Made by a program: the position numbers and the translations under genes. The notes below the pieces were generated by a model. The model did not search any database, had not been told where the DNA came from, and saw only the letters and a program-made list of their open reading frames with translations. From a virus, in the IMG/VR virus record IMGVR_UViG_3300045988_118370, positions 81,863 through 145,862 of that record: a stretch of 64,000 bases of DNA. One strand, written 5' to 3'. This document shows positions 1-64,000 of the stretch, piece by piece (positions within the stretch are counted from its first letter, which is position 1; each line of letters opens with the position of its first letter).

Positions 1-215
1 TTTATAAGTCATCTTATAATCAACTTGATTGGTTTTAAGATTAATAGCCTTCCGCACTCGGATCTCTTCAAGCACTTTACCATCATTATCAAAGTCAATC
101 ATAAGATAGATTTGTTCAATTTTCTTATGACGAACACTTTTTTCCTTCATCCAAGAAGGGATATTTTTAATATCAAACTTACGTTCGATTTCCATCTTTA
201 TACTCCTTTAACTCT
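1..215 (-). CDS. hypothetical protein, partial (N-terminal part; continues past window start)
   Basis: Minus-strand ORF starting at ATG about 213-215 (MEIERKFDIKNIPSW...). GGAG-type RBS upstream on the minus strand. Runs off the window edge. Confidence 0.35.
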
Positions 216-353
216 TGGAAATAAGTAAGAATCTACTCATTTTTATCAATAATCTCTGGACTATAATTATAATACTTCATAGAAGCAATCTAATCTTTCC
301 ATTCAGCGATTAACTAATCTATAGTATAATTCATGATTTCACCTACTTACTAT

Positions 354-429
354 TGGGGTGACTGACGGAATTCGAATCCGTGACATTCTGAGCCACAATC
401 AGACGCTCTACCAACTGAGCTACAGCCAC
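354..429 (-). tRNA. tRNA-His (anticodon GTG)
   Basis: Revcomp folds as a cloverleaf. Acceptor GTGGCTG/CAGTCAC, anticodon loop TTGTGGC, T-loop TTCGAAT, CCA encoded. Confidence 0.7.
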
Positions 430-430
430 A

Positions 431-518
431 TGGTGCTTTTGGTGAGACTCGAACTCACATGAACTTTACGCCCACTAGATTCTTAGTCTAGCATGTATAC
501 CAATTCCATCACAAAAGC
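431..518 (-). tRNA. class II tRNA (Leu-like); anticodon loop CTAAGAA gives AAG by standard numbering
   Basis: 88 nt. Acceptor GCTTTTG/CAAAAGC, 3-bp D stem, long variable arm, T-arm GTGAG-TTCGAGT-CTCAC, CCA encoded. A34 is unusual. Confidence 0.6.
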
Positions 519-535
519 ATTTTCTTATTTTCATA

Positions 536-570
536 TATTTATTATATAATATTTTTTTTATAAAGTCAAA
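536..570 (-). promoter_or_regulatory. sigma70-type promoter (TTGACT-N17-TATAAT on minus strand) upstream of the tRNA pair
   Basis: Revcomp reads TTGACTTTATAAAAAAAATATTATATAAT. Confidence 0.55.
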
Positions 571-572
571 AG

Positions 573-610
573 GGCCGATGTAAAGTATATTCACTTTACA
601 TCGGCCGTCG
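573..610. terminator. perfect 13-bp-stem hairpin (bidirectional terminator candidate)
   Basis: GGCCGATGTAAAG tatattca CTTTACATCGGCC lies immediately after the stop of the 613..1752 gene. Confidence 0.6.
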
Positions 611-612
611 CG

Positions 613-1752
613 TTAATAAAGATACTGTTCAATAGTGTTTGCGACCTTAGTTAAAACAACAGACTTAATTACGCGCTCATTTTTAGCCTTTTCAATAGCT
701 TCCTTACGCTTTTCAGCATCAGTAATCGTCCAAAAGTCATCAGGATCAATGTAAACTTCAACCTTTTTCGGATCAGCTGTAATCATACCCTTTTCAATCT
801 TAATCGAATCAGGAGTCAAGGCATAACGAATAGTCTTACTATCTGAGGCATAACCATCATACCATCTTTGATGATTGGTATTAGGATTGTTAAACAAATT
901 AACTGAAGCACCATAGGTATTATATACATCACCATTTACCGTAGTAATAGTGATATTGAAACGAACATTGGAAGTCTGAGAGATATTAAGGTCTTCAAGA
1001 GTTTCTGCCACACCATAACCCTGATTAAGTTCAAAAGCAATCGCTCGAAGATAATCATAAGTCATATTAACAGTGCGAGAAAAATTCACAATATCCTTAA
1101 TACCATCTGCGTATTTAGGCTTAACCTTATCAGTCAAATACTCAACGATCTCTTCCTCAGTTGGGAAAGTAATCTTAAAATGATAATGGAAACGACCAGG
1201 TCTATTCAAAAGATAAGTGCTAAGTCGATCAACTTCATTACAAGTAATGACAAAAAGCTTCTTACCATTATCAAGACCATCAAAAAGAGAAAGCATTTCT
1301 TCCTGCGGAGAGGGGCCCGCATGGTCGTCAGAGTTATTAGAGAAATTCTTTTCAAACTCATCAAAAATAATTACGACTTCTTGCTCGATACTGGAAATAA
1401 AATCTGCGATACCAGGCATATAAGTATTAGCCAAAAGGACAGGATATCCGTTTTCAATAGCGTGATGAGAAAGAATACGAGCAAACAATGACTTACCAAT
1501 ACCCTTCTGACCACTTAAAATAACACCAAGATTACGGTCTGAATACTTAAAAGAATTAAGCACCTTATTGACTTTAACTTCGTGATTACCATAAATTTTT
1601 TCCTCATTGACCGCAAGATCTGGACGAGAAGAAAGATAAAAACCTGCCATCTTACTAAAGCAGACTTCAAAAGACATAAGCGGAAGTCGCTTATAAGTCT
1701 TAACGTCCTCGCCATAAATCTGATAGCGAGAACCAGCGTTTACAATATTCAT
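613..1752 (-). CDS. AAA+ family ATPase
   Basis: 379 aa. Walker A GQKGIGKS, Walker B VVIIFDEFE, sensor LLNRPGRF. RBS AAGAGGA 8 nt upstream. TAA stop. Confidence 0.8.
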   Translation of the reverse strand: MNIVNAGSRYQIYGEDVKTYKRLPLMSFEVCFSKMAGFYLSSRPDLAVNEEKIYGNHEVKVNKVLNSFKYSDRNLGVILSGQKGIGKSLFARILSHHAIENGYPVLLANTYMPGIADFISSIEQEVVIIFDEFEKNFSNNSDDHAGPSPQEEMLSLFDGLDNGKKLFVITCNEVDRLSTYLLNRPGRFHYHFKITFPTEEEIVEYLTDKVKPKYADGIKDIVNFSRTVNMTYDYLRAIAFELNQGYGVAETLEDLNISQTSNVRFNITITTVNGDVYNTYGASVNLFNNPNTNHQRWYDGYASDSKTIRYALTPDSIKIEKGMITADPKKVEVYIDPDDFWTITDAEKRKEAIEKAKNERVIKSVVLTKVANTIEQYLY

Positions 1753-1779
1753 ACTTAATCCTCTTAATTTAAAATTTAA

Positions 1780-1870
1780 TGGCGAAGGAGAGAGGATTCG
1801 AACCTCCGGGCCCCAAATGAGGCCAACACCTTAGCAGGGTGCCGCATTCAACCAGCTCTGCCACTCCTTC
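1780..1870 (-). tRNA. tRNA-Ser (anticodon GCT), class II
   Basis: Acceptor GAAGGAG/CTCCTTC, anticodon stem-loop GCACC-CTGCTAA-GGTGT, long variable arm, T-arm GGAGG-TTCGAAT-CCTCT, CCA encoded. Confidence 0.7.
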
Positions 1871-1962
1871 ATAATATATAAATAGAATAATTTACTGCTT
1901 AAACAGATGATATCCTCGTTTAAACCATACCACACCCTCACCCAACGCCTCAATTATTCTAT

Positions 1963-2199
1963 TTATTTACACCTATATATAATTAGCTTAGGCTTAATAC
2001 TATATCCACAATAACTACGCCAAGTGCGATAATTACTAAAAATATAATATTTTCTATCAGGTTTAATATTACCAAATAAATTTAAAACTCTCAGTCCTTG
2101 CTTATAATGAGAAGTTTTATTATTCACTTGATAATTGGCCCAATCAAGAATTTCTTGACCGCTAAAACAAGGATTTTTATAGCTTAAAATATTTTTCAT
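1963..2199 (-). CDS. hypothetical protein (78 aa)
   Basis: ORF with RBS GGAGGTAGGAT before the ATG. TAA stop. Confidence 0.5.
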   Translation of the reverse strand: MKNILSYKNPCFSGQEILDWANYQVNNKTSHYKQGLRVLNLFGNIKPDRKYYIFSNYRTWRSYCGYSIKPKLIIYRCK

Positions 2200-2608
2200 A
2201 TCCTACCTCCTCTGCTTTTCTGGACTTGGAACCAGCCTATGGTAGCATTAGATAGGCGACCGCACTTATCGTTCGCTAGGACAAAACTCGCGCTCATCGC
2301 CAAAGATCAAATCATCAACATCTTTAAACATATCAGACAATCCTCCTTCTTTATTTATTTTTATGAAACAAAATAGAGAGTAGAAAAACAATTCATTTCT
2401 ATGGAAGTGAGAGAAAACAACAATCTATATATCAAACGAAAGGGGAAATCAAACAGAAAGATAAGTAAGAAAATGAACTAGATGTAAAAGACTCTCTCTA
2501 TTGTATAGTCTTTTGTTTCTATATATTTAAATATATAGAAGAGTAGCCTTTCTAACAGGCATCCCAACAGCCTCGAGCAGCAAAGAGGTTCCTCATTTGT
2601 TGGTCTTT

Positions 2609-2684
2609 TGGTGGGCGGAGACAGAATCGAACTGCCGACGCTAGGATCTTCAATCCTACGCTCTACCAACTGAGCTATCCGCCC
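2609..2684 (-). tRNA. tRNA-Phe (anticodon GAA)
   Basis: GGGCGGATAGCTCAGTTGGTAGAGC..., anticodon arm TAGGA-TTGAAGA-TCCTA, T-loop TTCGATT, CCA encoded. Confidence 0.75.
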
Positions 2685-2898
2685 ATAATATTTATATTGC
2701 TACGATTCCCGATTCTCCACGTAGTCATTCTTCCTTTAAAATTGACTAAAAGAATGTGATATTTTATTTATCGTACTACATCAACAATATAAATAGAACA
2801 AGACGCTATAAACAATCTTAAGCATATGTATTTTGTACATTGATGTTTTAAAGTTTGCTGTTAGCGCCTTAATTATTCAAAAAGAAAGGAAAGATAAA

Positions 2899-3102
2899 TT
2901 ATGCGTTTGCGGGTTCCGCGTTCTTCGGTCTGCGGAACTTTACATAACGCTCACCATCATATCGGGACATCCAAATGATTGTGCCATCCTTAAAATGGAA
3001 ATCATAAGTAAAATCTTTATCCTGTTCATCAACCTGATGGCAAAAGCCCTTACCATACTTCTTAGAATAAACCTTGTCGCCGGGCTTAAACTTAAACTTC
3101 AT
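2899..3102 (-). CDS. hypothetical small protein (67 aa)
   Basis: ORF with RBS AAAGGAGATATCTAA before the ATG. TAA stop. Confidence 0.5.
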   Translation of the reverse strand: MKFKFKPGDKVYSKKYGKGFCHQVDEQDKDFTYDFHFKDGTIIWMSRYDGERYVKFRRPKNAEPANA

Positions 3103-3147
3103 TTAGATATCTCCTTTTGGATTATTTTAATTTACAAGACACAAATG

Positions 3148-3219
3148 AAATATTTGTTGGAATTGAACCAACTACAATTTGTTTGACAGACAAATACTCT
3201 ACCAATGAGTTAAAATACT
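3148..3219 (-). tRNA. tRNA-Asp-like (anticodon GTC), AT-rich acceptor, no encoded CCA
   Basis: D arm ACTC-ATTGGTA-GAGT, anticodon arm TTTGT-CTGTCAA-ACAAA, T arm GTTGG-TTCAATT-CCAAC, acceptor AGTATTT/AAATATT. It sits inside a spurious plus-strand ORF. Confidence 0.5.
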
Positions 3220-3300
3220 TTCAATAGAAAATGATTGCTGTGTGTGTCTTTATTACTGTGATACCTCTTAAAAGAGGGCTTACGGCATTACGCCTAATAT

Positions 3301-4080
3301 TTATATGTTTTTCCATTCATCATCAGTGTATAAATTTATAATTTTTTTTGTATTAGGTAAATTATAAGAAATACACCATTTTCTAATGGAATTATCACTT
3401 ACATGATATATATTCGCGATAGAAGTAAAACTTTTATTACGAATCAATTTTTTTAATTTATCACGAGAAGGTCTTTTAATTTTTCGATGTTCTTTAGCAG
3501 AACATTTCTAACATTTTTGACCTTTTCCGCTCCACTCTCCACCACATATAGGACAAACTTTTTTTAAAAGTTTTTTCTCTTCTTCTGGTTTATTTTTATC
3601 AAAACGAGAATAATGTAAAGGATAATTTAATTTTTCATTAAACCAAGTTCTTCCAACATTTATATCTCTAATAGTATCTTTACTAACTTTATATTTTTTA
3701 GCTAATTCCGAATGATTAACTACACCTAACTTATCATTAATTAAAATATTTTGAATATCTTGGACTTCCTAATAATTTAATTTTTGATAAATTACGCGAT
3801 AATCTCCACCTATTGTCTAATTATACTCTGGTTTATAATAATCAATCCAATAAGTTTCTCTACTATTTAGATTATCAATTTCACATTCTTCTAACACTTC
3901 AAATATAAAATTAGAAACACCATATTTTCTGAAACTTTGATATAAGGGATAATTATAGCTTTTACTCTTTTCATCTTGGGAGCTATATATATGATTTTCC
4001 CAACGTTCTGCTATATTTCTTGACTATCCAATATAACAATGATTATTTATTTTATTAGTAATTTTATAAATTCCTATCAT
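3301..4080 (-). CDS. GIY-YIG family homing endonuclease; 4 in-frame TAG codons read as sense
   Basis: N-terminus MIGIYKITNKINNHCYIG(TAG)SRNIAERWENH carries the GIY and YIG motifs. CPICGGEW zinc finger and a C-terminal HTH-like tail. RBS AAGGAG 8 nt upstream. Continuous frame of 259 aa only if TAG is sense. TAA stop. Confidence 0.75.
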
Positions 4081-4163
4081 ATTACCATCTCCTTACACTA
4101 TAATTAAAATTTTATTTAAGATAATTATAATTTTTCGACCTCGAAAGTATTTAGGTGATGATA

Positions 4164-4238
4164 TGGTTGCGGTCGGGCGATTCGAACGCCGTTTTTGGCT
4201 TATGAGGCCAACGAGCTACCTTTGCTCCACCACCGCAA
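4164..4238 (-). tRNA. tRNA with CAT anticodon (Met, fMet or Ile2)
   Basis: Anticodon arm TTGGC-CTCATAA-GCCAA, T-loop TTCGAAT, CCA encoded. One mismatch at acceptor 7-66. Confidence 0.6.
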
Positions 4239-4315
4239 TGGTCGGTCAAATTAGAATCGAACTAATATCCCTTGTCTTATGAGAACAATGCTCTACCAGT
4301 TAAGCTATTGACCGA
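4239..4315 (-). tRNA. second tRNA with CAT anticodon (Met or Ile2)
   Basis: Acceptor TCGGTCA/TGACCGA, D arm AGCTTAACTGGTAGAGC, anticodon arm TTGTT-CTCATAA-GACAA, T-loop TTCGATT, CCA encoded. Confidence 0.65.
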
Positions 4316-4474
4316 AAATAGGATAGATATAATATTCATGACTATTATATCTATTGGACTTTCTAACCTATCGTCCCAAAATTCTTAATAGACCTCATCA
4401 AATGGCCAACTTTTGTAGAGGCTTTTGTGCGACCACCTGCGCACTTACATAGACATAAGAATAATGCCAACATA

Positions 4475-4550
4475 TGGCGACCCCGACGGGTGCCGACCCC
4501 GCTATCTCCAGCGTGACAGGCTGGCGGCTCTGCTGACTGCCCCCAGGGCC
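4475..4550 (-). tRNA. tRNA-Asp (anticodon GTC)
   Basis: Anticodon arm CCAGC-CTGTCAC-GCTGG and T arm GCGGG-GTCGGCA-CCCGT resemble E. coli tRNA-Asp. Acceptor GGCCCTG/CGGGGTC pairs including G-U pairs. CCA encoded. Confidence 0.55.
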
Positions 4551-4553
4551 ATA

Positions 4554-4630
4554 TGGTACTCCCAGCCGGATTCGAACCGGCGACTCCAACGTGAAAGGCT
4601 GGTGACTTAAGTCCGCTTGTCGATGGGAGC
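4554..4630 (-). tRNA. tRNA-Glu (anticodon TTC)
   Basis: Acceptor GCTCCCA/TGGGAGT, anticodon arm CCAGC-CTTTCAC-GTTGG, T arm GCCGG-TTCGAAT-CCGGC, CCA encoded. Long D-loop. Confidence 0.55.
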
Positions 4631-4706
4631 ATATTAAATAGACTATAAAGCCGTCTATTAGGGCAAATAATATTTCAGTTCCTTACTAAAAGCGATAAAA
4701 GTAAGG

Positions 4707-4784
4707 TGGTGGCGCGAAGGGGATTCGAACCCAACTATCGCGAGAGTGAGAATCTCGCATCCTAAACCGTTAGACGACCGCGTC
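4707..4784 (-). tRNA. tRNA-Glu-like (anticodon CTC)
   Basis: Glu-type D arm TC-GTC-TAACGGTTTAG-GAT, anticodon arm CGAGA-TTCTCAC-TCTCG, T-loop TTCGAAT, CCA encoded. One acceptor mismatch and a weak T stem. Confidence 0.5.
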
Positions 4785-4939
4785 ATATTTAAGCACATCT
4801 ATCATAATCTTGATTTTTGTGCTTTTGTTTTCGCTTAAACGAGCCTTTACCTTTCTTCGCAGGAACTTTAAATCCTCTGCGCCGAAACAATTGAAGATAC
4901 TCATTAAGCTCTTCCTTATTCTTTTTCATATAACTTTTA

Positions 4940-5044
4940 TTCACGGTATTCATCCTCATCTTCATAAAGGGAAAGATCCTGATAAGCAGCATATTCATCA
5001 CTCTGAATCTCGCAAGCATAGCTTTCATAGTAATCATTATACAT
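4940..5044 (-). CDS. small acidic peptide (34 aa), uncertain
   Basis: ATG sits 8 nt after RBS AAGGAAGA in the conserved promoter-leader module. Translates MYNDYYESYACEIQSDEYAAYQDL.... The track ORF 4789..5037 in another frame has no RBS. Confidence 0.3.
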
Positions 5045-5060
5045 AATTTAAATCTTCCTT

Positions 5061-5110
5061 TCTTAACTTTCTATAAATATTATAACTTATTTTTTATAAA
5101 ATGTCAAAAG
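5061..5110 (-). promoter_or_regulatory. type-1 early promoter-leader module (TTGACA-N17-TATAAT plus conserved leader with RBS)
   Basis: Revcomp reads TTGACATTTTATAAAAAATAAGTTATAATATTTATAGAAAGTTAAGAAAGGAAG. Near-identical modules recur at about 6770-6830, 7090-7150, 14760-14830, 18590-18650, 19255-19320, 24065-24120, 28085-28150, 30840-30900 and 33735-33790. Variants at 16440-16500, 22050-22110 and 25150-25210 have TTTATT in place of TTGACA. Confidence 0.6.
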
Positions 5111-5223
5111 ATTAAAAGACCAACCAAAAGCGATATTTGTTAACGATGGTCGCCACTCCACCGCCGTCAATATTCACAAACACTTACCATTTTCACACTA
5201 ACCTACTAATTAAAGGAGGTGAC

Positions 5224-5311
5224 TGGTGCTTCGAGAGAGACTTGAACTCTCACCATCCGTTCGGATAATCGGGTTTGAGCCGATCGCGTCTGCCAATTCC
5301 GCCATCAAAGC
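5224..5311 (-). tRNA. tRNA-Leu (anticodon CAA), class II
   Basis: Acceptor GCTTTGA/TCGAAGC, anticodon arm ATCGG-CTCAAAC-CCGAT, long variable arm, T-loop TTCAAGT, CCA encoded. Confidence 0.7.
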
Positions 5312-5332
5312 ATAACTAAGAGGATTTTTAAG

Positions 5333-5462
5333 AAGAATCCTCAAAACTTCTTTCTAATCATCTAATTGGATTTTTAAGAAGAACCCTCAAAACTTCTTTC
5401 TAATCTAACGGAAGTTTTAAGAAGATCTTCCAACTTCTTTCTAATCTTAATCGCACTTTAGG
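5333..5462. repeat. three tandem ~42-bp repeats, each an AAGAAG...CTTCTT hairpin
   Basis: The unit ttttaagaagaaNcctcaaaacttctttctaatc occurs three times head-to-tail, directly upstream (minus sense) of tRNA-Leu(CAA). Confidence 0.7.
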
Positions 5463-5858
5463 GCGGCCGTCCCTTCGCGGCGTCACGATTTGCATAATTT
5501 ACTGTATTACCATTTTATTTTCCGAAAAAGGCTACAAACCAAAATGGGAGTTATTTAAGAATAACTTCTAGACTACGCTAACTGCTCAAATTTTCTCTTC
5601 TTAGTGGGAAAAACTTTCTTAGCGCTGAAACCAAAATCACTATTAGCATTTTGTATATATTATCTTATTGTATATAAGTTTTATTAATATACCTTATCTA
5701 TTATATCATTTAGTATATTGTATTAATGTTTAATTAATAAGATAATATTTCTGGCTGCTTTTATCACCAATCATATAATTGGTTATATTGGGCAATGCTC
5801 CCAAACTTGCGGTTTACTTAACCGCCGTGCTTACTCTTTACACCATATAACCATATAA

Positions 5859-5929
5859 TGGTGGACCTCGTGAGAATCGAACTCACCTGATTTTCTGTGT
5901 GCAAGACAGACGACCACGCCATGCAGTCC
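5859..5929 (-). tRNA. tRNA-like, Ala-type anticodon arm (TGC), shortened D region
   Basis: T arm GTGAG-TTCGATT-CTCAC, acceptor GGACTGC/GAGGTCC (6 of 7 pairs), anticodon arm TCTGT-CTTGCAC-ACAGA, CCA encoded. Only about 10 nt between the acceptor and anticodon stems. Confidence 0.35.
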
Positions 5930-6024
5930 CGAAGCCCGGAATGCGACTTATTTATGTATAGATGGAGTCGCCAACCACCTGCGTTCAAAGTCCGCAAGCC
6001 TTCAACGCATTCCCAGGGAGGGAT

Positions 6025-6101
6025 TGGTGCTGGAGAAAGGACTCGAACCTTCAGATTAATGATCCTAAATCATTCGTCTATGCCAATTCGACTACACCAG
6101 C
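6025..6101 (-). tRNA. class I tRNA with anticodon TAG (reads CUA; Leu-like decoding but not class II)
   Basis: Acceptor GCTGGTG/CTCCAGC, D GTC-GAATTGGCATA-GAC, anticodon arm AATGA-TTTAGGA-TCATT, short variable arm AATCT, T arm GAAGG-TTCGAGT-CCTTT, CCA encoded. Confidence 0.55.
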
Positions 6102-6120
6102 AAATAAAGAGTTTTATAAC

Positions 6121-6215
6121 CCACATCGCGAAGATTCGAACTTCGTCAACCGTTAGGACTCGAACCAACTTTTACTCTTTTGGATTCCCAGAACCCATAG
6201 CCTTGATTAATGTGA
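6121..6215 (-). other. ambiguous tRNA-like segment with two T-loop motifs
   Basis: Perfect T arm CGAAG-TTCGAAT-CTTCG plus a second GGTTCGAGTCC motif 25 nt away. A 5' acceptor candidate CACATTA pairs with CGATGTG, but I could not fold a single clean cloverleaf. Confidence 0.3.
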
Positions 6216-6341
6216 GTATAGCCACTACTTCACAATAAGTTTTACTTCGCTTTCTTATATTTAGTCGGGCGTTTTCCGCAAACCACATACTCTTTCGATC
6301 GGTGGTAGTTTAAACTTACAAAATCCGTGTTAACGCCCCAA

Positions 6342-6418
6342 TGGCGGGAGAGATAGGATTCGAACCTATGACATCTTGTTTAACAGACAAGCGCTCTAAC
6401 CAACTGAGCTACACTCCC
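6342..6418 (-). tRNA. tRNA-Asn (anticodon GTT)
   Basis: GGGAGTGTAGCTCAGTTGGTTAGAGC..., anticodon arm CTTGT-CTGTTAA-ACAAG, T arm ATAGG-TTCGAAT-CCTAT, CCA encoded. Confidence 0.7.
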
Positions 6419-6439
6419 ATAAAAGAAGGACTTTTTAAA

Positions 6440-6500
6440 ATCCTTACTTTATATATTTATTATATTATATTTTTTTTAAAAAATCAACTTTTCTCTTTTA
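6440..6500 (-). promoter_or_regulatory. promoter (TTGATT-N17-TATAAT) for tRNA-Asn; a second consensus promoter at 6530-6570
   Basis: Revcomp reads TTGATTTTTTAAAAAAAATATAATATAAT. Upstream copy reads TTGACATTTTATAAAAAATATTATATAAT. Confidence 0.5.
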
Positions 6501-6571
6501 CCCAAATTTTTTTATTTTCTTTTTTCTTTCTTCATTTTATATAAATATTATATAATATTTTTTATAAAATG

Positions 6572-6754
6572 TCAATAAGGTCTTTGAATTGGCATTAAAT
6601 CATCTTCTGAAAGAAGCCACTTTTCACCATGCTCATCAAGGACTTCAATCTGATAATTTAATACTCGAATGACAGTACATTTAAGATACTGTCTACGATA
6701 ACAACGACCACGATAAGGGACAAAACAATAAGAATTACCAACTTCAATATTCAT
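6572..6754 (-). CDS. hypothetical protein (60 aa)
   Basis: ORF with RBS GAAAGGAGAAAATAAATA before the ATG and its own type-1 promoter at 6770-6830. TGA stop. Confidence 0.5.
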   Translation of the reverse strand: MNIEVGNSYCFVPYRGRCYRRQYLKCTVIRVLNYQIEVLDEHGEKWLLSEDDLMPIQRPY

Positions 6755-6910
6755 TATTTATTTTCTCCTTTCTCAACTTTCTATATATATTATATTATAT
6801 ATTTTTAATAAAATCAAAAAAGTTCTTTTTGTTTAAGTAGATTTAACAAATTTACCACAATTTTAGTCGAAATCAGGAACACCGCGTGAAGGTATTGTGG
6901 ATAGTTCCCG

Positions 6911-6982
6911 CAGGCGCCGTAGGATTCGAACCCACACCTCAAGATTTTGGAGATCCGAATGCGACCGTTACACCAGACGCCT
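6911..6982 (-). tRNA. tRNA-Trp (anticodon CCA), no encoded CCA tail
   Basis: Acceptor AGGCGTC/GGCGCCT (A1-U72), anticodon loop CTCCAAA with a 4-bp stem, T arm GTGGG-TTCGAAT-CCTAC. Confidence 0.5.
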
Positions 6983-7003
6983 ATAAAACAAGACCTTAAC
7001 TTT

Positions 7004-7074
7004 GTCCGGAAAATGGATTTGAACCATTAACTTAATCTTAAATGATTATGACCTAACCTTTAGTCTATTCTGGA
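7004..7074 (-). tRNA. atypical tRNA-like gene with a 6-nt anticodon loop (ATTTAA)
   Basis: Acceptor TCCAGAA/TTCCGGA, D GAC-TAAAGGTTAG-GTC, perfect anticodon stem TAATC/GATTA around loop ATTTAA, T arm AATGG-TTCAAAT-CCATT. No CCA. Confidence 0.4.
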
Positions 7075-7089
7075 AGTTATTTTTGCTGT

Positions 7090-7150
7090 AAAGGTCTTTC
7101 TTTATTTTATAAATATATTATATATTATTTTTTTAAAAATGTCAAAAAAT
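7090..7150 (-). promoter_or_regulatory. type-1 promoter (TTGACA-N17-TATAAT) upstream of tRNA-Trp and the atypical tRNA
   Basis: Revcomp reads TTGACATTTTTAAAAAAATAATATATAAT. Confidence 0.55.
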
Positions 7151-7153
7151 TTT

Positions 7154-8470
7154 TTAATTCGTTATTAGTTTCCATGTTGTACTATCTGTTTTTACATATA
7201 CTCTACTGTCAGGATGAGCCATATAATAAGTTAAATATACTGAACTATTTGCTGTACTATCACGATAAGGCTTAACATATATATAATAAGTAGTTCCAGC
7301 AGTAACTTTATAACAAATACCAAAATTAGCTCCAGTACCACCATATTTTTTTGCATAATCATCATCACTAACTAAAATATTAGAAGAAGGCTATCCACTA
7401 CTATTAAGAGAAGTAATATTTGATGTTAAATATCCATAAGTATCTATTGAAGAATTAGAATAAACAATAAAGTCCCCTGAAATAGTAGGAGTAAAAGAAA
7501 AATATCGACAAGTGCTTGGAGATAAAGTCCAAGAAGAGGTATTCTATTTGTTATAAGTAGGAGCAGATATTGACACAGTAGAATAAGCCCAATTTGCTAT
7601 AGACTAAATAGTAATTCTTATATAGCCATTTCCACCATGACCTGTTTCAGATGACCCTGTTGGAGAAATAAATGAAGAATTACCTGCGATAGTTGATGCA
7701 GAAGTTAAATAATAGTTACTATTTAACAAACAACCAGAAGGATAATTAGAAGCAGTGGATGAGGTATATACATAACCAGAACCTCCGCCACCATGATATT
7801 TTGTTCCACCCTGCATATTAGAGAGTGAAACAATTCCACCATACCAGCCGCCTCCTCCAGCTCCATTTATATTATAAGAAGAACTGGATGAATATCCATT
7901 TCCTCCTACTCCAAAGCTATTTCCTGAAGTTTGTGTACTTAGACCTGGACTATTAGACCCTGCTACACTACTGGTGCCCCCACCGGCATCTCCGCTTTCT
8001 GTATTAGATCCCCAAGAGGTAGCTCCGCCTCCGCCGGCGACAATTACACGAGCGTAGAGAGAGTTTGATCCAATACGAATATCAGAAGCTCCTCCACCAC
8101 CACCGCTTCGAGACATAGATCCGGAGACTCCTCCAGTACCGCCTCCATTAAATCCTCCTGTATAATCATTAGCAGAAGAAGAAATACAACCTCCTTTTCC
8201 ACCAGTATATAAATATACCGTTTGAGAGGAAGAAAGAGTTAAAATTCCCGTTGAATATCCACCTTTTCCTCCTATAGCTCCCGAAGAAGCGTCAAAACTA
8301 GAGTTACTATTAGCACCATTTCCTCCCTAAGCCCCCCAACATTCTAATTTATAAGTACCTTTTGGAAGGGCAATATTTTTATAAGTTCCACTATAAGGAC
8401 AATTTAATATATCTCCTGTTTTTAAAGAAGAAGAAGAAGGAATTGAAGAAGTTAAGTCGTAAGTTGCCAT
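7154..8470 (-). CDS. glycine-rich tail-fibre-like protein (paralog 2); 4 in-frame TAG read as sense
   Basis: Continuous 438-aa frame from ATG at 8470 (RBS AAGGAGGAG) to TAA at 7154 when TAG is sense. Motifs YKLECWGA, YLYTGG, GGGGGASDIRIG and GYIRITI are shared with the upstream paralog. Track fragments 7604..8116 and 8452..8670 are pieces of it. Confidence 0.65.
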
Positions 8471-9864
8471 GTAACGTCTCCTCCTTTCCAAGTTGTACTA
8501 TCTGTTTTTATATATATAGCTTTAGTAGGAGCATAAGTATTAGAATTGATTTTTATATTTAAAGGAGATAATACTGTAATACGAATATATCCATTTTGCC
8601 CTCCAGGATTAGTTTTACTATAGCCTATCGTAGTAGAGGCATTTGTTAAATAATAATTATTGTTTAACAAACAGCCAGAAGGATAATTAGAAGCAGTTGA
8701 TGAAGTATATACGTAGCCAGAGCCTCCCCCATTATAAGTTCTATAATCAGCAGAGCTATCACTAACATTAGTAGAAGCACCACCGCCATACCAGCCACCA
8801 CCACCACCACCGGGACCATAATTATAATTGGTAGATCCACTAGCATCAGCACCTTGACCAAAAGATCCATTTGTTCCTGCTTTAGTCTATGTAGCCTTAT
8901 ATTCTTCAACCGCAGAGTTACCCGTCAATCCGCCACCCTATTTAATAGAAGAATTACTTTCTCCCGCGCCACCACCACCACCACCGGCAACAATTACACG
9001 GGCATAAAGAGAGTCTTGACCTACGCGGATATCGGAAGCTCCTCCGCCTCCTCCACCTGATGTGTAAGCAGAAGTATACCATCTAATCCTAGAGCTACCT
9101 CCTCCATTAAATCCACCATTAACTATCTTACCTTTTTCACTATCACTTGAATAACTACCATGCCCCCCGGTGTATAAATAAATAGTGGTAGGAACTGGTA
9201 AAGAAAGAATTCCTATAGAATATCCTCCTGTTCCACCCCAATAACTATTTTTTGAACTCGCAGGAGTATAAGTAGTATTACTTTCCTATTTCTAAATCTA
9301 AAAATAAACTTCTTCATTATCCACGGAATTTGAGCTATCTTTAGTATAAGTCATTACGATAGTAGATCCTGATGATAAAGAATAAGTGCCAGTAGTAGTA
9401 AGAGAACTTGATCCAGAAACCGCATTTAAAACTGTATTTCCTCCAACAGTTAAAGTGACTTTATCATAGCTTGCTTCAGTTTTATAATAATATGAAAATT
9501 TATAAGTCCCCCCAGAAGTACAAGTTAATGTAGTTGTAGCAGTACTTGAATCTATTCCTCCGTTAGTAGCTATCCAGTCATTTCCGTCTTGACGAAAATA
9601 ATAATTTGAATCATTAACAGTAAAATAACTGGTCGCATTATGAGTTCCTATATATATCCATGAAGTTGTTGTTGATGAAGTTAAAGAACCAGAATAACCA
9701 ATTCCGCCATAGCCACCCCAACATTCTAATTGATAATTTCCCGCTGGAAGTTTTACTGGATTTACCGCTCCTGAATAGCTACTATTAATAATATCTCCTG
9801 GAATAAATTTAATAGAAGAATAATCTGTTATAGAAGTTCCAGAAGGATTATAAGTATTTGGCAT
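8452..9864 (-). CDS. glycine-rich tail-fibre-like protein (paralog 1); 5 in-frame TAG, three of them within 6 codons
   Basis: ATG at 9864 with RBS AGGAGGA. The frame continues through F-TAG-I-TAG-K-TAG-E at about 9286-9300 into a Gly-rich region with the same motifs as paralog 2. TAA at 8452. 470 aa if read through, 188 aa if the TAG cluster terminates. Confidence 0.6.
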
Positions 9865-9880
9865 TTAAATTCCTCCTCTA

Positions 9881-10435
9881 TTAAGTGAAATACTAAATCC
9901 AAATATCTCCAACATTTCCGTCTGAAGCGGTGGGAGCAGAAGTGGATACTTTAATATTTCTTAAAATATTATTGTTTAAATAAGAAGAATTAGTAGTGAC
10001 AGATAAATTAGATCCCATAGAACCATTAGTAATCTAAGCTAAGTCTAATCCTGGATTAATGGGTAAAATATAATCACCACTGGATGACCCTAATTGTATC
10101 TATCCGATAAATGCTTCATCTTTATATAGAAAATTTGCTTCTACAGCAGTATTCTAATGCCAACATCCTAATCCATTATTAGAATGTTCTTTTTTAATAT
10201 AATATTGAGTTAATTTTAATGCTCCTAAATTATTTATATTTATTGTTATATTAGTAATTGGATTTGTCGCAACATTATTCATATTTGGAATAAGGCCAAT
10301 AATCATTCCGTCTTTATATTCTTTAATAGATTTTGCGGTTCCTATGTAAGTTAATCCATCAGTAGAAGTAATTGGAATAATTTCTAAACTACCACTTCCA
10401 CTACGCATATGTTCTATTGCTTTTGGAATTGCCAT
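9881..10435 (-). CDS. hypothetical tail-associated protein; 4 in-frame TAG read as sense
   Basis: ATG at 10435 with RBS AAGGAGGT. The frame is open through 4 TAGs to TAA at 9881 (184 aa). Track fragment 10154..10435 is its N-terminus. Confidence 0.5.
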
Positions 10436-10517
10436 TTAAATGACCTCCTTATAAATTTTATTATTTCTATAAAATTTAAAAATTTATAGGTAAGTCATTA
10501 ATTTAATTTGGTTAAAT

Positions 10518-10546
10518 AAAAAAAGAGTAATGTCAAATGACATTAC
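10518..10546. terminator. perfect palindrome GAGTAATGTCA-AATGACATTACTC (bidirectional terminator candidate)
   Basis: Lies just downstream of the 10555..10860 stop and is followed by T-rich sequence. Confidence 0.5.
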
Positions 10547-10554
10547 TCTTTAGA

Positions 10555-10860
10555 TTAACTTAATCCCAATCTTGCCTTTAAATCGGCAATATTTTTCTTT
10601 TCATCTATAGTGATTTCAATTGGGGTTTCTCCGCCTGCAGTTGCCCCATCTTCAAAATTCAAAACATTTGAATCCGCGGTTGCACCTGCTTCACCGATCG
10701 GAGTCTTTGGGCACGTCATACTAATAGCAATCTGAATTCGCTCACCATTTTCATTAGCCCAAAGATAATACTTTTTATCTCGCTCGCCGATCCAATCAGC
10801 GCCAAATACTTCCGCCATTTTCTTAGCGATTTGTTCCTTAGCTACTGCACCTTTAGCCAT
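10555..10860 (-). CDS. hypothetical protein (101 aa)
   Basis: ORF MAKGAVAKEQIAKKMAEVFGADW..., TAA stop. RBS not inspected. Confidence 0.55.
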   Translation of the reverse strand: MAKGAVAKEQIAKKMAEVFGADWIGERDKKYYLWANENGERIQIAISMTCPKTPIGEAGATADSNVLNFEDGATAGGETPIEITIDEKKNIADLKARLGLS

Positions 10861-10872
10861 ATCTAATTCTCC

Positions 10873-12306
10873 TTAACTAAAATTATGTATAAAGTCTTTT
10901 AAAGACCTAAAATTATTAACTTTTTCTTCACCAGCATCTCTAAAGCACCAAGGACATAAATACATATCAGTCCCTTTATGATAGTGAATATCTTCTGTAT
11001 AATATAAATTATTACAACATTCGCATCGTTTACAATAAGTATCCGCACAACTATCGCAAACTAATTCATTCTCATCGCCTACGGAATTTGCTTCATCAAG
11101 AATTATACGAGAACCGCAACAAGCGCAATAACCATAGTTATCGTCTTCATTTACTCCATAACTGAATTCACAATCTCCGCATCGCATATATTCTCCACTT
11201 TCAATTATAGTTTTACCGCATTGTAAACAAGGAACATCACCACCAATAGACCAATGAGGAAGATCAGTCTTGTCAAATGGATAATAATACAATTTTAAAC
11301 TATAAATAGGCAAATAGCAAGAAGAATAAAGCAAATCATTATATTGAAGAGTATGCTCACCAATATCTTCAACGATATCACTAATAGGATATAAACGAGA
11401 CAAAATAGGAATCCATGTTTCAGATAATCCGATAGTCTCTTCTCCAAAAGGAGTGCTACTCATCCTATTAGAGACAGTAGTAATACCTCCGTCTACCCAT
11501 TCACGCAACTGAAAAGTCTTATCAAAAGTATTGATAATATCTTTAATTTTTATTAAAGCATTAGTTGTCATAAAAGGATATTGGCGACCAGCCATCAAAC
11601 CGCGTCGTTTATCTTCCATGTAAAGAAGCATACGCCATTTCTTAGAATTCCAAAGAACGTCTTCGGGGAAATGCGGAAGTTTCTGATTCTCCGCTCCGCG
11701 CAAATAGCAAATAAAAGTGCTTCTATCTACCATGTAAGATAAATTTCCTGCTCTGTATTCACCATCAAGCGCATGACAAGAACGCCAATTATAAGTATTT
11801 TCACTCACGCTCAGAAAATCCAAAGGATGAACTGAGAAACATAATGTTCCCTCAATCTTGTCCTCTTGGATAATACGACTTGCGTAATTTTGAATATCTT
11901 CCAAAGAGCGCGGATTCTCTTCAAAATACTTAAAAGCCTTAACTAATTTCATTCCTCTTGGAATCTTTTTATCCTTATAAAAATAAGTATCTATAACTGT
12001 ATTATTAAAGAATCCTTCTTTATTTACTGAAATAAAATCTTTTAAGTCTTCATTATTATAAGTATAATTAATTGTTTCAAGAAACTCCTCAAGACGATGC
12101 TCTTTAGTTTTATCATCTAAAGAAAAAGATACCTTTTCCGGCCATTCATAAATTAAATGACCGTGAAAAAATTTAATTAAGTCTTTTTTGGCTTTGAGGA
12201 ATCTTTCGAATAGTTCTTCTGTTTTTGGATTACTGATTCCTTGGGAGTAACTGATGACTTTGTTGAACTGTTCTCTAATGCTTTCGATGTCGAAGTCATA
12301 TGACAT
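10873..12306 (-). CDS. large paralog A of an unknown family with SVHPLD...W-SC core and a Cys-rich C-terminus (possibly PcfJ-like)
   Basis: Start at MSYDFDIE with RBS GGAGG 7 nt upstream; the track start at 12327 has no RBS. Core LCFSVHPLDFLSVSENTYNWRSCH is shared with the 14814..16418 protein. C-terminal CxxC clusters. Confidence 0.65.
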   Translation of the reverse strand: MSYDFDIESIREQFNKVISYSQGISNPKTEELFERFLKAKKDLIKFFHGHLIYEWPEKVSFSLDDKTKEHRLEEFLETINYTYNNEDLKDFISVNKEGFFNNTVIDTYFYKDKKIPRGMKLVKAFKYFEENPRSLEDIQNYASRIIQEDKIEGTLCFSVHPLDFLSVSENTYNWRSCHALDGEYRAGNLSYMVDRSTFICYLRGAENQKLPHFPEDVLWNSKKWRMLLYMEDKRRGLMAGRQYPFMTTNALIKIKDIINTFDKTFQLREWVDGGITTVSNRMSSTPFGEETIGLSETWIPILSRLYPISDIVEDIGEHTLQYNDLLYSSCYLPIYSLKLYYYPFDKTDLPHWSIGGDVPCLQCGKTIIESGEYMRCGDCEFSYGVNEDDNYGYCACCGSRIILDEANSVGDENELVCDSCADTYCKRCECCNNLYYTEDIHYHKGTDMYLCPWCFRDAGEEKVNNFRSLKDFIHNFS

Positions 12307-13283
12307 TTGACTAATCCTCCAATACAATCTTTACAATACTCGCTGTGTGGGTTCGCAGGGTCAATTTCAAATGCCTCTTCACACTCCGCACACCATTCAA
12401 CATTACTGGGAATACAATCAGGACAATAAAAACATGTATGTCCATCTAATCCCTTTACTGGAAATGTTTCATACTCACTAAATAGCTGACCGCATCCTCT
12501 ACAATGAACGTAGAATCCATCGCCATCAGTTGGAAAATTCTTACAAATATTATCGAACCAAATATTATGATAATTACGATAATACTCAAAATTAGGGATA
12601 TCTTTCTCTTGGAGCATGCGGATTACCTTATTAATCGTATCAAAAAGAGCGCCCGCATTTAATGTTTCAACATGACTATGTTCATTCTTGTATCCAACTG
12701 AAAGATTTACACCACAAATTTTCCATTCAGGACATAAAACACTAATATCACTAAACGTGCCAAAATCCTCTACAAATCCAAAAGATTCAATGTAATCAAT
12801 GAATTTAGGATTGTAAAGGTCGTAAAATACACAATCATTTGTGCCTTGTCTATCCAACTGAATAATATATTTCAAATCAGGAAATGGACACTCAAAATAT
12901 TGTAATACTAATGCTTCGGCGCCTAATCCACCAATTTCTTCATCAGTGGTAAAAATAATAGAAGGGCGCAAAGATGTATTCCTCAAAATATGAAGAATCG
13001 CATATACTCCTGCTCTATCATCTGCACCAAGACCTTCAGGTGACCAAAGCACATTTTTTCTTGTGTCATAATATAAATCTTTGACCGGTTTCTCAAACAC
13101 GGTATCAAGATGAGCCACTAAGGCAATCGGAATATCGCCAACCGCACAAACATACTCTTTAGTAATAACTACTTCAGAATATTTAGATTTCAATACATCG
13201 GCAACATATTCCCTTAACTCATCTTGCGTCGAGCGAACCAGATATTCAAATAACCAAAGTTCATTAGTTTTAAAACCTCTCAC
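12177..13283 (-). CDS. MH-clan (M20/M28/M42-like) zinc metallopeptidase-like protein with C-terminal zinc-ribbon
   Basis: Motifs HLDTV, GADDRAG, TDEEIGG, QLD and EHSH fit the His/Asp/Glu-Glu/Asp/His metal ligands. The C-terminal CxxC pairs and low-complexity tail overlap the next gene by about 130 nt. Confidence 0.6.
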   Translation of the reverse strand: MRGFKTNELWLFEYLVRSTQDELREYVADVLKSKYSEVVITKEYVCAVGDIPIALVAHLDTVFEKPVKDLYYDTRKNVLWSPEGLGADDRAGVYAILHILRNTSLRPSIIFTTDEEIGGLGAEALVLQYFECPFPDLKYIIQLDRQGTNDCVFYDLYNPKFIDYIESFGFVEDFGTFSDISVLCPEWKICGVNLSVGYKNEHSHVETLNAGALFDTINKVIRMLQEKDIPNFEYYRNYHNIWFDNICKNFPTDGDGFYVHCRGCGQLFSEYETFPVKGLDGHTCFYCPDCIPSNVEWCAECEEAFEIDPANPHSEYCKDCIGGLVKCHMTSTSKALENSSTKSSVTPKESVIQKQKNYSKDSSKPKKT

Positions 13284-13334
13284 AGTTTATTCTCCTATCT
13301 TTTATCTTATATTTATATTATAACATTATTTTTT

Positions 13335-14135
13335 TTATTTGTCAATTGAGTCCTCTTCCGCCTCGGGGATAGGATTATTCTGCTTACTTGCTTGAACGGC
13401 TTTATCTATAACACGAGAGAATATAAATGCGGTTTCACAATAATGGCACGTCCCTTGTCGTTGACAGCGCTGACCGCAATTGATGCGGTTGGGGCCAAAA
13501 TCTTCGGGGATTCCACGATTATCCGCATTATAATTTAGATTGGTTAATAAAAGGTTTAGATTACCTTGCCAATGACCGCTTTGGTAGATATCCAAAAGCA
13601 CAGCTTCTTTGGAGAGTGCGGGCTCGTCAAATTCTAAAGTTGAGACATATGTTCCATAATAATCTACGTCTTCCGGTCGGACGTAGGAACCGCATATTCC
13701 ATTTTCTCTTGGAAGATTATCGTCATAGCATTTATTCGCAATCATACGAATTGGGACTTTTGCTTGCTGATTTAATTGTCTCAAATCAAATGTAAGTGGT
13801 GCCCCGATGAAAAGTTCGCTAACTTTAAGATCAAGGAGAACGCGGACTTCTGCCCATGTAGTAGCGGGATAAGCGAAATAATACTTTACATCAATATTAC
13901 ATCCATTACGAGTAAGCATATCTTCAAATGCTACAATAAGATCGACTTTATCCTTAAAGGAATCAATCTCTTCCCAATTCACTTCTTCGTTTTTGCGGAT
14001 TCTGATAATATATCGCTTATTAGGAAATTTCTAAATCATATCATACATAATGTTTATATCATTATAATTAACCATAAGCTCATCAGCCTTCTCACGAACA
14101 ACATCAGGTTGACGCACAGAAACACAATATTTCAA
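13335..14135 (-). CDS. hypothetical protein with one in-frame TAG; probable TTG start
   Basis: TTGACA-N17-TATAAT promoter at about 14150-14190 and AAGGAG RBS, then TTG at about 14133-14135. The frame continues through TAG at about 14031-14033 into the track ORF 13335..13982. TAA stop. Confidence 0.45.
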
Positions 14136-14306
14136 ATTATATCACTCCTTTATAATATAATTATAACAAAAAACTCTAATTTTGTCAAGAAAATTCTAAA
14201 CGGCTTTTTACTTTTGGACTTTCGGTATATGCGACCAGCACCGGTCGGAGCAGATAACAAGAAAAAATGGACTGAAAAATTTTCAGTCCATTTAATCATT
14301 TAATTC

Positions 14307-14723
14307 TTAGTCCTCAGCGACAATCTTGCGATAAGCCACTTTCTTGGAAGCCTTACCGCCATCAGCGCCCGGAACAGAAACCTCAGTCTTCTCCGCGCGG
14401 TTCTCGCTCACAAGAGTGCGGAGTCGATAGCTTGCTTTCTGTGCGGAGACACTCTCATCGCCGAGAGCCTTGACGATCTCAGGAATGGTCATAAACTCAT
14501 CGTCATAAAGAACATTATAAATCTGCTCAGTCAGCTCATCGCCCTCAGCACGCTTGGCGGCCGCACGCTCCTTAGCCTTGGCAGTCTTCTTATCAAGCAG
14601 CTCAATCTCATGCTCGCAAAATGCGATCACGTCATTGGGATCATACTTGATCTCACCAGTGTGCATAGCTCCGATAATCGCGGTCAGATAATCGCGCTTA
14701 GAAACCTTAACTTCATTAGTCAT
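14307..14723 (-). CDS. hypothetical protein, family-1 paralog (putative winged-helix C-terminal domain)
   Basis: 138 aa. Shares the pattern KRD..HEIELL..KK and a C-terminal helix-rich region with 35275..35652 and 37898..38278. Confidence 0.55.
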   Translation of the reverse strand: MTNEVKVSKRDYLTAIIGAMHTGEIKYDPNDVIAFCEHEIELLDKKTAKAKERAAAKRAEGDELTEQIYNVLYDDEFMTIPEIVKALGDESVSAQKASYRLRTLVSENRAEKTEVSVPGADGGKASKKVAYRKIVAED

Positions 14724-14813
14724 AATTTTTACCTTAACCTTTCATAAATAACAATTTTATTTTTAGGAAGTATCTCTTCCTTTACCTTACATAAATATTA
14801 TATATTATTTTTT

Positions 14814-16418
14814 TTAAAAAATCAAAGAAGGTCTTTGATTTGGGTTAGTGCCATTCACCCAAGAAATAAATTCCTCTTCATTAATGTCAAAGAGGTCTCT
14901 GCCCTTTTCCGTGAGAGTTTCTCCATCGACATAATAATTAGAGCGCCAACCGTCTCTTTCTTCTTCAATTTCACCAGTGAAGAAGGTTTTTACTTTTTTA
15001 TCTCCACAACAATCCCAACAAATATCCGCATAGAATCCAACTGGCTTCTTTTGGAATCGAAGACGGATTTGCTTCATATCATCATAATCTTTACGAACTT
15101 CACAACAAGGACAAACTTCTGTGCTTTCATCATAACAATAAGCGCAGTAAGTTTTTCCATCGACATTATAAGTGTCATCGACATAAACAATATCGCCACA
15201 CTTATCGCACTTTACTGCACCCGAGCAACTTGGACAGATAGTCATTTCCGCGTTATTCTCTCTATCATCGAAGAGAGAATCATCAAGAAGCTCTCCACAA
15301 CACATACACTCAGATTCACCCGAGTAGTTAAGATCAATGTTTTCGTCCGTAGGAATCTTAGTGGAAACGTAAGCATTATGCTCTGAATAGATATCGTTAT
15401 ACATGAAATTGGTATCAAGATTGAAATAAATATTTCTATCAAACTCACCAATAATATTATTACTGTAATTCTGAATCTTATTTAAATACTTGGTATAAGG
15501 ACCAAAGCCAAGATTCTGTTCAGCGAGCTTCTTGATCCAAGCGAGACAAATACTTTCAAGGTTATCATTACAATAAGGATAACCCTTGATACCAAGGATA
15601 AGACTTTCATCTACGATGAAAAGTTCACGCCAGCGCTTGCTATTCCACATCACAGGCTTACCAACCTTATAACAAATTTCCATGTCCTTATCAGATTTAA
15701 GATAAGCTTCAAGGATAATGGGAGAATTCATCATCTCAACGGTTCCCTGACGATATTCGCCACCACCATTCTGCCATCTCATACAAGAATCCCAACCGCA
15801 ATTATTATCACTCATAGTGATATAATCAAGAGGATGAACAGAAAGACAAAGTTCACCAGAAATATTTTTCTGATTGAGGAACTGAGAATGAGCGATACGG
15901 AACTTTTCATAAACATCGCGGTCAATCTCCAAAATATCACTCAGCTTACCAAGCATCTTACTAAGCTTCATGCCCTTATTAATCATAAGAGTTTTATTAT
16001 TATAAGTGAATTTAAAAGATTCACCATCATAGATGTTAGACATTAAAGGTTCAACATCCAAAAGACTTGCCAAATTAAGATACTGAGTATTAGAGATGGT
16101 TGTCCTGAGATAAAGATCTCTTACCTTATTATTAAAGGTATTTCGGAATTCGAAACCATCACCATTTCTACCGAAATAATCATAATAATCATCACTCATC
16201 TCTTCATAAGAACGAGAATAACTTACCTTACGAGAAATGATAAGATTATCTCCCAACATCTTATAAAGATTCTGCTTATTATAAGCCCAAAAGCGGAGAA
16301 TGTAGTCGAGAGATGCCTTCATATCGGAACTATCTCCGCCGAGGCCCGCAAAATTACGAATATACTCTTCAATCTTTTCGCAATCTTCTTTGGAAAGGAG
16401 CTCAAATAAATTAGCCAT
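14814..16418 (-). CDS. large paralog B of the SVHPLD...W-SC family (possibly PcfJ-like) with a Cys-rich C-terminus
   Basis: 534 aa. Core GELCLSVHPLDYITMSDNNCGWDSCMRWQNGGGEYRQG. C-terminal Cys clusters. Own promoter and RBS. Confidence 0.7.
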   Translation of the reverse strand: MANLFELLSKEDCEKIEEYIRNFAGLGGDSSDMKASLDYILRFWAYNKQNLYKMLGDNLIISRKVSYSRSYEEMSDDYYDYFGRNGDGFEFRNTFNNKVRDLYLRTTISNTQYLNLASLLDVEPLMSNIYDGESFKFTYNNKTLMINKGMKLSKMLGKLSDILEIDRDVYEKFRIAHSQFLNQKNISGELCLSVHPLDYITMSDNNCGWDSCMRWQNGGGEYRQGTVEMMNSPIILEAYLKSDKDMEICYKVGKPVMWNSKRWRELFIVDESLILGIKGYPYCNDNLESICLAWIKKLAEQNLGFGPYTKYLNKIQNYSNNIIGEFDRNIYFNLDTNFMYNDIYSEHNAYVSTKIPTDENIDLNYSGESECMCCGELLDDSLFDDRENNAEMTICPSCSGAVKCDKCGDIVYVDDTYNVDGKTYCAYCYDESTEVCPCCEVRKDYDDMKQIRLRFQKKPVGFYADICWDCCGDKKVKTFFTGEIEEERDGWRSNYYVDGETLTEKGRDLFDINEEEFISWVNGTNPNQRPSLIF

Positions 16419-16482
16419 ATCTTATCAACCTCTTTTTAATATCTTTCTTAACTTTATATATATATTATAATATATTTTTTTA

Positions 16483-16525
16483 TAAAAATAAAGAAAGCCC
16501 TTTGCGGTCAATCAAAGGGCTTTCT
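16483..16525. terminator. hairpin GAAAGCCCTTTG-cggtcaat-CAAAGGGCTTTC
   Basis: Perfect 12-bp stem between convergently arranged gene ends. Confidence 0.55.
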
Positions 16526-16547
16526 TGCGAAAGGGGTTTTATTATAT

Positions 16548-17912
16548 TTACTTACAAAGATTACCCATGAACATGAGCGGAAGAAGATCATCCGCGTTCT
16601 TGGAATCCTTCATAAGGAAATACATCATCATAGGATTCTTAGAGAAATCCATACCACTCTGACCACCCATCATAGAGAGCATCAGCATGGTGTTCATGTC
16701 GAACTCACCACTATTCTCACTCATCATGAGGAAGGGAAGCATATTGCCGAACGGCGCATCCGGAGTGGGCGCATCAGAAGTCATGTTAAAGAGAGACACG
16801 ACCTTCGTTGCGAAGTTGAAACCAAACGGAGACTTGGTAAGCAGAATCTTCTTCTCCTCACCGGCCTGCGGATCAATCGCAGTCATACCCGTTTCAGCAA
16901 CCTCAGTCACAAACATCGCCTTGCGGTTGTGGATCACAATGTCGCCGACCTTAACGTCCTTGATGGCAACCGGCATCTTGTAAAGGAACTTACCGCCATC
17001 AAAGTTGAAGATATCGACGTCGATAATCTCCTTACTCTCAGGGTTGTAAGAAACCCAAGTGCCATTCGCGTTCTTCACGGCCAGGCCATACATAGACATA
17101 CGAATGTTATCAGTGGTGCAGGGGCCAAAATCAAAATTAAACGCCTTCATTTTCTTATTTCCTTTCTTATTATCAACATTATTGTTAAATGTATTTTGTT
17201 CGTTCAAAACTTTATTGATTCGATCATCAATATAATCGTTATCAATCATGGCACACTTATCTTTAATTGCGTCAATTTGACTACCACCGAGTGTAATTGT
17301 ATCAGGGGCAGAAGCGAGAGTAGTAGCAAAAATTGCGTTAGAATCAATTGAAGCAACCTTTCCAGTCATGCAATCATCATCAGAGACTACTGTAATAGGT
17401 GTGGCATTTAACTCTCCAAGAATCTTCTGGGCTTCTTCATCAGAAATAGTATTCGCGCAAGAAAATTCTGTGCTCCATATTCCCTTGTCATACACTTTGA
17501 TATAATCAAGGTCATCGCGGGTTTTGCTTATATCGTTATTCTTTTCAACAGTCTTCTTTGCCCTACGCATCTTATATTCAAGAAACTTTTCCGAACATTC
17601 AATCGCATAATCATTTGTAAAAATATTACAAACATTATCAACTAAGTATTCACCAAAAGAACCATCAATACCGTCAGCAAAGAAAGAATTCATAATATAA
17701 GTATCAGGAAAAATATCAAAGAAAATTTTACCATTAAGGTCAGATTTGACAACAATCCTAACACTATTTTTAGTAGTCTTTAATTTACGCCAAAAGACGT
17801 AATCAAGCTTATGATACTTACCATCTTGAACTGCTTGACTAAATTTATCTAAGACTTTATCAAAGACATTAGGTGGGAATTTATAAGTTCCCATTACATT
17901 AGATTCAGCCAT
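16548..17912 (-). CDS. hypothetical protein (454 aa) with a Met-rich C-terminus
   Basis: Long ORF with TAA stop. C-terminal MLMLSMMGGQSGMDF...PMMMYFLM. Confidence 0.6.
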   Translation of the reverse strand: MAESNVMGTYKFPPNVFDKVLDKFSQAVQDGKYHKLDYVFWRKLKTTKNSVRIVVKSDLNGKIFFDIFPDTYIMNSFFADGIDGSFGEYLVDNVCNIFTNDYAIECSEKFLEYKMRRAKKTVEKNNDISKTRDDLDYIKVYDKGIWSTEFSCANTISDEEAQKILGELNATPITVVSDDDCMTGKVASIDSNAIFATTLASAPDTITLGGSQIDAIKDKCAMIDNDYIDDRINKVLNEQNTFNNNVDNKKGNKKMKAFNFDFGPCTTDNIRMSMYGLAVKNANGTWVSYNPESKEIIDVDIFNFDGGKFLYKMPVAIKDVKVGDIVIHNRKAMFVTEVAETGMTAIDPQAGEEKKILLTKSPFGFNFATKVVSLFNMTSDAPTPDAPFGNMLPFLMMSENSGEFDMNTMLMLSMMGGQSGMDFSKNPMMMYFLMKDSKNADDLLPLMFMGNLCK

Positions 17913-18066
17913 TTAGTCTCCTCTCCACTTCTCGTCGGATATATTCCATATCGCTGTCTGTTAGAGTGAGCTCAGTCTGGAAAGTCGTTGCACCAGCACT
18001 AATTTCCTTGATAATTCTTTCAAGTTCCTCAGTGTGATTCGCATAACACATAAACAAATTATCCAT
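17905..18066 (-). CDS. small hypothetical protein (about 53 aa), translationally coupled
   Basis: ATG overlaps the TAA of the upstream gene (TAATG). TGA overlaps the start of the downstream gene. Not in the track because it is under 60 aa. Confidence 0.35.
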   Translation of the reverse strand: MDNLFMCYANHTEELERIIKEISAGATTFQTELTLTDSDMEYIRREVERRLNG

Positions 18067-18341
18067 TACTCCATCCACTCCAATGTATCTTTATCGTCCC
18101 AGAAGAAATCAAACTCAGTATGAGCTTTGCCATCCTTATCTTTATTAATAAGAATATCCATCATATGAGCATGAATACCATCTTCGGGATAATCCATTTC
18201 CCAAATTTCACGAATCTTATAACGAGACTTGTGAGGAATAGCTAAATGGGTAATGAATTCCTCGGGAGTCCAAGTTTCAGTAGCCGTGCAAAACACCAAG
18301 CCATAGCGCTCACTATGAATCGCGATTACTTTTTCAATCAT
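18066..18341 (-). CDS. hypothetical protein (91 aa)
   Basis: ORF with TAA stop. Coupled to neighbours on both sides. Confidence 0.5.
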   Translation of the reverse strand: MIEKVIAIHSERYGLVFCTATETWTPEEFITHLAIPHKSRYKIREIWEMDYPEDGIHAHMMDILINKDKDGKAHTEFDFFWDDKDTLEWME

Positions 18342-18576
18342 TGTTATCCTCTCCTAATATATCGCAAATTGCCTGATGACTAAACGTAATCTTCGCTCCA
18401 AGGTAAGGAACTGTTTTATCATCAGCGATAATAATTTCCACAAAAGCAATATCGTATTTATAGAAATACACAATACGCTTAATTGCTTCCAAATAATCAG
18501 AGGCTACCATTACACCCTGAAAATCTTCTTTTTCTGGGTCTACTGCATGAACATGAGCTATGTAGTGATACTCCAT
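18334..18576 (-). CDS. hypothetical protein (80 aa)
   Basis: ORF preceded by a type-1 promoter-leader. TGA stop. Confidence 0.5.
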   Translation of the reverse strand: MEYHYIAHVHAVDPEKEDFQGVMVASDYLEAIKRIVYFYKYDIAFVEIIIADDKTVPYLGAKITFSHQAICDILGEDNND

Positions 18577-18645
18577 AATAAATAACCTCTTTTCTTATTT
18601 TCTATATATATTATATATTATTTTTTTAAAAATGTCAAAAAGATC

Positions 18646-18930
18646 TTACCAACTACGACATACGAGAATACTTACATAGTCAGTATCACAAAAGACCTTA
18701 CGAAGCTCGGCATAAACACGATTCGCGTTAGCAAAAATTTCGCGCTCATCTTCATCAACAAGAGATAAATCTTCATCATTGTTAATGAAATAAACTTCGG
18801 TATAACTCCAATCACCAAGGATAATGTCTAAAACATCATCAATGTCATTCTCTGACCATTCAGGGAAAGTATCATGAAGCCAAATCCTAAATTGACTTCC
18901 ATATACAATAGGTTTCAAAGTATAATCCAT
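18646..18930 (-). CDS. hypothetical protein (94 aa), tandem paralog
   Basis: About 55 percent identical to 18963..19247 (..F..WLHDTFP.W.E.DI.DV... RVYAELRK.FC.TDY). Own type-1 promoter. Confidence 0.6.
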   Translation of the reverse strand: MDYTLKPIVYGSQFRIWLHDTFPEWSENDIDDVLDIILGDWSYTEVYFINNDEDLSLVDEDEREIFANANRVYAELRKVFCDTDYVSILVCRSW

Positions 18931-18962
18931 AAAAAAAGTCCTCTCTTAACTTTCTACATTTT

Positions 18963-19247
18963 TTACCAATCGCAACATACAAGCAGGATCTTGTAATCGG
19001 TATAGCAAAAGAATTTGCGGAGTTCCGCATAGACGCGATTTACATTGGCAAAGACTTCAAATTCATCTTCATCGCAGATAGATAGATCTTCGTCATTGCC
19101 AATAAAACGAATTTCTACATAATTACCATAATCAAGAAGGAATTCCACCACATCATTTATATCATCCTCAGTCCAATCGGGGAAAGTGTCATGAAGCCAT
19201 TCAATGAACTGATCATGACGCACAACAGGCTTAGAAATATAAGTCAT
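18963..19247 (-). CDS. hypothetical protein (94 aa), tandem paralog
   Basis: See 18646..18930. Type-1 promoter at about 19255-19320. Confidence 0.6.
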   Translation of the reverse strand: MTYISKPVVRHDQFIEWLHDTFPDWTEDDINDVVEFLLDYGNYVEIRFIGNDEDLSICDEDEFEVFANVNRVYAELRKFFCYTDYKILLVCCDW

Positions 19248-19330
19248 ATAAAAAAAAAGTCCTTTCTTAACTTTCTATAAATATTATATAATAATATTTA
19301 TAAAAAATCAAAAAAGGACTTTTAATTTAT

Positions 19331-20002
19331 TTAATTATTGAATAAATCAGTATCAATAATGGCGAAATTCGCACGATGAATATATACTGCCTTACCATCA
19401 ATCGTTAACTGAGTAGTCTTAGGAAGATTCTTCGGAATATTCCAAGAAATATTATCACCAGTAAACATACAAATGGGGTCGCCCATCTGAGACTGAATTA
19501 CTACAATCTTACTGCCGGTATCCGCATTGTTCAAATCCTTAGACTTCCAATACCACCAAGAAAGATCCCAATACTCATCCCAACTGCGGTCGGTAGGCGC
19601 GGAAATGCTGGCTCCATTGCCACTATTAGTCGAGGCTTCCGCGGGAATATCTACATCATACTGAGTGAGACGGCTATCCGCAAAAACAATAGTAGAACCG
19701 CAACTCTCAATACTTTTGCCATCAATGTCAATGCTTACAACTGACGAAAGAGAATACGAACCAACCCAACTACCATCAGTAGTATAAGCCCATTCCTTTA
19801 CCTTGTTAGGCTTAATGTCGAAGGTCTCGCCTTCACACCGAAGCCACTGGGCGCCGTGGTTATCATAGAAGGTAGCAAGGAAAGAAAGCTTAACATCGCC
19901 ATCTTCTGGCTCGGCAGTGATTGTAGTTGTTTCTGGACTATCGCACGCGGTCAACGAAAGGCAAAGGATAATTGCAATAATACCACAAATAAATCTCTTC
20001 AT
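19331..20002 (-). CDS. putative lipoprotein
   Basis: N-terminus MKRFICGIIAIILCLSLTAC is a signal peptide with a lipobox-like LTAC. 223 aa. Confidence 0.6.
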   Translation of the reverse strand: MKRFICGIIAIILCLSLTACDSPETTTITAEPEDGDVKLSFLATFYDNHGAQWLRCEGETFDIKPNKVKEWAYTTDGSWVGSYSLSSVVSIDIDGKSIESCGSTIVFADSRLTQYDVDIPAEASTNSGNGASISAPTDRSWDEYWDLSWWYWKSKDLNNADTGSKIVVIQSQMGDPICMFTGDNISWNIPKNLPKTTQLTIDGKAVYIHRANFAIIDTDLFNN

Positions 20003-20005
20003 AAT

Positions 20006-20179
20006 TTAATGCTCCTTTGGATTATTTTCCATATAATTTTTGATACGTTCACCATTAAACCGAGAAGGACATTTAAGACAAATATAACTATTATAATAGT
20101 CGCACCAGTGCTTTTCTGTCCCATCAGGATTCAGAGTAGGATTCAGCGTATCATACGCACAATACATCTTATCAGTCAT
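20006..20179 (-). CDS. small Cys-rich protein (about 57 aa), coupled
   Basis: ATG overlaps the TAA of the upstream gene (TAATG). MTDKMYCAYD...HWCDYYNSYICLKCP looks zinc-ribbon-like. It contains the RBS of the lipoprotein gene. Confidence 0.4.
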   Translation of the reverse strand: MTDKMYCAYDTLNPTLNPDGTEKHWCDYYNSYICLKCPSRFNGERIKNYMENNPKEH

Positions 20180-20898
20180 TATTTTACCTCACTACATCTT
20201 GTTAATGTGTTAATCTTTACATTCTTACGAACATCTTGCGACTTCACAGTTCCACGAATGTGATAAGTATTTCCAATAGTCCAATCACTCTTGGAAGAAG
20301 TGATCCACATAAACTGATTACCATCAACATCGCTCATAGAATAAGCAATGGTATGACCATATTTACTTTCAAGGGCGTGCTTGTCATCAATTTTCACAGT
20401 AATCTCAATGCGGTCGCCGATGTTGCCGATCCACTGAGCCAAACTCTCATCATACACAAGGGCATCAACCGCGTGCTTTACCACTTCTTCACGATAAAGC
20501 TCGCCGTCCGCTCCGCCGACCTTATCCCAATCAAGACGAATCGGTTCAACATCTGCGGGAAGCGCAGGAATCTCATCACAAGAGCGGAAATACCAACCCC
20601 ACAACCGCGTATAGCGCGCAGAGCTCATCTTAAACCAATCGTTCTCTTCATCACAATTACCTTTGAAAATCGTGATGTAGCCCGCATCGCCAAACCCAAG
20701 AACCTGACGATGCGGAGCCATCTTGGTTGCTACCTCTTGGGATTTTTCGGGGTAAAGTTTAGCATACTCCGCGTCTTCATACCAACGCACCTGACGAATA
20801 GTCCCGGTTTTCGGGTTCTTCACCTGGATATATTTCTTTCCCGCAGATACATACACGTCGCCAATGAATTCAAATTTTTGAAAACTCGGAGCTACCAT
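20179..20898 (-). CDS. hypothetical protein (239 aa)
   Basis: ORF with TAA stop. Confidence 0.6.
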   Translation of the reverse strand: MVAPSFQKFEFIGDVYVSAGKKYIQVKNPKTGTIRQVRWYEDAEYAKLYPEKSQEVATKMAPHRQVLGFGDAGYITIFKGNCDEENDWFKMSSARYTRLWGWYFRSCDEIPALPADVEPIRLDWDKVGGADGELYREEVVKHAVDALVYDESLAQWIGNIGDRIEITVKIDDKHALESKYGHTIAYSMSDVDGNQFMWITSSKSDWTIGNTYHIRGTVKSQDVRKNVKINTLTRCSEVK

Positions 20899-20901
20899 GC
20901 T

Positions 20902-21189
20902 TTACACCTCCCACATACTAACTATGCTAAAATGTTTTTCATCCTCTAAAATATAAGCTTCAAGCGTTTCATATTTCTTAGAGTTATTATACTTATTATA
21001 TAGCTCAAAAGAGCATTTCATACTATCAAAATAATCTTCAATGGATAAATCGTGATAAACACAAGACCAAAGAAAATCATCATAAGTTCTTTCTTCATAA
21101 AAAGAAAGAAGCATTTCATATGCATCTGAAAGATCACCGCAAGCTAAAACGGGGCGAAATTCATCACATACTAAGTGAACTCTTTTCAT
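20902..21189 (-). CDS. hypothetical protein (95 aa)
   Basis: ORF coupled to its neighbours. Confidence 0.5.
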   Translation of the reverse strand: MKRVHLVCDEFRPVLACGDLSDAYEMLLSFYEERTYDDFLWSCVYHDLSIEDYFDSMKCSFELYNKYNNSKKYETLEAYILEDEKHFSIVSMWEV

Positions 21190-21500
21190 AGGATTGTCTG
21201 CTCCTCAATATAATATTCATGGCTCTTAAACTGAATTGCGAAACCTTCGGTTGTGATATAGGGAGACTTCATGGCTTGAAGCTTGCTATACCAATCTTTC
21301 AAACTGGCGACCTCAGCCCACCACTTTTCCGGTTCAATGGTAAGATAAGAGCTTGTGAACCGCACGGTATCACTAAGGAATCGCTCATACATTGCTTCCT
21401 CTTGGAGAGAAAGAACTGTCTCCTGAGCGTCATCAATAGTTTCTGTAAGAAGAACAATCTCCTCAGTCTCATTGTCTCTAATAGCGTAAATCGTTTTCAT
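21186..21500 (-). CDS. hypothetical protein (104 aa)
   Basis: ORF with a 4-nt overlap with the next gene. Confidence 0.5.
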   Translation of the reverse strand: MKTIYAIRDNETEEIVLLTETIDDAQETVLSLQEEAMYERFLSDTVRFTSSYLTIEPEKWWAEVASLKDWYSKLQAMKSPYITTEGFAIQFKSHEYYIEEQTIL

Positions 21501-21502
21501 AA

Positions 21503-21754
21503 TTAAAACTCCTTATACTTTTCATATTCTTCTTCCGAGACTTCCCAAACATTGTATCCACATTCGGCAAGATAAGCGTCATACTCATCATAGAAGTCTT
21601 CTTCGCTTTGCTGATCCCACCACTCCATAGCGTCATCTTCAACACAAGATTCCGCATATTGTTCCATTTCTTTTTCCGTGCCTTTAAAGAAATGATCTAT
21701 TGTTTCGCCACAATAGCAGGTATATGTTTGAATGTGATAAAATTTAACTTCCAT
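21503..21754 (-). CDS. hypothetical acidic protein (83 aa)
   Basis: ORF. Confidence 0.5.
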   Translation of the reverse strand: MEVKFYHIQTYTCYCGETIDHFFKGTEKEMEQYAESCVEDDAMEWWDQQSEEDFYDEYDAYLAECGYNVWEVSEEEYEKYKEF

Positions 21755-21755
21755 A

Positions 21756-22034
21756 TTAATCCTCCATCAAATAGTCAAATCCATAACCGCATAAACGACC
21801 TTCTTCAACCCAAGAGATGAAGCAAGCGCCACCTTTTTCATTAGGCCATTCAGAGCAAGAAAGATTCCATTGCTGAGACGCGGGCTTACTCTGGAAGTAT
21901 TCAATAATTTTATCAACCGCGATCTCGTCGCAAGTCATTACATCATAACCACCATGACCATACTCAACGCAAATATTCTCAATATCTTCTTCAATTTTAG
22001 AATAAGGAATATTAACAGTGCCAAGCATAAGCAT
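21756..22034 (-). CDS. hypothetical protein (92 aa)
   Basis: ORF preceded by a type-1-variant promoter. Confidence 0.5.
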   Translation of the reverse strand: MLMLGTVNIPYSKIEEDIENICVEYGHGGYDVMTCDEIAVDKIIEYFQSKPASQQWNLSCSEWPNEKGGACFISWVEEGRLCGYGFDYLMED

Positions 22035-22099
22035 CTCTCCTTTTTTTATCTTCTCTTTAACTTTCTATAAATATTATAATATATTTTTTTATAAAAATA

Positions 22100-22135
22100 A
22101 AGAAAGACCTTATGGTTTACATAAGGTCTTTCTTA
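22100..22135. terminator. hairpin AAAGACCTTATG-gtttac-CATAAGGTCTTT
   Basis: Perfect stem followed by a T run. Confidence 0.55.
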
Positions 22136-22296
22136 TCATCATCTTTATCAGAAACTTTCCAGAAACAACGGATCGCTAAGACAGCCCAAGTAAGGAGTGC
22201 AGGAATGGCGATCTCTAACCCTATGCCCTCCATAATATTGATACAGGCCCCACCGCATAAGATGCAAAAACAAATTCCGCCTACTTTATTTATCAT
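22117..22296 (-). CDS. small membrane protein (about 59 aa)
   Basis: Internal ATG (MINKVGGICFCILCGG...) has RBS GGAGGAG 8 nt upstream. The track ORF start at 22404 has none. Hydrophobic. Confidence 0.4.
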   Translation of the reverse strand: MINKVGGICFCILCGGACINIMEGIGLEIAIPALLTWAVLAIRCFWKVSDKDDDKKDLM

Positions 22297-22471
22297 CGGG
22301 ATGCTCCTCCATGTCTTCATTTTCGGCGATAAAGTCATACCAATAGCTAAAAGCAATGGCGCCGGACAGAAGCACTGGAACAATCCAATGAATAGGATGC
22401 CCATGGATTCCCTCTAAACAAAGGAACGTTGTAAGGAAAGTATAACACCCAGCGATAAGAAATTTCGTCAT
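22286..22471 (-). CDS. small membrane protein (61 aa)
   Basis: ORF MTKFLIAGCYTFLTTFLCLEG..., hydrophobic. Confidence 0.45.
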   Translation of the reverse strand: MTKFLIAGCYTFLTTFLCLEGIHGHPIHWIVPVLLSGAIAFSYWYDFIAENEDMEEHPDDK

Positions 22472-22474
22472 AAA

Positions 22475-22639
22475 TTAACCCCTCCGACAATCGCTAGCGT
22501 CAAGAAAACCAGAAGCAGAAATTATTCCGGCAAAAGCTACGGTAATAGGCCAAGGAATAGTGCCTCCTGACGCCCCAACAAAGGTAAAAAAGATAGCCAA
22601 AAGCCCATAGGCAATGCCAATTACAAAACCAGCTTTCAC
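22475..22639 (-). CDS. small membrane protein (54 aa), GTG start
   Basis: RBS GGAGGA 7 nt before GTG. VKAGFVIGIAYGLLAIFFTFVG.... TAA overlaps the start of the next gene. Confidence 0.35.
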   Translation of the reverse strand: MKAGFVIGIAYGLLAIFFTFVGASGGTIPWPITVAFAGIISASGFLDASDCRRG

Positions 22640-22938
22640 AGTTCAAATCCTCCATACATCATAGCCTGAGAAGAGAAACGAAGCAAGCCCGCGATCATTT
22701 CGCGGTTCTTAATATCTTTTTTGAGAGTCTCAGGGCAACAACCCGTGGTTTCCTCAATATAAGAGACGAGTTCCGCATTGCGCTCACAAGCTTCCGCGAG
22801 TTCTTTCTTCGCGGTTTCCAGCTCCTTTTGGGCTTCCGCAAGCTCTCTACAAAGTTGAAGATTACGTGCTTGAAGCTTAACCTTCTCGCGTTCAAAAGCG
22901 AGATCTTTCGCGCTCTTCTTATACTTACTCGTTGCCAT
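22636..22938 (-). CDS. hypothetical coiled-coil protein (100 aa)
   Basis: ORF rich in E/K/A heptads. Confidence 0.55.
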   Translation of the reverse strand: MATSKYKKSAKDLAFEREKVKLQARNLQLCRELAEAQKELETAKKELAEACERNAELVSYIEETTGCCPETLKKDIKNREMIAGLLRFSSQAMMYGGFEL

Positions 22939-23524
22939 TAAGATTCATCTCCTTATTATAAAGCTCCTCGTAAATCTGACAGGTCTCAAGGTAAACATAT
23001 ACGCCATACTGCTTATTATATTCCGTAGCAAAATGCTCCTCAAAGGTTTCGATCTGAGCATCAATCTCAGTGTTAGAATAACCCTTAACCTTGATATACA
23101 CAGGATCACCAACATGTTCCTTAGTGATAGAATTGTAATAATCAATGCGATAATACTCTTCGCGCATTTCATTATCCTCTTCATCTTCAAGGCCATTGGC
23201 TCGATCCCAAAGAGTATTAAGCATCTGCCCATAAGGGAAGAATCCAAACTCAGGGAACTTCTTACCGAAGACCATTTCAATGCCTTCGGGATACTCTTCG
23301 AACTCAGACGTCTCAAAGGCACTAAGGAACTCATCGACGTTATTATATTCAATTTCCTCATTAGAGCCAACTTGGTAGATAAACGGCTGACCGCACTCCA
23401 TGTCCGTAATAATCGCGTTCAGAGCTACAACATAACGCTCATATTCCTTTTCGTCCATAATGGAGAAACCTTCAATGGTCATTTCATCAGCCCAGCTATC
23501 AGTATAACGAACACAATAAAACAT
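22925..23524 (-). CDS. hypothetical acidic protein (199 aa)
   Basis: ORF. Confidence 0.55.
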   Translation of the reverse strand: MFYCVRYTDSWADEMTIEGFSIMDEKEYERYVVALNAIITDMECGQPFIYQVGSNEEIEYNNVDEFLSAFETSEFEEYPEGIEMVFGKKFPEFGFFPYGQMLNTLWDRANGLEDEEDNEMREEYYRIDYYNSITKEHVGDPVYIKVKGYSNTEIDAQIETFEEHFATEYNKQYGVYVYLETCQIYEELYNKEMNLNGNE

Positions 23525-23545
23525 ATTGATTACTCCTTTACACTC

Positions 23546-23854
23546 TTAATAAACATCAATGCCTTCAACCGCATCTTCGCAATTCCAAAGAATTTCGAAA
23601 GCCTTCACAGTCTCTTCGGTATGAAATAACTCAGTAGAAGAATCCATTGCTTCAAAAGCTTCTACGACATTGCTTTCTTCGAGGTCTTCATAATGGATAG
23701 TTTTAATGATATAAGTTTCATTATGACAAATTGCAATCTTATTAACAAAAAGCCAGAAACTATACTTATGAATATCGCCTTCACAGATGACATACTTATC
23801 GTGATAGCCATCATCAAAAACGATTGCATTAATAAACTTCTCCATAATTATCAT
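23546..23854 (-). CDS. hypothetical protein (102 aa)
   Basis: ORF starting MIIMEKF with a GGAATGATAATT leader. Confidence 0.5.
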   Translation of the reverse strand: MIIMEKFINAIVFDDGYHDKYVICEGDIHKYSFWLFVNKIAICHNETYIIKTIHYEDLEESNVVEAFEAMDSSTELFHTEETVKAFEILWNCEDAVEGIDVY

Positions 23855-23881
23855 TCCCTTTCTTTTACTAATATTTATTGA

Positions 23882-24064
23882 TTACTCTTTTACCGACCTA
23901 ATAAAACTTTCAAGAATTGAAATGTTTAAAGTAAGTTCATCAAGCTCATCGCTATCAATGATACCCTGCCAGTCAAGCATATCAACATAAGTGTCAATTA
24001 CTTCAAGAGCCTTAACTGCGTCTTCCTTAGTAAAGGGCTTTTCTACCAACTTCATAATTATCAT
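23882..24064 (-). CDS. hypothetical protein (60 aa)
   Basis: ORF starting MIIMKLVEK with the same leader as 23546..23854. Confidence 0.45.
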   Translation of the reverse strand: MIIMKLVEKPFTKEDAVKALEVIDTYVDMLDWQGIIDSDELDELTLNISILESFIRSVKE

Positions 24065-24300
24065 TCCCTTTCTTAACTTTCTATAAATATTATATTATAT
24101 TTTTTATAAAAAATCAATAAAACTCTTTTTTGGAGGTATCATACAATCAAGGATTCAGCGTATATAATATAGCCTATTCAAGTTTGTTAGCAGAACTATC
24201 ATACCCACTTATAATCTAACCTTATTGAATAGCACCCCTGAGCGGTATGGACTGAAACTTTATCCTATTGGGGAAGAGAATGCCCTTCCAGAGTTTTATA

Positions 24301-24618
24301 TTAAGTATTGTGGATATCTACACAACAATACTCATCAATAAAGAGACTTCTACCGAGGTTCGCAAATTCGCAGTCAAGCTCACTAACGGAAAGCCCAGTG
24401 TTATCGCGGACGGGCCAAACTTCCCATTCAATGCCTTCCTCTACCTCTTCTAAGTCGTAATCCTCAAAGGCATGACTATAACCGTCGATTACGTCATAAG
24501 CCATTCCTTTGCCAATATCATCAGCTTCTGCGACACTATCAACCTCAAAGACACCACCAGTATTAATACCGTGGAGTCCGCAATAGACGCTTTCATAAGC
24601 ATAAATCATTACAACCAT
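24301..24618 (-). CDS. hypothetical protein (105 aa)
   Basis: ORF. Confidence 0.5.
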   Translation of the reverse strand: MVVMIYAYESVYCGLHGINTGGVFEVDSVAEADDIGKGMAYDVIDGYSHAFEDYDLEEVEEGIEWEVWPVRDNTGLSVSELDCEFANLGRSLFIDEYCCVDIHNT

Positions 24619-24875
24619 TAGATAGTCTCCTTATCAACTTCCATAATCTTTATATAGTAGTCGCCGTAGCCGTGAACGAAAAACCCATCAAACGAAGGCT
24701 TTTTACAATATGAGATAGACTTATTTTTTTCCCAACGTTCTTGCGCTTCCTTTTCTTTCTTTCGTCCTGCTTCAAAAGCCTTTTCCTCAGTAGAATAAAG
24801 GGCAAGCACCGCGGTATCATCACCGCCAAAACTATCATAATGATAACAAAGAGCATAAACAGTCATTAATGACAC
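24618..24875 (-). CDS. hypothetical protein (85 aa)
   Basis: ORF, coupled. Confidence 0.5.
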   Translation of the reverse strand: MSLMTVYALCYHYDSFGGDDTAVLALYSTEEKAFEAGRKKEKEAQERWEKNKSISYCKKPSFDGFFVHGYGDYYIKIMEVDKETI

Positions 24876-25150
24876 ACCTCCGTATAATAAGTTCCAAGAG
24901 AGCCATCTGCGTTAATCCAAGAGACAATCAGCACGTAAACCATTTCGATGCCGATTGTATCAAAAACGCAGGGGATTTCAATGTTATACTCGCGGATTCG
25001 ACCCTCACCCTTAGCCTTAGAGAAAAGAATCTCAACCGCGTTGGCGATATGAATGCCATCCTTAGAAACGAGCATTGCGTATTCATCATCTTCTGGATCA
25101 GTATACTTTCTACCAATTAGATCCCAAAGCTCTACATACATAATTTTCAA
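24866..25150 (-). CDS. hypothetical protein (94 aa)
   Basis: ORF. Confidence 0.5.
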   Translation of the reverse strand: MKIMYVELWDLIGRKYTDPEDDEYAMLVSKDGIHIANAVEILFSKAKGEGRIREYNIEIPCVFDTIGIEMVYVLIVSWINADGSLGTYYTEVCH

Positions 25151-25238
25151 TTCCTTTCTTAACTTTATATATATATTATATTATATTTTTTTATAAAAAT
25201 AAAATAAGGACTTATGAATTAACATAAGTCCTTATTGT

Positions 25239-25844
25239 TTAATACGCATTATCTGCTTCGCCGAGATAATACATAACTTCACCAACATCAGTAATTTTAC
25301 CTTCAACAGTGATATAAGTTCCAATAGTAGTATTTTTAATAAACTCATATACATCAGAAGTTTTCTTCATCTTCCACTGAATTGTATTGGTAATAACAAA
25401 ACTATCATCATCTTCGGCAATGGTAAAATATTTACCATCACTATCCACATTCCGCACATAGCCTGAAACGCGGATATATTGACCCTCATAATCTTCTGCT
25501 TGCATAGGGTAATTATCCACAAGAGCGATCATATCACTAATATTTTCATTAGAATATTTATCTTCTTCACTCTTAGGCGCGGTTTCCTGTTCATCGATCT
25601 CTTCGATGGGATCATCCGAACTCTGAGACGAGGCTTCCGCGTTCTCTACAATTGGAGTGCGATATACAGTAGGTTCGGGATCGGGATTCCTAATGACATA
25701 ATCAATCCCCGCAAAGATGATAAGCACAAGGAGAATATGGAACCATGTCTTATCATAGAAAGGAACTTTTACATTGCCTCCACAAAACGGACAAATCTTT
25801 GACTTATCAGAAATGGGCTGACCGCAATGTTTACAAATAATCAT
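25239..25844 (-). CDS. membrane protein with N-terminal zinc-ribbon
   Basis: CKHCGQ...CPFCGG followed by one TM segment and a C-terminal beta-rich domain. Confidence 0.55.
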   Translation of the reverse strand: MIICKHCGQPISDKSKICPFCGGNVKVPFYDKTWFHILLVLIIFAGIDYVIRNPDPEPTVYRTPIVENAEASSQSSDDPIEEIDEQETAPKSEEDKYSNENISDMIALVDNYPMQAEDYEGQYIRVSGYVRNVDSDGKYFTIAEDDDSFVITNTIQWKMKKTSDVYEFIKNTTIGTYITVEGKITDVGEVMYYLGEADNAY

Positions 25845-25855
25845 TTTTATTCTCC

Positions 25856-26260
25856 TTACTTTAACTCAATAGGTTCAAGTCGATCAACATATTCTCCGGC
25901 GTAGATCTTCAACCAAGGGTTCGCGCGATTAGATTTTGCGCCCGCAAGGTCTTCATTATATTCCTGAATTTCTTTATAAAGTTCAGTTGCGCCAAGGTTG
26001 TTATCATTATCGGTATAATCCTGTTCGAGTCGCCATTCAAGAGCTTCTCGACGAGTTGTATATTTCTCATAAAGAGCATCACTGTATACATTTTCATTGA
26101 TAATCACAATAGTAGAAAATACCATTACGATTCCAAAGATAACGGTGCCAGCGATGCCGACAATCGAAGTAAGACAACCAAGAGCAGAATATTTATCAAA
26201 ACCCCAAATTGCGAGAGCAATAAAGCCCGCAAACGCAAGAATAAAAACTACATAAAGCAT
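25856..26260 (-). CDS. membrane protein (134 aa)
   Basis: Two predicted TM helices at the N-terminus. Confidence 0.5.
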   Translation of the reverse strand: MLYVVFILAFAGFIALAIWGFDKYSALGCLTSIVGIAGTVIFGIVMVFSTIVIINENVYSDALYEKYTTRREALEWRLEQDYTDNDNNLGATELYKEIQEYNEDLAGAKSNRANPWLKIYAGEYVDRLEPIELK

Positions 26261-26273
26261 AACTATTTTCTCC

Positions 26274-26480
26274 TTAATGAATAAAATATTGAATTACTCC
26301 ATATACTCCTGATATGATTGGGAGTGTAGAAATTATAAGTAATAAGCTTCCAGTAATGACACAAGTGTCAATTAAAAACGTATCTTCGGGAGCACTTGCG
26401 CCGTCAGCAAGCTTGAAGATACATAAGGCAAGCCTTGCTATAATTAATCCAAGAATAATTTCTACAATAAACTCTACCAT
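26274..26480 (-). CDS. small membrane protein (68 aa)
   Basis: Hydrophobic. RBS AAGGAGGAGGAGGA upstream. Confidence 0.45.
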   Translation of the reverse strand: MVEFIVEIILGLIIARLALCIFKLADGASAPEDTFLIDTCVITGSLLLIISTLPIISGVYGVIQYFIH

Positions 26481-26558
26481 ATATCCTCCTCCTCCTTAAT
26501 CTAAGTCATCGAACAAAACGGATAAAATGCCAAGAGCGCAAAAACAAAGAATGATTGC

Positions 26559-26729
26559 TTTAAGCATAAAAGACTGACTGAATGAAACCGGCAAACAGGC
26601 AAAGCAACATGCCCATACCGCAGTAATAATACTTCTCATTAAGAGACATAGTATTATCATCCAGCAAATCCATATACATAAAGCCGAAAAATACTAATAT
26701 AATAAATAGCATAATAATCATTTCTCCCA
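26559..26729 (-). CDS. small membrane protein (about 56 aa)
   Basis: RBS GGAGGTAAAAAGAT before the ATG. MGEMIIMLFIILVFFGF.... A further 23-aa hydrophobic micro-ORF may follow. Confidence 0.35.
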
Positions 26730-27452
26730 TATCTTTTTACCTCCTCGCTTCTGTTTTCTCTTGGTCGCGGTGTCGATTGTTTTTCTGTGGACGCTCCCGA
26801 TCTTTGCGGTTGGACCATTTTTCATGAACTGGTTTAGATTCAAAGGAGCGGGGCCAAACACATCTACACAAACATTCTTGTGATAGATGTCCGTCTCTTT
26901 ATGATTGTGGTCGTGGCCGTGAAGATCGAGAGCCCAGTCCTGCTTAATCGGTTCGTGAGAAAGCATAAGTTTCTCACCAATGATGAGCGCGCCATCATAT
27001 ACTTCGTCAAAAAGACCGTTGTCCGCGGTAATCTCCCAATATTCAAAGGAAGTGTGGAAATCAAATCCTGAATCAATAGAATACTTGCAATCAGGATAAA
27101 GACGCTTCATTTCCATAAGCGCTTCGTCCTTTTGGTAGTAATCCATAGAGAACTTCTTCTTGACGATTTTGCGCTTATAGTTTTCAGATCCCGCATCATG
27201 GTTGCCCTTGATAAGAACCTTATAACCGGCGCGCAGTTTCCGCACATAGGAGATCTTACCTACATCACCGAGGCAAATAAGCGTGTCTTTCCGACCGGCT
27301 TTGCTATTCAAAAGTTTTACGAGGTCATCATCAGAAATGCGGTCGGGATGGCCAATCCGCAGGTCTGAATCGCCAAAATGCCAATCAGAGGATACCCAGA
27401 CCGTCTGACCGCCCCAGCGCGTATTAAAGATTTCATAAAGTCCAGGAATCAT
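26718..27452 (-). CDS. calcineurin-like metallophosphoesterase (Ser/Thr phosphatase-like)
   Basis: Motifs SDWHFGD, LGDVG, KGNHD and HGHDH match the phosphoesterase signature. Confidence 0.8.
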   Translation of the reverse strand: MIPGLYEIFNTRWGGQTVWVSSDWHFGDSDLRIGHPDRISDDDLVKLLNSKAGRKDTLICLGDVGKISYVRKLRAGYKVLIKGNHDAGSENYKRKIVKKKFSMDYYQKDEALMEMKRLYPDCKYSIDSGFDFHTSFEYWEITADNGLFDEVYDGALIIGEKLMLSHEPIKQDWALDLHGHDHNHKETDIYHKNVCVDVFGPAPLNLNQFMKNGPTAKIGSVHRKTIDTATKRKQKRGGKKIWEK

Positions 27453-27463
27453 TTATATCCTCC

Positions 27464-27745
27464 TTAAAATACGTAAGCATTAAATTTATACATATAGAAC
27501 TCGCCATCCATAAGAAGAAGTTTATCAACCTCTTTCTGATAATCCACTTCTGTTCTCCACCAATCGGGCTTAGGAAGAGGGAGATCGAAGTATTCAATTC
27601 GTTGCGTTTCCATAATGTCTTCTTCGATCGCACCTTCAAGGAAAGCGAGATATAACTCTTCCGCTTCTGCTTCTGAAATATTGGCGAAGGTCCAAGACTT
27701 ACTGGTCATCTCATCTTCAATTTTATAACAAGAAATTTCTTTCAT
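27464..27745 (-). CDS. hypothetical protein (93 aa)
   Basis: ORF. Confidence 0.5.
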   Translation of the reverse strand: MKEISCYKIEDEMTSKSWTFANISEAEAEELYLAFLEGAIEEDIMETQRIEYFDLPLPKPDWWRTEVDYQKEVDKLLLMDGEFYMYKFNAYVF

Positions 27746-27756
27746 AATTATTCTCC

Positions 27757-28077
27757 TTACATTTCAACCGCATCAACGAAATCAATGAAAACATCATTTG
27801 CGACCTCGTTCATCATATCGAGGTAAGAAGAAAATCTTCTTGTCCACTCGCCGGTCATCTCACCGTGGTAAAGATACCAATCATAATCAGAATCTTTCTG
27901 AATTGTCTCGAACTGACGCTCCATAAGGCTATCATCGACCATATCTCGACAATACTCCATAAACATTTCCTGCATATCAGCTTCGGACGCATTCAGGAAA
28001 TAGAAATTATGGTCTCCGGCCGTATCACAAAGAATACCAATGGAATGAGTTTTAATCTTAGAATTAGAAGTAGTCAT
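27757..28077 (-). CDS. hypothetical protein (106 aa)
   Basis: ORF with a type-1 promoter at 28085-28150. Confidence 0.5.
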   Translation of the reverse strand: MTTSNSKIKTHSIGILCDTAGDHNFYFLNASEADMQEMFMEYCRDMVDDSLMERQFETIQKDSDYDWYLYHGEMTGEWTRRFSSYLDMMNEVANDVFIDFVDAVEM

Positions 28078-28174
28078 AATTTTTATTTCCTTTCTTTACT
28101 TTATATATATATTATATATTATTTTTTATAAAAAATCAAAAAAGGATTTGCGGTTTACGCAAATCCTTTAAAGA

Positions 28175-28390
28175 TCAGAGAACGGGAACATATTCGTAAT
28201 AGACAATCATATGTTCAAGTGCTTTATTATAGATCTGAGCATCGAACTTATGACAGTGGAATTGCTCTTCGACGTTCTTCTCGATAGCAGACATAGTAAT
28301 TTCAAGCGCATCAGATTCACCGAGATTTGTTGCGCAATAAATTTCATCGCGAGACTCATTATAGATGAATAAAACAGGGATACGACTCAT
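28175..28390 (-). CDS. hypothetical protein (71 aa)
   Basis: ORF. The hairpin at 28140-28172 is its terminator. Confidence 0.45.
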   Translation of the reverse strand: MSRIPVLFIYNESRDEIYCATNLGESDALEITMSAIEKNVEEQFHCHKFDAQIYNKALEHMIVYYEYVPVL

Positions 28391-28448
28391 ATATTATTCC
28401 TCCATTAATTGATTTTACCCAAAATTTTTGTTATAATATATTTAGAAA

Positions 28449-28694
28449 TTAAAAGATTTCAATCGCGTTTTCAAAAAGATTGAGAAATTCATCAGCCACT
28501 TCGGAAGTTGCGAGAAGGCCGGTAGAAGAACCGCCATACCAATCAATGTAGATACGCGTGAGTGGACTACCGCCTGCTTCCGCAATCTCATCCGCATACT
28601 GCTTAGAATCGACCGCAGAAAAGCTAACGCTATTGATATTATTAGTATTGATAAGATACTTAATACCGCGGAAGTTGTGTAAAATTACAGTCAT
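28449..28694 (-). CDS. hypothetical protein (81 aa)
   Basis: ORF. Confidence 0.5.
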   Translation of the reverse strand: MTVILHNFRGIKYLINTNNINSVSFSAVDSKQYADEIAEAGGSPLTRIYIDWYGGSSTGLLATSEVADEFLNLFENAIEIF

Positions 28695-28706
28695 CTAAAT
28701 GCCTCC

Positions 28707-28961
28707 TTAGTATAAGAAATTTCTAAGTTGTCTCATAACTGCCATACCATCAGGATCATTGTCCTCGAACTCATATGAATAAAGAGTTTTATTACTCATA
28801 CAAAAATCAAGTTTTGTTTCAAAAGTTTCAGTAGAAATACTGTCATTGTCTGAATTATCCTTAGTAGTATGGGAAATAAGGACCGCGATAATTTCATTCG
28901 CATTAAGAAAAACGCTGTCGCCGTTAGACATTTTTAAATAAATCAAATCACCTTTGTTCAT
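28707..28961 (-). CDS. hypothetical protein (about 84 aa)
   Basis: Internal ATG (MNKGDLIYLK...) with RBS GGAGAAG. The longer track ORF would overlap the upstream gene by 128 nt. Confidence 0.45.
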   Translation of the reverse strand: MNKGDLIYLKMSNGDSVFLNANEIIAVLISHTTKDNSDNDSISTETFETKLDFCMSNKTLYSYEFEDNDPDGMAVMRQLRNFLY

Positions 28962-28962
28962 T

Positions 28963-29562
28963 TTACTTCTCCACAATATAGTCTTTTGCCACGTCTGTTC
29001 CTTCTGGAATATAAAGATAAGCTCGCGTTGATTTAGTGCAGACAAAGAACCACTCTCTCCAATCGCCATAACGAGGGAGACGCTTTTCAATGTGCGGAAC
29101 CTGATTAGAGTAAATAACTACTGTGCTATTCACGGGATAATTTTCAGTGCTTGTAATGCCATCAGCACTGAGTGTAAGATAAGTGTAATAAACACTTTCC
29201 CCTTCGAATGCGCGGTAAGTATAGATATTGCCATCATTATCCATACTTGTTAGCTCTTGGGCTTCCGCAATCGTATAATCATACTTAGAATAGTCCTTAT
29301 TAACAGAAGACATTATAACTCCACCAAACATACCCACGGCAAGATAAAGACAAACGCCGATCCAAAAGGCGGGAATAATTTGACGGGGAATGTTAACGCG
29401 GTCGCGGTGAGACCAATTGCGGAAGCGCTTGGCCTTAGGATCGGAAAGAGTGCTGTAATAGCCATAGCTACAATAAGCAGAATGAATGGCGAAAATCAGA
29501 AAAATAATTAAGGTCGGTAGAACAAATCCGCCCACCAGCGTTTTCAAGAAGAAGATAAACAT
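28963..29562 (-). CDS. membrane protein (199 aa)
   Basis: Two N-terminal TM helices. Confidence 0.55.
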   Translation of the reverse strand: MFIFFLKTLVGGFVLPTLIIFLIFAIHSAYCSYGYYSTLSDPKAKRFRNWSHRDRVNIPRQIIPAFWIGVCLYLAVGMFGGVIMSSVNKDYSKYDYTIAEAQELTSMDNDGNIYTYRAFEGESVYYTYLTLSADGITSTENYPVNSTVVIYSNQVPHIEKRLPRYGDWREWFFVCTKSTRAYLYIPEGTDVAKDYIVEK

Positions 29563-29576
29563 ATTTAAAAACTCCT

Positions 29577-30026
29577 TTAAAGAATAGGTTTGAGGTTATC
29601 GCAACAATTGAAATCTCTCATACAACCATTTTCTTCGCTGAAACAAGAACAACCATTTTGGCATGTGTCTCGGACAATGTCGGGATTACGGACATTCATA
29701 ACGGTTTGCATATTTCCAACGACTTCTCGCTTTTGGATCATTTTCGGCGTGTCGGGAGAAGCATTAAATGCGCAGTTCACATTTTGTTCACAATTAGCGC
29801 ATGTGTTAAGTTTTGCCCAACATTTATTACAATAAGTGTTGCCTTGATCGTCGATGATCATTTGCTTATGGAAAATTGGAGTATGACATACTTTACAAGT
29901 GTAATATTCACCGCAAAGAAAATTATCGCAGATCGCATGATTTGGATCAATTGTATTGCCTGTGATTTGACATAATCCGGTTGTTGGCCGGTAATAACCG
30001 CAGTTATTACAATAAAAAGTCATCAT
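29577..30026 (-). CDS. Cys-rich protein with multiple zinc-ribbon-like motifs (149 aa)
   Basis: 26 Cys in CxxC spacing patterns, for example CNNCGYY and CNKCWAKLNTCANC. Confidence 0.55.
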   Translation of the reverse strand: MMTFYCNNCGYYRPTTGLCQITGNTIDPNHAICDNFLCGEYYTCKVCHTPIFHKQMIIDDQGNTYCNKCWAKLNTCANCEQNVNCAFNASPDTPKMIQKREVVGNMQTVMNVRNPDIVRDTCQNGCSCFSEENGCMRDFNCCDNLKPIL

Positions 30027-30277
30027 AGTGTTTTAGCAGAATAGGGTTCATCTTCGCTGTCAAATTTTAGAATCTTGTTAGCAAGATCGCGGTTGACGCG
30101 CAAAGGGCCATCGTCAAGAGGGGTAAATGCGACAGTAATAAGATCGTCGAAATACTCTTCTGCCCAACGACCAGCCTCAGTGAGAGTTTCCGCGAAGATA
30201 AAACCGCACGTAAATCTATCCATTTTATCAGAGTCGTCCCAATAGCGCGCTTCATAATAAACGGGGCATTGTTTCAT
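30023..30277 (-). CDS. hypothetical protein (84 aa)
   Basis: ORF. Confidence 0.5.
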   Translation of the reverse strand: MKQCPVYYEARYWDDSDKMDRFTCGFIFAETLTEAGRWAEEYFDDLITVAFTPLDDGPLRVNRDLANKILKFDSEDEPYSAKTL

Positions 30278-30293
30278 ATTTATTTTCCTTTCT

Positions 30294-30632
30294 TTAAGAA
30301 ATTGTGGAGATTAGAAAAATCTCGGGATCATCGAGGCTTTCAATGGGGATTTTAAGAAACTTTGCATAAGCTTCTTTCATCGCGTCATTAAGGCGATAAT
30401 ACTCCTGCGGAGCGATGAAGATATTGTCGATGCGGATGGCTTCACCTGCGGAAGACTCACCGAGAAGATAGCCGAAGATAGGATTCTCGTCGTTATCATA
30501 ATCGCTTGCGCGATGCCAATAACCTTCCTCGGTAAGCTGTTCGATAGCTTCAGTCATATTATCATAGTTCTCAAGAAGGTTCTTGGGGACTTTATAACCA
30601 CATACGAGCTTAGAACCAAAATCAACAGACAT
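30294..30632 (-). CDS. hypothetical protein (112 aa)
   Basis: ORF. Confidence 0.5.
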   Translation of the reverse strand: MSVDFGSKLVCGYKVPKNLLENYDNMTEAIEQLTEEGYWHRASDYDNDENPIFGYLLGESSAGEAIRIDNIFIAPQEYYRLNDAMKEAYAKFLKIPIESLDDPEIFLISTIS

Positions 30633-30633
30633 A

Positions 30634-30831
30634 TTACTTATCCTCCTTAAAAATAGAATTGATAAAAGTGCTATATTCAGTGGGTCTTACATAATACGCG
30701 GTTTTCGCTTCATTATCCCAAAAAATCATCACAAGTTTATCCGACCCAGAATTCTTTACGGAAATTGAATGAATATGAGTCGTATTAAGGATATGAGTTT
30801 GACCTTGATTATCAATAAGTTTAGCAAGCAT
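30634..30831 (-). CDS. hypothetical protein (65 aa)
   Basis: ORF with a type-1 promoter at 30840-30900. Confidence 0.45.
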   Translation of the reverse strand: MLAKLIDNQGQTHILNTTHIHSISVKNSGSDKLVMIFWDNEAKTAYYVRPTEYSTFINSIFKEDK

Positions 30832-31039
30832 TTTTTATCACCTTTAATAGTTTTTCTTTATTTTATATTTATATTATATATTAAAATTTAATAAAAATCA
30901 ATAAAGAATAAGCGATTGGACAAAAATGTTAAATGTAATTAAATGTTAAAAAATTGTGTTAAAATTTTAGACATCTATGTGTAGGTATTAGAGATCGCTA
31001 TGCTTAGGATAGAAGGAACATTAGACGGGAAAACCGCGT

Positions 31040-31200
31040 CTTTTTACCAAAAATGGTCATTTCAAATGAAAATGGTCAAAATTTTCTATATGTTGGTCAA
31101 AAATTTCTATAAAAATGGTCAAAAATTTCTATATTTTTGGTTAAAAAATGGTAGATAAATGGTCAAAAATTTCTATATTTTTGGTTGTATTTTTTAGGTC
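31040..31200. repeat. iteron-like direct repeats (about 5 copies of aaaatggtcaaaaatttctata)
   Basis: Tandem, imperfect repeats with variable spacing immediately upstream of the plus-strand winged-helix gene. Confidence 0.7.
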
Positions 31201-31256
31201 AGGAACAAATAATAGATTATAAATAATTTTTAAATAATAGTGAGAGGAGGTGTGTT

Positions 31257-31880
31257 ATGGAGATAAAGAAAAATTCTCGATAGATTCCCTCTGTTCCGAC
31301 TATTACACGAGAAAAAGATTATTGTGATTTATTATATGCTTGGTTGTAGTGTCATTCAGAGAGAATTACTATGGATAGTGAAGGTCGTCGAATTAATAAG
31401 TCATTAGTTAAATGGACGGCCATAGAAAAAGACTTTGTTAGAACATTGTCAGATGGCACAACTGAAAAAGTTATGTCAAGAAAAACTATTGCGAAATATT
31501 TCAAATATTTAGAAGATAAAGGTTTAATTCAATTACAAGATGATGGTTATTATTATTTGACTATATTAGATGCTACAGAAGCTAATTTAATTGAATATAA
31601 TACTTTATCTAAATTAATAAATGTTTTATAGAAAAATAGTTTGAGTATTTATGTTTATTTGTTTAATAGATATTACGCCAATGGTTTTTAGCCATTTATT
31701 GCTACTATTAAATAGATAAAAGAATTTATTGGTATTGCCACTACCACAACATCTAATAATATTATTGTAGATGATACAATTGATATTTTAAAAAGATTAG
31801 GATTATTAGATTATAGAATTAAAACTGAAGATAATAAAAGTTATTTAGAGTTTTAGTGGGTAAAGAACGCGTTAGAATAA
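31257..31880 (+). CDS. putative origin-binding or replication-initiator-like winged-helix protein; 6 in-frame TAG read as sense
   Basis: RBS GAGAGGAGG 6 nt before ATG 31257. The frame is open through TAGs to TAA at about 31878 (207 aa). The wHTH segment RKTIAKYFKYLEDKGLI sits in the track fragment 31371..31631, whose own stop is a TAG. Flanked by iteron arrays on both sides. Confidence 0.5.
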
Positions 31881-31960
31881 AAATGGTCAAAATTTTCTGA
31901 CGGAGTGGTCAAAATTTTCTGATAAATGGTCAAAATTTTCTACATTTTGGTCGTTTTTTA
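31881..31960. repeat. second iteron array (4 copies of tggtcaaaattttct)
   Basis: Same core repeat as 31040-31200, immediately downstream of the wHTH gene. Confidence 0.65.
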
Positions 31961-32087
31961 GAAACCATATAAATAGTAATAGTAATAGTTTTTAAAATAG
32001 AGGGTATATATTTATAAAACTCCGGGCTACGCCCTTCGTTTTATAAATATATACCGGGGTATTTTTTGAGAGTAAAAGGAGTAAAAT

Positions 32088-32339
32088 ATGAGTTATAGTT
32101 ATACAGATATAAGAGGCGGGAAAGGCAATCCTTCAATAATAAGATTTGTAAGAGGAACGCAAGAATAGTTTGATAAGATGGATAAAACAAATATGATAAA
32201 ACCTGAATTATATATGAGAGATGATATTCTTTATTTTGTTATTCCAAGTAATACAAAACCAGTAAAAGTAGCATTTGACAATGATAGACCTGAATCAATA
32301 GAAGAAAATCCATTCTTACAAGAGTCAATTGACTTTTGA
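32088..32339 (+). CDS. hypothetical protein (83 aa) with one in-frame TAG
   Basis: RBS AAAAGGAGTAAAAT before the ATG. TGA stop. Confidence 0.4.
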
Positions 32340-32569
32340 CTCGGATACTACGTATCCTCGTTGATAAGGGTATTATTGACTTCGGGCATAAATGCCCTCG
32401 TTTATAGGGGTATTATTTGATTTATAATAAATAATATATTATAATATATATAATAAAAGAAAAAATGAAATGAAAATAATACCCCGTAGGCAGGGAGGAT
32501 CGTAGATCCGAGTCGCCTGCCGGCGTGGCGAACGCAATTTCAAATGAAAAAACGAAAAGGAAAAATGAA

Positions 32570-32941
32570 ATGAAATTTACGATTGAAGAATTAAAGAAGA
32601 ATAATGGAGAAAAGGTAGGCGTCTTCCGCAATTGGAATGTAATTGCTACTACTAAGAAAGAGTTCTTTAATAGAGAGAATACGCAAGGCGCATATCTTAT
32701 TTGGGACGATTGTAATAAGTTGGTTTTTAATGGTAAGGTTCTTGGTCGAATTAGTGAGCAAGGTAAGGTGGAATATATTGAGAGTGAGTATAGATATGTG
32801 AAGCCTGTATTAGAAGAGAAACCGCAGGCTACTAATTCTGTTGCTCCTGGATCTGAGGATGTGGATCTCAGTAAGAGAACGCTTGCTGATGATATTCTTG
32901 ATAGTGCATTTAAAACAAAGTTGGAGGAGTTGCTTGTATGA
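32570..32941 (+). CDS. hypothetical protein (about 123 aa)
   Basis: ATG with RBS AAAGGAAAAATGAA. The track ORF start at 32525 is upstream. A possible 24-aa hydrophobic micro-ORF follows at about 32938-33012. Confidence 0.5.
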   Translation: MKFTIEELKKNNGEKVGVFRNWNVIATTKKEFFNRENTQGAYLIWDDCNKLVFNGKVLGRISEQGKVEYIESEYRYVKPVLEEKPQATNSVAPGSEDVDLSKRTLADDILDSAFKTKLEELLV

Positions 32942-33235
32942 GTGGTATTATTTGGTTTTTAATTGGTGTAGCTGTTGGATATTGCATATGGAACGCTGGA
33001 AGAGACCGATAATAGACCTATATTGGTTGATTCGCTTCTGGATAGTGATTAAGTTTTTAGGTTCAGAATCGGATGACGTAGAGTAAAGTGCGGTTGAGTG
33101 GAATAATTGATCGGAAATATAGAAATTATTATGAATTGCTGAAATTTGCGAAAATGCTGGAAATTGTGGTCGTGTGGTGCCGATCGGTTTAACCAATCAC
33201 CAACCACATTTTCCCCGTCTCCGATCTCCGAACCT

Positions 33236-33275
33236 AAAAAAAAGAGAGACTTTTTTTAGTCTCTCTTTTTTCATA
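33236..33275. terminator. hairpin AAAGAGAGACT-ttttt-AGTCTCTCTTT flanked by A and T runs (bidirectional)
   Basis: Ends the plus-strand locus and faces the minus-strand genes. Confidence 0.6.
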
Positions 33276-33338
33276 TTAGGCAATTCTTGGTGAAATTGTC
33301 GATTCTTAGGATGAAAAATATCTCACCCGACACATTGT

Positions 33339-33716
33339 TCACTTATTGATGAAAGTATTCAAAAAATCGGCAATTACATCATCATCAGTTCTCTTGACCT
33401 TCTTAACCTTTACTTTTTCACTCTTGGGAAAAAGCACGTCAAGAAGATCGTTAACCCCGGTCATAAGACCGTAAACCTCAGCAAAGATGTTCTCCACATC
33501 GGACGCGGTCAACGCGGAATCCTTGTAGCCATTAAGAGCGGCATACTCGTTAATCCGATCGGCGATTTCCTGCGCGAGCGCGGTCTTCCGATCGGCCTGC
33601 TTGGTTTCCTTCTCCACCTGCTTAACCGCATCGTTCAGAGACTTAGCCATTTCGTCCGCAATAGCCTGAGCGTCCTCACCATTTTTCAGACGAGCAATAA
33701 TATCATTCATATCCAT
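33339..33716 (-). CDS. hypothetical protein (about 125 aa)
   Basis: Start at MDMNDIIARL with RBS AAGAGGTATTCAT. The longer track ORF begins inside the promoter. Confidence 0.5.
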   Translation of the reverse strand: MDMNDIIARLKNGEDAQAIADEMAKSLNDAVKQVEKETKQADRKTALAQEIADRINEYAALNGYKDSALTASDVENIFAEVYGLMTGVNDLLDVLFPKSEKVKVKKVKRTDDDVIADFLNTFINK

Positions 33717-34084
33717 ATGAATACCTCTTTTCTTATTTTCTATATATATTATATACTTTTTTTTTAAAAATGTCAAGATTTTTTTAAATGAAAACATACG
33801 TGTGAAACAATGTAAGGGCGAAGCAATTTTTAATTAATCATAAAGGCATATGATCCTACGCGGGCTTAAAAAAGTCTTTTTTTATTATTATAACATATTT
33901 TTTATAAAAAGTCAATTTTCGGGATTTTTTTGGGCCATATGGAGAGGTGCTAGAAGTATGAGAAATTTTGCATATGGGTATACCGATCGGAAACTCGGCC
34001 CGGCACGTTCCACCGCGGGCCGGCCAAATAAACTGAGCATTCCGGGATTTTAGTCTGAGTCTATTTTAGACGCTTTTTTCGCGC

Positions 34085-34230
34085 AAAATTTGCTAAACCT
34101 ATAATTATTTCGAAATTCCGCCCGGAGCGTCAGTGATCGGGCGGTCCATTATACCACATTTTCCGATCGGTGTCAATAGGCAAAATACACAAAAAAAATC
34201 AGCAGGTTTTAGCCAACCTGCTGATTGAAT
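34085..34230. promoter_or_regulatory. cassette copy 0 (GC hairpin, minus-strand consensus promoter, bidirectional terminator; plus promoter weak)
   Basis: Hairpin ccgcccggagcgtcagtgatcgggcgg. Revcomp promoter CCTATTGACACCGATCGGAAAATGTGGTATAATGG. Terminator aatcagcaggttttagccaacctgctgatt. Confidence 0.6.
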
Positions 34231-34232
34231 AT

Positions 34233-34649
34233 TTATGCAAGAAATGCGCTTACAATTTCATCGAAAACCGTGGGGTTAATGTCCACGTTAAAAAAGCGGT
34301 CATTCTTGCGGAACGCTTTGGGGTATCGTCTAATCAGTTCCGCACGCAACGCGCTTTCCGCACCCTCGGCGGGATAGTCCCCGCAAGAACGGATTCGATG
34401 AACTTCAACGCGCGTGATAGAATACTTTTTCGAGTATTCGCCGATTTCATCACGCAAGCGCCCTACAACGTCTTTTGCGGACGTGCCTACCTTGTTAAAT
34501 TCAAGTTTGTTGTTGTTGTAAAACTTGAAAAAGTAGACCGCTTGAACGTCTTTCAGATTCTCGCCACAATTAGGCATAAACTCCATTGAAACGGGTGGTC
34601 TACCGTCCTTAAATCGGCGTAGCTTAATAGTAATTTCTTCCATCGGCAC
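34233..34649 (-). CDS. GIY-YIG nuclease-domain protein (138 aa)
   Basis: AVYFFKFYNNNKLEFNKVGTSAKDVVGRL aligns with the I-TevI segment GIYQIKNTLNNKVYVGSAKDFEKRW. Conserved R, E and N follow. Confidence 0.6.
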   Translation of the reverse strand: MPMEEITIKLRRFKDGRPPVSMEFMPNCGENLKDVQAVYFFKFYNNNKLEFNKVGTSAKDVVGRLRDEIGEYSKKYSITRVEVHRIRSCGDYPAEGAESALRAELIRRYPKAFRKNDRFFNVDINPTVFDEIVSAFLA

Positions 34650-34766
34650 AAAATCCTCTCTATTGATTGAGGTTTACCATCGTTCTCTCAACCATTATTT
34701 TTTACCCTTTTTTGCTTGTTTTTGGGTGAAAAACCGCATTTTTCAGCGGTTTTTCACCCTTTTTCG

Positions 34767-35174
34767 TCAGTTTTTGGGCTTTCGCTTTTGAATCAGGGTC
34801 AATTCATAGTCATTTTCGCCCACATGGAACGCAATCATGCGCTCGACATTCGTAATTTCTACATTTTCGCACGCATTTTCGCTGTTTTCACGCAAAAAAG
34901 TCGCAAGTTCAGCGATAATCGAGCGTTTTGTGGGGTTTTCCTTGCGCTGTCGCTTCTCAAACTTATAAGCGGTCGGCGCTTTGCGTGTTCCGGTCTTAGA
35001 ATACTTGTTAGCTTCTTTCAGCTTTTCCGCGGACAGGTCAAAGTCCTTGGCGATTCCATGGTCAATGTCATCATCGTCCATGAGAATTTCTTTTGCTTCC
35101 TCGGCAGTACAATCCAACTTTTTCATCAGATTATCAATCTTTGCCTGAAAGTCCTTTTCACTCATTTTAGGCAT
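34767..35174 (-). CDS. hypothetical protein (135 aa)
   Basis: ORF. Confidence 0.5.
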   Translation of the reverse strand: MPKMSEKDFQAKIDNLMKKLDCTAEEAKEILMDDDDIDHGIAKDFDLSAEKLKEANKYSKTGTRKAPTAYKFEKRQRKENPTKRSIIAELATFLRENSENACENVEITNVERMIAFHVGENDYELTLIQKRKPKN

Positions 35175-35274
35175 TTCTTTTGCCCCCTTTCAAGTATGAT
35201 TATAACACCGCCGTCAGCAAATGTCAAGAGAAATTTTTGGGAGCGCCTAATTTTTTTTAGGCGCTCCCCCTGAA

Positions 35275-35652
35275 TCAGTGAGCGAGACGGAAGTAGGACT
35301 TGCGCTTGTCCACAATCTTCTCGACGCCGTTCGCTTCAATCATCTGACGCAGAAGAGCGGAAACGCGCTGGTTGGTGAGGTCGCCCAGACCGTCCACGTT
35401 CTTGATGAGGTCGGTCACGGTATACAGCTTGTCAGGATTCGCGGACAGCTCAGCGAAGATAATGTCCTTGTAGCCGTCGTTGGCAATCTGATTCGCGGTC
35501 GGCTTCTTATCTCCCGAGTTCTTACGAGCCAACAGGTCAATCTCGTGATTGATAAACTCAACCATAGCGGGGTCAGCCTGAACCTCGCTCATTTTGAGCA
35601 GAGCCTCGAAACGGTCGCGCTTGGTGAGCTTCTTAACAGTAGAAGTAGACAT
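35275..35652 (-). CDS. family-1 paralog (putative winged-helix protein, about 125 aa)
   Basis: Start at MSTSTVKKLTKRD with RBS AAAGGAATTGATACT. About 75 percent identical to 37898..38278. Confidence 0.6.
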   Translation of the reverse strand: MSTSTVKKLTKRDRFEALLKMSEVQADPAMVEFINHEIDLLARKNSGDKKPTANQIANDGYKDIIFAELSANPDKLYTVTDLIKNVDGLGDLTNQRVSALLRQMIEANGVEKIVDKRKSYFRLAH

Positions 35653-36184
35653 AGTATCAATTCCTTTCTTTGGCGGTAGGTCGCTACCCTTTTGATATAT
35701 TGAGTATACCACATTTTAGAGTGCTTGTCAAGAGGTTTCACAAACTTTTCACACGAATTACTACCCCGACCTGACGGATAATTTATTGTTTGTTGATTCA
35801 ATCTATTTGTCAGCGGAAAACCGCGTCAAGGATAGTTGGTTCAATCAAACTCACTTTCGCGTTCAACGTTTGGCTTTACAACGTGGTGTATTATGTTTTC
35901 TTCCTGTACTTTCTCAAGGTCGCGCGCCCTCGGATTTCTTGGGCTACTCCCTCTTGACATTTTCTATTGTAGCACACTCGCTGGGATTTGTCAAGAGGTT
36001 TTCAAGAAAAAACTCATGAATTTTTTCTTTTATCCCGTGCGTTCCGCTCCGAAGAGACCTTAACGTAATAGGTGAACGGTCTATTGCTACTTCCAACCGT
36101 AGCCCCACACCGACCTGTGGCTCAGGGGTTCCCCTCTTGACATTATCTATTATAACAGATTGCCCACGGATTACAATTGACAAA

Positions 36185-36380
36185 ATAACCAAATTACGGG
36201 AAAAAATTTTCTTTACTTTTGTGCAACTTTTCTCTTGACAAAATTGGCGGGGCGTGATATAATGGTGAATTCGGCCCGCTTTGGGCGTTGGCGGGCCGGC
36301 CATTTTATCATAAAAGTTCTTGTTTGTCAATAGACAAAATAGACAAAAAAAACTACCCATTTTTGGGCAGTTTTTTTATT
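36185..36380. promoter_or_regulatory. cassette copy 1 (plus promoter, GC hairpin, facing minus promoter, terminator)
   Basis: TTGACA at 36235-36240, 17-nt spacer, TATAAT at 36258-36263. Hairpin ggcccgctttgggcgttggcgggcc. Revcomp promoter TTGACAAACAAGAACTTTTATGATAAAAT. Terminator aactacccatttttgggcagttttttt. Confidence 0.65.
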
Positions 36381-36626
36381 TTAGTCCAGCAGGTTAATCT
36401 CACCGGGAATTTTGAAAGAATCAGCGTCCAGTGTGGAATTGTAGTCCTCGGTAAAAAGGTCAATCATTCCACATTCCATGATGTAATTCTGCACCGCCCG
36501 CTGAACATTTCTCCAAAGGTCAATCTTTCGGCTTTCCTCGCGGGCTTTTCTGGCTTCCTGTATCTGGATAATGAGTTCGTCCAGTTCCTCGTCGGTCATG
36601 TAATTCAAATCTAAATCCATTTTCAA
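36381..36626 (-). CDS. hypothetical protein (81 aa)
   Basis: ORF. Confidence 0.5.
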   Translation of the reverse strand: MKMDLDLNYMTDEELDELIIQIQEARKAREESRKIDLWRNVQRAVQNYIMECGMIDLFTEDYNSTLDADSFKIPGEINLLD

Positions 36627-36910
36627 AACTCCCCTTTAATTGCTTCTTTCCATGCATCCCAGCCGAATTTTTCCTCGCGGTCTAACTTCTTGCCAATGTC
36701 TTTTGCGGTCAGTAGGTCAAGCTCGTCCGCAATCTCATCTTCAAAGTTTACCCAAGAGTCGTAGGTCTGAATAATGAAAACTTCATCGGCTTCAAAGACG
36801 CCACCGCACTCGGCGCAGATAATATAGTCATGGTCGATTAAAATGCCCATGTGAGGGTCATTGTCATCAGGGACTACAAAAAGGACTTGTTTAGCGTTCA
36901 TGTGAAACAC
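36623..36910 (-). CDS. hypothetical protein (95 aa)
   Basis: ORF, coupled. Confidence 0.5.
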   Translation of the reverse strand: MFHMNAKQVLFVVPDDNDPHMGILIDHDYIICAECGGVFEADEVFIIQTYDSWVNFEDEIADELDLLTAKDIGKKLDREEKFGWDAWKEAIKGEF

Positions 36911-36978
36911 CTCTTTCGTTTGATGTATTGATTATACCATAGGGAATAGGACTTGTCAAGCCCTATTCCCTATTTTTT

Positions 36979-37755
36979 TTAGCTCATGTTTACAACGGGA
37001 TTTTCCTTAATGTTTCGCATGAGCGCGCGCTGAAACTCGGTAGGCTTGGGGCGTTCCGCCGTGGGAGTTTTGAAAAGGGACTTTTCCATGGTCTTATGCT
37101 GTCGGACGCAATAGCGCAGAATCTCAACTTCAATGAGAACATCTTCAAGTCCCGTGTGGGATTCATCAAAGCTGTCCTCACCGCTGATAAAGCGATAAAG
37201 AATTTCTGCGGTAAAGCGGAGCTGTCCGTTCTTGGTCTTGTAGCCGTTCTTTTCGCAATAGTCGCGGTAAGTGGGCATTTTGCCGATAACCTGTCGCGCC
37301 ATTTTCAACGTGTCCCAAATTTCGAGGTCGTAGGGAAAGAAATAGCGATACTTGCTTTTCGTGTCCCATCTTTGCGCGTTGTTGCAGGCGTTAAGGTCGA
37401 ACCGCATATTATGAGCACAGACAAAAGAGCAGTTGTAGCGCTCGACACATTCGCAGAACGCAAGACGAATTTCGTAAAGGTCAGCCATAATGCGCGAACC
37501 GTTCTTAATGTCCTCAATGTAGCGAGGAATCTTGTCGGCGTAGTAGGCAGACCGCATGAGGTCGCGTTCGTAGCAGAAAATGTCGCGATTCACAAAGGAA
37601 TGAGTTTCATAAACATTTCCCTTGGAATCAATGACCGCCCAGCCGAAGTCGTAGGGAAGCACATTTGACATATCCAGCTTATCGCCATCCTGAATGGTGT
37701 TTGCGGTTTCCGTGTCCAGCATAATGCCGTAGTTTTTGCGCCTATCAATACCCAT
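36979..37755 (-). CDS. DnaQ-like (DEDD) 3'-5' exonuclease
   Basis: Exo I MLDTETAN, Exo II CAHNMRFDLN, Exo III HTGLEDV. Confidence 0.75.
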   Translation of the reverse strand: MGIDRRKNYGIMLDTETANTIQDGDKLDMSNVLPYDFGWAVIDSKGNVYETHSFVNRDIFCYERDLMRSAYYADKIPRYIEDIKNGSRIMADLYEIRLAFCECVERYNCSFVCAHNMRFDLNACNNAQRWDTKSKYRYFFPYDLEIWDTLKMARQVIGKMPTYRDYCEKNGYKTKNGQLRFTAEILYRFISGEDSFDESHTGLEDVLIEVEILRYCVRQHKTMEKSLFKTPTAERPKPTEFQRALMRNIKENPVVNMS

Positions 37756-37897
37756 CTTATCGTCTCCTATTGGAAAAGTAGATTGAGGTTTACCATCGTT
37801 CTCTCAACCTCTGATAATAGTATAGCACTTTGCTATTGGTTTGTCAACAGTTTTTTTTGTAGGGCAGGGGATTTTTTTATCCCCTGCCCTTTTCCCT

Positions 37898-38278
37898 TTA
37901 CGCGAGGGAGAAGTAGGACTTGCGCTTGTCAACCGTCTTGACAACGGTGTTGGCCTCAATCATCTGACGCAGAAGAGCGGAAACGCGCTGATTGGAGTAG
38001 TCCGCAAGCTCGGGAACGCCCTTGATGAGGTCGGTCACGGTATACAGCTTGTCAGGGTTTGCGGTCATCTCGTCCAGAATGACCTGCTTCACAGTGTCAT
38101 TCTCCATCTGCTTGGCCGTGGGCTTCTTGTCGCCCGCGTTCTTCTTGGCGAGCAGTTCAATCTCATGCTCGATGAACGCCACCATGTCAGGATTTGCCTG
38201 AACCTCGCTCATTTTGAGCAGAGCCTCGAAACGGTCGCGCTTGGTGAGCTTCTTAGTGGTAGAAGTAGAAGTAGCCAT
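37898..38278 (-). CDS. family-1 paralog (putative winged-helix protein, 126 aa)
   Basis: MATSTSTTKKLTKRDRFEALLKMSEVQ... with the same RBS as 35275..35652. Confidence 0.6.
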   Translation of the reverse strand: MATSTSTTKKLTKRDRFEALLKMSEVQANPDMVAFIEHEIELLAKKNAGDKKPTAKQMENDTVKQVILDEMTANPDKLYTVTDLIKGVPELADYSNQRVSALLRQMIEANTVVKTVDKRKSYFSLA

Positions 38279-38729
38279 AGTATCAATTCCTTTCTGGTTT
38301 TTAAGACTGTCCTTGTCTTTGATGTAGTTATTATACCATAAGCGGAGCAGGTTGTCAATAGTTTTTGCAAATTTTTTTTAGGGGCGGTCGCGAGGTTTAT
38401 TACTATACATCTTGTTTATACCTACCTTTATCTATACTCATAAACCAATTCATTTTACTAAACCAAATTAGTCTTTAAGGCGGTGGGCGAGCATTAGAAG
38501 TCATCTTGTTTTTACCTCTCTCATTTGATGTATTCATTATACCCTACGTAGAACGGTTTGTCAAGGGGTTTTTCAAACTTTTTTTGAAAGTTTGTTCGGC
38601 ACGCCACGCTTGGAACATTCCGTCGGATTTTGGTATAATGAATGGTCAAGGGAACTGCCTTTCCGAAGGTCTTACTCTTTCCTCCTGACATTATGTAGTA
38701 TAGCAGATTGGTAATGATTTGTCTATTGG

Positions 38730-38930
38730 TAAAATAGCTAAATAACGGGAAAAAATAAAATTGAAATTTGTGCGAAATTTCTCTTGACAAAAATGCTGGC
38801 AGGGTGTATAATGGTAAATTCCGGCCGTAGCGCGCGGAAACGGCCGGCCCATTATATCACATTCAAGGAATTTTGTCAATGGTCAAAGTAAACAAAAAAA
38901 TCTCCCCATTTTTGGGGAGATTTTCTTTTA
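38730..38930. promoter_or_regulatory. cassette copy 2
   Basis: TTGACA 38784-38789, 17-nt spacer, TATAAT 38807-38812. Hairpin ccggccgtagcgcgcggaaacggccgg. Revcomp promoter TTGACAAAATTCCTTGAATGTGATATAAT. Terminator tctccccatttttggggaga. Confidence 0.7.
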
Positions 38931-39185
38931 GCCAATCACACTGACTTCGGTTCTGACAGGCGTTACCATCTTGTCGCGCGAGAACTCGCGAACCTGACCT
39001 GTTTCAAGATTCACCGCGTAGCAATACTGCGAACCTCTCGACCGGACAAACGGCGTGTTGTTGTTGCTGTCAATTTTGAGATACATTCCCATACCGCTAC
39101 CGTTAGAGCGCAGAGTGGTGAACGTGCCACCGCTGAGAATGTTGATAATTTGGAGCTGACCCTTAGTGCCAAAATTTACTTTCAT
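38928..39185 (-). CDS. hypothetical protein (85 aa)
   Basis: ORF ending at the cassette terminator. Confidence 0.5.
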   Translation of the reverse strand: MKVNFGTKGQLQIINILSGGTFTTLRSNGSGMGMYLKIDSNNNTPFVRSRGSQYCYAVNLETGQVREFSRDKMVTPVRTEVSVIG

Positions 39186-39201
39186 TTTTATTTCTCCTCT
39201 C

Positions 39202-39345
39202 TTAAAGCAGATGTTCCTTGACCCATTTTGCGGTCACGGTCGCGCGTTCTTTGGTGATAACAGTTTCATAGATGAAAAGGTCGTCATCAATCTTTTCAAC
39301 TACTTTTCCGATGATTCCAACATCAACCCAAAAATAAGGCATCAT
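39202..39345 (-). CDS. small hypothetical protein (about 47 aa)
   Basis: Internal ATG MMPYFWVDVG.... The longer track ORF overlaps the upstream membrane gene. Confidence 0.3.
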   Translation of the reverse strand: MMPYFWVDVGIIGKVVEKIDDDLFIYETVITKERATVTAKWVKEHLL

Positions 39346-39350
39346 TTTTA

Positions 39351-39584
39351 TCACCCCTTTGAACCGACCGAGAAGATGGACTGCAAAAGCACGAGAATAA
39401 TCCAAATTGCGAGTGCCAGCTTCCACGAGAACACGATGACGAAAGTGCCGATTGCGGTAATACCGAGGGCGGGAAGAAGCCAACAGAGAAGCCAAACCAG
39501 ACCAGAGGTAGCAAGGAACGAAAATGCGAGAGACAGCAGAATCAAAAGAACAAACATTTTATTTTCCCCTTTCATTTGATACAT
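39351..39584 (-). CDS. small membrane protein (77 aa)
   Basis: Two TM helices. Confidence 0.5.
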   Translation of the reverse strand: MYQMKGENKMFVLLILLSLAFSFLATSGLVWLLCWLLPALGITAIGTFVIVFSWKLALAIWIILVLLQSIFSVGSKG

Positions 39585-39611
39585 TTATTATACCATTGGA
39601 GTAGGGTTTTG

Positions 39612-40112
39612 TCAAGCCCTTTTCTCCAAAAGTTCCGAAAGTTTTTCGATAATGTTTACTGCGGTTGGGTCAATGGTTTCACCCAAGTGCCAACCATTCC
39701 GAACCTTTTCATTATCGTCAACCAAGATGGACACGTCATAGCGGTCGCGCACGCTGTCGGCCTTAGTCGCGCCATATTGGACGCCGTGGAAGTGGTCATA
39801 GTGGAAGCCCTGTTCTTCAAGCCACGCGCGCTTTGCTTCACGCACGAGGTTTTTGTATTCCTCGCTCGAATCTTTGGAAAGCCAAGTGATGATGTTGATT
39901 TCCCAGCCCTCGGCGCGGAGAAGTTCGCAAACCTCATTCAATTCAGCCATATCACACATGGGAACGGCAGTCCGATAGGGCTTAGGATTTTCCGAACGGA
40001 GAAGTGCAAGCCAATCCTTGACGCCGTAGAGGTCAGCAATAGTGCCGTCCATGTCAAAGTTGATGGAACGTCGAGTGGCCACAACGTGGGACTTGATGTA
40101 AGTGATTTTCAT
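39612..40112 (-). CDS. HAD-superfamily 5'(3')-deoxyribonucleotidase-like phosphatase
   Basis: Motif I FDMDGTIADL of DxDxT type. Later conserved K and LVDDN. Confidence 0.7.
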   Translation of the reverse strand: MKITYIKSHVVATRRSINFDMDGTIADLYGVKDWLALLRSENPKPYRTAVPMCDMAELNEVCELLRAEGWEINIITWLSKDSSEEYKNLVREAKRAWLEEQGFHYDHFHGVQYGATKADSVRDRYDVSILVDDNEKVRNGWHLGETIDPTAVNIIEKLSELLEKRA

Positions 40113-40180
40113 AGGTATTACCCCTTTCCTTTACTGTATCTGTATTATACCATACATCTGCGCGGTTGTCAAGAGAAATT

Positions 40181-40471
40181 TTAGCAATTTCCCGCTTTAT
40201 TTATCCATTCTTTCCATTCATCTTTGGCAAACTTTTTATATTCTTCTTGCCAAATACCACCTGCAATGGCTTCTTTTACTGCATCATCAATAGAAAGATA
40301 TTGGTTGGGAAAAACAAAGTCATCACAAAAGAACCGAGTTCGACCAAAGAATTTGCGGTTAGGGCGGATAACTTCATCAACAGAGATATAGATTAGCCCA
40401 TATGATTCATCGTTGTATACCTTAACCTCAAAGGTTCTTCCCTCATATTCATAAGTTTTCGGCTTACTCAT
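40181..40471 (-). CDS. hypothetical protein (96 aa)
   Basis: ORF. Confidence 0.5.
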   Translation of the reverse strand: MSKPKTYEYEGRTFEVKVYNDESYGLIYISVDEVIRPNRKFFGRTRFFCDDFVFPNQYLSIDDAVKEAIAGGIWQEEYKKFAKDEWKEWINKAGNC

Positions 40472-40558
40472 AGCGTTTGCCCTCCTTTACTATGCTTGTA
40501 TTATACCACTATTGGATTTGCTTGTCAAGTATTTTTTTCAAAATTTTCGCGGTCTTTC

Positions 40559-40702
40559 TCAATACACGAAAGATAAGAAATTAAGCAAAATCAGCACAGG
40601 AATAGCGTAGACGATATTGAAAGAGTCCCACCCGAGACTTTCACAGGAATAGGCAAAAATAAAGCCAAAAACGAGGCCGAAAATGCCGATTAAAATAATC
40701 AT
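40559..40702 (-). CDS. small membrane protein (about 47 aa)
   Basis: Internal ATG with RBS AGAGGATTTAGA. ATGA overlap with the upstream stop. Confidence 0.4.
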   Translation of the reverse strand: MIILIGIFGLVFGFIFAYSCESLGWDSFNIVYAIPVLILLNFLSFVY

Positions 40703-40962
40703 TCTAAATCCTCTATATGACCGTAGTGTTCGTTGATATGCCATTCAAGATAGGTATTAGTCGCAATCTGAATTTCTCTATCTAACCAGTCGTAAAAGTC
40801 CTCGGGGTCGCGGGCCATGCGTTCGTCAATAATATCAGCAAGAGAAACGCGATGGGCGATAAACTCTGAAATATCAAGAGAATCCATAGAAGAAAGAAGT
40901 TCTTCTACACATTCTCCGCGAGTAGAGAACTTTTCAGTAGAAAAATCGTGAGTGTAATACAT
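40699..40962 (-). CDS. hypothetical protein (87 aa)
   Basis: ORF. Confidence 0.5.
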   Translation of the reverse strand: MYYTHDFSTEKFSTRGECVEELLSSMDSLDISEFIAHRVSLADIIDERMARDPEDFYDWLDREIQIATNTYLEWHINEHYGHIEDLE

Positions 40963-41039
40963 TGTTTGTATCCCCTTTCTTTACTGTATCCATAGTATAG
41001 CAGATTATTACATTCTTGTCTATTGGTAAAATACCCAAA

Positions 41040-41230
41040 TTCGGGAAAATAATTAGTTGGACTTTTGGCTAAATTTCCTATTGATAAATTGCTGAGATGG
41101 TGGTATAATGGAAATTCCGGCCGTGGCATGCGCAAACGGCCGGCCATTTTATCACACTATTGGATTTTTGTCAATAGGCAAAATAAATAAAATTTTGAGA
41201 CGAGATTTGGTTATCTCGTCTCAAAATATT
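41040..41230. promoter_or_regulatory. cassette copy 3
   Basis: TTGATA-N17-TATAAT (41080-41109). Hairpin ccggccgtggcatgcgcaaacggccgg. Revcomp promoter TTGACAAAAATCCAATAGTGTGATAAAAT. Terminator tttgagacgagatttggttatctcgtctcaaa. Confidence 0.65.
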
Positions 41231-41231
41231 T

Positions 41232-41684
41232 TTAACGTTCGGACACAATGCTGAGGTAGCGGACAATCATGTCCATTTCGCAACCCATGTCCTGCTGGTC
41301 GCAAACCGCATAACCCACAAGGTCGCCGTCCGCACAAATCGGGTAAACGCCATAAGTGTTATTGAAAACAAACGGCTTTCTTTTAAAATCCCACTGGGTC
41401 GAAACATAAGGCGGAAAGTTTTCCATACCCCGCAGTTTCACGGTAGTATCATAGATTGCGATGGGACGCAAACCGGAATTTGATGCCATTGTAATAGCGG
41501 TTCGCAGAGCTTCTTCGGTCAAAGAGCCAAGCACCGAATACCTCTGAAAACAAACGCAGTTGTCTTCTCCAAGGAAGATTTCAAGCGGGTCTCCCTCGCG
41601 AATCTTCAAAGTTCGGCGAATCTCTTTCGGAATGACCACACGTCCAAGGTCATCAATTCTGCGGATAATACCAGTAGCTTTCAT
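41232..41684 (-). CDS. SpoVT/AbrB-family transcriptional regulator-like protein
   Basis: N-terminus MKATGIIRRIDDLGRVVIPKEIRRTLKIREGDPLEIF resembles the AbrB swapped-hairpin domain MKSTGIVRKVDELGRVVIPIELRRTLGIAEKDALEIY. About 100-aa C-terminal domain, 150 aa total. Confidence 0.75.
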   Translation of the reverse strand: MKATGIIRRIDDLGRVVIPKEIRRTLKIREGDPLEIFLGEDNCVCFQRYSVLGSLTEEALRTAITMASNSGLRPIAIYDTTVKLRGMENFPPYVSTQWDFKRKPFVFNNTYGVYPICADGDLVGYAVCDQQDMGCEMDMIVRYLSIVSER

Positions 41685-41748
41685 TTTAATTTTCCCCTTT
41701 CACTTGATACGTTAAGTATAGCAGAACAAAAGGCTTTTGTCAAGCCCT

Positions 41749-42231
41749 TTATTCAAGATTTTTGCTTTCCGCGACAAAATATTTTGCTTCGTATTGATTG
41801 GCAATAGCCTTGACTTTTGCGCTTTCCTTTTGAGTTGCGCAGTAAAAATTGAAAAGCGTATGTTTATCGCTCAATTCAATGTAAGAGTGTGGAACATCAT
41901 GCAAATCAAAGTCAATGGTATTAGTGTATTTTGTCGGGACAGTTAGCTCGACTTTCCATAACCGGTCTTTGCGGGCTTTCTCTTCAATCCACTTGACAAA
42001 GTAAACGCCCACAAAATTACAAACAGCAGTAATAGCCATTTTTAACCAGATAGGCATACCGTCCGCGGAAGTCAGCACAATCACATAGGAATAAAATCCA
42101 TATGTGATGGCATTGATAAGAGAAGCACTAAACTTCCCGCCGTTGACAGTCAAGATGCTTTTGATAGTTGACAGAATCACATTCACCGCCGTGCAAAGCG
42201 CGAACAGAAGAATTGTATTCATTATTATCAC
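41749..42231 (-). CDS. membrane protein (160 aa)
   Basis: Several TM helices at the N-terminus. Confidence 0.5.
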   Translation of the reverse strand: MIIMNTILLFALCTAVNVILSTIKSILTVNGGKFSASLINAITYGFYSYVIVLTSADGMPIWLKMAITAVCNFVGVYFVKWIEEKARKDRLWKVELTVPTKYTNTIDFDLHDVPHSYIELSDKHTLFNFYCATQKESAKVKAIANQYEAKYFVAESKNLE

Positions 42232-42295
42232 CCTTTCCTTTTTCTATTATAATAATATCATATTATAATAGAAATGTCAATAGAGAGTTTTTAAT

Positions 42296-42454
42296 TTACT
42301 CTTTTAATTTTTCTAATAGGTCATCAGCACATTCATAGCTGATACTTCTGCGGTCGCACTCGTTGGACAAAGGACAACAAGCGCAGTCATTAAAGGTTTC
42401 CGTCCAAACGCGCAACCAGTCAATCAAACGCAAAGTGTTAACTTCCTCATACAT
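42296..42454 (-). CDS. small Cys-rich protein (52 aa)
   Basis: RBS GGAGAGTGATAACA before the ATG. MYEEVNTLRLIDWLRVWTETFNDCACCPLSNECD.... TAA stop. Confidence 0.35.
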   Translation of the reverse strand: MYEEVNTLRLIDWLRVWTETFNDCACCPLSNECDRRSISYECADDLLEKLKE

Positions 42455-42791
42455 TGTTATCACTCTCCTTTACTCGGACAAAAAAGACCTTGTTATAGAT
42501 TTTATTTGCTTTAAGGTCAATCCAAAAATACACGTTTCCGCATACTCGATAGATTTTACAAGTCTCTCCGCTAACCTTTTTAACTTCCTCAAACTTCTCT
42601 TGCGTGGTGGGGTGGAAAACCGTCAGTTTGAGAAATATGCAATAGAAAGCCAAAGGAACAAAGCCGATAATCAGAGCAATCCATGCGAGAACGTCAGTTA
42701 AGGTATTTTCCCATTCGCACCATTCATCGGTGATTGTAGCGAACGCAATACCCACGCAAAACGCGAGAATCAACCAATACCATGCCCCCAT
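42447..42791 (-). CDS. membrane protein (114 aa)
   Basis: Three TM helices. Confidence 0.5.
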   Translation of the reverse strand: MGAWYWLILAFCVGIAFATITDEWCEWENTLTDVLAWIALIIGFVPLAFYCIFLKLTVFHPTTQEKFEEVKKVSGETCKIYRVCGNVYFWIDLKANKIYNKVFFVRVKESDNNV

Positions 42792-42859
42792 TATTTTATT
42801 CCCCCTTTATTTGTTGTATACATCTTACCACATTATAGGATTTTTGTCTATTGGCATTT

Positions 42860-43015
42860 TACACAAAAATTCGTGCGAAAATTTGTTGAACTTACCTCTT
42901 GACAAAAAACTCGGCGCGCCACAATCGTCCGCGCGCCGACAATTTTATCACATTCAAGGAACTTTGTCAATAGTCAAAGTAAACAAAAAAAATCACCCAA
43001 TTTGGGTGATTTTTC
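42860..43015. promoter_or_regulatory. cassette copy 4 (plus-strand -35 present, -10 replaced by the hairpin)
   Basis: TTGACA 42899-42904, then hairpin cggcgcgccacaatcgtccgcgcgccg. Revcomp promoter TTGACAAAGTTCCTTGAATGTGATAAAAT. Terminator aaatcacccaatttgggtgattt. Confidence 0.6.
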
Positions 43016-43017
43016 AT

Positions 43018-43209
43018 TTAGTTTCCTACGGCTTCGAGGTCGACGAGAATGGGAACGAGCTTGTCTTCAAGAAGCGCGACACGCTCAATCATTTCATTTG
43101 CTGCTGTTCCGCCCGACGGGTATCTCTTCTGAATGCCGTATCGAGCCATTCTGCACACCGTTTCAACAACCTCGCTCAGTTTCTCATTTTTCATTTTTCT
43201 TATCTCCAT
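43018..43209 (-). CDS. hypothetical protein (63 aa)
   Basis: ORF. Confidence 0.45.
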   Translation of the reverse strand: MEIRKMKNEKLSEVVETVCRMARYGIQKRYPSGGTAANEMIERVALLEDKLVPILVDLEAVGN

Positions 43210-43306
43210 TCAATTTATTTTTTGGAAAGGGTGGCGGTTGTTTCAGGCACAACCGCCAAAGCCATAGGAAAGGGGGAGAAAAAACACGAACAAAAGTTCG
43301 GTTTTG

Positions 43307-43555
43307 TCAAGGGATAATCAGTTCCGCGTCATAGACAGGCCGAACCATGCAGGGCGCGCCAAAGCAGTCGAGATTGTAAGTGTCTAAATTGAGAGCGTTC
43401 CATTCTTCTGCACCGGTATCTTCATCAACCACAGTCGCGATTTTGATGTAATAGACGTTTCCAGAAGCAGGGTCTTGAAAAATCATACCCTCGGGGAGGT
43501 CTTCAAATGCAACCATTTTGTTGCTATGCTTAACAGTAATTTTCATTTCGTTCAC
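43307..43555 (-). CDS. hypothetical protein (82 aa)
   Basis: ORF. Confidence 0.5.
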   Translation of the reverse strand: MNEMKITVKHSNKMVAFEDLPEGMIFQDPASGNVYYIKIATVVDEDTGAEEWNALNLDTYNLDCFGAPCMVRPVYDAELIIP

Positions 43556-43908
43556 CCTTTATAATAGTATTTGTAAGCCCATTCAATGATTTCATGGCTT
43601 GTGGTAGTCCATTCCTCTTTGGGACTATCGAACTTTTCCGCATACTTTTTGATGTAGTTATTATACTCCATGCGCGCGGTGTCGTATGCTCCAATAGCCA
43701 CAATTAAAGCGTGTTTCGCTTCTTCGGCGTCGGAGACTGCTTTCTTGCGGTCGGGGCAGTCAGGATAAAGGTTAATCACCCCTACGCGCGTAATGGCTTG
43801 CCTTGTCTTTTCATAAAGGCGGTCGCGCTCTTCCCAAACCTTATAAAGCATTTCGTCTGTGTGATTCTCATAGGGATTGAATTTCTTTTCTTTTTTCTTA
43901 CCGAACAT
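43552..43908 (-). CDS. hypothetical basic protein (about 118 aa)
   Basis: Internal ATG (MFGKKKEKKFNPYEN...). The longer track ORF overlaps the upstream gene in another frame. Confidence 0.4.
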   Translation of the reverse strand: MFGKKKEKKFNPYENHTDEMLYKVWEERDRLYEKTRQAITRVGVINLYPDCPDRKKAVSDAEEAKHALIVAIGAYDTARMEYNNYIKKYAEKFDSPKEEWTTTSHEIIEWAYKYYYKG

Positions 43909-44236
43909 TTTTCTTTTTCTCCTTTTCCTGTTTATTCCACATTCTATCGAAGAACGCATTTGCGAGGACACGCTTGTAAAGGTTGTCAGGCATGGGGCGC
44001 TCACCGTGCTTGTTTCTCCATATCGCGGTGATTTTATCAATATCCGCGATATAGGCGGTAATGAGTGTGCCATCGGAAGCGCTACGAACGAGAAGAACGC
44101 CGGTTGTAGTGATAGTGTAGAGAATATCGTTCTCAACGCTGTCGATATATGGTTCGCCGATTCCTACATTATCGTAGATGAAGAGCAGACGGTCAATGCG
44201 GTCTTGCGTGGCGTGTTTTGACATTTTGATAAGCAT
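43898..44236 (-). CDS. hypothetical protein (about 112 aa)
   Basis: Internal ATG MLIKMSKH with RBS GAAAGAGGTAAAACAA. Confidence 0.4.
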   Translation of the reverse strand: MLIKMSKHATQDRIDRLLFIYDNVGIGEPYIDSVENDILYTITTTGVLLVRSASDGTLITAYIADIDKITAIWRNKHGERPMPDNLYKRVLANAFFDRMWNKQEKEKKKNVR

Positions 44237-44308
44237 TTGTTTTACCTCTTTCTTTTCCTCTTGGATTGATTGTATTATACCATATGGGGAGGGGCTTGTC
44301 AAGCCCCT

Positions 44309-44458
44309 TTAATATAATTGTTCCCCATCGTGGTAGCGCTCATATTCCGCTTCAAGGAAGTCGAGAATAGTTTCAAAGTCGTCTGCATCTGCGGGGTCTG
44401 CAAAGACCTTTTCAAGGACTTCGTTAGTGTGTCTGTTGTAAACTCGAATCATATCCAT
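44309..44458 (-). CDS. small acidic protein (49 aa)
   Basis: RBS GAAAGAGGTAAGTAAA before the ATG. MDMIRVYNRHTNEVLEKVFADPADADDF.... TAA stop. Confidence 0.35.
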   Translation of the reverse strand: MDMIRVYNRHTNEVLEKVFADPADADDFETILDFLEAEYERYHDGEQLY

Positions 44459-44527
44459 TTTACTTACCTCTTTCTTGATTGTATATGTATTATATCATGC
44501 GAAAGGGCTTTTGTCAAGCCCTTTTTA

Positions 44528-44734
44528 TCAGAAATGATAATTTCTGATGATGGCGTCGAACTTGGGAGCATATACGTTTTCCCACTGTTCTTCAAGAGTC
44601 TGGTCATTCGTGCGATATAATTCCCACGAGACTGCGCCATAAGCGTTATGCTTGAAAAACTCGGCGTCGCAGGGCATCTGCTCGGCATAGAGAAGCTGGG
44701 TCTTGATAAAAGAGTGAATGTTGTAGTTAGTCAT
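44528..44734 (-). CDS. hypothetical protein (about 68 aa)
   Basis: Internal ATG MTNYNIHSF with RBS GAGGT. Confidence 0.4.
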   Translation of the reverse strand: MTNYNIHSFIKTQLLYAEQMPCDAEFFKHNAYGAVSWELYRTNDQTLEEQWENVYAPKFDAIIRNYHF

Positions 44735-44819
44735 TTTATTTACCTCATCTTTCCGTTCCCCTTGGAACAATTATAGTATAGCAAATGCTTAGGCATTTGT
44801 CTATTGACGGATCACACAA

Positions 44820-45140
44820 AATTGGGAAAAATAATTTGTGCAAATTTTCGCAACTTTTTGCTTGACAAATTGCTGGCCCTGTGATATAATGGAAATTCCG
44901 GGCGCGTGGGCCGTGCGCGCCCGGCCGAACAACCATTGTTAAAATTTTAACAAAAATGAAATAGAAAGGGCGCGGTAATTATCGGCTACCGCGCAAACCA
45001 TAGTATGAAAAATTTGTTTACTACTTCAAGAGGCTTACCATTTCCTCTTGACATGATTATAATACCACAACGGGGCGAGTTTGTCAATAGTTTTTTGAAA
45101 AAAAATTTCAGGCGAGATAATTAAATCTCGCCTGAAAATT
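44820..45140. promoter_or_regulatory. cassette copy 5 (extended, carries a second 8-bp-stem hairpin)
   Basis: TTGACA 44862-44867, 17-nt spacer, TATAAT 44885-44890. Hairpin ccgggcgcgtgggccgtgcgcgcccgg. Extra hairpin gcgcggtaattatcggctaccgcgc. Revcomp promoter TTGACAAACTCGCCCCGTTGTGGTATTAT. Terminator tttcaggcgagataattaaatctcgcctgaaa. Confidence 0.65.
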
Positions 45141-45366
45141 ATACGTCCCACATGGCTTCCGCAATCCAGAAGTATTCATAGCGGAGTTTGGACTGAATCG
45201 CAAACAAGGCGTTCGCAAGTTCTCCGCCGTCTTTGTAGTCTTCCGCGTCTGAAAATTTCTGACTTTCTTTCGCAATTCTTTGAGCCAACTTTTCAAGGGC
45301 GTCTGCCTGTTCTCTCAAAGCCTGCGGGATAGGTTTTTCATTCATTATTTGTTTCCCCCTTTGCAA
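45139..45366 (-). CDS. hypothetical protein (75 aa)
   Basis: ORF. Confidence 0.5.
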   Translation of the reverse strand: MQRGKQIMNEKPIPQALREQADALEKLAQRIAKESQKFSDAEDYKDGGELANALFAIQSKLRYEYFWIAEAMWDV

Positions 45367-45694
45367 AGTTAGAGGTTAGCTCTAACGTATGTCCGCATTC
45401 ATCGCAATACCAATAGTAATAAACTGTTCCATACCGGCCATGAGAAGCATTTACAAATTTCATTTCATTTCCGCAGATGGAGCAATAGCCGTCATTCCAT
45501 GCTTTTTTGTCGGCATTGTGGTCAGCGACTACTGCGCCCGTCATGCCATAGCCAAGAGCGCACGAAATGAGAAGACCAACCAACAGTCTGACTACTGGGT
45601 GAGACTTTTCCATGTTGCACCAACAGACAAGGCAGACAAATAGCGCAAGGACTGCGCTAAAAATTCCGCCAACAATTAAAAATTCCGTTCCCAT
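45338..45694 (-). CDS. membrane protein with C-terminal zinc-ribbon (118 aa)
   Basis: Two TM helices, then CSICGN...YWYCDECGH. Confidence 0.5.
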   Translation of the reverse strand: MGTEFLIVGGIFSAVLALFVCLVCWCNMEKSHPVVRLLVGLLISCALGYGMTGAVVADHNADKKAWNDGYCSICGNEMKFVNASHGRYGTVYYYWYCDECGHTLELTSNFAKGETNNE

Positions 45695-45846
45695 TTTTAT
45701 TTCCCCTTTTCACATTTAATGCATTGAGCGTGTGTTCCGCACTTTCCATCGCAATAAGGACATTCCATTATTTTATTCCCCTTTCCTTTGATACATTAAG
45801 TATAGCAGAAAAAGGGCTTTTTGTCAAGCCCTTTTTCTTATTTTTT

Positions 45847-46209
45847 TTAATTTTCTTTTCTAATGGAATAGTAGGTTCGGCTTCCCTTTTTGGTGTAGGT
45901 CAACTTTTTGTCAATCCAACAAAGATGACCGCAATACCATGCAACGGTGGCGCAAGGATATTCTTTGCCTGTCTCACGGTAAAGAATAAACTGGATTTCC
46001 GTAGGGCACAGGGGCTTTTCCGCCTTTGAGAGAACGTCGAGCATCATGTTTTTCATCATGGTGTTGCGGATTTCCTGTTTCAGTTTCCGCGCTTCCTGAG
46101 CTTCCTCGAATTTCTGGCAAGCCCGTTCCGCCTGAAACACGTCCATTCCGGTGAAAGTGCCATCATCAAGGCATTTTCTCAAAAGACTATAAACTTCAAA
46201 GTTCATCAT
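45847..46209 (-). CDS. hypothetical protein (120 aa)
   Basis: ORF. Confidence 0.5.
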   Translation of the reverse strand: MMNFEVYSLLRKCLDDGTFTGMDVFQAERACQKFEEAQEARKLKQEIRNTMMKNMMLDVLSKAEKPLCPTEIQFILYRETGKEYPCATVAWYCGHLCWIDKKLTYTKKGSRTYYSIRKEN

Positions 46210-46312
46210 GTTAGCATTTCCCTTTCCTTTATTGTGCTTTTATTATAGCATCTGCTTTTGAATTTGTCAAGAAGTTTTTTGGAAAAAAGAGGGAAAAATT
46301 TTCCCTCTTTAT

Positions 46313-46585
46313 TTATCCCCAATAGATCGAAAGAACGTTGTCAATGTAGCTGGCTTTATAGCCATAATTCTGCATAATATCTTTGCAAGCCTGCCTGACG
46401 CCCTTGTCATTTAATGAAGCAAGAGAACACTCGTAAAGTGTTTCTCCCGTTCCTGCCACACGCTCAATTTCCGGCATGATGTGGTCTCCGATAAACGCAC
46501 GCGCGAGGGCATTATTTTTAGCTTGGATTTCTTTGCGGACTTCTTCGGCTTTGCGCGTCATTTCATAAGCATATTTAATTTCCAT
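46313..46585 (-). CDS. hypothetical protein (90 aa)
   Basis: ORF. Confidence 0.5.
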   Translation of the reverse strand: MEIKYAYEMTRKAEEVRKEIQAKNNALARAFIGDHIMPEIERVAGTGETLYECSLASLNDKGVRQACKDIMQNYGYKASYIDNVLSIYWG

Positions 46586-46660
46586 GGTGTTTCTCCCTTT
46601 CCTTTGATGCTTTTATTATAGCATAGAGGGCTTGTTTTGTCAAGCCCTCTATTTAATTTT

Positions 46661-46969
46661 TTAGCAATAGGCCAGATTCCCGCGCGCCCAGCCATATACG
46701 CTGATTTGATTGCACGCCTTGCCGATTTCAAGTGCCTGCTTCTTGGTCTGCACTCTCTTGGACTTGTCAACATAATAGATGCCGTTCGCAAGCCACACAC
46801 CGCAGTTTCCGCCGAAGTCCTTGACCGCATTGATAGCTTCGCGGGCGGTCTTACACTCAACGCCGTTGGTAGCGACCTGCCAGCCGGACTTGTAGTTGAC
46901 TTTCTTGCCATATTTGAGAGTCATGCCGTCGTTTTCAGCGAGTTTGAGAATAGAACGAATGTTAATCAT
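46661..46969 (-). CDS. hypothetical protein (102 aa)
   Basis: ORF. The alternative-frame ORF 46558..46911 is rejected. Confidence 0.5.
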   Translation of the reverse strand: MINIRSILKLAENDGMTLKYGKKVNYKSGWQVATNGVECKTAREAINAVKDFGGNCGVWLANGIYYVDKSKRVQTKKQALEIGKACNQISVYGWARGNLAYC

Positions 46970-47059
46970 GTTGTAAATCCCTTTCCGGTTTGGTAGGTTT
47001 TCCTTCCCTTACTGTGATTATAGTATAGCACCGATTCGGGATTCTGTCTATTGACACTT

Positions 47060-47220
47060 TGCACAAAAATTTGCCCCAAAAATTTGTTGAATCTGCCTAT
47101 TGACAAAAACTCGGCGCGCCAGGTCCGTTCGCGCGCCGGCCGATTATACCACAAAATTTTGAAATTGTCAATAGGTAAAATGCACAAAAAAATCTTCCCA
47201 TTTTTGGGGAGATTTTCATT
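47060..47220. promoter_or_regulatory. cassette copy 6
   Basis: TTGACA 47099-47104, then hairpin cggcgcgccaggtccgttcgcgcgccg. Revcomp promoter TTGACAATTTCAAAATTTTGTGGTATAAT. Terminator tcttcccatttttggggaga. Confidence 0.65.
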
Positions 47221-47228
47221 TTTATTTT

Positions 47229-47468
47229 TTAGCCATCAACATAAACGATAAGAACATCATCTTTGGCTTTCAAACCGCTGACAGGCAATCCCAGCACCCA
47301 TTCTTCGCTTACGCCCAAAACCTCACCATTCAGAGTCATGCGACCTTTGCGGTCTTTGAGGTAGCGCCCGCAAGTGTTTTCATTTATCACTTCGATGCCG
47401 TTCCCCTCATAGAACATCAGCGCGCCCTTTACCAGACCAATCACATTTTTAACCATGCCCAAAGTCAT
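47229..47468 (-). CDS. hypothetical protein (about 79 aa)
   Basis: Internal ATG MTLGMVKNV with RBS AAAGAGGTTGACAAA. Confidence 0.4.
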   Translation of the reverse strand: MTLGMVKNVIGLVKGALMFYEGNGIEVINENTCGRYLKDRKGRMTLNGEVLGVSEEWVLGLPVSGLKAKDDVLIVYVDG

Positions 47469-47598
47469 TTTGTCAACCTCTTTCGTTTTTAATGTCGTTC
47501 CCCTTGGAACAATTATAGTATAACATGAGCTATAATAAAAGTCAATAGGCAAAATGTATAAAAACTCGGCAGGATTTTGTATGTCCTGCCGAGTTTTT

Positions 47599-47790
47599 TT
47601 AGTTCAAACTCTCGATGACTTCGCCGGTCAGTGCGTCGATAACATCGACCGAAACAACGTTGTCCGCGTCGATGAACTTCTTTGCAAGGATACAAGCGTT
47701 TTCCCGCCCGAACACCGGAATTTCATGGCGATAATAGAATACATCGCTTGCCTTGTAGTTGTAGTAGTTGATAGAAACATTAAATAACAT
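47599..47790 (-). CDS. hypothetical protein (63 aa)
   Basis: ORF. Confidence 0.45.
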   Translation of the reverse strand: MLFNVSINYYNYKASDVFYYRHEIPVFGRENACILAKKFIDADNVVSVDVIDALTGEVIESLN

Positions 47791-47895
47791 TTGGTTTATC
47801 CCCTTTCCTTTTATATTCTTATTATACCATAGATTCGGGATTTGTCAATAGTTTTTTTGAAAAAAGTTTGAAAAAAAATAAGAGCGTTTCCGCCC

Positions 47896-48150
47896 TTATT
47901 TCTCATAAACGATAATGTTGTTGCCTAACTTTTCAACGCGAGAATCTTCACAAAAGTGATAGGTGAAGTCCGCTGAAAGATGTTTGAGAAATTCGCGTCT
48001 CCATTCGCGGGACTTCGGCTCTAATTCAAAGAGAATGTAAAGCGTTTCCTCTAACCGGTCGAGAAAGTTTTCAGTGTCCGCGATGTTGAATTTGCCCGCG
48101 AGCTTCGGAGCAGAAGAAGTGCCAATAATAAGAATGTTGTAAGTAGTCAT
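47896..48150 (-). CDS. hypothetical protein (about 84 aa)
   Basis: Internal ATG MTTYNILIIG with RBS GAAAGGGGATAAAAACC. The longer track ORF reads through the leader and promoter. Confidence 0.4.
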   Translation of the reverse strand: MTTYNILIIGTSSAPKLAGKFNIADTENFLDRLEETLYILFELEPKSREWRREFLKHLSADFTYHFCEDSRVEKLGNNIIVYEK

Positions 48151-48251
48151 GGTTTTTATCCCCTTTCTTATTGTATCTACATTATAACATTTGCTTCTGG
48201 ATTTGTCAAGAGTTTTTATAAAAAAATAAGGGCTTTTTTCAGCCTTTATTC

Positions 48252-48413
48252 TTAGCACTTGACCCACGTGTTGACTAACTTCCGCTCAATGGTCGCGGGC
48301 TTCGTCAGAGTGTTTGCATACGCCTGCGCTTCTTTCTTAGTCTTAAAGTAAGTCGGCAGGTAATAGCCAAGGCGAGCGCTGTAATTATCTTCGGTGTAAA
48401 CTCTGTATTTCAT
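48252..48413 (-). CDS. small protein (about 53 aa)
   Basis: ATG with RBS GAAAGGGGAAAACAAAAG. Confidence 0.35.
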   Translation of the reverse strand: MKYRVYTEDNYSARLGYYLPTYFKTKKEAQAYANTLTKPATIERKLVNTWVKC

Positions 48414-48509
48414 CTTTTGTTTTCCCCTTTCTTTACTGTAATTATAGTATAGCACTTACTTCTGGATTTGTCAAGGGCTTTTATAAAAAAATTAAGGGCT
48501 AAAAAGCCC

Positions 48510-48671
48510 TTAATTTAACACCGCGACGACCTCGCCGTTCATGCAGGCGTGGACATCGAACTCCACGCCCTTATAGGTGTCGGAGTAAAGATACGTCCAG
48601 TCATCGCCGAGGACATAGGCCAGGGGCTTGACAGGAAGAACGCCGTCGAGAAGAGTCTTGATAGTAGTCAT
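48510..48671 (-). CDS. small protein (about 53 aa)
   Basis: ATG with RBS GAAAGGTTAATTCA. Confidence 0.35.
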   Translation of the reverse strand: MTTIKTLLDGVLPVKPLAYVLGDDWTYLYSDTYKGVEFDVHACMNGEVVAVLN

Positions 48672-48779
48672 TGAATTAACCTTTCTGGTGTTTGGGATTT
48701 TCCTTTCCCTTTCTGATATTATAATACCACAGACCGCAAAGAATGTCAAGTGTTTTTTTCAAAAAAAAAGAGAAGTTTT

Positions 48780-48902
48780 TCAACTTCTCTTTCTACGGCG
48801 AATCGCTCTCTTTACGCGGTGCTCCACGTATTCGATGAGCGCACCCGCGCCGATAACACCGACATAGATAGCGAGAAGAACAAGACCATCGTGAGTAGAC
48901 AT
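48780..48902 (-). CDS. membrane micro-protein (about 40 aa)
   Basis: ATG with RBS GAAAGAGGTAAATCAA. One TM helix and a basic tail. Confidence 0.3.
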   Translation of the reverse strand: MSTHDGLVLLAIYVGVIGAGALIEYVEHRVKRAIRRRKRS

Positions 48903-48981
48903 TTGATTTACCTCTTTCTTTCTTTTGATGTATTCATTATACCAGACAAAGGGGCTTTTGTCAAGCCCCTTTTTTATTTTT

Positions 48982-49200
48982 TTACAGTTCTTTTCCAACC
49001 TTAACAAATACGATTTTCTCCGGTAAGACTTCGATGCCCTTAATGCCCGCTTCATTGACTTCCTTGTTCGTGCAAGTCCACCCAAACTCATCTAATGCGT
49101 CCCATTCATCGTTCCCGCTGGGAGTCCAAGTGTTGAATCCATCATCAATCATCACGTCATAGCCCTTGCTGTAAGTCTCCATAATCTGTTCGATAGTCAT
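48982..49200 (-). CDS. hypothetical protein (about 72 aa)
   Basis: ATG MTIEQIMETY with RBS GGAAAGGGGAATACAACAA. Confidence 0.4.
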   Translation of the reverse strand: MTIEQIMETYSKGYDVMIDDGFNTWTPSGNDEWDALDEFGWTCTNKEVNEAGIKGIEVLPEKIVFVKVGKEL

Positions 49201-49383
49201 TTGTTGTATTCCCCTTTCCTTTGATGATACTATTATAGCATTTCGGGATAGGAATGTCAAGTGGTTTTTGGCAAAAAATGGAAAAAATTTTGCTTTAACG
49301 CTTTACTGTGGTAAAGTTCGGGCTGGGACGCCCTACACGCGCACTACGGCGCAAGAGAAAGAGCGGGAAGCCCGCTCCCGCCC

Positions 49384-49593
49384 TTAATACATTTCGCTAT
49401 TGGGTTCAACTGTGAAATACTCGACATTCCGCAAGTCGAGCTTGCCATAGGATTTGTCATTATACATTGTAGCACCTGTCGCGAGTAAGTCATTCATCTT
49501 ACCTGCAATCTCCATAGCGCGCTGTTCCTCGAACGCCTGCTGGAAGAGATAGCCCTGACCGCCCTTAGTGTAATAAACAATGCCGTAAATCAT
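49384..49593 (-). CDS. hypothetical protein (69 aa)
   Basis: ORF. Confidence 0.45.
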   Translation of the reverse strand: MIYGIVYYTKGGQGYLFQQAFEEQRAMEIAGKMNDLLATGATMYNDKSYGKLDLRNVEYFTVEPNSEMY

Positions 49594-49724
49594 TTTTCAT
49601 TCCCCTTTCCTTTTGTGATTATAGAATACCACACTCTAACTGATTTGTCAAGACCTTTTTGAGAAAAAATCTTTGTTAATTTTTTAACAATCTACGCCGT
49701 TGGAAAGAGAGCATTACTGCTCCC

Positions 49725-50015
49725 TTATTCTGCGTAAAGACTTATCAATTCATTTATCTTTTCAATGGCTTCATCAATGTCATCGAGGTAGTTGTCTGCT
49801 AACATACTTGCATGGCTGGCTTCCTCGTAATCATCATACGCGTCGCTGAGTTCCTGTGTGCCAAACTTGTCTGCCTGTTCGAGTGCATCTACCTCGTGCC
49901 ATGCCCTCGACATCTCACCACGCTTAACCTGACAGTCGCGGAACGCCTGCTTGCTTTCGTTCATTAAACGTTCCTTTTCTGCTTTGAGAGCCTTGTAAAA
50001 ATCCTGATTAGTCAT
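49725..50015 (-). CDS. hypothetical acidic protein (about 96 aa)
   Basis: ATG MTNQDFYKAL with RBS GAAAGGGGAATACTCAA. Confidence 0.4.
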   Translation of the reverse strand: MTNQDFYKALKAEKERLMNESKQAFRDCQVKRGEMSRAWHEVDALEQADKFGTQELSDAYDDYEEASHASMLADNYLDDIDEAIEKINELISLYAE

Positions 50016-50144
50016 TTGAGTATTCCCCTTTCTTATTGTATCTACATTGTAGCACATTACCGCGCATTTGTCAAGACCTTTTTTACTCTTCTCTGCTTGT
50101 TAATTTTTTAACAATCTTCGCCGATCCGCAAGAAAGAGAGAGAC

Positions 50145-50507
50145 TTAATAAGCCTCTCTCCATACCTTAATGATTGTATCATCTTCCACAGTATCAGTGT
50201 CATTGTCGTTAATCCACAAGAGCAAGAAGTCGTTGTCATCAATGTTGAGTGCTTCCACGTTCCACAGGTTGTCCTGCTCATCAATGAGCGTCAGGGTATC
50301 GTCTTCGCGTGCGTAGACCTCTGCGCCGACGAAACGAATGCTTCCGCGCTCCGTACCTGCACCGCACCAATTCTCAATGACCGAGAGGTCGTAGGACTGG
50401 GGTGCTTCCTCACAGGCTTCCGCCGTTGTGTGGTCGTGGAATCCGAAGAAAGACACGGAAAGAATGATGGCAATGGCCATGGTGATGATTTTGGAAACGT
50501 TCTTCAT
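50145..50507 (-). CDS. secreted or exported protein (120 aa)
   Basis: N-terminal signal-like MKNVSKIITMAIAIILSVSFFGF. Confidence 0.5.
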   Translation of the reverse strand: MKNVSKIITMAIAIILSVSFFGFHDHTTAEACEEAPQSYDLSVIENWCGAGTERGSIRFVGAEVYAREDDTLTLIDEQDNLWNVEALNIDDNDFLLLWINDNDTDTVEDDTIIKVWREAY

Positions 50508-50879
50508 TTTGATTTACCTCTTTCTTTTTGATGATACAAGTATAGCACATGACTACTGGATTGTCAATAGTCATTTTGCACAAATGTGATGGCGTAGTTT
50601 CGGGTATTTTGACTATTGTGCATTATGACGAAGTTTCGGCGAGAAATTTGTGCAAACTGCTGATTTTTATAAAATTCGGCTCGCCACTACCGCCAGCGAG
50701 CCGAGCAACGTTTACCGGGGTGTTTGTGCGGGATGGCATCGTGCGTTCCGCAAAAGAGCGAGAGTAAGGCTGGTATACTCTCAGAGAATAAACGAGTTAG
50801 AACCTTATGGATGGGGGTGTATTTCGGGAAAAAATTTTTTTTGATTTGTGTTTTTTCTTTTGCGTGGACAAAACACAGT

Positions 50880-50965
50880 CTAAATCAATTTTCAATTTCA
50901 AAATACGATTTAAAACAACAAATCAATTTTCAATTTCAAATTACGAAGAATAATTTTCGATTTTA
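50880..50965. repeat. two tandem ~38-bp repeats (aaatcaattttcaatttcaaaNtacga...)
   Basis: Direct repeat in the gene-free 50.5-51.06 kb region. Confidence 0.6.
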
Positions 50966-51064
50966 AATCACGACTTCTTTTTTCTACCTCTTTTAGGTTT
51001 TTCACCCCACATAAGAGTGTATAATCCAGAAGTAGCAGAATAAGTAGCTTTCTGCTGATACTTT

Positions 51065-51460
51065 TTAGCAACTGCCTTCAAGGGACTGAGTGGTTTCCGC
51101 ATTTAATTTTTCCTCCATACATTTGATTAATTTATCTTTATATTTACAACTATTAATATACCTATTAATAGTATTTATATCATATTTTTCCATTAAATGT
51201 TCCAATACATATTTGTATTTATTCAACTGATATTCTTCTTGTTCTTCTTTGGTGCTTAATTGAGCCTTTTCCGCGTCTGATAAAGGTCTGTAAGTAATCG
51301 TTCTTGACCCATTATCCTTTTGCTCAATACGTATTGTTTTAAATAATTTCCAATCTCTTACAAAAGGGTCTTTATCTCTTGTAGTGTTAAAATATTCTTG
51401 TTCTAATCTAAATATTACTGCGTCTATCCCTCTTACTTCAAAAGGCTGGTTCCGCCTCAT
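51065..51460 (-). CDS. hypothetical protein (about 131 aa)
   Basis: Start MRRNQPFEV with RBS GGGAGGA 9 nt upstream, overlapping the end of the upstream gene. Confidence 0.4.
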   Translation of the reverse strand: MRRNQPFEVRGIDAVIFRLEQEYFNTTRDKDPFVRDWKLFKTIRIEQKDNGSRTITYRPLSDAEKAQLSTKEEQEEYQLNKYKYVLEHLMEKYDINTINRYINSCKYKDKLIKCMEEKLNAETTQSLEGSC

Positions 51461-51830
51461 CTTCAATATCCTCCCATTCAAATGTTCCATCATCTAATTC
51501 ATATACAAATGCTTGTTTATAGAATGATGAAACAATTCTATCATTTGTAATTCCTTTTGGACTATTTTTTGCATCATGAAAACAATTATAAACAATTAAT
51601 CCTTGCGTTTCATATCGCGAAAAATCTACTGCTCTTCCCTCAAAATCATAATTATAAAATATATTTAACAATAGCATACACTCATATTGTGCGATTGGCC
51701 ATTTATTCAATTCTTTTTGCTAATTTGCCATTTTTTGGTATAACACCCAAAAAGCTTTTCTATATAACCATAAAAAAAGGAGTGATGCTACTAATGCACA
51801 ACTCAATAATATAATAAAAATAGTTTCCAT
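51438..51830 (-). CDS. membrane-anchored protein (130 aa) with one in-frame TAG
   Basis: ATG 51830 with RBS GGAGTATTT. N-terminal TM IFIILLSCALVASLLFLWLY. The frame continues through a TAG at about 51721 into the track ORF 51438..51710. First gene of the leftward arm. Confidence 0.4.
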
Positions 51831-51844
51831 AAATACTCCTTTTC

Positions 51845-52010
51845 TTTTTTCTTATAATAATAATAAAATAAAAATAAAGAAATGTCAAGTCGTAGAGTGT
51901 GATTGGGCAAAAGTTATTTGTTTTGTTAAAAAAATTTTTAAATATAAAAAGAAAAAATTTTAAATGAAACTTGACAAAAAAAATTTTTTCGAGTATAATA
52001 TAAATATAGA
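51845..52010. promoter_or_regulatory. divergent promoter pair: leftward TTGACA-N17-TATTAT and rightward TTGACA-N17-TATAAT at the early/late boundary
   Basis: Plus strand: TTGACA 51971-51976, 17-nt spacer, TATAAT 51994-51999, RBS CTGGAGGTAGAAA, ATG 52024. Minus strand: revcomp TTGACATTTCTTTATTTTTATTTTATTAT at about 51855-51890. Confidence 0.6.
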
Positions 52011-52023
52011 CTGGAGGTAGAAA

Positions 52024-53079
52024 ATGATAAAACTTGATTATTCTTTACAAACTCCAGAAGAAAGAAATCAATTAGTCGAACAAATTTTGGCTGATAATCC
52101 AGATCCGCCTGAAAAGTATTTAGAAATTTTAGCAGACTATTTGGTTCTTTGTATGGAGAAACAAGAAAAAAAGGAGAAAAAATTATTAACTGATAATCGT
52201 ATGGCTACAGTTAATAAGCGTGAGACTTCTTTTGAAGGTCTTGTTTCCCAACTCGAAAATGGCGAAGATGGAATTTATAATTTAATTACAGATAATAGAA
52301 ATACAATATTTCAACCACATATTACAATTACAAAAAAAGATTTAGAAGAGATACCAAGTTTAAATTAGTTAAGAGAAGCCATTAATGTTTGGGAGGCTAA
52401 ATTAAAAGTAACAGAAGGCAAAGATGCTTTTGTTATTAAAAAGGCTCTTATTGAAATGCGTAAAGATTAGTATGTTATGAAAAATGCTTATCGTCGTCCA
52501 ATAGTGCCTACAAAATTAACCAGATCAAAGTCTTATATTCCATTAGACGATAAAACATTTATTTTTGATGATGATGGTTTTCCCATTCCTGATGGAATTA
52601 GTTTATTAAGACCTGAAATATGTTCTGCGGTTTTATGTAATTATTCCCGATTAAAGCAAGATAGTTGGGGCGAATATGATAAAGACTTATGGTATTTAAT
52701 GGAGGATTTTGATAAGCTTTGTGATAAAGCTTTAGCTAATTATCCTCTTTATGATAGAATCGTTGAATATAAAATTGATGGTTTACAAAATATTGACATT
52801 CAAGAGAAAATACAAATGGAATTTGGTATTAAACATAGTCTTGAATATATTTCAAGTTTATGGCGTAATAAAATTCCAAAATTAATTGCTTCGACTGCGG
52901 AAGATGAATATTTAGATAATTATTATTTAAATGTTGAAAAAGGTAAATATAAAAAATGTAGTCGTTGTGGTAAAATAAAATTAGCTCATAATAAATATTT
53001 TAGTAAAAATAAAACAAGTAAAGATGGCTTTTATAGTATTTGTAAAAGTTGTCGAAATTCTAAGGTCAAAAAATCTTAA
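52024..53079 (+). CDS. hypothetical late protein (351 aa) with 2 in-frame TAG; C-terminal zinc-ribbon
   Basis: Track fragments 52024..52368 and 52477..53079 are in one frame, joined through TAG 52366 and TAG 52468. CSRCGK...CKSCR at the C-terminus. Confidence 0.6.
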
Positions 53080-53128
53080 TATTGTCCTTTTGTTTATAAT
53101 AAATAATTGAAAGGAGAATTTTTTATTT

Positions 53129-54028
53129 ATGGCTGAAACATATTATTGCGAAAAATGTAATCGCACAATGAATGGCACAGAATTTTATTCATCTAATAAT
53201 TTAGAAAAATATCCTAATGATGGTAAATTTCCTGTGTGCAAAAAATGTATGACAATGCACGTTGATAATTGGAATCCAGATACTTATTTATGGATTTTAC
53301 AAGAAGCGGATGTTCCTTATGTTCCAGATGAATGGAATAAATTAATGGAAAAATATGGACGCGATCCGCAGTCTATGACCGGTATGACAATTCTTGGACG
53401 TTATTTGTCAAAAATGAAACTCAAATAGTTTAAAGATTATCGTTGGAAAGATACAGAATTTTTACAGTAGATGGCAAATAATAAATTAGAGCAAACTATG
53501 AAACGTCAAGGGTATGATGCTCAATAGATTGCAACCGCTATTGAAAAAAGTTCTATCACTATTCCAGAAGGAGAACTAAAAGAGCCGGTTTACGCTCCAC
53601 CACCCAATGCCCCTACGGAAGATTATTTCGCACAATAGAGCGGTGAAGTGGAACAAGAATTAGACTTAACTGATGAAGACCGCACTTATTTAAGACTTAA
53701 ATGGGGCAAAACTTATAAACCTGAAGAATGGGTTAAACTTGAATAGTTATATGAAGAAATGATGGCTTCTTATGATATTCAAGGCGCCGGACATAAAGAT
53801 ACGCTAAAATTAATATGTAAGACATCTTTAAAGGCAAATCAATTGATCGATATTGGTGATATTGAAGGTTTCCAAAAGATGAGCAAAGTATACGATAGCT
53901 TGATGAAGTCTGGTAAATTTACCGCTGCTCAAAACAAAGCAGAATCAGGTGAATTTGTTGATTCAATTGGCGAATTAATTGAATTATGTGAAAAAGAAGG
54001 ATATATTGAAAGATATTATGTTGAATAG
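53129..54028 (+). CDS. hypothetical late protein (299 aa) with 5 in-frame TAG; N-terminal zinc-finger
   Basis: Fragments 53129..53428 and 53759..54028 share one frame with no TAA or TGA between them. CEKCNR...CKKCM. RBS GAAAGGAGAA. Confidence 0.6.
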
Positions 54029-54040
54029 CCACATGATAAA

Positions 54041-54316
54041 GTGGATTTAACTATTCAAGATATGCAACGTTATACTCGCACTCTTATCGAAGATGAAACT
54101 AATATTAGCACAATGGTAGAAAAGGCTTTACGCGAAAATGCTAAAGAAGATGAAGAGAAAGCAAAGAACGCGGAAAGCGATATTGTTGATGATGCTGATT
54201 TAAGTATTGAAGAACTTGAAAAAACTATTAAAGATAGTGATTACGCGGATTTTGAGGAATTTAAAGAATAGGAGTCCGCGCAAGATAATGAGTTCTTATA
54301 GGGTTTAGATAAATAA
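54041..54316 (+). CDS. small acidic protein (91 aa) with 2 in-frame TAG
   Basis: ATG 54041. TAA 54314-54316 overlaps the terL start (TAATG). Confidence 0.45.
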
Positions 54317-56055
54317 TGGCATTACAAGATTTACTGTAGTTAAGTGATAGCCGTAGAAAAATAGGTCTATCACCGGAGCGAGTAGAAGCGGTAATGCCCA
54401 CTATCCGCAAATACGTTGCCTTTTGGAGAGAATATCCTGATTTATTTGTAGATTTTATGGTGCGAGGAAGACGCACTGAAATAAAAGATGGAGAATTTAA
54501 TTTTTATTTTTATTAGAGAGTATTTCTCCGTTCTGTTATGCGTTATTAGTATGTTTACGCGGTTTTTCCTCGTGCTTATTCTAAATCATTTTTGTCTGTT
54601 ATGGCATTAATGATTAGATGTATTTTATATCCTGGCGCACATTTGTTTGTTACTTCTGGAGGTAAAGAGCAAGGTGCTAGTATTCTTCATGATAAAGTTC
54701 AAGAAATATGTGAACTTATTCCAAGCTTTAATCGAGAAATTGATTGGAGTCGAGGAAAAACTCTTGAAGGAAAAGATAAAGTTAGATATGTGTTTAAAAA
54801 TGGTTCAGTTTTGGATAACCTCGCAGCCCGTGAAAGCACTCGTGGTCAGCGTCGTCATGGTGGACTAATGGAAGAATGTGTCGGTATTGATGATGCTATT
54901 CTTCGTGAAGTTATTATTCCTGTTATGGCAATTTCTCGTAGAGCTAAAGATGGCACTACCAATGAACAAGAGCCATTAAACAAATCACAAATCTATATTA
55001 CTACTGCTGGTTATAAGGGCACATTCCCTTATGATAGACTTATTGGTTTCTTAGTTCGTATGGTGACTTAGCCCGATCGTTGTATGGTATTAGGTGGAAC
55101 ATGGCGAACTCCTGTTGCGGTAGGATTACAAAGTAAAACATTTATTACTGACCAAAAGAATGAAGGAACTTATAATGAAGCTTCATTCGAACGTGAATAT
55201 GAATCTAAGTGGTCAGGAACTGTTGAGGATGCTTTCTTTAATGGAGAGCATTTTGATAGAAATAGAAAATTATTATAGCCTGAGTATGAAGCTTCTGGAC
55301 GGGCGGGCGCACAAGCTTATTATGTACTTTCTGTAGATGTAGGTCGTAAAGGATGCGATTCAGTAGTTTGTGTATTTAAAGTAACACCACAAGCCCAAGG
55401 TCCAGCTATTAAGTCTTTAGTAAATATGTATACTATGTCAGATGATCATTTTGAAGATTAGGCTATTAAATTAAAGAAATTATTTTATAAATATAAAGCT
55501 AAAACTTTAGTTATAGATGGTAATGGTTTAGGTATTGGACTTTTGGATTATATGGTAAAATCTCAAAATGATGAAGATGGTGAATTTTTACCTGATTTTG
55601 GTGTTGAGAATGATGATGATGGATATTATAAAAAATATCGCACACCAAATACTCAATTTGATGCTATGTATGTTATTAAAGCAAATGCTCCAATAAATAC
55701 TGAATGTCATGCTAATGCTTAGACTCAGTTACAAGCGGGTAAGGTAAAATTCTTAATAGATGAGAGAACAGCTAAAGAAAAATTATTAGCTACTCAAAAA
55801 GGTTCAAAAATGACTCCTGAACAAAGGGCAGATTATTTAAAACCATTTACTTTAACCTCCATATTAAAAGAAGAAATGATGAATTTACGCGAAGAAAATG
55901 AAGGTATTAATATTATTTTAAAATAGGCAAATCGCGGAATTCGTAAAGATAAATTTTCGGCTTTTGAATATGGATTATATTATTTAAAACTTGAAGAAGA
56001 TAAAAAGAAAAAACGTAAAAAGTTTAATGCGGCTGATTGGTGCTTTTTAAATTAA
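54316..56055 (+). CDS. terL: terminase large subunit (579 aa) with 8 in-frame TAG
   Basis: Single frame 54316 to TAA 56053-56055 once TAG is sense; track fragments 54592..55071 and 55084..55278 are in it. ATPase-like FVTSGGKEQGAS and GGLMEECVGID. Nuclease-domain motifs VLSVDVGRKG and LVIDGNGLGIG. Position is just upstream of the putative portal. Confidence 0.7.
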
Positions 56056-56067
56056 GGAGGGTGGAAA

Positions 56068-56424
56068 GTGCGTGCTTCAAGAGGAGAAATTAAAATTGAA
56101 GAAATCTTAGAAGAAGCAGGACTACCTTTTAAAATGGAATACATCTTTCCAGATTTAAAAAGCCCAAGCGGGCGTCCGCTTCGTTTTGATTTTGTTATAT
56201 TTGATGATGATGGAAAAATTGATTTCATTATTGAGTATTAGGGAAAATAGCATTATGAAGCCAGTTCTAAATTTGGTGGAAAGCGCGGTTTATACCAGTA
56301 GCAATATAATGATAATCAAAAAAGACGTTTTTGCGCTTTACATGATTTTAGATTAATAGAGATTCCATATACCGACGAAAACCTTATTTCTTATGATTAT
56401 ATAATGAAATTAGCAGGTTATTAA
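56068..56424 (+). CDS. putative PD-(D/E)xK-type endonuclease-like protein (118 aa) with 3 in-frame TAG; GTG start
   Basis: RBS AAGGAGGGTGGAAA before GTG. Candidate catalytic motif RFDFVIFDDDGKIDFIIEY(TAG)GK(TAG)HY. Wedged between terL and the putative portal. Confidence 0.4.
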
Positions 56425-56437
56425 AGGAGGTGGAACT

Positions 56438-58087
56438 TTGGATACGCAAGATCGTAATGAATAGATTCATGCTAAAGGTTTTGATATTTATAATAGTCGT
56501 TATGAATATAATTACAATGATACTATGGATTATGCTAATAGAAAAATAAAAGTTGGCACAAAAACTTTAGATGATGCTATTTTAAAACTTGGTGATTATA
56601 GTAAGATTAGATACCCAGGTCAAACTCGTATTATCACGAAACCCGATGTGCTTCGCGCACTAGCAGAAAGAGATTTAAATGCTTTGCGATATATTTCTAA
56701 TTTTTATTATGATATAAGTGGTGTATATCAACGAGTTTGTAATTATGTTGCTTTTTTATACCGCTATGACTGGTATATCGCGGCTGAGACTTATGATGAT
56801 AGTGTAAAAGAAGAAAAAGTTTTAAAAGATTTTTATAGAATGTTGAATTATTTTGATAATAGTTATATTAAAAAGATTTGTGGAGATATTGCTTTACAAG
56901 TTGTTAAAAATGGATGCTATTATGGATATATAGTTCCTTCAGAGAAAAATCTAATTTTACAAGAATTACCAGTTAGATATTGTAGAACACGTTATAGTGT
57001 AAATAATACCCCAGTTGTTGAATTTGATATGCGATTTTTTGATACTTTTAGAGATATGAATTATCGTTTAAAAGTATTAAAATTATTTCCAGAAGAATTT
57101 GCTAAAGGTTATGTTCTATATAAACAAGGAAAACTTGCTTTAGAAGAGGCAGTTGGATGCTAGCATACTGGTAGTTGGTATGTTCTTGAACCAGAAAATT
57201 GTGTTAAATTTAATATTAATAATAGTGATGTTCCTATTTTTGTAAATTCGATTCCTACTATTATGGATTTAGATGCGGCGCAAGATCTTGATCGCAAGAA
57301 ACAAATGTAGAAGTTACTTAAAATTTTAGTCCAAAAGCTCCCAATGGATAAAAATGGTGATTTGATATTTGATGTTGATGAAGCCAGAGATATCCATAAT
57401 AATGCCGTTTAGATGTTATAGAGGGCTATTGGAGTAGATGTTTTAACTACATTTACTGACGTAGATTCTATTGATATGTCTGATAAGAATACTACTACAA
57501 CGACAGATGATTTAGCTAAAGTTGAACGTAGTGTTTATAATTCATTAGGTATTTCATAGAATTTATTTAATACTGATGGTAATATGGCTTTAGAAAAATC
57601 AGTATTAAATGATGAATCTACAATAAGAAGTTTAATTTTATAGTTTAATATATTTTTTAATAGAATTATTGAAAAAAAGAGTAGTAATAAGAAATATAAT
57701 TTTAGATTTTATTTATTAGAAACTACTTAGAATAATTATCAAACACTTTCTAAAATGTATAAAGAACAAGCGCAAATGGGACAATCAAAGTTATTGTCTT
57801 AGATTGCTCTTGGACATTCGTAGAGTTTTATTCTTAATGCAGCTCATTTTGAAAATGAGATTTTACATTTAAGTGAAATTATGATTCCTCCTCTTATGAG
57901 TTCTACTATGGGTAGTGAAGATATTTTGGGTTTAAAAGGTTCATCATCTAATAATAAAACTCAAAATAATTCAGGAAGCTCAGGTTCTGGAACTGCTAAA
58001 GCTTCTAATGGTGAGGCAGGACGTCCGGAAAAACCTGACGATTAGAAAAGTGAAAAAACTATTCAAAATAAAGAAGCAATGAAATAA
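56438..58087 (+). CDS. putative portal protein (549 aa) with about 11 in-frame TAG
   Basis: RBS AAAGGAGGTGGAACT before TTG 56438. One frame, containing track fragment 56525..57163, to TAA 58085-58087. Called from size and position after terL. Confidence 0.5.
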
Positions 58088-58096
58088 GGAGGATTT

Positions 58097-59674
58097 ATGA
58101 AACATACAAGTATTAAATTAAATACACCTTGTGAGTTTATAAATATAACTCCTGTAAATCCTTTAATTTCTAAATGCCAAATTAAGGTTTGCTATGTAGA
58201 TGATAAACCTAATCGCAATAAAAGCGTAATTACTAAAGACGTAGCAACTGAGATGGCTAATAGCCTTCCTGGTAGTCCTATTGTTGGTTTTTTTAATGAA
58301 AATACCGAAGATTTTGAAGAACATAATAGGATAATTGAATTATCTAATGGCGAATTTAGAATGAAAGATAATACTCGCCCTTATGGTTTTGTTGATCTTG
58401 GAGCTAGAGTTTGGTTTTAGAAATTTTTGGATGATGGTGTTGTCGAACGTGAATATTTAATGACTGAAGGTTATTTGTGGACTGGTTAGTATCCTGAATG
58501 TAAACGTGTAGTTAATAAAGGAAATAATCATTCTATGGAGCTTGATGAAAAAACATTAAATGCTACGTGGGCAAAAGATAGCAATGGAAAACCTTAGTTT
58601 TTTATTATAAATAAGGCAATTATTTCTAAACTTTGTATTTTGGGAGAAGAAAATGAACCTTGTTTCGAAGGCTCCCAAATCAATGTGAATTTTTCATTCG
58701 ATGATGGTTTTAAGAACACTTTGTTCTCCATGATGAATGAACTTAAAGAATTTATGAAAGAAGGAGGAGCCAAAGTGTTTACACAATACGCTGTTAATAT
58801 TGGCGACAATTTGTGGAATTCTCTTTATTCTTATATTGAGAATAAGTATCCTGTCGAACCAAAGAATTATTGTTCTGTTTATCGCATTGAAGGCGTTTGC
58901 GAAGATGGTGAACAAAAGTTTGCTGTTTTGAAGAATAAGCAAGATGAAAAATACTATCGTATGGATTTTTCTCTTGAAGCAGAGAATTTCGTTCCTTCTG
59001 ATACTTTAATTGAAGTAACTGATTATGCTCCTGCGGCCGAGCCTCAGTTTGCTCTTAATGCTGTAGAAGAATTTGAAAATGAGTATGCTTCAAAAAAGAA
59101 AGCAGAAGAGGACAAAAATAATAAATCAAATAATCCTGACGGTGAAAATAAATCAGAGGGTAATGATAATAAAAAGAACCCTGATAATGGAGATCCCTCT
59201 AATAAGTCTGATAAAGGCGACAACGGTGAGAATGATGATGATAAAAAGAAAAAGAAAAATTATTCTCTTGAGGATGTTGTTGAATATACTGAACTTAAAG
59301 CTCAGTATGATGAATTACAGACTAAATTCGCGGCTCTTGAAACTGAAAATAATAGCTTGAAAGAGCAAATTGCTCCACTTGCTGAATTTAAAAATGCCGC
59401 TGAAAAGAAAGATAAAGAAGATATGATTGCTAAATTCTATATGCTTTCTGATGAAGATAAGGCTGATGTTGTTGAAAATATTGATAAATATTCTCTTGAT
59501 GATATTGAAGCTAAATTATCTGTTATTTGTGTTCGCAACAAGGTGAGTTTCGACCTTGACGAAAATAATAAGCCCAATGGTGCTACTACTTTTAATTTGA
59601 ACGATAATGGTTCAGAAGATGATGATATGCCCGCTTGGGTGAAGGCGGCTTTTGCTACCGCCAACAAAAATTAA
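58097..59674 (+). CDS. putative scaffold (possibly protease-scaffold fusion) protein with 3 in-frame TAG
   Basis: Fragments 58097..58420 and 58640..59674 are in one frame. Long acidic and coiled-coil low-complexity C-terminal half. Located between the putative portal and the capsid genes. Confidence 0.5.
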
Positions 59675-59691
59675 TAAGGAGGACATACTAA

Positions 59692-60609
59692 ATGTTTAAA
59701 GACTTTTTGAATAAGAATCTTCCTATTAAGTCTCAGGCAAAGTATGTTGAGTTTGGTTACGGTCAGGTCGAGCCTAATCACCTTTCCGCACAAAGAAATG
59801 CTCAAATCTATGCTCAACTTCCCGCCAATAAAGACATTGAGATTCTTGAAAATGGTCAGTTTGTAAAGTATGACTATGCTGCTAATAATAACGGTGTCGG
59901 CGAAGTCAACTTCACTGGCGAAGGCGAATGGATGCTCGTTTATAACGAGATTAAACTTTATCGTGATCATTATGATGGCAGTAAGCAGTGGGATTGCGAA
60001 TTTGCTATGATTAAAGATGACTATCAGGCTCGTGTTTATAGCCCTTATGATTGGGAGCATACCGAGGTTGAATATGGTGGTCGTTTCTGGAATGGTGTTG
60101 ATGAAAAGGGTCAAACCTATAAGTTAATCAATCAGACCGTTTCCGCAGATCAAGGTTTAAAGACTGTTACTATTGCTGGTCGTGTTTATGATGTTGATGA
60201 AACCGGCAAGTTTACTTATGATGGTAATGAATATACTCTTGATAGTAATCATCAGGTTGCTAATGTTCCTGTAAAGTATTACTATGATAAGCTTCTTACT
60301 GATGTTCCTGATATGTATGAAATGAATTGGACCAATGATCCATATCATAAGTTAGGTATTTATCATGAGAAGTTCATGGAATCTGGCACTTCTATGGTTC
60401 CTCGTGTATTTAAGACCATGATTGGTGATCTTTATACTACTAATATGATTAATGAAGAGACTCTTGCTGTTGGAGATAAGCTTTCTCCTTCTGCTGCTAC
60501 AAAGGGTATTCTTAGCAAAACTGGCGACGATTCAATGACCTGGCAGGTTGTTAAGGTTTATACTATGCCTGATGGTCAAAAGGGTGTCAAGGTAATGCGT
60601 ATTAAGTAA
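59692..60609 (+). CDS. capsid-associated protein (305 aa), no TAG
   Basis: Intact ORF immediately upstream of the major capsid gene. RBS TAAGGAGGA. Confidence 0.55.
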   Translation: MFKDFLNKNLPIKSQAKYVEFGYGQVEPNHLSAQRNAQIYAQLPANKDIEILENGQFVKYDYAANNNGVGEVNFTGEGEWMLVYNEIKLYRDHYDGSKQWDCEFAMIKDDYQARVYSPYDWEHTEVEYGGRFWNGVDEKGQTYKLINQTVSADQGLKTVTIAGRVYDVDETGKFTYDGNEYTLDSNHQVANVPVKYYYDKLLTDVPDMYEMNWTNDPYHKLGIYHEKFMESGTSMVPRVFKTMIGDLYTTNMINEETLAVGDKLSPSAATKGILSKTGDDSMTWQVVKVYTMPDGQKGVKVMRIK

Positions 60610-60626
60610 GAAAGGAGAAAAGGATA

Positions 60627-61733
60627 ATGTTAGATAAAAATAATTTAATTGCTCTTATGAAGCAAGTTGCTAAGGCTGATCCTTCTGCTCCTGTTGCTTA
60701 TAGTTATGAGGGAAAAAATCTTAGTTATGAAGCCTTAAATGAAACTCTTCGTAATGAAATGAATGAGTTGGCTGGTACTTACGCTCTTTATCGTGAAAAT
60801 AAGAATCTTATTTTCTCTATGATTGAGCAGACTCTTGATGAGGTTCTTCCTAAGAAAGTTATTCAGCAATATGATCAGTTTGCTGAGGTTAAGACTTTCG
60901 CTCAGGGTGATAAGCCTATTTTCCGCCGTCCTCTTAATAATCGTGCTCGTGCTAAGCAGTTTGTAACTCGCGTTGGTCTTGCTGGTATTTATGAAGTCTT
61001 CAAGCTCGGACCTAAAGAGAATGAAGCCTTCGAGGTACGCACTAGCGCTATCGGCGGAGCTGCTCAGATTGGCTTCGAAGAATTCCTTGATGGTCGTGTT
61101 GATTTTGGTGAAGTAACCAAGATCATCATGGATGGTATGGATGAACTTATTTATAAAGAAGTCGCTGCTGCTCTTAGATCTTCTATCAATCAGCTTCCTC
61201 CTGCTAACCGCGTTGCGGCTGCCGGATTTGATGAAGCTGCTATGGATCGTTTGATCACTATTGCTTCTGCTTATGGTACTCCTACTATTTATTGTACTTA
61301 TGAGTTTGCTGTTAAGATGATTCCTCATGAGGCTTGGAGATATACTGAAGCTATGAAGAACGAGCTTTGGAATAATGGTCGTCTTGCCACTTACAAGGGT
61401 ACTAAGGTTATTATTCTTGAGCAGGGCTTTGAAGATGAAACCAATACTCGTAAGGTTATTGATCCTGGTTATGCTTGGGTTATTCCTACGGGCGCTGATG
61501 GTAAGCCTGTAAAGATTGCTTTCGAAGGTGGCACTATTGTTGATGAATTCAACAATTATGATCGTTCTCGTGAGATTCAGGTTTACAAGAAGGTTGGCGT
61601 AGTTTGTATGCTTGCCAATAACATCTGTGCTTATGTTGATACTTCACTTCTCGGTCAGATGTATACTTGGAATTATGATGGAGTTACTGGTAAGGTTATC
61701 ACTTATGATGGTCGCCTTGACGGTACTGTCTAA
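60627..61733 (+). CDS. major capsid protein candidate (368 aa), no TAG
   Basis: Intact ORF in codon-optimised style, RBS AAAGGAGAAAAGGATA, strong terminator directly downstream. Typical position and size for an HK97-fold capsid protein. Confidence 0.6.
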   Translation: MLDKNNLIALMKQVAKADPSAPVAYSYEGKNLSYEALNETLRNEMNELAGTYALYRENKNLIFSMIEQTLDEVLPKKVIQQYDQFAEVKTFAQGDKPIFRRPLNNRARAKQFVTRVGLAGIYEVFKLGPKENEAFEVRTSAIGGAAQIGFEEFLDGRVDFGEVTKIIMDGMDELIYKEVAAALRSSINQLPPANRVAAAGFDEAAMDRLITIASAYGTPTIYCTYEFAVKMIPHEAWRYTEAMKNELWNNGRLATYKGTKVIILEQGFEDETNTRKVIDPGYAWVIPTGADGKPVKIAFEGGTIVDEFNNYDRSREIQVYKKVGVVCMLANNICAYVDTSLLGQMYTWNYDGVTGKVITYDGRLDGTV

Positions 61734-61746
61734 TTTAATATAAATT

Positions 61747-61790
61747 ATTCCATGGGGAGAAGGGATTAAACTCCCTCTCCCCATATTTTT
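61747..61790 (+). terminator. rho-independent terminator after the capsid gene
   Basis: GGGGAGAAGGGA-ttaaa-CTCCCTCTCCCC followed by TATTTTTGTTTT. Confidence 0.7.
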
Positions 61791-61819
61791 GTTTTATGAG
61801 TAAAAGGAGAAATTGAATA

Positions 61820-62413
61820 ATGATTAATAATGAAGATATTTATAATGTAAAAAATAGAAGCACTAGTGTAGTTGTTTATACTATTCCTGATACTAATTTG
61901 CGTCGTGAATTTGCGCCCGGTGAAACTAAGCGCATTCCATTTGGTGAGCTAGAGAAGTTAACTTATCAGGCGGGCGGCCGCGAATTAATTGCTAATTTTT
62001 TACAAATTTTAGAGCCAGAAGTAACTCATACTCTTAATGTTCATACTGAACCTGAATATAATATGTCAGAGCAACAAGTTGCTGATTTAATTCTTAATGG
62101 CTCATTAGATGCTTTTTTAGATGCTCTTGATTTTGCTCCTATTGGAATTATTGACTTAATCAAGAATTTATCTGTTAGCCTTCCTATTACTGATATTAAT
62201 AAGCGTAGAGCTTTGAAGGAAAAAACTGGGTTTGATGTTGATAAAGCTATTGCTAATGATATCGCTAGTAAAGAAGAAGATACTATTGTAGAGAAAGAAC
62301 CCGCTGCTAAGCGTCGTGTAGTAAGAGAAGAACCTGTTACTCAAGGTCGTCGCACAAGCGGTTCTGGATATAAAGTAATTAATAAAACCGAGGAAACTTC
62401 CTCCAAGAAATAA
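61820..62413 (+). CDS. hypothetical structural protein (197 aa), no TAG
   Basis: ORF with RBS AAAGGAGAAATTGAATA. Confidence 0.55.
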   Translation: MINNEDIYNVKNRSTSVVVYTIPDTNLRREFAPGETKRIPFGELEKLTYQAGGRELIANFLQILEPEVTHTLNVHTEPEYNMSEQQVADLILNGSLDAFLDALDFAPIGIIDLIKNLSVSLPITDINKRRALKEKTGFDVDKAIANDIASKEEDTIVEKEPAAKRRVVREEPVTQGRRTSGSGYKVINKTEETSSKK

Positions 62414-62432
62414 TTTATAGGAGGGTGATTAA

Positions 62433-63005
62433 GTGGGAACATTATTCTCAACTGTTTATAATCGCTTTCTAAACAAGGTTACTGATGATATGTATCTGGA
62501 ATTAACTCCCGAAGATACTCTAAGAGATTTATAGAATCTTATAATAGATGCTATTCCTGGATTTGAATTTCCGCGAAAAAATCTTTTAGATTATAATTTA
62601 GATGTCGCTACTATTAATGAATCTGATGCTATGCCGGATGATTTTATTGTAGGAACAGTATGGGGGGAACTTCCAGAACCGGGTGGAGAACCTCAAGTTT
62701 TAGTTGATAGATCCAGTTTTAATTGTGATCTAACTGAAGAAGAAATTAATATTTTAGCTATTTTAATGATGTGCGGTTGGACGCAAAGACAAGTCACTTC
62801 AATTGAGAATACTCGAATGAAATATAGTGGCTCTGATTTTAAATTTACTTCTTAGGCAAATCATCTATCAAAGCTATTGAATTTATTAGGTGAATGCCAA
62901 AGACAATCTCACCATATGTAGCGTTTATATAAACGCAGACGTCTAAATAACAAAGGTGAGTATGAATCTAATTGGGATGTGTTTAAAAGTCGATATGATT
63001 ACTAA
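62433..63005 (+). CDS. hypothetical structural protein (190 aa) with 3 in-frame TAG; GTG start
   Basis: RBS AGGAGGGTGATTAA before GTG 62433. Contains track fragment 62631..62855. TAA 63003-63005. Confidence 0.45.
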
Positions 63006-63303
63006 ATATAATTTTGATATTCCAATAGAGAGTATAAAAGTAAATTGTTTGCGCTTAACCAATCAATTATGGAAATTAATTCCAATGCGCGAAAATAATG
63101 AAGATTGGCATAAATAGCTAGAAACTGTTATAAATGAAATTGTGGGGTTTAGTGTGATTTTTAACGCTGAACCCCTTTATTTATAGTTATTAAATAAACT
63201 TGAGGGATTGTAGAATCAAGATACTGATTTTAATTTTTATCGTAAGACTGTGTTTGAAACGATCAGTCTTTTATAGGAGATAAATTATGGCGTCAGGGTT
63301 TGA
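62995..63303 (+). CDS. hypothetical protein (102 aa) with 4 in-frame TAG
   Basis: ATG 62995 overlaps the end of the previous gene. TGA 63301-63303. Confidence 0.35.
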
Positions 63304-64000
63304 TTATAGTAGTAAGCAACCTTTTAGATTATAGCAAGGTCGCTTAGAAATTTATGATAAGCCACCCTTTAAAGGTAGCCCTGTTGAAGGCGTTAATTAT
63401 ATGGCGGTTCGGCTCGGTCAGATGGGCGGAAATCGCCAACAAGAGCGTATGATTTTATCTAAGCGCAGAAGTTTAGATAGAGCAGTATGGAATTCATACC
63501 AAGCCGCGGAAATCATTAAATAGGATGCGGAATATAAAAAACCTATTAGGTGTTTGATTAATCCTAATAAATTAAAATAGGATTATGATGACAAGATTTT
63601 GTCTGTTGGAAATGAATATTAGTTTAAACCAGGAGATATTTTTGAATGGTGTGGAACTAATACCTATTGGATTTGTTATCTTTAGGATTTGACTGAATTA
63701 GCTTATTTTAGAGGAGATATTAGAAAATGCTCTTATAAAATAAATTGGGTAGATGAGGGAGAGAAGAAATCTACTTATGCAGCAATTCGCGGTCCTGTAG
63801 AAACGAAAATTAATTATATTCAGAAACATGAAATTAGTATAGATAATCCTAATTATTCATTAAATATTTTAATGCCAAAAAATAAAGATACATTAAGATA
63901 TTTTAAACGTTATACTAAATTTTATTTAGATAGTTAGGATGAGGGAGACAATTTAATTTGTTGGCGTGTTGAAGCTGTAGATTCTATAAGTATGCCTGGC
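63287..64000 (+). CDS. hypothetical tail-module protein, partial (continues past window end), at least 6 in-frame TAG
   Basis: RBS AGGAGATAAATT before ATG 63287. Same frame as track fragment 63689..63937. No TAA or TGA before the window end. Confidence 0.45.

What the first reader, a model, noticed from the sequence alone, without database searches (positions are those of the whole stretch)
30900..32000. Iteron arrays flanking a TAG-recoded winged-helix gene, a candidate replication origin or partition locus
About five copies of aaaatggtcaaaaatttctata sit upstream, and four copies of tggtcaaaattttct sit downstream, of a plus-strand gene. Its product has a winged-helix segment (RKTIAKYFKYLEDKGLI). 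It is the only plus-strand island inside a 45-kb leftward-transcribed region. Iterons plus a cognate wHTH binder are the standard architecture of Rep/iteron origins and of some ParB/parS-like systems. The gene's apparent stop in the ORF track is a TAG, and the frame continues to about 31880.
Basis: partly seen in the sequence, partly recalled or inferred. Interest (0 to 1): 0.7.

Follow-up and report, generated by a model that had tools for sequence, protein, structure and literature searches.

The report
Probable phage replication origin with initiator
A small phage gene that reads the amber stop codon as glutamine encodes a protein with two winged-helix DNA-binding domains. It is bracketed by arrays of a 22-bp repeat and is most likely the replication initiator and origin of a widespread, uncharacterised family of gut phages.

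Summary
The core TGGTCAAAAWTTTCT occurs 7 times in 64 kb, against 0.95 expected by chance. All copies are on the + strand at 21-22 bp phasing: four plus degenerate copies upstream and three plus one downstream of a gene at 31257-31880. That gene has 207 codons, six in-frame TAGs and a TAA stop. Two of the TAGs align with Gln residues that are ≥90% conserved in the family and CAA-encoded in standard-code relatives, so TAG is read as glutamine.

The product models with high confidence (pLDDT 96) as two tandem winged-helix domains. Its only two-domain matches among solved structures are the iteron initiators pi and RepE. Its closest named viral structural neighbours are replication initiators.

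The gene-plus-repeat cassette is conserved down to 31% protein identity, and the repeat sequence changes with the protein. In every lineage the downstream array is followed by an AATAG cluster. In the large phages a long AT-rich hairpin follows that. In 24-kb temperate relatives the gene sits in the replication-module position and is the only candidate initiator in the 12.6 kb read.

The best reading is a Rep-plus-iteron origin of a new sequence family (confidence about 0.6). The main caveats are that no origin activity has been shown, there is no sequence match to Rep_3, skew evidence is equivocal, and one small plasmid carries a homologue beside a complete Rep_3 replicon. A partition role is not supported.

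The parts
30832..30975 (.). AT-rich tract between the leftward gene (start 30831) and the cassette. It is a divergent-promoter region and one candidate unwinding region.
   Evidence: 30832-30911 is the most AT-rich 80-mer of the 64-kb window at 91%. A leftward promoter-like site, TTGATT-17-TATAAT, lies at 30901-30873. The tract is conserved in L004 and divergent in L002.
30976..31044 (.). G+C-richer spacer containing a GATC; function unknown.
   Evidence: AT content drops to 53-60% here. The spacer is nearly identical in L004 and only loosely similar in L002.
31045..31206 (+). Upstream iteron array of eight 17-22-bp units. Four have the exact core (31073, 31094, 31116, 31160). Four are degenerate (31054, 31138, 31182, and AGGTCAG at 31196). 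The left edge, TACCAAAAATGGTCA, carries inverted TGGT half-sites.
   Evidence: This is the best-conserved part of the intergenic region in relatives with 88% and 74% protein identity. A promoter-like site at 31152-31179 lies inside the array.
31242..31250 (+). Ribosome-binding site GAGAGGAGG.
   Evidence: Read from the sequence; conserved in L004 and L002.
31257..31880 (+). Gene for a 207-aa protein with two tandem winged-helix domains. It has six in-frame TAG (Gln) codons and a TAA stop, and is the proposed iteron-binding initiator.
   Evidence: Searches give the frame and the TAG=Gln reading. One search finds identical proteins on contigs of about 190-200 kb. One search gives the AF2 model (pLDDT 96.4, pTM 0.91). 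Searches give the structural neighbours. Searches give the PHROG 3396 match.
31881..31962 (+). Downstream iteron array: three exact-core copies (31884, 31906, 31927) and one degenerate copy (31948). The first starts 4 nt after the stop codon.
   Evidence: The position 4 nt after the stop is shared by L002, L004 and L014.
31972..32000 (+). Cluster of four AATAG pentamers (AAATAGTAATAGTAATAGTTTTTAAAATAG). This is the proposed unwinding element or secondary binding element.
   Evidence: It is the densest AATAG cluster in the window, with 4 in 40 nt against a next-best of 2. Across 12 loci, 29 copies are seen against 2.4 expected in the 80 nt after the downstream array.
32003..32055 (+). Long AT-rich hairpin with an 18-bp stem, an internal GGGC/GCCC mini-stem and a CTTCG loop motif.
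   Evidence: dG -16.8 kcal/mol, z -5.3 to -6.6. An equivalent hairpin with an unrelated stem sequence is present in 8 loci, about 7 lineages.
32056..32069 (+). GGGGTATTTTTTGA tail after the hairpin, giving a possible intrinsic-terminator function in this lineage.
   Evidence: Read from the sequence. The T-run is absent after the equivalent hairpin in six other loci and only partial in L010.
32088..32339 (+). Small downstream ORF of 83 codons with one TAG. It is variable cargo of the island and is not conserved among relatives.
   Evidence: No PHROG match. Different genes occupy this position in L004, L002 and L014.

Best explanation
The locus is a replication-origin cassette of a large TAG-recoded siphovirus that probably infects Firmicutes, with a genome of about 195 kb. 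The 207-aa protein is an iteron-binding initiator built from two winged-helix domains.

Inferred mechanism. Monomers bind each 22-bp iteron. The strongly conserved TGGTCA block and the weaker TTTCT block lie about one helical turn apart, so they could be contacted by the two domains on one face of the DNA. This mirrors what RepE and pi do. Phased binding to the array just past the stop codon would distort and open the adjacent AATAG-repeat, AT-rich segment. The long hairpin next to it would extrude or act as a priming or loading signal. A helicase, phage or host, would then be recruited.

The upstream array overlaps the gene's promoter region and occurs only where the gene is a stand-alone transcription unit. 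It would give autorepression, and possibly pairing with the downstream array for copy or timing control, as incC and incA do around repA in P1.

Six of the gene's eight Gln codons are TAG, the first at codon 9. The initiator can therefore be made only when the phage's amber suppression is active.

Shown here: the repeats, their conservation and co-variation with the protein, the fold, the genomic contexts and the TAG=Gln reading. Inferred: DNA binding, origin function, the roles of the two arrays, of the AATAG cluster and of the hairpin, and the timing of expression.
For: 1. Repeats. Seven matches to the core (≤2 mismatches allowed, all exact), all direct and at 21-22 bp phasing, found only in the two arrays; 0.95 expected by chance.
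3. Viral structural neighbours. Among those that carry a functional name, the best are 'Replication initiator protein' (E 5e-6) and 'Replication protein O' (E 7e-4, TMq 0.64), followed by 'Replisome organizer' (E 2.5e-3).
4. PHROG matches. Besides PHROG 3396, family members hit phrog_8102, 678, 270 and 428 (replication initiation) and phrog_186 (DnaD-like loader).
5. Conservation. The gene-plus-repeat cassette is conserved from 88% to 31% protein identity. The repeat changes with the protein: TGGTCAAAAWTTTCT, TTGGTCAwwwTTTT, ATGGGYAAAAAATAG, AATGTTAAWAAAGTA, TGTGTTAAAAATT, TGGAAATTTSARCAACC. The sites are confined to the cassette in eight of the ten loci scanned; L009 and L008 have one or two stray matches, and the L015 core is too low in complexity to judge.
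6. Conserved non-coding order after the stop codon: iterons, then an AATAG cluster (29 seen against 2.4 expected in 12 loci), then a long perfect hairpin whose stem co-varies. The genes downstream of it are not conserved. This points to a cis-acting element rather than an operator for a specific gene.
7. Small relatives. In 24-kb temperate TAG-recoded phages the homologue and its 3 x 23-bp iterons lie between the integrase/RHH switch and TerS. It is the only candidate replication protein there.
8. Precedent. Iterons on both sides of rep is the P1 layout, incA-repA-incC-oriR (PMC6906374). Repeated motifs in the unwinding element that Rep proteins bind are described for iteron plasmids (PMC4980987).
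Against: - No experiment or read-depth profile shows origin activity.
- There is no sequence-level relation to Rep_3. None of 90 members matches it among the top families. A profile comparison with a bona fide Rep_3 protein gives 2.6% probability.
- Plasmid pRGI00117 carries a homologue with its own 3 x 23-bp repeats alongside a complete Rep_3 replicon with separate iterons. The family member is therefore not necessarily that element's replicase.
- No DnaA box lies near the locus. No helicase or loader gene is adjacent in any lineage.
- The cumulative GC-skew minimum of the window is at about 51-52 kb, not here. The GC-skew step at the locus is inconsistent among relatives.
- The gene shares the TAG-rich, CAG-poor codon profile of the packaging genes (terminase, putative portal), whereas the surrounding genes are TAG-free. 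This fits a late function at least as well as an early initiator.
Confidence: 0.6

Rival explanations
1. The protein is an autoregulated transcription factor, or forms a nucleoprotein roadblock. It binds the two arrays and may loop the 0.8 kb between them. This would control its own promoter, the divergent leftward promoter at about 30.9 kb or the small downstream genes, or insulate the two leftward transcription blocks from each other.
For: Sequence searches hit only MarR/Crp/ArsR-type wHTH models, and PDB sequence hits are all regulators, at weak E-values of about 1e-3 or worse. The upstream array overlaps promoter-like sequence. The locus sits exactly at a compositional boundary between two leftward gene blocks. 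TAG-rich coding suggests expression alongside late genes.
Against: All Pfam and NCBIfam hits are below their curated cut-offs and cover only the helix-turn-helix. Arrays of 4-8 same-orientation repeats phased at two helical turns on both sides of a gene are not typical operators. No site occurs elsewhere in the 64 kb, including the late-operon start at about 51.9 kb. The downstream genes are not conserved while the non-coding module is. This reading gives no role to the conserved AATAG cluster or the hairpin.
Confidence: 0.17
2. The cassette is a segregation or stability module without an NTPase. The protein would be a centromere-binding protein and the repeat arrays its centromere. The comparison is with pSK1 Par or R388 StbA, recalled from my own knowledge. 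It would maintain an extrachromosomal phage or plasmid form.
For: pRGI00117 already has a complete Rep_3 replicon and still carries a homologue with its own repeats. Direct-repeat arrays next to an autoregulated DNA-binding gene are typical of centromeres. The PHROG label is a chromosome-segregation protein.
Against: No ParA, ParM or TubZ-like gene lies in or near the cassette in any lineage. In 24-kb integrating temperate phages, which carry an integrase, a plasmid-partition function has no obvious use, yet the gene occupies the replication-module slot. No member matches ScpB models in Pfam or NCBIfam. There is no hit in 72,556 plasmids apart from that one metagenomic element.
Confidence: 0.1
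3. The cassette is a polar replication-fork barrier or terminus. A winged-helix contrahelicase, comparable to Bacillus RTP whose gene lies next to its Ter sites (my own knowledge), would bind same-orientation repeats to stop forks coming from one side.
For: All repeats share one orientation. The protein has the winged-helix fold. A compositional boundary lies at the locus.
Against: RTP is a single-domain dimer, not a tandem winged-helix protein. RTP-family models are not among the families listed for the 90 members. The position in small temperate phages, between the lysogeny switch and the packaging genes, is where origins lie, not termini. The AT-rich AATAG cluster and the hairpin are not features of Ter sites.
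Confidence: 0.04
4. The cassette is a packaging-recognition site. A TerS-like winged-helix protein would bind repeats that flank its own gene, forming a pac or cos site.
For: The gene shares the TAG-rich coding of the packaging genes. Three of 90 members weakly hit a small-terminase PHROG. Some phages carry pac within or next to terS (my own knowledge).
Against: The gene lies 22 kb from the large terminase gene in the window. The 24-kb relatives have a separate Terminase_2 small subunit next to TerL, with their own 55-bp repeats just upstream. The model is a monomer-like tandem winged helix without the oligomerisation domain of small terminases.
Confidence: 0.03

Closest known systems
P1 plasmid-prophage replicon (incC iterons/oriR - repA - incA iterons) and the mini-F ori2 replicon (iterons - repE - iterons)
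   Same: The initiator gene is bracketed by two arrays of direct repeats of about 19-22 bp in one orientation. One array lies at the promoter/origin side and the other just beyond the gene. The P1 gene order is confirmed in PMC6906374. The tandem winged-helix initiator fold is shared with RepE.
   Different: There is no sequence similarity and no DnaA boxes. Here the conserved, ancestral array is the downstream one; small relatives have only that array. An AATAG cluster and a long hairpin follow it. The element sits in a lytic-looking 195-kb phage and the gene is TAG-recoded. Handcuffing and copy control are untested.
Rep_3 family iteron initiators (R6K pi, F RepE, pPS10 RepA; Pfam PF01051 and PF21205)
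   Same: Two winged-helix domains. Iterons of about 22 bp with two conserved blocks about one helical turn apart. These proteins are the only two-domain structural matches among solved structures.
   Different: The family fails the Rep_3 HMMs, and the profile comparison gives 2.6% probability. At 207 aa the protein is shorter. Its conserved N-terminal motif, NSRQxP...YxDxLYxYLQ, was not compared with Rep_3.
Phage origin-binding initiators (lambda O, SPP1 G38P 'replisome organizer', DnaD-like)
   Same: A phage-encoded winged-helix protein binds repeats at an origin in or beside its own gene. Named BFVD neighbours and secondary PHROG hits belong to these classes.
   Different: The repeats lie outside the coding sequence; none is found inside it. 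No adjacent loader or helicase gene exists in any lineage. Similarity is at fold level only.
PHROG 3396, annotated 'segregation and condensation complex subunit ScpB'
   Same: Eighty-seven of 90 family members match it over nearly full length, with E-values down to 4e-19. ScpB is also a tandem winged-helix protein (Foldseek hit 3w6j_E).
   Different: Neither the Pfam ScpB model (PF04079, recalled from memory) nor a ScpB model in NCBIfam appears among the 25 families listed per library for the 90 members. No ScpA/kleisin neighbour is present. Cognate repeats flank the gene. The label looks like a fold-level transfer, not a functional assignment.
NTPase-less plasmid stability proteins (pSK1 Par, R388 StbA) and centromere-binding proteins generally
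   Same: An autoregulated DNA-binding protein with arrays of direct repeats next to its gene. One homologue co-resides with an independent Rep_3 replicon.
   Different: The fold class was not shown to match. The family is present in integrating temperate phages at the replication slot. It is essentially absent from the 72,556-plasmid collection.

Membership tests
Rep_3 iteron initiators (PF01051 Rep3_N + PF21205 Rep3_C) | Significant match to the Rep3_N and Rep3_C profile HMMs | tested here: not met
   The window protein has no Rep_3 hit even at E<=10. Rep_3 is not among the 25 most-matched of the 54 families hit by the 90 members at E<=0.01. hhalign of the family profile against a bona fide Rep_3 protein (pRGI00117, 1335-2099) gives probability 2.6%.
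Rep_3 iteron initiators (PF01051 Rep3_N + PF21205 Rep3_C) | Two tandem winged-helix domains (WH1-WH2) | tested here: met
   AF2 model with pLDDT 96.4 and pTM 0.91 shows two winged-helix domains. pi (2nra_C) aligns over 149 residues. The best global TM-score, 0.44, is to 9yzg_C/9yzn_C, read as RepE54 co-crystals from PMC10373652; chain identity not checked.
Iteron-type theta origin (general definition, PMC6312765 and PMC4980987) | Array of directly repeated initiator-binding sites of about 17-22 bp next to the rep gene | tested here: met
   establish the sequence pattern. Binding by the protein is inferred, not shown.
Iteron-type theta origin (general definition, PMC6312765 and PMC4980987) | Adjacent AT-rich unwinding element with repeated motifs | tested here: inconclusive
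   The AATAG cluster at 31972-32000 is conserved family-wide. The most AT-rich 80-mer of the window lies at 30832-30911. Unwinding cannot be tested here, and the AT-rich tract also carries a promoter-like site.
Iteron-type theta origin (general definition, PMC6312765 and PMC4980987) | DnaA boxes in the origin (common but not universal) | tested here: not met
   No TTATCCACA site with up to 1 mismatch lies between 29245 and 33490. The window-wide count is at chance level.
Iteron-type theta origin (general definition, PMC6312765 and PMC4980987) | Supports autonomous replication; replication starts here | not testable with these tools
   This needs cloning or marker-frequency data. In-window skew is equivocal.
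P1/F-type replicon layout | Iteron arrays on both sides of the initiator gene | tested here: met
   Arrays lie at 31045-31206 and 31881-31962. Both arrays are also present in L002, L004, L009, L014, L007, L008 and L012. The 24-kb phages and pRGI00117 have only the downstream array.
ScpB (the label of PHROG 3396) | Match to curated ScpB models and a neighbouring scpA/kleisin gene | tested here: not met
   Pfam and NCBIfam scans of 90 members list only generic HTH families. No kleisin-like neighbour appears in any gene table. Only the PHROG 3396 match itself is met.
Plasmid/phage partition systems (ParABS, ParMRC, TubZRC) | Cognate NTPase gene adjacent to the centromere-binding protein gene | tested here: not met
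   The other island genes are 83 and 123 codons with no family match. Neighbours in relatives are 54-130 aa, none with an NTPase domain.
MarR/Crp/ArsR-type transcription regulators | Score above the family's curated cut-off, and a palindromic operator | tested here: not met
   For the window protein, all Pfam hits are below the gathering score and cover residues 73-106 only. The sites are direct repeats, not palindromes.
Lambda O / replisome-organizer type phage initiators | Origin repeats inside the initiator gene and an adjacent helicase-loader gene | tested here: not met
   No iteron lies inside the CDS in any of 10 loci. No loader or helicase gene is adjacent. Fold-level and PHROG-level resemblance exists.

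The most novel reading that the evidence does not exclude
Replication initiation, or a switch in replication mode or copy control, is deliberately gated by the phage's genetic-code switch. The initiator is the most TAG-dense sizeable gene (>=100 codons) in the window, with 6 of its 8 Gln codons as TAG and the first at codon 9. It sits alone on the opposite strand inside a block of TAG-free genes. In a host-like standard-code translation environment only an 8-residue peptide can be made. Origin firing at this cassette would then be licensed only once the amber-suppressor tRNA is active, tying DNA replication to the code change. The same cassette, with one TAG, is used by 24-kb temperate recoded phages, where it could form part of a lysis-lysogeny lock.
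Probability: 0.25. Interest if true: 0.75.

Novelty: new variant of a known kind. Interest (0 to 1): 0.45.

Why it matters
If correct, this identifies the origin and initiator for a large, so far uncharacterised protein family. The family comprises 231 clusters at 50% identity and more than 500 at 90%. It is shared by uncultured gut phages from about 24 kb temperate to about 195 kb genomes, none of which has a mapped origin.

It corrects a database label, since PHROG 3396 is annotated 'ScpB'. It supplies a compact cis and trans module (iterons, AATAG cluster, hairpin and a 207-aa protein) that could be tested as a replicon or developed as a vector for hard-to-manipulate gut Firmicutes.

It also offers a concrete test of the idea that stop-codon recoding times the phage programme. 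Here a probable replication protein, not a lysis or structural gene, is among the most heavily recoded genes.

Tried and rejected
- DNA similarity of 30000-33000 to 50,697 phage records found no match. tblastn of the protein against plasmids found none. Against phages it found only one unannotated 16-kb scaffold.
- Names from the source databases gave nothing useful. One automatic label read 'Lrp family regulator'.
- Two scans of genome contigs (GTDB species representatives) found no relative, so no host was assigned. The broad alignment A1 was too diverse for pattern back-translation.
- The afdb50 fold library was unavailable.
- Rfam found nothing credible in 30-34 kb.
- DnaA boxes are absent at the locus and at chance level in the window.
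- GC skew as an origin marker is dominated by transcription direction. The step at the locus appears in only 3 of about 5 lineages. An AT-skew step, more negative on the right, appears in 8 of 8 loci but cannot be separated from differences in gene content.
- I considered a short standard-code isoform from Met39 to the TAG at codon 125. I rejected it because Met39 is not conserved even in the 88%-identical relative.
- The 52-71-aa ORF at 30943-31158 overlaps the iterons and is judged spurious.
- The hairpin as a plain intrinsic terminator fits the window and L004 only. The T-run is missing in six other loci and only partial in L010.
- The inverted AT-rich tracts 30853-30901 and 32417-32465 are 73% complementary. 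I treat this as low-complexity coincidence.
- The tRNA-like gene at 7004-7074 is not a CTA suppressor.
Full report
WHAT IS THERE

The region contains a + strand gene at 31257-31880. Its ATG is preceded by GAGAGGAGG. It has 207 sense codons, six in-frame TAGs (codons 9, 31, 125, 145, 153, 200) and a TAA stop. The 86-aa ORF that a standard-code ORF list shows at 31371-31631 is an internal fragment.

TAG is read as glutamine. Codons 9 and 31 align with positions that are Gln in ≥90% of the family (NSRQ, YLQ). In all three standard-code relatives, and in most recoded ones, those positions are encoded by CAA. One relative (L008) even uses TAG as its stop codon. With Q at each TAG, the protein is identical to database proteins found on metagenomic contigs of about 190-200 kb.

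TGGTCAAAAWTTTCT has 7 matches at up to 2 mismatches, all exact, in 64 kb, against 0.95 expected. All are on the + strand and all lie in the two arrays. With degenerate in-register copies, the upstream array (31045-31206) has eight units and the downstream array (31881-31962) has four, at 21-22 bp spacing. Across 42 units from this lineage and close relatives, information content peaks at TGGTCA. A weaker block, TTTCT, lies about 11 nt further on.

WHAT THE GENOME IS

The window carries 16 tRNA genes. It has a large terminase at 54316-56055 and a major-capsid-like gene at 60627-61733. The nearest terminases, at 44-47% identity, belong to large Firmicute siphoviruses: Enterococcus VRE9_4 and H1, Geobacillus E3, and the TAG-recoded gut phage phAss-1 (PMC10607447).

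Genes fall into two codon classes. Most packaging and structural genes, and the genes among the tRNAs, use TAG and CAA for Gln. The leftward genes from 10.5 to 30.6 kb use CAG and, with two single-TAG exceptions, no TAG; the 33-51 kb block is mostly TAG-free as well. The cassette gene has 29 TAG per 1000 codons, the highest density of any gene of 100 codons or more in the window. It nevertheless sits as an opposite-strand island among TAG-free genes.

THE PROTEIN

Sequence searches give only sub-threshold generic wHTH hits around residues 73-106, plus a weak DUF6945 hit on the C-terminal half. The one full-length family match is PHROG 3396, labelled 'ScpB'.

An AlphaFold2 model built on 90 diverse homologues is very confident (pLDDT 96.4, pTM 0.91). 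It shows two winged-helix domains with recognition helices at 75-87 and 165-180.

Against predicted viral structures, the top hits are uncharacterised gut-phage proteins (TMq 0.68-0.74). The best hits that carry a functional name are 'Replication initiator protein', 'Replication protein O' and 'Replisome organizer'. Subsets of the family also hit replication-initiation PHROGs (8102, 678, 270, 428) and a DnaD-like loader PHROG.

The family does not match Rep_3 by sequence. This is a fold-level and architecture-level resemblance, not membership.

COMPARATIVE EVIDENCE

The family is large: 231 clusters at 50% identity. In every lineage examined, the gene is a + strand island between two blocks of small leftward genes, with long non-coding gaps on both sides.

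The flanking repeats are always present, and their sequence changes with the protein.
- At 88% and 74% identity the core is the same.
- At 48% identity it is TTGGTCAwwwTTTT.
- At 42% identity it is ATGGGYAAAAAATAG.
- At 33% identity it is AATGTTAAWAAAGTA.
- At 31% identity it is TGTGTTAAAAATT.

The sites are confined to the cassette in eight of the ten loci scanned; L009 and L008 have one or two stray matches elsewhere, and the L015 core is too low in complexity to judge. None lies inside the coding sequence. In an alignment of the upstream intergenic region, the iteron array is the conserved part, while the AT-rich tract and the spacer diverge.

A conserved non-coding order follows the stop codon. 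Three or four iterons come first; the first starts 4 nt after the stop in four lineages. A cluster of AATAG pentamers comes next, with 29 observed against 2.4 expected in the following 80 nt over 12 loci. The window's cluster at 31972-32000 is the densest in 64 kb. In the large phages a long perfect AT-rich hairpin follows. Its stem sequence is unrelated between lineages, and its loop contains CTTCG (z-scores -5 to -9 in eight loci, about seven lineages). Only the window and L004 have a T-run after the hairpin, so it is not simply a terminator.

The genes downstream of this module differ even between close relatives. This argues for an autonomous cis-acting element rather than an operator serving a particular gene.

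TWO INFORMATIVE DISTANT RELATIVES

The first is the group of about 24-kb TAG-recoded temperate phages (L017, L018). Their gene order is integrase, two leftward genes, an RHH protein, a 37-aa ORF, the family member, 3 x 23-bp direct repeats plus an AATAG cluster, three small genes, TerS, a CHAP-domain gene and TerL, with the portal gene four genes further on. No other gene in the switch-to-packaging interval exceeds 103 aa. The family member is therefore the only plausible replication protein in the 12.6 kb read (the rest of the contig was not read), and it sits where replication modules normally lie.

The second is the 7.2-kb circular metagenomic plasmid pRGI00117. It carries a close relative of that gene with 3 x 23-bp repeats (hhalign probability 99% to the family). 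It also carries a complete Rep_3 gene with its own 3 x 22-bp iterons. This shows the cassette can coexist with another replicon, and it is the strongest single argument for a non-replicative role such as stability or regulation. It could equally be a two-replicon or chimeric element.

ORIGIN-SPECIFIC TESTS AVAILABLE HERE

The most AT-rich 80-mer of the window, 30832-30911, adjoins the cassette. It also contains a leftward promoter-like site. No DnaA box lies nearby.

GC skew tracks transcription. The window's cumulative minimum is at about 51-52 kb, where the gene strand flips, and the locus shows only a local inflection. Genes on both sides of the locus are on the same strand. Comparing them, GC skew steps upward in the window, L009 and L015, but not in L004 or L014, and it reverses in L001 and L002. 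AT skew steps downward in all eight loci. This marks a compositional boundary at the cassette that is compatible with a replication switch point but does not prove one.

INTERPRETATION

The most economical reading is a Rep-plus-iteron origin built on a new sequence family of tandem winged-helix initiators. The downstream array, AATAG cluster and hairpin form the ancestral core origin. The upstream array was added where the gene became a stand-alone unit. It serves autoregulation and possibly pairing, as in the P1 incC-repA-incA layout (PMC6906374; PMC6312765; PMC4980987). I put this at about 0.6.

The rivals, in order, are:
- an autoregulated transcription factor or roadblock (0.17)
- an NTPase-less stability or centromere module (0.10)
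- a polar fork barrier (0.04)
- a packaging-recognition site (0.03)

A classical partition locus is not supported, because no NTPase gene accompanies the cassette anywhere.

NOVELTY AND INTEREST

The kind of system is classical. The protein family is unannotated or mislabelled. The conserved sequence of iterons, AATAG cluster and hairpin has not, to my knowledge, been described; full-text searches found nothing. The heavy amber recoding of a probable initiator is unusual. Borges et al. report that use of the alternative code in replication genes varies between clades (10.1101/2021.08.26.457843). I rate this a new variant of a known kind, of moderate interest.

Noticed in passing
window 7004-7074 (- strand): ARAGORN reports a tRNA-like gene with an undetermined anticodon. 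The sequence fits a 5-bp anticodon stem (TAATC/GATTA) closing a 6-nt loop, ATTTAA. None of the 16 tRNAs in the window has a CTA anticodon, so the amber suppressor this genome needs must lie outside the window.
   Followed up: partly
window, whole: There are two codon classes. TAG-using genes also use CAA and almost no CAG for Gln: 3301-10435, 31257-32339, 51964-59674 and 62490-63303. TAG-free genes prefer CAG: 10555-30632, much of 33-51 kb, and the capsid-region genes 59692-62413. The putative major capsid gene is TAG-free although its neighbours are recoded.
   Followed up: partly
window about 30.8-33.3 kb as a boundary: The composition of same-strand genes changes across the cassette. GC rises from 0.38 to 0.43 and AT skew falls from +0.03 to -0.06. 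The AT-skew step recurs in 8 of 8 related loci.
   Followed up: partly
window 10873-12306 and 14814-16418 (- strand): Two large paralogous proteins of unknown function are 30% identical over about 150 aa (E 7e-18). They share an HPLD motif and Cys-rich C-terminal zinc-ribbon-like repeats. Only one has a PHROG match, and that PHROG has no assigned function.
   Followed up: partly
window 7154-8470 and 8452-9864 (- strand): Two adjacent, TAG-recoded, Gly/Ser-rich proteins have near-identical internal segments (GGGGGASDIRxG...LYARVIVAGGGG). They look like tail-fibre or receptor-binding paralogues.
   Followed up: no
window 5322-5447: A tandem repeat of 46 nt x 2.9 copies lies inside the tRNA gene array. 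It is one of the three top-scoring tandem arrays in the window, alongside the two iteron arrays.
   Followed up: no
window 32340-32481: After the small ORF come two copies of CCTCGTTKATARGGGTATTATT (32356, 32396) with small GC hairpins. A 90% AT tract follows at 32402-32481, the fourth most AT-rich 80-mer of the window. This is possibly a terminator plus the promoter for the next + strand ORF.
   Followed up: partly
window 19248-19330: A 40-nt inverted repeat, 85% complementary with a 3-nt loop, lies in a 91% AT intergenic region. It is the longest hairpin-type repeat in the window.
   Followed up: no
L016 (HG796263.1, pRGI00117), 1186-2099 and 5963-6699: A 7.2-kb circular metagenomic plasmid carries two separate 'tandem winged-helix protein plus about 22-bp iteron' modules. 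One is a Rep_3 module and the other belongs to the family studied here. The family-member module matches that of 24-kb temperate phages at about 63% protein identity.
   Followed up: partly
L018 3824-3878 and 3979-4033: Two perfect 55-nt direct repeats lie just upstream of the small terminase gene of the 24-kb temperate relative. They are a candidate pac/cos or promoter duplication.
   Followed up: no
L001-L003 and L014, upstream of the cassette: Relatives carry a Thg1-like (tRNA-His guanylyltransferase family) gene a few kb to the left of the cassette. One also carries a GIY-YIG/NUMOD homing endonuclease there.
   Followed up: no

Follow-up and report, generated by a model that had tools for sequence, protein, structure and literature searches.

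A control cassette recurs through the early-gene region of an uncultured gut phage of ~195 kb. The 64,000-nucleotide stretch analysed here (the window) contains seven copies of it, at 34.1, 36.3, 38.8, 41.1, 42.9, 45.0 and 47.1 kb and in one shared orientation. The order of elements is a minus-strand promoter (P2), an A/T-rich core, a plus-strand promoter (P+), a hairpin, a second minus-strand promoter (P1) and a bidirectional terminator (T1), promoters and terminators being consensus predictions throughout. Six of the seven cassettes were recovered by an nhmmer model of the core at E≤1e-19. The cassette is a quasi-palindrome, and the same model also matched its own reverse strand (E 5e-6 to 4e-4). 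Successive hairpin starts are 2154, 2549, 2296, 1795, 1986 and 2214 bp apart. The features are, in window coordinates:

33,996–34,022 (+): extra solo hairpin h0, 27 nt, CGGCCCG..CGGGCCG; GGAAACT before; no promoter on either side in this strain
34,100–34,105 (+): copy 1, remnant P+ −10 TATAAT; poor −35 TTTTCG, 18-nt spacer
34,118–34,144 (+): copy 1, hairpin CCGCCCG..CGGGCGG
34,148–34,176 (−): copy 1, P1 TTGACA-N17-TATAAT; −10 3 nt from hairpin
34,197–34,226 (both strands): copy 1, T1; also ends gene 34,233–34,649 (−)
36,149–36,176 (−): copy 2, P2 TTGTAA-N16-TATAAT
36,193–36,226 (no strand): copy 2, core, divergent promoter region, ATTACGGGAAAA ... TTTGTGCAA
36,235–36,263 (+): copy 2, P+ TTGACA-N17-TATAAT with TG extension
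36,272–36,298 (+): copy 2, hairpin CGGCCCG..CGGGCCG; predicted P+ RNA ~36,269–36,378
36,302–36,330 (−): copy 2, P1 TTGACA-N17-TAAAAT
36,346–36,377 (both strands): copy 2, T1
38,697–38,725 (−): copy 3, P2 TAGACA-N17-TATACT
38,742–38,775 (no strand): copy 3, core, ATAACGGGAAAA ... TTTGTGCGA
38,784–38,812 (+): copy 3, P+ TTGACA-N17-TATAAT
38,821–38,847 (+): copy 3, hairpin CCGGCCG..CGGCCGG; predicted P+ RNA ~38,817–38,926
38,851–38,879 (−): copy 3, P1 TTGACA-N17-TATAAT
38,894–38,927 (both strands): copy 3, T1; ends gene 38,928–39,185 (−)
40,994–41,022 (−): copy 4, predicted P2 TAGACA-N17-TATACT, for gene 40,699–40,962 (−)
41,038–41,049 (no strand): copy 4, core motif AATTCGGGAAAA
41,081–41,109 (+): copy 4, P+ TTGATA-N17-TATAAT; TTGACA in other strains
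41,117–41,143 (+): copy 4, hairpin; predicted P+ RNA ~41,113–41,232
41,146–41,174 (−): copy 4, P1 TTGACA-N17-TAAAAT
41,192–41,227 (both strands): copy 4, T1; ends AbrB/MazE-like gene 41,232–41,684 (−)
42,822–42,850 (−): copy 5, predicted P2 TAGACA-N17-TAAGAT, for gene 42,447–42,791 (−)
42,899–42,904 (+): copy 5, orphan −35 TTGACA, no −10 (type B), 7 nt from hairpin
42,912–42,938 (+): copy 5, hairpin; on the minus strand followed by AGUUUUUUGUCAA, terminator-like
42,942–42,970 (−): copy 5, P1 TTGACA-N17-TAAAAT
42,987–43,015 (both strands): copy 5, T1
44,775–44,803 (−): copy 6, predicted P2 TAGACA-N17-TATACT, for gene 44,528–44,734 (−)
44,862–44,890 (+): copy 6, P+ TTGACA-N17-TATAAT
44,898–44,924 (+): copy 6, hairpin
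44,925–45,058 (no strand): copy 6, insertion with its own hairpin (44,970–44,994); absent from strain L010
45,059–45,087 (−): copy 6, displaced P1 TTGACA-N17-TATTAT
45,106–45,137 (both strands): copy 6, T1
47,022–47,050 (−): copy 7, predicted P2 TAGACA-N17-TATACT, for gene 46,661–46,969 (−)
47,100–47,105 (+): copy 7, orphan −35 TTGACA, no −10 (type B)
47,112–47,138 (+): copy 7, hairpin; on the minus strand followed by AGUUUUUGUCAA
47,143–47,171 (−): copy 7, P1 TTGACA-N17-TATAAT
47,189–47,216 (both strands): copy 7, T1
50,677–50,703 (+): ninth hairpin, at the upstream edge of the early region, CGGCTCG..CGAGCCG in the 27-nt frame of the others; AAAATT before

The initial annotation, which had described seven cassettes of one orientation, was right about their positions, but hairpins of this geometry number nine, with extra ones at 33,996–34,022 and 50,677–50,703. 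The perfect G/C hairpin that it reported is present in each copy, 27 nt long in all and built as 7+13+7. Pure-G/C hairpins with a 7-bp stem occur in the 64 kb only in the seven cassettes and at 33,996, and none was found in 50 shuffles. All nine hairpins point one way with respect to the genes, and their sequences differ.

The A/T-rich element (aaattcgggaaaa...tttgtgc) is real, and is conserved far beyond the present phage. The stretch to the right of the hairpin had also been read correctly, as a minus-strand promoter with an A-tract (P1, TTGACA-N17-TATAAT or TAAAAT) followed by the bidirectional terminator. The proposed plus-strand TTGACA-N17-TATAAT promoter is complete in copies 2, 3, 4 and 6 only. 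Replacement of the −10 by the hairpin had been assigned to copies 4 and 6; it is copies 5 and 7 that retain the −35 of P+ and miss both spacer and −10, and copy 1 has a TATAAT, 12 nt from the hairpin, with no usable −35. Two features had been overlooked: P2, a third promoter (TAGACA-N17-TATACT type) that copies 2–7 carry to the left of the A/T element, and the 134-nt insertion that separates hairpin and P1 in copy 6. The 18-kb cassette region contains 92 promoter-like sites, versus 32 expected; strong plus-strand promoters number only four there, and each adjoins a hairpin.

The product of P+ should be a small RNA of ~60–120 nt (~110 nt here) with strong hairpins at both ends. In predicted folds, the 5′ hairpin (−16 to −22 kcal/mol) is joined to the terminator by an open linker rich in A and U. 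The antisense reach of this RNA is shorter than the initial annotation supposed. Because the P1 −10 lies only 2–4 nt from the hairpin, the plus RNA would overlap P1 transcripts by only ~25 nt, not the operon leader proper, and its predicted overlap with P2 transcripts is zero.

Comparison of 14 strains sharing 80–98% identity revealed that the P+ hexamers of copy 3 are invariant, with variable P1 and P2 spacers and hairpin loop; in related strains the P1 hexamers are kept too, against varying spacers and loops. Judged by sequence comparison, the plus-strand promoter is real. Orthologous stems carry compensated changes (e.g. CCGGCCG/CGGCCGG to CCGGTCG/CGACCGG). Of the cells compared, 97.8% were paired; 55 changes were double and none affected one side only. 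The only non-Watson-Crick pairs among 553 stem pairs were one G-T and two A-C. That stem positions change on both arms together points to selection for intra-strand pairing, and the near-absence of G-T and A-C pairs fits a need for both strands to fold. Given these compensated changes, the hairpin is no ordinary double-stranded target of the wHTH or AbrB proteins that had been suggested to bind it.

Stems are perfect in all window copies, including the three with incomplete P+ and the two solo hairpins without a promoter. All of these five likewise show compensated stem changes between strains. Hairpins lacking a plus promoter are found at 33,996, 42,912, 47,112 and 50,677, and also at L006 4263 and L026 9734. 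Their persistence where P+ is missing suggests a role, or a maintenance mechanism such as gene conversion, beyond capping of the P+ RNA.

Better documented, by strain comparison, is the part played by cassettes as joints for deletion, insertion and gene conversion, most simply because they are repeated. Hairpins were exchanged between copies among strains, and L020 4206 is a hybrid of copies 6 and 4. Some strains have one hairpin in place of the 33,996 and 34,118 pair; L012, L016, L017, L018 and L020 carry a direct fusion of the 33,996 hairpin to copy 1 P1. Like these joints, the architecture of the cassette and its conservation are established by comparison.

Viral, genome and metagenome collections were scanned with a pattern that demanded TATAAT and 6–9 nt to the hairpin and left three stem pairs free. 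There were 355 matches, 322 with fully paired stems (~91%, versus ~3% by chance), which represent 230 distinct units, with members in phage contigs from gut and other metagenomes. TTGACA or TTGACT at 17 bp, which the pattern did not demand, precedes 201 of the 230 (most have TTGACA); 168 have the TG extension, and in 226 the gap from −10 to hairpin is 7–8 nt. A strong downstream terminator was found in at least 128 of 225 units, with a bidirectional shape in 120 of those. In line with the earlier remark that the element resembles none described, Rfam and GenBank phages gave no match to the promoter-hairpin unit. An alignment of 45 representatives (<80% mutual identity) contains a conserved P2, TGCACAAA-TTTCGGGAAAA-...-TTTTTGTGCAAA and P+. 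P+, near-consensus in the 230 units, is the best-conserved part of the cassette.

By a crude ORF call, the nearest ORF runs opposite to the unit in 22 of 30 cases on the left and 22 of 32 on the right, and most family units appear to be antisense to their flanking genes. Same-strand ORF neighbours that were inspected resembled shadow ORFs. P1 is present in 79 units and absent from 125 of the 230, and many P1-less units run through a short linker into their own terminator, ending at about +60 to +90. The conserved core would consist of a back-to-back promoter pair (P2/P+) and a hairpin-capped antisense mini-transcript of ~60–120 nt. The antisense small RNA family envisaged in the initial annotation gains partial support here, from the recurring order of promoter, 27-nt hairpin and terminator. 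The collision switch fares less well: promoter competition would suit the facing arrangement of P+ and P1 seen in this phage, but with P1 absent from most family members, collision with P1 cannot be the core function. Overall, the observation of the initial annotation was confirmed in part, and comparison lends its interpretation partial support.

We favour, tentatively (probability about 45%), a composite module that would punctuate the leftward early operons of a distant SPO1-like (Herelleviridae-like) phage, act in antisense and double as a recombination joint; that RNA is made, and what it does, is our inference. The core would be a back-to-back pair of host sigma-A promoters. P2 would fire leftward into the next early gene or genes, and P+, of near-perfect consensus (TTGACA, 17 bp, TGnTATAAT, GG discriminator), rightward against the genes, starting 2–3 nt before the hairpin and stopping at the bidirectional T1, where the upstream operon ends as well. 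Action would be local, through the P+ RNA or through its synthesis. The 3′ hairpin of this RNA would by construction be complementary to the hairpin that terminates the early mRNA from upstream. In the clade of this phage, the first ~25 nt would also be complementary to P1 transcripts at their 5′ end; with P1 and P+ start sites only ~25 bp apart, polymerase at one should keep polymerase off the other. The 5′ hairpin may shield the RNA from 5′ decay, and the same palindrome on the sense strand (hairpin, then A-R-U-U-U) may serve as a second, weak terminator behind T1. Together, these effects would insulate every operon that P2 drives from the one upstream and possibly time early-mRNA decay. As joint and punctuation module the cassette can be likened to the PeSL cassettes of T4-type phages, and a precedent comes from phage K, in whose early terminal-repeat region small RNAs were detected (PMC9241854). 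The antisense part has its limits, for the complementarity to P1 transcripts is remote from every ribosome-binding site and P2 bypasses it, and complementarity to the upstream terminator is an automatic result of compaction and need not have a function.

The hairpin could instead act primarily on the sense strand, where it would either serve the early operons as a reserve intrinsic terminator or attenuator (T2) or stabilise P1 transcripts at their 5′ end; P+ would then be a secondary mirror promoter, kept for the U-rich tail that it supplies or for its help to P2. We consider this unlikely. It would explain why all nine hairpins face the genes in one way and continue as A-R-U-U-U(U), why the sense strand of type B copies reads AGUUUUUGUCAA, and why hairpins persist without P+; a scan tool called both window 50,704–50,676 (−), at the ninth hairpin, and L006 2418–2392 (−) terminators, and at L006 4263 a canonical terminator is followed after 32 nt by the hairpin, without an intervening promoter. 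However, a near-consensus P+ at a fixed 7–8 nt from the hairpin in a family of 230 units is hard to regard as a by-product. The U-tract of type A copies has only 3 U, loops of 9–13 nt are long for intrinsic terminators, T1 just upstream is already strong, and the P1 start should sit inside the stem, so that P1 transcripts would carry only part of the hairpin.

An improbable alternative is that the 5′ hairpin tags the nascent P+ RNA for recognition by a protein, like nut/boxB or put. An early phage protein would make polymerase ignore T1, and antisense promoters every ~2.2 kb would back-transcribe and silence the early operons late in the early phase (“anti-early” RNA). A strong constitutive promoter with a terminator within 100 nt is the layout of antitermination-controlled units such as lambda PR′/Q and N/nut, the hairpin spacings tile the early region, and fixed hairpin size, conserved stem frame and semi-conserved loop would suit a protein site. 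Against this, no candidate antiterminator was found among the early proteins, which gave no informative family matches, nor was a boxA-like element seen; further plus-strand terminator-like sites lie inside the operons of the window, and the promoter-less hairpins are left unaccounted for.

We give as little credence to an element working as DNA, with the RNA incidental: the palindrome might be a site for recombination or for a mobile element, or might, with the promoter, G/C block and A/T-rich stretch, belong to replication origins primed by transcription. Strain differences that end at cassettes and hairpins, the movement of hairpins between copies, near-perfect Watson-Crick stems almost free of G-T, as in DNA palindromes kept by template switching, and an intact promoter in some copies only would all agree with it. 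Yet plain homology between repeats suffices for the recombination seen, and a hairpin at fixed spacing behind a consensus −10 suggests a feature of the transcript. Moreover, the 104 window ORFs include no transposase, HUH or Y1 enzyme or integrase, a 13-nt palindrome centre disfavours cruciform extrusion, and an R-loop primer is hard to reconcile with a terminator so close behind the promoter. Least probable are abundant, very stable decoys or sponges acting in trans on a host RNA-binding enzyme, an RNA-sensing defence or RNases: many copies per genome on maximal-strength promoters, with a 5′-terminal hairpin and end protection as the only conserved RNA features and the remainder free to vary, would suit them, but constant antisense placement, terminator sharing and P2 partnership are not accounted for, hairpins that differ among the nine copies of one genome argue against mimicry of one RNA, and there are no CRISPR-repeat handles.

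The favoured module does not account for some hairpin features: the strictly constant 27-nt size, the conserved stem frame C-S-G-N-N-C-G, the semi-conserved loop (C11 G12 .. C15 G16 T17), and orphan −35 boxes kept 5–7 nt from hairpins.

The initial annotation had placed seven copies of a cassette, all in the same orientation, at about 34.1, 36.3, 38.8, 41.1, 42.9, 45.0 and 47.1 kb (copies 1 to 7), and this was borne out: a profile of six copies scored each of them with E<=1e-19. When the whole window was searched for pure-G/C stems of 7 bp with loops of 3-14 nt, exactly eight sites were returned, the seven cassettes and a solo hairpin at 33,996, left of copy 1. These eight hairpins share one 27-nt frame, and 50 shuffles gave none. 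A ninth hairpin (50,677-50,703) contains one A/T pair and has the same 27-nt frame.

Parts of the cassette, from left to right on the plus strand
Part 1, minus strand: P2, a promoter of the TAGACA-N17-TATACT type
Part 2: ACACAAA, then (A/T)TTCGGGAAAA, then AAATTTGTGC
Part 3, plus strand: P+, a TTGACA-N17-TATAAT promoter
Part 4: 7-8 nt with AAATT at the end
Part 5: the 27-nt hairpin, then 2-4 nt
Part 6, minus strand: P1, TTGACA-N17-TATAAT/TAAAAT, with an A-tract upstream
Part 7: T1, a bidirectional terminator that doubles as the end of the upstream gene

The four parts distinguished earlier (an A/T-rich element, a plus-strand promoter, the hairpin, and a facing promoter with its terminator) are real, since all of them are present in this read-out, but several details were wrong or missing. 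The minus-strand promoter P2 had been overlooked, and it is copies 5 and 7, not copies 4 and 6 as annotated, whose P+ lacks a -10. In copies 5 and 7 (type B, as opposed to the type A copies in which the hairpin follows a P+ with a -10) a clean gap of ~25 nt puts TTGACAAAAACT beside the hairpin. A usable -35 is absent from copy 1, and copy 6 carries a 134-nt insertion ahead of P1. The A/T-rich core between P2 and P+ reads TTTCGGGAAAA / TTTGTGCA; P1, P2 and T1 were found in every copy (P2 being listed for copies 2-7).

Read on both strands, the cassette proved to be nearly palindromic: every full copy is hit by the core profile on the opposite strand as well, P+ and P1 mirror one another as versions of a single promoter type with the hairpin at the centre, and an upstream element, TTTGTG(C/T)...CTnTTGACAA, is common to P+, P1 and P2. 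P+ and P1 have their -10 hexamers at a distance of 36-38 bp (consensus pairs in copies 2, 3 and 4). By the usual 7-nt rule the two start sites would lie ~25 bp from each other, that of P+ 2-3 nt before the stem and that of P1 within the right arm. Two open complexes could not occupy P+ and P1 at once, and the two RNAs would overlap across the hairpin only.

The cassettes belong to an uncultured phage of ~193-197 kb that has been repeatedly assembled in human gut metagenomes. Its DNA and proteins have almost no similarity to sequenced phages, and no DNA match, close or distant, was found in GenBank phages. It is linked to the Herelleviridae through remote protein matches only, and its ATPase is 42-43% identical to Herelleviridae ATPases (Enterococcus EF24C, Bastille-like Bacillus phages). 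Thirteen tRNA genes are clustered on the minus strand at 357-6982. Outside the early region, two window ORFs match PHROG 5767 'sigma factor' (best E 3e-35), which suggests an SPO1-like phage sigma factor cascade; such a match was absent from the ten early-region proteins tested.

Between 33.7 and 50.7 kb the window has the typical make-up of an early or host-takeover block: small minus-strand ORFs with nearly no family matches and with strong Gram-positive ribosome-binding sites. It contains 92 sigma-A-type promoter-like sites versus 32 expected, the strong ones being nearly all on the minus strand. G+C content is 0.40-0.45 between 34001 and 50000, versus 0.29-0.40 in the remaining window. Family matches of the early proteins were uninformative except for two: an AbrB/MazE-type DNA-binding protein (41232-41684, minus strand, E 7e-10), the 3' end of whose gene adjoins the terminator of copy 4, and a PNKP-phosphatase-like protein (39612-40112, minus strand), a weak match (E 2.5e-4) below the Pfam cut-off. 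A segmental duplication of ~2.55 kb (35252-35551 versus 37872-38171, and 36176-36310 versus 38725-38859; 70-73% DNA identity) spans copies 2 and 3 together with paralogous 125/126-aa genes (35275-35652 and 37898-38278).

The same block holds a second composite class, in which the -35 TTGACA of a minus-strand early promoter sits inside the loop or arm of the preceding terminator hairpin, as in AAAAGGGCTTGACAAAAAGCCCTTTT.

Sites of the second composite class
39586-39623, minus strand, promoter
41714-41751, minus strand, promoter
44273-44310, minus strand, promoter
44488-44525, minus strand, promoter
45798-45838, minus strand, promoter
46614-46652, minus strand, promoter
48948-48972, minus strand, promoter

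Relatives were collected by a protein-anchored search, which gave 13 strains at 95-97% amino acid identity, one at 90%, a clade at 63% and others at 44-55%. The orthologs of copy 3 were aligned with no motif constraint. In this alignment the P+ hexamers do not vary and the P+ spacer hardly does; much variation is seen in the P1 and P2 spacers and in the inner 13 nt of the hairpin. The sole stem difference is compensated (CCGGCCG/CGGCCGG versus CCGGTCG/CGACCGG). A second ortholog count agrees, the hexamer invariance there being partly imposed by the anchors used. Cassette type is stable at orthologous sites, copies 5 and 7 being without a -10 in all strains. Judged by this conservation, P+ is under selection as a promoter, and pairing in the hairpin is under selection or is maintained in some other way; the predicted elements also give the unit a terminator and an antisense position.

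Three public collections were scanned with a pattern consisting of TATAAT, 1-4 nt, RAWTTC and the fixed positions of the hairpin frame, three stem pairs being left unconstrained.

Matches to the promoter-hairpin pattern
Viral collection: 96 stretches, 111 matches, 110 with perfect stems
Genome collection: 44 stretches, perfect stems in most (~3/4 of the matches listed)
Metagenome collection: at least 120 stretches, several labelled human gut
All matches: 355, of which 322 fully paired (chance ~1 in 32)
Distinct units: 230
Distinct hairpins: 154, or 163 with contig-edge units kept

In the genome collection the perfect-stem matches lie on phage-like contigs, mostly binned with Clostridia (Oscillospiraceae, Acutalibacteraceae, Lachnospiraceae), and the remainder are apparent chance matches in unrelated bacteria. 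Several features not demanded by the pattern recur among the 230 distinct units: TTGACA or TTGACT is found 17 bp upstream in 201 of them and a TG extension in 168. The gap to the hairpin is 7-8 nt in 226 units, where the pattern permits 6-9 nt. A strong terminator follows in at least 128 of 225 units, with the bidirectional shape in 120 of those. By a crude ORF call, the nearest ORF is on the opposite strand in 22 of 30 cases on the left and 22 of 32 on the right; the same-strand calls inspected were reverse complements of opposite-strand genes, and the units are mostly antisense, between genes of the other strand. The feature is thus real, non-random and far more widespread than the window shows: contigs of uncultured phages from gut and other metagenomes carry hundreds of copies. 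Neither chance nor recent duplication alone can account for it, given the shuffles and the conservation over more than 200 diverged units.

The facing promoter is less general. The initial annotation had proposed a small RNA made from face-to-face promoters, antisense to the leader of the leftward operon; this was partly right, the overlap being limited to the ~25-nt hairpin and P1 being present in 79 of 230 units and absent from 151. An orphan -35-like box was seen in 26 units and neither box nor P1 in 125, many of which run through a short A-rich linker into their own terminator. Units with P1 have predicted RNA ends at about +110; in those that lack it the ends fall at about +60 to +90. When 45 representatives with less than 80% mutual identity were aligned, the entire left half was conserved, in the order: ribosome-binding site and P2 (other strand), TGCACAAA, TTTCGGGAAAA, ~15 nt, TTTTTGTGCAAA, CTcTTGACAAA, tGTGGTATAATGG, AAATTC, hairpin. 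Given this conserved left half and the presence of P1 in a minority, the conserved core is, as predicted from the alignment, a back-to-back promoter pair with a hairpin-capped antisense mini-transcription unit, and the face-to-face P1 is an addition in this clade and some others. Relatives at 55% identity have a convergent consensus promoter pair around a G/C hairpin of another size. In L027 (11235-11327) and L028 (11262-11347), which are such relatives, the pair, with -10 hexamers 28-35 bp apart and a different hairpin geometry, is located at the edge of the early region, inverted relative to a 258-aa marker gene. The P+/hairpin module was not found in positions 1-12,000 of phage K or 95,000-142,072 of EF24C, and no metatranscriptome-like contig starting at the predicted start site was recognised among the metagenome matches.

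The hairpins follow the frame C-S-G-N-N-C-G ... C-G-N-N-C-S-G, and 541 of 553 stem pairs are Watson-Crick, with one G-T and two A-C. At the free stem positions, 55 double changes and no one-sided change were counted; for this covariation table, as for the profile of 230 units, the sequences were preselected for pairing, and the unbiased evidence for pairing is the copy 3 ortholog alignment together with the 322 fully paired matches out of 355. The near-absence of G-T pairs would be expected if folding is required of both strands, or if the palindrome is preserved at the DNA level. An earlier suggestion, that the hairpin is a plain double-stranded DNA site for a regulator protein, was rejected, as the free stem positions always change on both arms together. 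No covariation was found for extra loop pairing (11-16, 10-17, 12-15), and the loop motif C11 G12 .. C15 G16 T17 is just a bias in sequence. A small ORF in the plus RNA was dismissed: an ATG occurs only in copy 3 of this strain (CAATGG), the other copies and strains having CAATAG.

When large lytic phages infect Gram-positive bacteria, they gain control of the cell through small early operons that are packed into a dense block. To our knowledge, how such operons are insulated, timed and shut off is poorly understood, SPO1 included. We read the cassette, tentatively (probability about 0.45), as a local antisense and insulator device. P+ would make a 60-120-nt RNA which, from the predicted folds, would be protected at both ends; a strong stem-loop within ~3 nt of the 5' end is known to block 5'-end-dependent decay. 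The 3' hairpin of this RNA would be complementary to the terminator hairpin of the upstream early mRNA; in this phage the first 25 nt of the RNA would also be complementary to the beginning of P1 transcripts, and P+ and P1 would be mutually exclusive. Read in the sense direction, the palindrome with the A-R-U-U-U(U) that trails it could form a second, weaker terminator, best in copies 5 and 7 and at 50,677. Operons driven by P2 would thereby be insulated from their upstream neighbour, and the level or lifetime of early transcripts could be set. The plus RNA was rejected as a cover for a translation start or control site: the gene is 150-200 nt further, P2 lies between, and the overlap is ~25 nt.

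If this RNA is made, it would define a new and easily searchable family of phage small RNAs, recognised by a consensus promoter, 7-8 nt and a 27-nt G/C hairpin. The cassette is a compact and strongly conserved part of the early control layer, with back-to-back promoters, a putative capped antisense mini-transcript and common terminators, and it offers a direct handle for tests of antisense or insulator control of early genes. It could also supply parts for synthetic biology in Firmicutes (a maximal promoter, a 5' stabiliser, bidirectional terminators).

One rival explanation makes the sense-strand terminator the main role of the hairpin. The sense-strand stem is worth -13 to -19 kcal/mol, and 5-6 U follow it at 50,677 and in the type B copies; type A copies have only 3 U, after AA, and the loop of 9-13 nt falls outside the 3-8 range of the terminator tool. 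Orphan -35 boxes are kept beside hairpins on either side, and hairpins are perfect, with compensated changes, even where there is no promoter. Such promoterless hairpins would either have a role on the sense strand or at the DNA level, or be restored often by gene conversion from copies that function.

Another possibility is a nut/put-like site where antitermination would drive anti-early transcription. The order promoter-hairpin-terminator is compatible with a site of this type, but no antiterminator factor was identified. Because the size is strict, the stem frame conserved and the loop biased, recognition by a protein is suggested by these sequences. We consider it improbable that the fixed 27-nt 5' hairpin is a protein tag, bound either by a phage antiterminator, so that the tiled antisense promoters would run back in an 'anti-early' shut-off, or as a decoy by a host RNA-sensing, RNA-degrading or defence factor. 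If true, either version would amount to a novel type of phage RNA device, common among phages of gut and other metagenomes that are for the most part binned with Clostridia. A decoy RNA acting in trans was considered as an explanation in its own right. Finally, the hairpin may be a DNA-level origin or mobile site; for a mobile site, no transposase, HUH protein or integrase was found among the 104 window ORFs.

The cassette was compared with known systems. PeSL (promoter-early stem-loop) cassettes of T4-type phages are short repeated units that combine a stem-loop terminator with a strong early promoter of the host type (Arbiol et al. 2010, PMC2839356; Comeau et al. 2014, PMC4122927). In PeSLs the terminator and promoter are on the same strand (PMC2839356; PMC4122927), and PeSLs are end points of insertions, deletions and swaps between close relatives (PMC4122927). 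The antisense promoter, the +1 hairpin, the P2/P+ pair and the fixed 27-nt hairpin are not described for PeSLs (PMC2839356; PMC4122927). Like PeSLs, our cassettes join a strong sigma-70-type early promoter to a stem-loop terminator (P1, P2, T1) and lie, within a large genome of the myovirus type, in a hyperplastic region between small, mostly uncharacterised early genes, with seven copies in 13 kb of small ORFs almost devoid of family matches. The second class, with its -35 in the terminator loop, is closer still. By analogy, PeSLs are the closest known counterpart in behaviour, although there is no sequence relationship, the strand arrangement differs, and the lineage is Gram-negative T4-like there and a Clostridia-associated SPO1-like phage here.

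In IS10 (pIN/pOUT, RNA-OUT) and P22 (Pant/Psar, sar RNA), convergent promoters with starts a few tens of bp apart produce a short stable antisense RNA with a stem-loop at its start covering the overlap, and the overlap spans the ribosome-binding site of the target. Promoter competition and RNA pairing are likewise plausible here. In contrast, the ~25-nt overlap here is confined to the outermost 5' end, with over 150 nt separating it from the gene, and is bypassed by P2; most family members are without a facing promoter. Stabiliser stem-loops are also found at the 5' ends of Gram-positive mRNAs such as the ermC and aprE leaders, but those are single mRNA leaders, not repeated, of no fixed size and without antisense mini-transcripts.

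The early terminal-repeat region of Staphylococcus phage K encodes small non-coding RNAs with no assigned function (PMC9241854). The RNAs predicted here share with them an intergenic or antisense location within the early region, phage K being a member of the Herelleviridae and the present phage Herelleviridae-like, whereas the sole promoter-plus-hairpin found in phage K (6217) is on the sense strand and of another shape. RNA anti-CRISPRs (Racrs, solitary repeat units) are promoter-driven, intergenic small hairpin RNAs of phages that copy one CRISPR repeat sequence (PMC10651486). Such mimicry was rejected, as there are nine different hairpins in one genome, with loops of 9-13 nt and no repeat handles. 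In one subfamily of units, from three viral contigs (L032, L046, L062), the hairpin is followed by CCAAAATTGAAAC, containing the ATTGAAAC handle typical of type I-C CRISPR repeats; a ATTGAAAC-like handle occurs in 3 of 225 units, which is chance level, and the resemblance was judged to be due to chance. A REP/RAYT or IS200/IS605 element was dismissed for want of an HUH/Y1 transposase or integrase among the 104 window ORFs (Pfam, PHROGs), and the perfect-stem matches of the genome collection are short phage-like contigs in MAG bins, not chromosomal arrays.

Rfam at the gathering score returned only tRNAs in the window, and a permissive search of 33.5-51.2 kb only sub-threshold, terminator-like chance matches. 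The family was not found in Rfam or among sequenced phage isolates (GenBank phages). The view that the architecture corresponds to no described element thus held: the antisense hairpin-RNA unit matches nothing described in Rfam, GenBank phages or the literature searched.

Comparison between strains shows, from their aligned sequences, that the cassettes are recombination joints. One strain (L020) has a hybrid cassette in which the left flank comes from copy 6 and the remainder, hairpin and right flank, from copy 4, with loss of the intervening ~3.8 kb; in the same strain a copy-3-type hairpin occupies the copy 2 site. Five strains have one hairpin in place of the pair at 33,996 and 34,118, and the copy 6 insertion is absent from another (L010). 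In the clade at 63% identity the early region is much shorter, with shuffled gene order and strongly different gene content. The cassettes are therefore end points of indels and swaps between close relatives, as are PeSLs, and the concept of repeated regulatory cassettes that drive modular gene shuffling is thereby carried over from T4-type phages to a quite different lineage.

Two further observations concern the surroundings of the cassettes. At ~50821-50950 the leftward early genes diverge from rightward genes; this site carries another ATTTCGGGAAAA motif (50821-50832) and two occurrences of a direct repeat, 'aaatcaattttcaatttcaaa.tacga', and may be a boundary, origin or terminal feature. 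After P2 of copies 2 and 3, no ORF is present over ~130-150 nt until the next promoter (35990-36142 and 38566-38690, both minus strand). The second stretch is unstructured (z -0.09). The first, with a folding energy of -49.8 kcal/mol (z -2.65) and a terminator-like hairpin at its end, may for this reason be a sense-strand small RNA.

Follow-up and report, generated by a model that had tools for sequence, protein, structure and literature searches.

Gut phages in which the amber codon TAG is read as glutamine have reportedly been described by Ivanova (2014), Borges (2022) and Peters (2022), and most characterised phages using this code (genetic code 15) infect Bacteroidota. Recoding has also been published for a group related to the phage studied here and predicted to infect Clostridia, the phAss-1 group, which reads TAG as glutamine and carries Sup-CTA tRNAs (Babkin et al. 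2023, PMC10607447); the members of its proposed genus Phassvirus are 80–86% identical to each other in nucleotides (PMC10607447). Such suppressor tRNAs are common in predicted code-15 phages without being universal, being present in 52% of them (PMC11210395). Theta ribozymes, minimal HDV-like ribozymes found 3′ of phage tRNAs, also occur beside suppressor tRNAs, and a model in which this arrangement controls timing has been proposed (PMC10879173).

The 64,000-nucleotide stretch analysed here (the window; IMGVR_UViG_3300045988_118370:81863-145862) very probably belongs to a ~190–196 kb SPbeta-like siphovirus that infects gut Bacillota and employs genetic code 15, decoding TAG as glutamine through its own suppressor tRNA and terminating only at TAA and TGA. 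The closest known system is the phAss-1/proposed Phassvirus/EF1-related group (PMC10607447; NCBI "Caudoviricetes code 15 clade"). With phAss-1 it shares a homologous virion module (amino acid identity of 38% for the portal, 50% for the major capsid protein and 44% for TerL), a TAG-to-glutamine recoding that affects the terminase, portal and tail genes, an extensive tRNA array, a long tRNA-Sup-CTA homologue, a human gut origin and a predicted Clostridia/Bacillota host. The syntenic gene order YonG - TerL - portal - YonD - ... - YonB - YomW/V/U was recovered from Pfam matches and from alignments to the related locus L001 and to EF1. Nevertheless, phAss-1 has a smaller genome (136 kb) and three CUA tRNAs, compared with the one seen so far here, and its copy of the suppressor tRNA has an encoded CCA and lacks a downstream ribozyme, whereas ours is CCA-less and followed by an HDV-like candidate. 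A megablast search of 12 kb against 50,697 phage records gave no match; as they share no nucleotide-level similarity, this phage and phAss-1 do not belong to the same genus. The virion gene order and the families YonG_N, YonD_N, YonB, YomW, YomV_2nd and YomU_Tube are also those of the Bacillus prophage SPbeta and SPbeta-like phages, likewise large siphovirus-type genomes of Bacillota, although the matched cultured relatives align without recoding and at a protein identity of only ~22–27%. Finally, the Lak megaphages, crAss-like phages and other code-15 gut phages resemble this one in the reassignment of TAG only, the phage-borne suppressor tRNA, the concentration of TAG in late and structural genes while the rest fit both codes, and the apparently low coding density under table 11, but the lineage recoded here is an SPbeta-like one of Bacillota phages.

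Features of the window relevant to TAG recoding (positions counted from the first nucleotide of the window; TAG, number of in-frame TAG codons)
Feature	Positions	Strand	TAG	Basis
Phage tRNA array, 16 tRNA genes	354..7074	-		tRNA search; continues beyond window
GIY-YIG endonuclease gene inside tRNA array	3301..4080	-	4	PF01541
Candidate HDV-like (theta-type) self-cleaving ribozyme	6853..6909	-		directly 3′ of CCA-less tRNA-Trp; weak Rfam support
Three glycine-rich, tail-fibre-like genes	7154..10435	-	4/5/4	PF12810 on identical proteins
Near TAG-free block, ~30 genes	10555..29562	-	1	1 TAG in 4,960 codons; no gene ends in TAG
207-aa gene, not a recognisable virion gene	31257..31880	+	6	ORF and RBS (strong SD)
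Consensus sigma-A/sigma-70-type promoter motif, TTGACA-17-TATAAT	51971..51999	+		pattern search; directly upstream of first recoded late gene
First module gene, 351 aa	52024..53079	+	2	PHROG "sigma factor" family, phrog_5767, E 9e-55
YonG-like protein, 395 aa	53129..54316	+	8	phrog_3314; PF27269 YonG_N on near-identical protein
Large terminase subunit (TerL), 579 aa	54316..56055	+	8	phrog_2 TerL; start overlaps previous stop
HNH/homing-endonuclease-like gene, 118 aa	56068..56424	+	3	profile match
Portal protein, 549 aa	56438..58087	+	11	phrog_2739, single stretch
YonD-like, scaffold-like protein, 525 aa	58097..59674	+	3	PF27290 YonD_N; HALZ coiled coil
Head-module gene without assigned function, 305 aa	59692..60609	+	0	ORF
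Major capsid protein (YonB family), 368 aa	60627..61733	+	0	PF27364 YonB; homologues annotated major capsid protein
Head-module gene, 197 aa	61820..62413	+	0	ORF and RBS
phrog_3853 gene, 190 aa	62433..63005	+	3	PHROG match; TAG sites Gln 3/3 in L018
Small overlapping gene, 113 aa	62962..63303	+	4	same 113-aa gene called in near-identical contigs
Next virion gene	63287..64000+	+	6 so far	ORF, RBS, profile match; runs off window

The plus strand of positions 52024-64000 holds 12 back-to-back genes whose 3,927 codons include 48 in-frame TAG but no TAA or TGA. Ten of these genes end in TAA and one in TGA, namely the small overlapping gene, counted here as a twelfth and absent from the first-pass annotation of this DNA; the last in order runs off the window. 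When only TAA and TGA are taken as stops, stop-to-stop ORFs tile the plus strand over 51964-64000, with the gene starts picked by their ribosome-binding sites (RBS). Of the 916 stop triplets found in the other two frames of these genes, only 146 (16%) are TAG, a proportion from which the chance of all 48 in-frame stops being TAG is calculated as ~0.16^48. Reading TAG as sense raises the plus-strand coverage by ORFs of at least 60 aa from 0.63 (table 11) to 0.92, and their median length from 108 to 191 aa, and reading TGA as sense instead produces almost no change in either measure. The protein families point in the same direction: a single alignment to PHROG 2739 runs across the TAG codons of the portal (residues 74-546, profile positions 56-494 of 501), an unbroken portal free of TAG and 68% identical over 538 aa occurs in the relative L013, and TAG-free orthologues of all 11 genes are present in the relatives L018 and L002. 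Because single-stretch HMM matches cross the TAG codons and TAG-free orthologues exist, each recoded frame is predicted to be one protein. Among these products, that of the first module gene has a C-terminal zinc-ribbon/HNH-like tail, the two halves of TerL match phrog_15503 and phrog_24618, and the C-terminal half of the scaffold-like protein is acidic/coiled-coil. The first-pass annotation had proposed that TAG is sense in this module while TAA and TGA remain stops, that its large late genes are single frames only under this reading, and that re-calling them accordingly would reveal it, all of which agrees with the counts and alignments above. Its statement that every gene ends in TAA or TGA also stands, all ends but one being TAA, but not its claim of an RBS at every following start, as TerL has no visible Shine-Dalgarno sequence because its start overlaps the preceding stop.

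TAG codons are unevenly distributed, both within the module and beyond it. The major capsid protein gene, whose product weakly matches the HK97-fold MCP family, has 0 or 1 TAG in 18/18 related loci, and the 305-aa gene upstream of it is TAG-free in 17 of 18, with one TAG in L015. These two genes had been singled out beforehand as TAG-free and most highly expressed; the former is correct and one of them does encode the homologue of the major capsid protein, whereas the expression level was a presumption. Recoding had also been described as a trait of the late morphogenesis module, to which it turns out not to be confined: the tail-fibre-like genes, in which TAG represents 54% of the Gln+TAG codon set, and the endonuclease gene of the tRNA array are recoded as well, and the recoded 207-aa gene suggests that the phenomenon extends past virion genes. 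In sharp contrast, the block at 10555..29562, made of genes without assigned function or timing, has 0.2 TAG per 1,000 codons compared with 12.2 in the late genes and can be read in either code.

To which amino acid TAG corresponds can be seen in relatives that do not use it. In L018, glutamine occupies 24 of the 43 aligned TAG sites (including 6/8 in TerL), a proportion comparable to the 62/110 observed for ordinary glutamine codons, so that TAG sites are as conserved as the latter. Glutamine is likewise found at 21/40 sites in L002 and at 11/34 in EF1, a cultured, standard-code Enterococcus phage; the homing-endonuclease-like gene has it at 3/3 sites in both L018 and L002, and the TAG sites of the first module gene align to it in EF1. 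Neither tyrosine nor serine occurs opposite TAG in L018 (43 sites), L002 (40) or EF1 (34), and tryptophan does so at a single site, in EF1. The BLOSUM62 sum opposite TAG in L018 is best for glutamine (125), followed by glutamate (72). Pooled over 16 loci (>600 sites), the codons opposite TAG are CAA (188), CAG (51) and TAG itself (125), with only 2 for tyrosine and 6 for serine, and strains with 96% DNA identity exchange TAG only with CAG or CAA at these sites. Judging from these alignments, TAG is read as glutamine, in line with the code-15-like recoding initially proposed.

A tRNA that could perform this decoding lies just outside the window. Neither an anticodon-CUA tRNA nor a tRNA-Gln is found among the 16 tRNA genes in the window, but contig L007, 99.5% identical to window positions 1-11752, encodes a CUA tRNA (L007 15957-16046; Rfam tRNA, 57.8 bits) ~4.2 kb beyond the left edge, and the same tRNA is present in four IMG/VR contigs of 161–196 kb. 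Given the 99.5–99.9% identity of these contigs, this exact genome most likely carries it too. It is the one CUA tRNA seen in the ~85 kb examined of a ~190 kb genome, the rest of which may encode further suppressor tRNAs, a release factor or a synthetase. It has a weak U1.U72 pair, G73, no encoded CCA and a variable region of 21 nt (20–27 nt across its family). Of the 18 unique members of this family, 15 have G73 and all but one show a weak or mismatched 1:72 pair. GlnRS and GatCAB recognise a weak or unpaired 1:72 position and G73 at the acceptor end, and Bacillota are mostly thought to form Gln-tRNA by the GluRS/GatCAB route. The acceptor end is thus of the tRNA-Gln type, whereas the variable region departs from the short loop (4–5 nt) of class I tRNAs. 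From the codon evidence, this tRNA would act like a glutamine suppressor without being a canonical tRNA-Gln. Its sequence alone leaves the charging identity unsettled because seryl-tRNA synthetase, too, recognises G73 combined with a long variable region.

This bears on the possibility that TAG is sense but read, wholly or partly, as serine or some other residue, the CUA tRNA being charged by seryl-tRNA synthetase. A long variable arm is the main determinant for SerRS, which ignores the anticodon, and the 21-nt region and discriminator G73 would suit it. An amber suppressor engineered with a long arm inserted serine in E. coli only when G73 was present (PMC5389517), and phAss-1 possesses Sup-CTA tRNAs of short as well as long type, leaving room for two identities. 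We nevertheless consider such a reading improbable, since serine is practically missing opposite TAG in the comparisons above, the TAG sites are conserved and exchanged as ordinary glutamine sites are, and the weak or mismatched 1:72 position follows the tRNA-Gln pattern and not the G1-C72 of tRNA-Ser. Still less probable is that read-through depends on the host, through a cell that itself reads TAG or has no RF1, or on the mRNA context, with the phage tRNA being incidental. The CUA tRNA is outside the window, and a Sup-CTA tRNA is present in only about half of the phages predicted to use code 15 (PMC11210395), both of which would fit. However, near-identical genomes do encode the tRNA, a host with native TAG reading would give no reason to avoid TAG in a 19 kb block and, clade-wide, in the capsid gene, and the close relative L018 (87% MCP identity) uses no TAG, which speaks for a phage-level and not a host-level trait.

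That the in-frame TAGs are true stops, in a decaying or defective prophage, in an artefact of assembly or in proteins made as fragments, is the least credible reading of all and can practically be discarded. Table 11 does split the module into 17 ORFs with a median of 108 aa, counting those of 60 aa or more, and the GenBank table-11 annotation of phAss-1 displays just such fragments. But these fragments have no starts or RBSs of their own, the interruptions are exclusively TAG without any frameshift, the alignments pass straight through them, and dozens of contigs, assembled independently and from different samples, share the same in-frame TAGs. Reading TAG as glutamine by means of a phage-encoded tRNA is the interpretation retained here.

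Directly 3′ of the CUA tRNA in L007 there is a match to the HDV-F-prausnitzii model (26 bits, E 0.017, under the Rfam family threshold), of which the candidate ribozyme in the window is a paralogue. In both cases the tRNA ends in ...G73-C followed by the ribozyme G1 (L007 16047 after the suppressor tRNA and window 6909 after tRNA-Trp). In the window candidate the P1, P2, P3 and P1.1 pairs all form, with L3 being UUCACGC and J4/2 CUAA. HDV-like double-pseudoknot pairs can be drawn in both paralogues with helix sequences that differ (covary), at Rfam scores of 26.1, 12 and 10.4 bits that are sub-threshold. The candidates resemble theta ribozymes (Kienbeck et al. 2024, PMC10879173) in starting 1–2 nt past the 3′ end of a CCA-less tRNA, in the predicted nested double pseudoknot, G1.U wobble, L3 of the form UYCNCGC, J4/2 opening with C and reduced P4, and in their host element, a TAG-recoding gut Caudoviricetes phage. 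The likeness, judged with the nearest Rfam model (26 and 10–12 bits, sub-threshold), is tentative, and ~90% of the published cases are in Bacteroidota phages (PMC10879173), in contrast with the Bacillota-type phage considered here.

Relatives, strong Shine-Dalgarno sites and 31 consensus promoters support a Gram-positive-like (Bacillota) host for this phage and not a Bacteroides one, as had been suggested initially. The virion module contains the SPbeta Pfam families YonG_N, YonD_N, YonB, YomW, YomV and YomU (precomputed matches on near-identical proteins), the cultured phages closest to this one have Enterococcus, Bacillus, Staphylococcus and Lactococcus as hosts, and other relatives are found in MAGs that carry the labels Clostridia, Lachnospiraceae, Erysipelotrichaceae, Bacilli and "Mollicutes". 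Almost every gene has an AGGAGG-type RBS in front of it, and a pattern search of the window retrieved 31 perfect TTGACW-N16-18-TATAAT motifs against 0.26 expected, confirming the sigma70-consensus promoters reported before. The SpoVT/AbrB-like regulator invoked in the same context is also real (41232-41684, PF04014), but it is a weak marker of the host.

We propose that the phage's own CUA tRNA, encoded in the tRNA array past the left edge, would decode TAG as glutamine. The adjoining HDV-like ribozyme would trim the 3′ end of this CCA-less tRNA, with its tRNA-Gln-like acceptor end, by self-cleavage. Once accumulated, the suppressor tRNA would out-compete release factor 1 at UAG and make possible the full-length translation of the TAG-containing genes, which include the terminase, portal, scaffold-like, tail and fibre genes, the two homing-endonuclease genes and the sigma-like factor. 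The TAG-free genes would be those needed earlier or at very high yield, among them the 19 kb opposite-strand block and the major capsid protein with its two neighbours, and the arrangement may act as a gate that times the late and lytic functions. Against such a gate, the label "early" for the TAG-free block rests on genes without assigned function, and the non-virion gene at 31257-31880 is heavily recoded.

A Gram-positive host for a TAG-recoded phage is not new, in view of the earlier publication on the phAss-1 group (PMC10607447). The clade of this phage includes members ranging from TAG-free to heavily recoded. Related gut phages have already been shown to use TAG for glutamine, which makes the present case a well-documented new example and not a new phenomenon, from a phage that takes its place among the code-15 phages and, specifically, in the phAss-1/EF1/SPbeta-related group described in 2023.

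On the plus strand, from position 51964 to the end of the window, long open reading frames (ORFs) follow one another almost without gaps if only TAA and TGA are taken as stops. The twelve genes of this late morphogenesis module, whose starts were picked by ribosome-binding site (RBS) and then compared with the gene calls of near-identical contigs, contain 48 in-frame TAG in 3,927 codons, no in-frame TAA or TGA, and terminate with TAA (ten) or TGA (one); no gene in the whole window ends in TAG. Since TAG makes up only 16% (146/916) of the stop triplets in both off-frames of the same genes, the fact that all 48 interruptions are TAG is not due to chance (by our own calculation, odds of about 0.16^48). 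Reading TAG as sense instead of applying the standard bacterial code (table 11) raises ORF coverage of the plus strand from 0.63 to 0.92 and median ORF length from 108 to 191 aa, while reading TGA as sense instead of TAG has no effect on ORFs in the module region. These counts, including the comparison of coding density and ORF length proposed in the first-pass annotation, confirm its observation that TAG is a sense codon in the late module and that TAA and TGA remain stops; its interpretation is supported as well.

Genes of the late morphogenesis module (window positions) and their in-frame TAG codons
Gene	Coordinates	Strand	In-frame TAG
Sigma-like gene	52024-53079	+	2
YonG-like gene	53129-54316	+	8
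TerL	54316-56055	+	8
HNH gene	56068-56424	+	3
Portal	56438-58087	+	11
YonD-like, scaffold-like gene	58097-59674	+	3
Gene without assigned identity	59692-60609	+	0
Major capsid protein (MCP)	60627-61733	+	0
Gene without assigned identity	61820-62413	+	0
Gene without assigned identity	62433-63005	+	3
Small overlapping gene	62962-63303	+	4
Gene running past window end	63287-64000+	+	6

That the segments joined across TAG might be separate proteins, a possibility raised in the same annotation, is countered by an unbroken family match of the portal and by the existence of TAG-free orthologues. The portal matches PHROG 2739 continuously over residues 74-546 (E 4e-82), a stretch covering 10 of its 11 TAGs, the first of which (residue 9) lies upstream of the match. 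Its orthologue in the related locus L013 (66-74% identity) has no TAG and translates under table 11, and none of the 11 orthologues examined contains TAG either in L018 (87% MCP identity; its contig falls in a Lachnospiraceae MAG bin) or in L002 (GenBank MT836163). TerL matches a terminase PHROG, and its N- and C-terminal halves match PHROG 15503 (E 5e-62) and PHROG 24618 (E 6e-52), respectively, two ‘unknown function’ families that probably arose from recoded terminases split under table 11. When the portal was used as a database query, more than 70 near-identical proteins were retrieved from gut-metagenome contigs of up to 199 kb, with TAG already rendered as Q by the database's gene caller. 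PDB sequence searches with the capsid and portal proteins gave no match, and local Pfam and NCBIfam profiles gave almost none on the late proteins; the SPbeta family names of these proteins come from precomputed matches on near-identical database proteins.

The residues opposite TAG in homologues, another check suggested in the first-pass annotation, point to glutamine. Gln faces 24 of 43 window TAGs in L018, a conservation equal to that of ordinary Gln codons in these alignments (62/110); the other residues are E, D, K, R, P, G, A, L, and V. It also faces 21 of 40 TAGs in L002 and is the top residue (11/34) in EF1, a cultured Enterococcus phage with the standard code (27-49% identity). Summed BLOSUM62 scores at TAG sites are best for Q (125 in L018 and 106 in L002), followed by E (72 and 64). 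Pooled over 16 loci, the codons opposite TAG are CAA (188), CAG (51), TAG (125), GAA/GAG (64), Tyr (2), Ser (6), and Trp (0). In three close relatives (L003, L004, and L016, ~96% DNA identity), TAG sites differ only by TAG<->CAG or TAG<->CAA exchanges, in both directions, which, together with the Gln found opposite TAG, indicates that TAG is a synonym of the Gln codons. Of all Gln and TAG codons taken together, TAG accounts for 30% in the late genes and for 54% in the fibre-like genes.

The tRNA array of the window (16 genes, 354-7074, minus strand) includes neither an anticodon CUA nor a tRNA-Gln. The exact protein encoded by an AAA ATPase gene at 613-1752 was found on two ENA contigs of 193 and 195 kb, and the contig L007, 99.5% identical to window positions 1-11752, extends 9.4 kb further. 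A tRNA with anticodon CUA (Rfam tRNA, 57.8 bits) is present at L007 15957-16046, ~4.2 kb past window position 1. Four IMG/VR contigs (161-196 kb) carry it too, and one of these matches the window at 99.9% identity over their shared stretch. In this part of L007 (11753-21140), the tRNA array goes on with two Ile, Val, the CUA suppressor, and Tyr. We conclude that the mechanism is very probably a suppressor-tRNA-driven code 15 (TAG read as Gln), the tRNA gene lying a short way past the window's edge. Within the window itself, we detected no release factor, CCA-adding enzyme, RNA ligase, or synthetase.

Although its 7/5 cloverleaf is canonical, the suppressor is unusual: the variable region spans 21 nt, U1.U72 is a mismatch, position 73 is G (G73), and CCA is not encoded. 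It belongs to a long-arm family with 18 unique members in IMG/VR, of which 15 have G73 and 17 a weak or mismatched 1:72 position (U:A, A.C, U.U, U.C). The long variable region is conserved, with the loop motif YUGAAG, and, as alternative helix registers suit different family members, it carries no covariation claim. At the acceptor end, bacterial tRNA-Gln is marked by a weak 1:72 pair together with G73; SerRS recognises G73 in combination with a long variable arm. Here the codon evidence favours a suppressor charged with Gln. Tyr deserved consideration because the suppressor adjoins a 90-nt tRNA-Tyr with a near-identical anticodon arm, and was rejected given that Tyr codons occupy 2 of more than 600 pooled sites and that the acceptor stems of the two tRNAs are unrelated. 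Pyrrolysine, the default ARAGORN label for CUA, does not fit the canonical 7/5 cloverleaf with its long variable region, and Lys is rarely found opposite TAG. Two other tRNA-like elements were observed. A degenerate copy of the suppressor 5' half (AGTGTAATGGTTGAGCACGGCG) followed by a GTTTGTG/CACAAAC hairpin, at L007 15283-15345, may be a remnant, or else another unusual tRNA-like element. A tRNA-like gene at window 7004-7074 (minus strand; Rfam tRNA, 42.7 bits), which may be a pseudo-tRNA, has a 6-nt anticodon loop, AUUUAA in the window and CUUCAA in the 99.5%-identical L007; with one nucleotide assumed missing, these loops would give the anticodons UUA and UCA, matching the stops UAA and UGA.

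Directly 3' of the suppressor, L007 16047-16101 yields a sub-threshold match to the Rfam HDV-F-prausnitzii family (26.1 bits, E 0.017). A manual drawing of this candidate ribozyme, verified with a script, accommodates every helix of an HDV-like double pseudoknot (a 7-bp P1 with G1.U, a 7-bp P2, P3, and P1.1 CC/GG), with L3 being UCCUCGC and J4/2 CUAA. A paralogue at window 6853-6909 (minus strand), likewise a candidate HDV-like (theta-type) ribozyme and directly 3' of a CCA-less tRNA-Trp, scores only 10-12 bits in Rfam and shows the same architecture with other helix sequences and a compensated P1.1 (UC/GA). Published theta ribozymes are found at the 3' end of phage tRNAs that lack CCA, suppressors among them, and have been proposed to raise suppressor supply (PMC10879173). 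Both of our candidates have the same placement, one of them next to a suppressor, and it is plausible that they belong to this class. Elsewhere, between a small ORF and the gene at 1963-2199, a twister-P1-like element (2204-2254, minus strand) reaches 39 bits, where the family threshold is 67 (E 1.6e-7, 181 nt searched); its conserved core is present, one stem is absent, and its 3' strand holds the Shine-Dalgarno of the downstream gene.

The distribution of TAG over the window is strongly skewed. Outside the late module, it is also present in three glycine-rich fibre-like genes (7154-10435, minus strand; 13 TAG), in a gene for a GIY-YIG endonuclease that lies within the tRNA array (3301-4080, minus strand; 4 TAG), and in the gene at 31257-31880 (plus strand; 6 TAG). 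Past the left edge (L007 11753-21140), in-frame TAG occurs in a NAGPA+SPOR protein, possibly a lysin, a Flg_new protein, and two Mtd_N proteins, possibly receptor-binding or diversity-generating targets. The ~30 minus-strand genes at 10555-29562 hold a single TAG in 4,960 codons; their only PHROG, Pfam, and NCBIfam matches are a peptidase, a phosphoesterase, and DUFs. In the related loci, the capsid gene has 0 or 1 TAG, its upstream neighbour none in 17 of 18 loci, and the orthologues of the other module genes from 0 to 14. According to Borges et al. in 2022, recoded genes reportedly wait for the suppressor and code-neutral genes do not. The TAG skew fits this model, which is restated in PMC10879173, and we assign neither function nor timing to the TAG-poor block. 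A perfect TTGACA-17-TATAAT motif at 51971-51999 lies just upstream of the sigma-like first gene, and we infer from it that early transcription of this gene by host RNA polymerase is possible; given its two TAGs, the sigma-like protein would need suppression to reach full length. The GIY-YIG gene and the HNH gene between TerL and portal are both of homing-endonuclease type and both contain TAG. The HNH gene keeps this position across the clade, whereas EF1 has instead an annotated intron HNH in its terminase region. The mostly minus-strand region 33700-49300 has a higher GC content (42-45% versus 30-38% elsewhere), encodes only small ORFs without family matches, and holds 24 of the 31 perfect TTGACW-N16-18-TATAAT motifs of the window, an extended -10 (TGn) being present in most. 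The block resembles an early region where almost each small gene is served by its own host-type promoter.

The Gram-positive-like host proposed in the first-pass annotation is supported by several lines of evidence. The virion module contains Pfam families of SPbeta (YonG_N, YonD_N, YonB, YomW, YomV_2nd, and YomU_Tube). Among deposited phages, the closest are an unannotated faecal contig (52% portal identity) and phAss-1 (38%; NCBI ‘Caudoviricetes code 15 clade’), followed by phages of Enterococcus, Bacillus, Brevibacillus, Lactococcus, Staphylococcus, and Clostridioides. Almost all genes have an AGGAGG-type RBS upstream, consensus promoter motifs number 31 against 0.26 expected, and an AbrB/MazE/SpoVT-domain protein is encoded at 41232-41684 (minus strand). 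The MAG labels of GTDB relatives (Mollicutes, Clostridium, Lachnospiraceae, Clostridia, Erysipelotrichaceae, Bacilli, and Bacillota, with one Muribaculaceae outlier) are weakly indicative and consistent with a Bacillota host. The Mollicutes-labelled relative (98% MCP identity) is a 164 kb contig, probably phage throughout; its label raised the possibility of a code-4 host, which is rejected because TGA is never in frame and serves as a terminator.

Recoding of TAG to Gln with a phage-borne Sup-CTA tRNA is already established, and this phage adds another case. The phAss-1 group, to which it is related, shows TAG-to-Gln late genes, phage-borne Sup-CTA tRNAs, and predicted Clostridia hosts (PMC10607447), and code 15 is predicted for ~1.2% of gut vOTUs (PMC11210395). 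Our phage is not a Phassvirus: it lacks nucleotide similarity to that genus and its genome is estimated at ~190-196 kb (near-identical contigs, 190,948-199,419 bp). A megablast search of INPHARED phages with the 12 kb region gave no match, so the phage is not one of the annotated deposits. Among the loci compared (L013, L015, L017-L028, and L002), TAG usage ranges from none (L018, L002) through few (L013) to levels above those of the window (L015, L019, L020), which suggests repeated or gradual shifts between codes 11 and 15. As the clade spans TAG-free members with 87% MCP identity and heavily recoded ones, it could show the path between both codes in one lineage. In the literature searched, we found no description of a long-variable-arm, Gln-type suppressor family, of the coupling of such a suppressor to an HDV-like ribozyme in a Bacillota phage, or of a single clade with graded TAG usage that takes in near relatives free of TAG. 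We regard as tentative, with somewhat less than even chances, the joint reading in which the suppressor is a tRNA kind not described before (Gln-type acceptor end, CUA, long conserved variable region) with a 3' end freed in this species by an HDV-like ribozyme, so that the code switch would rest on one self-processing RNA, the clade would record the path between codes 11 and 15, and the sigma-like first late gene would be TAG-gated.

All these points leave the current picture of phage recoding unchanged. In practical terms, this gut phage is abundant, and annotating it under table 11 breaks up its terminase, portal, and tail genes. Its analysis adds a well-resolved case from a Bacillota phage to a field dominated by Bacteroidota phages and provides material on how and when phages move from code 11 to code 15: a graded clade, TAG<->CAG strain polymorphisms, a capsid gene kept TAG-free, and a suppressor tRNA of unusual build coupled to a candidate ribozyme.
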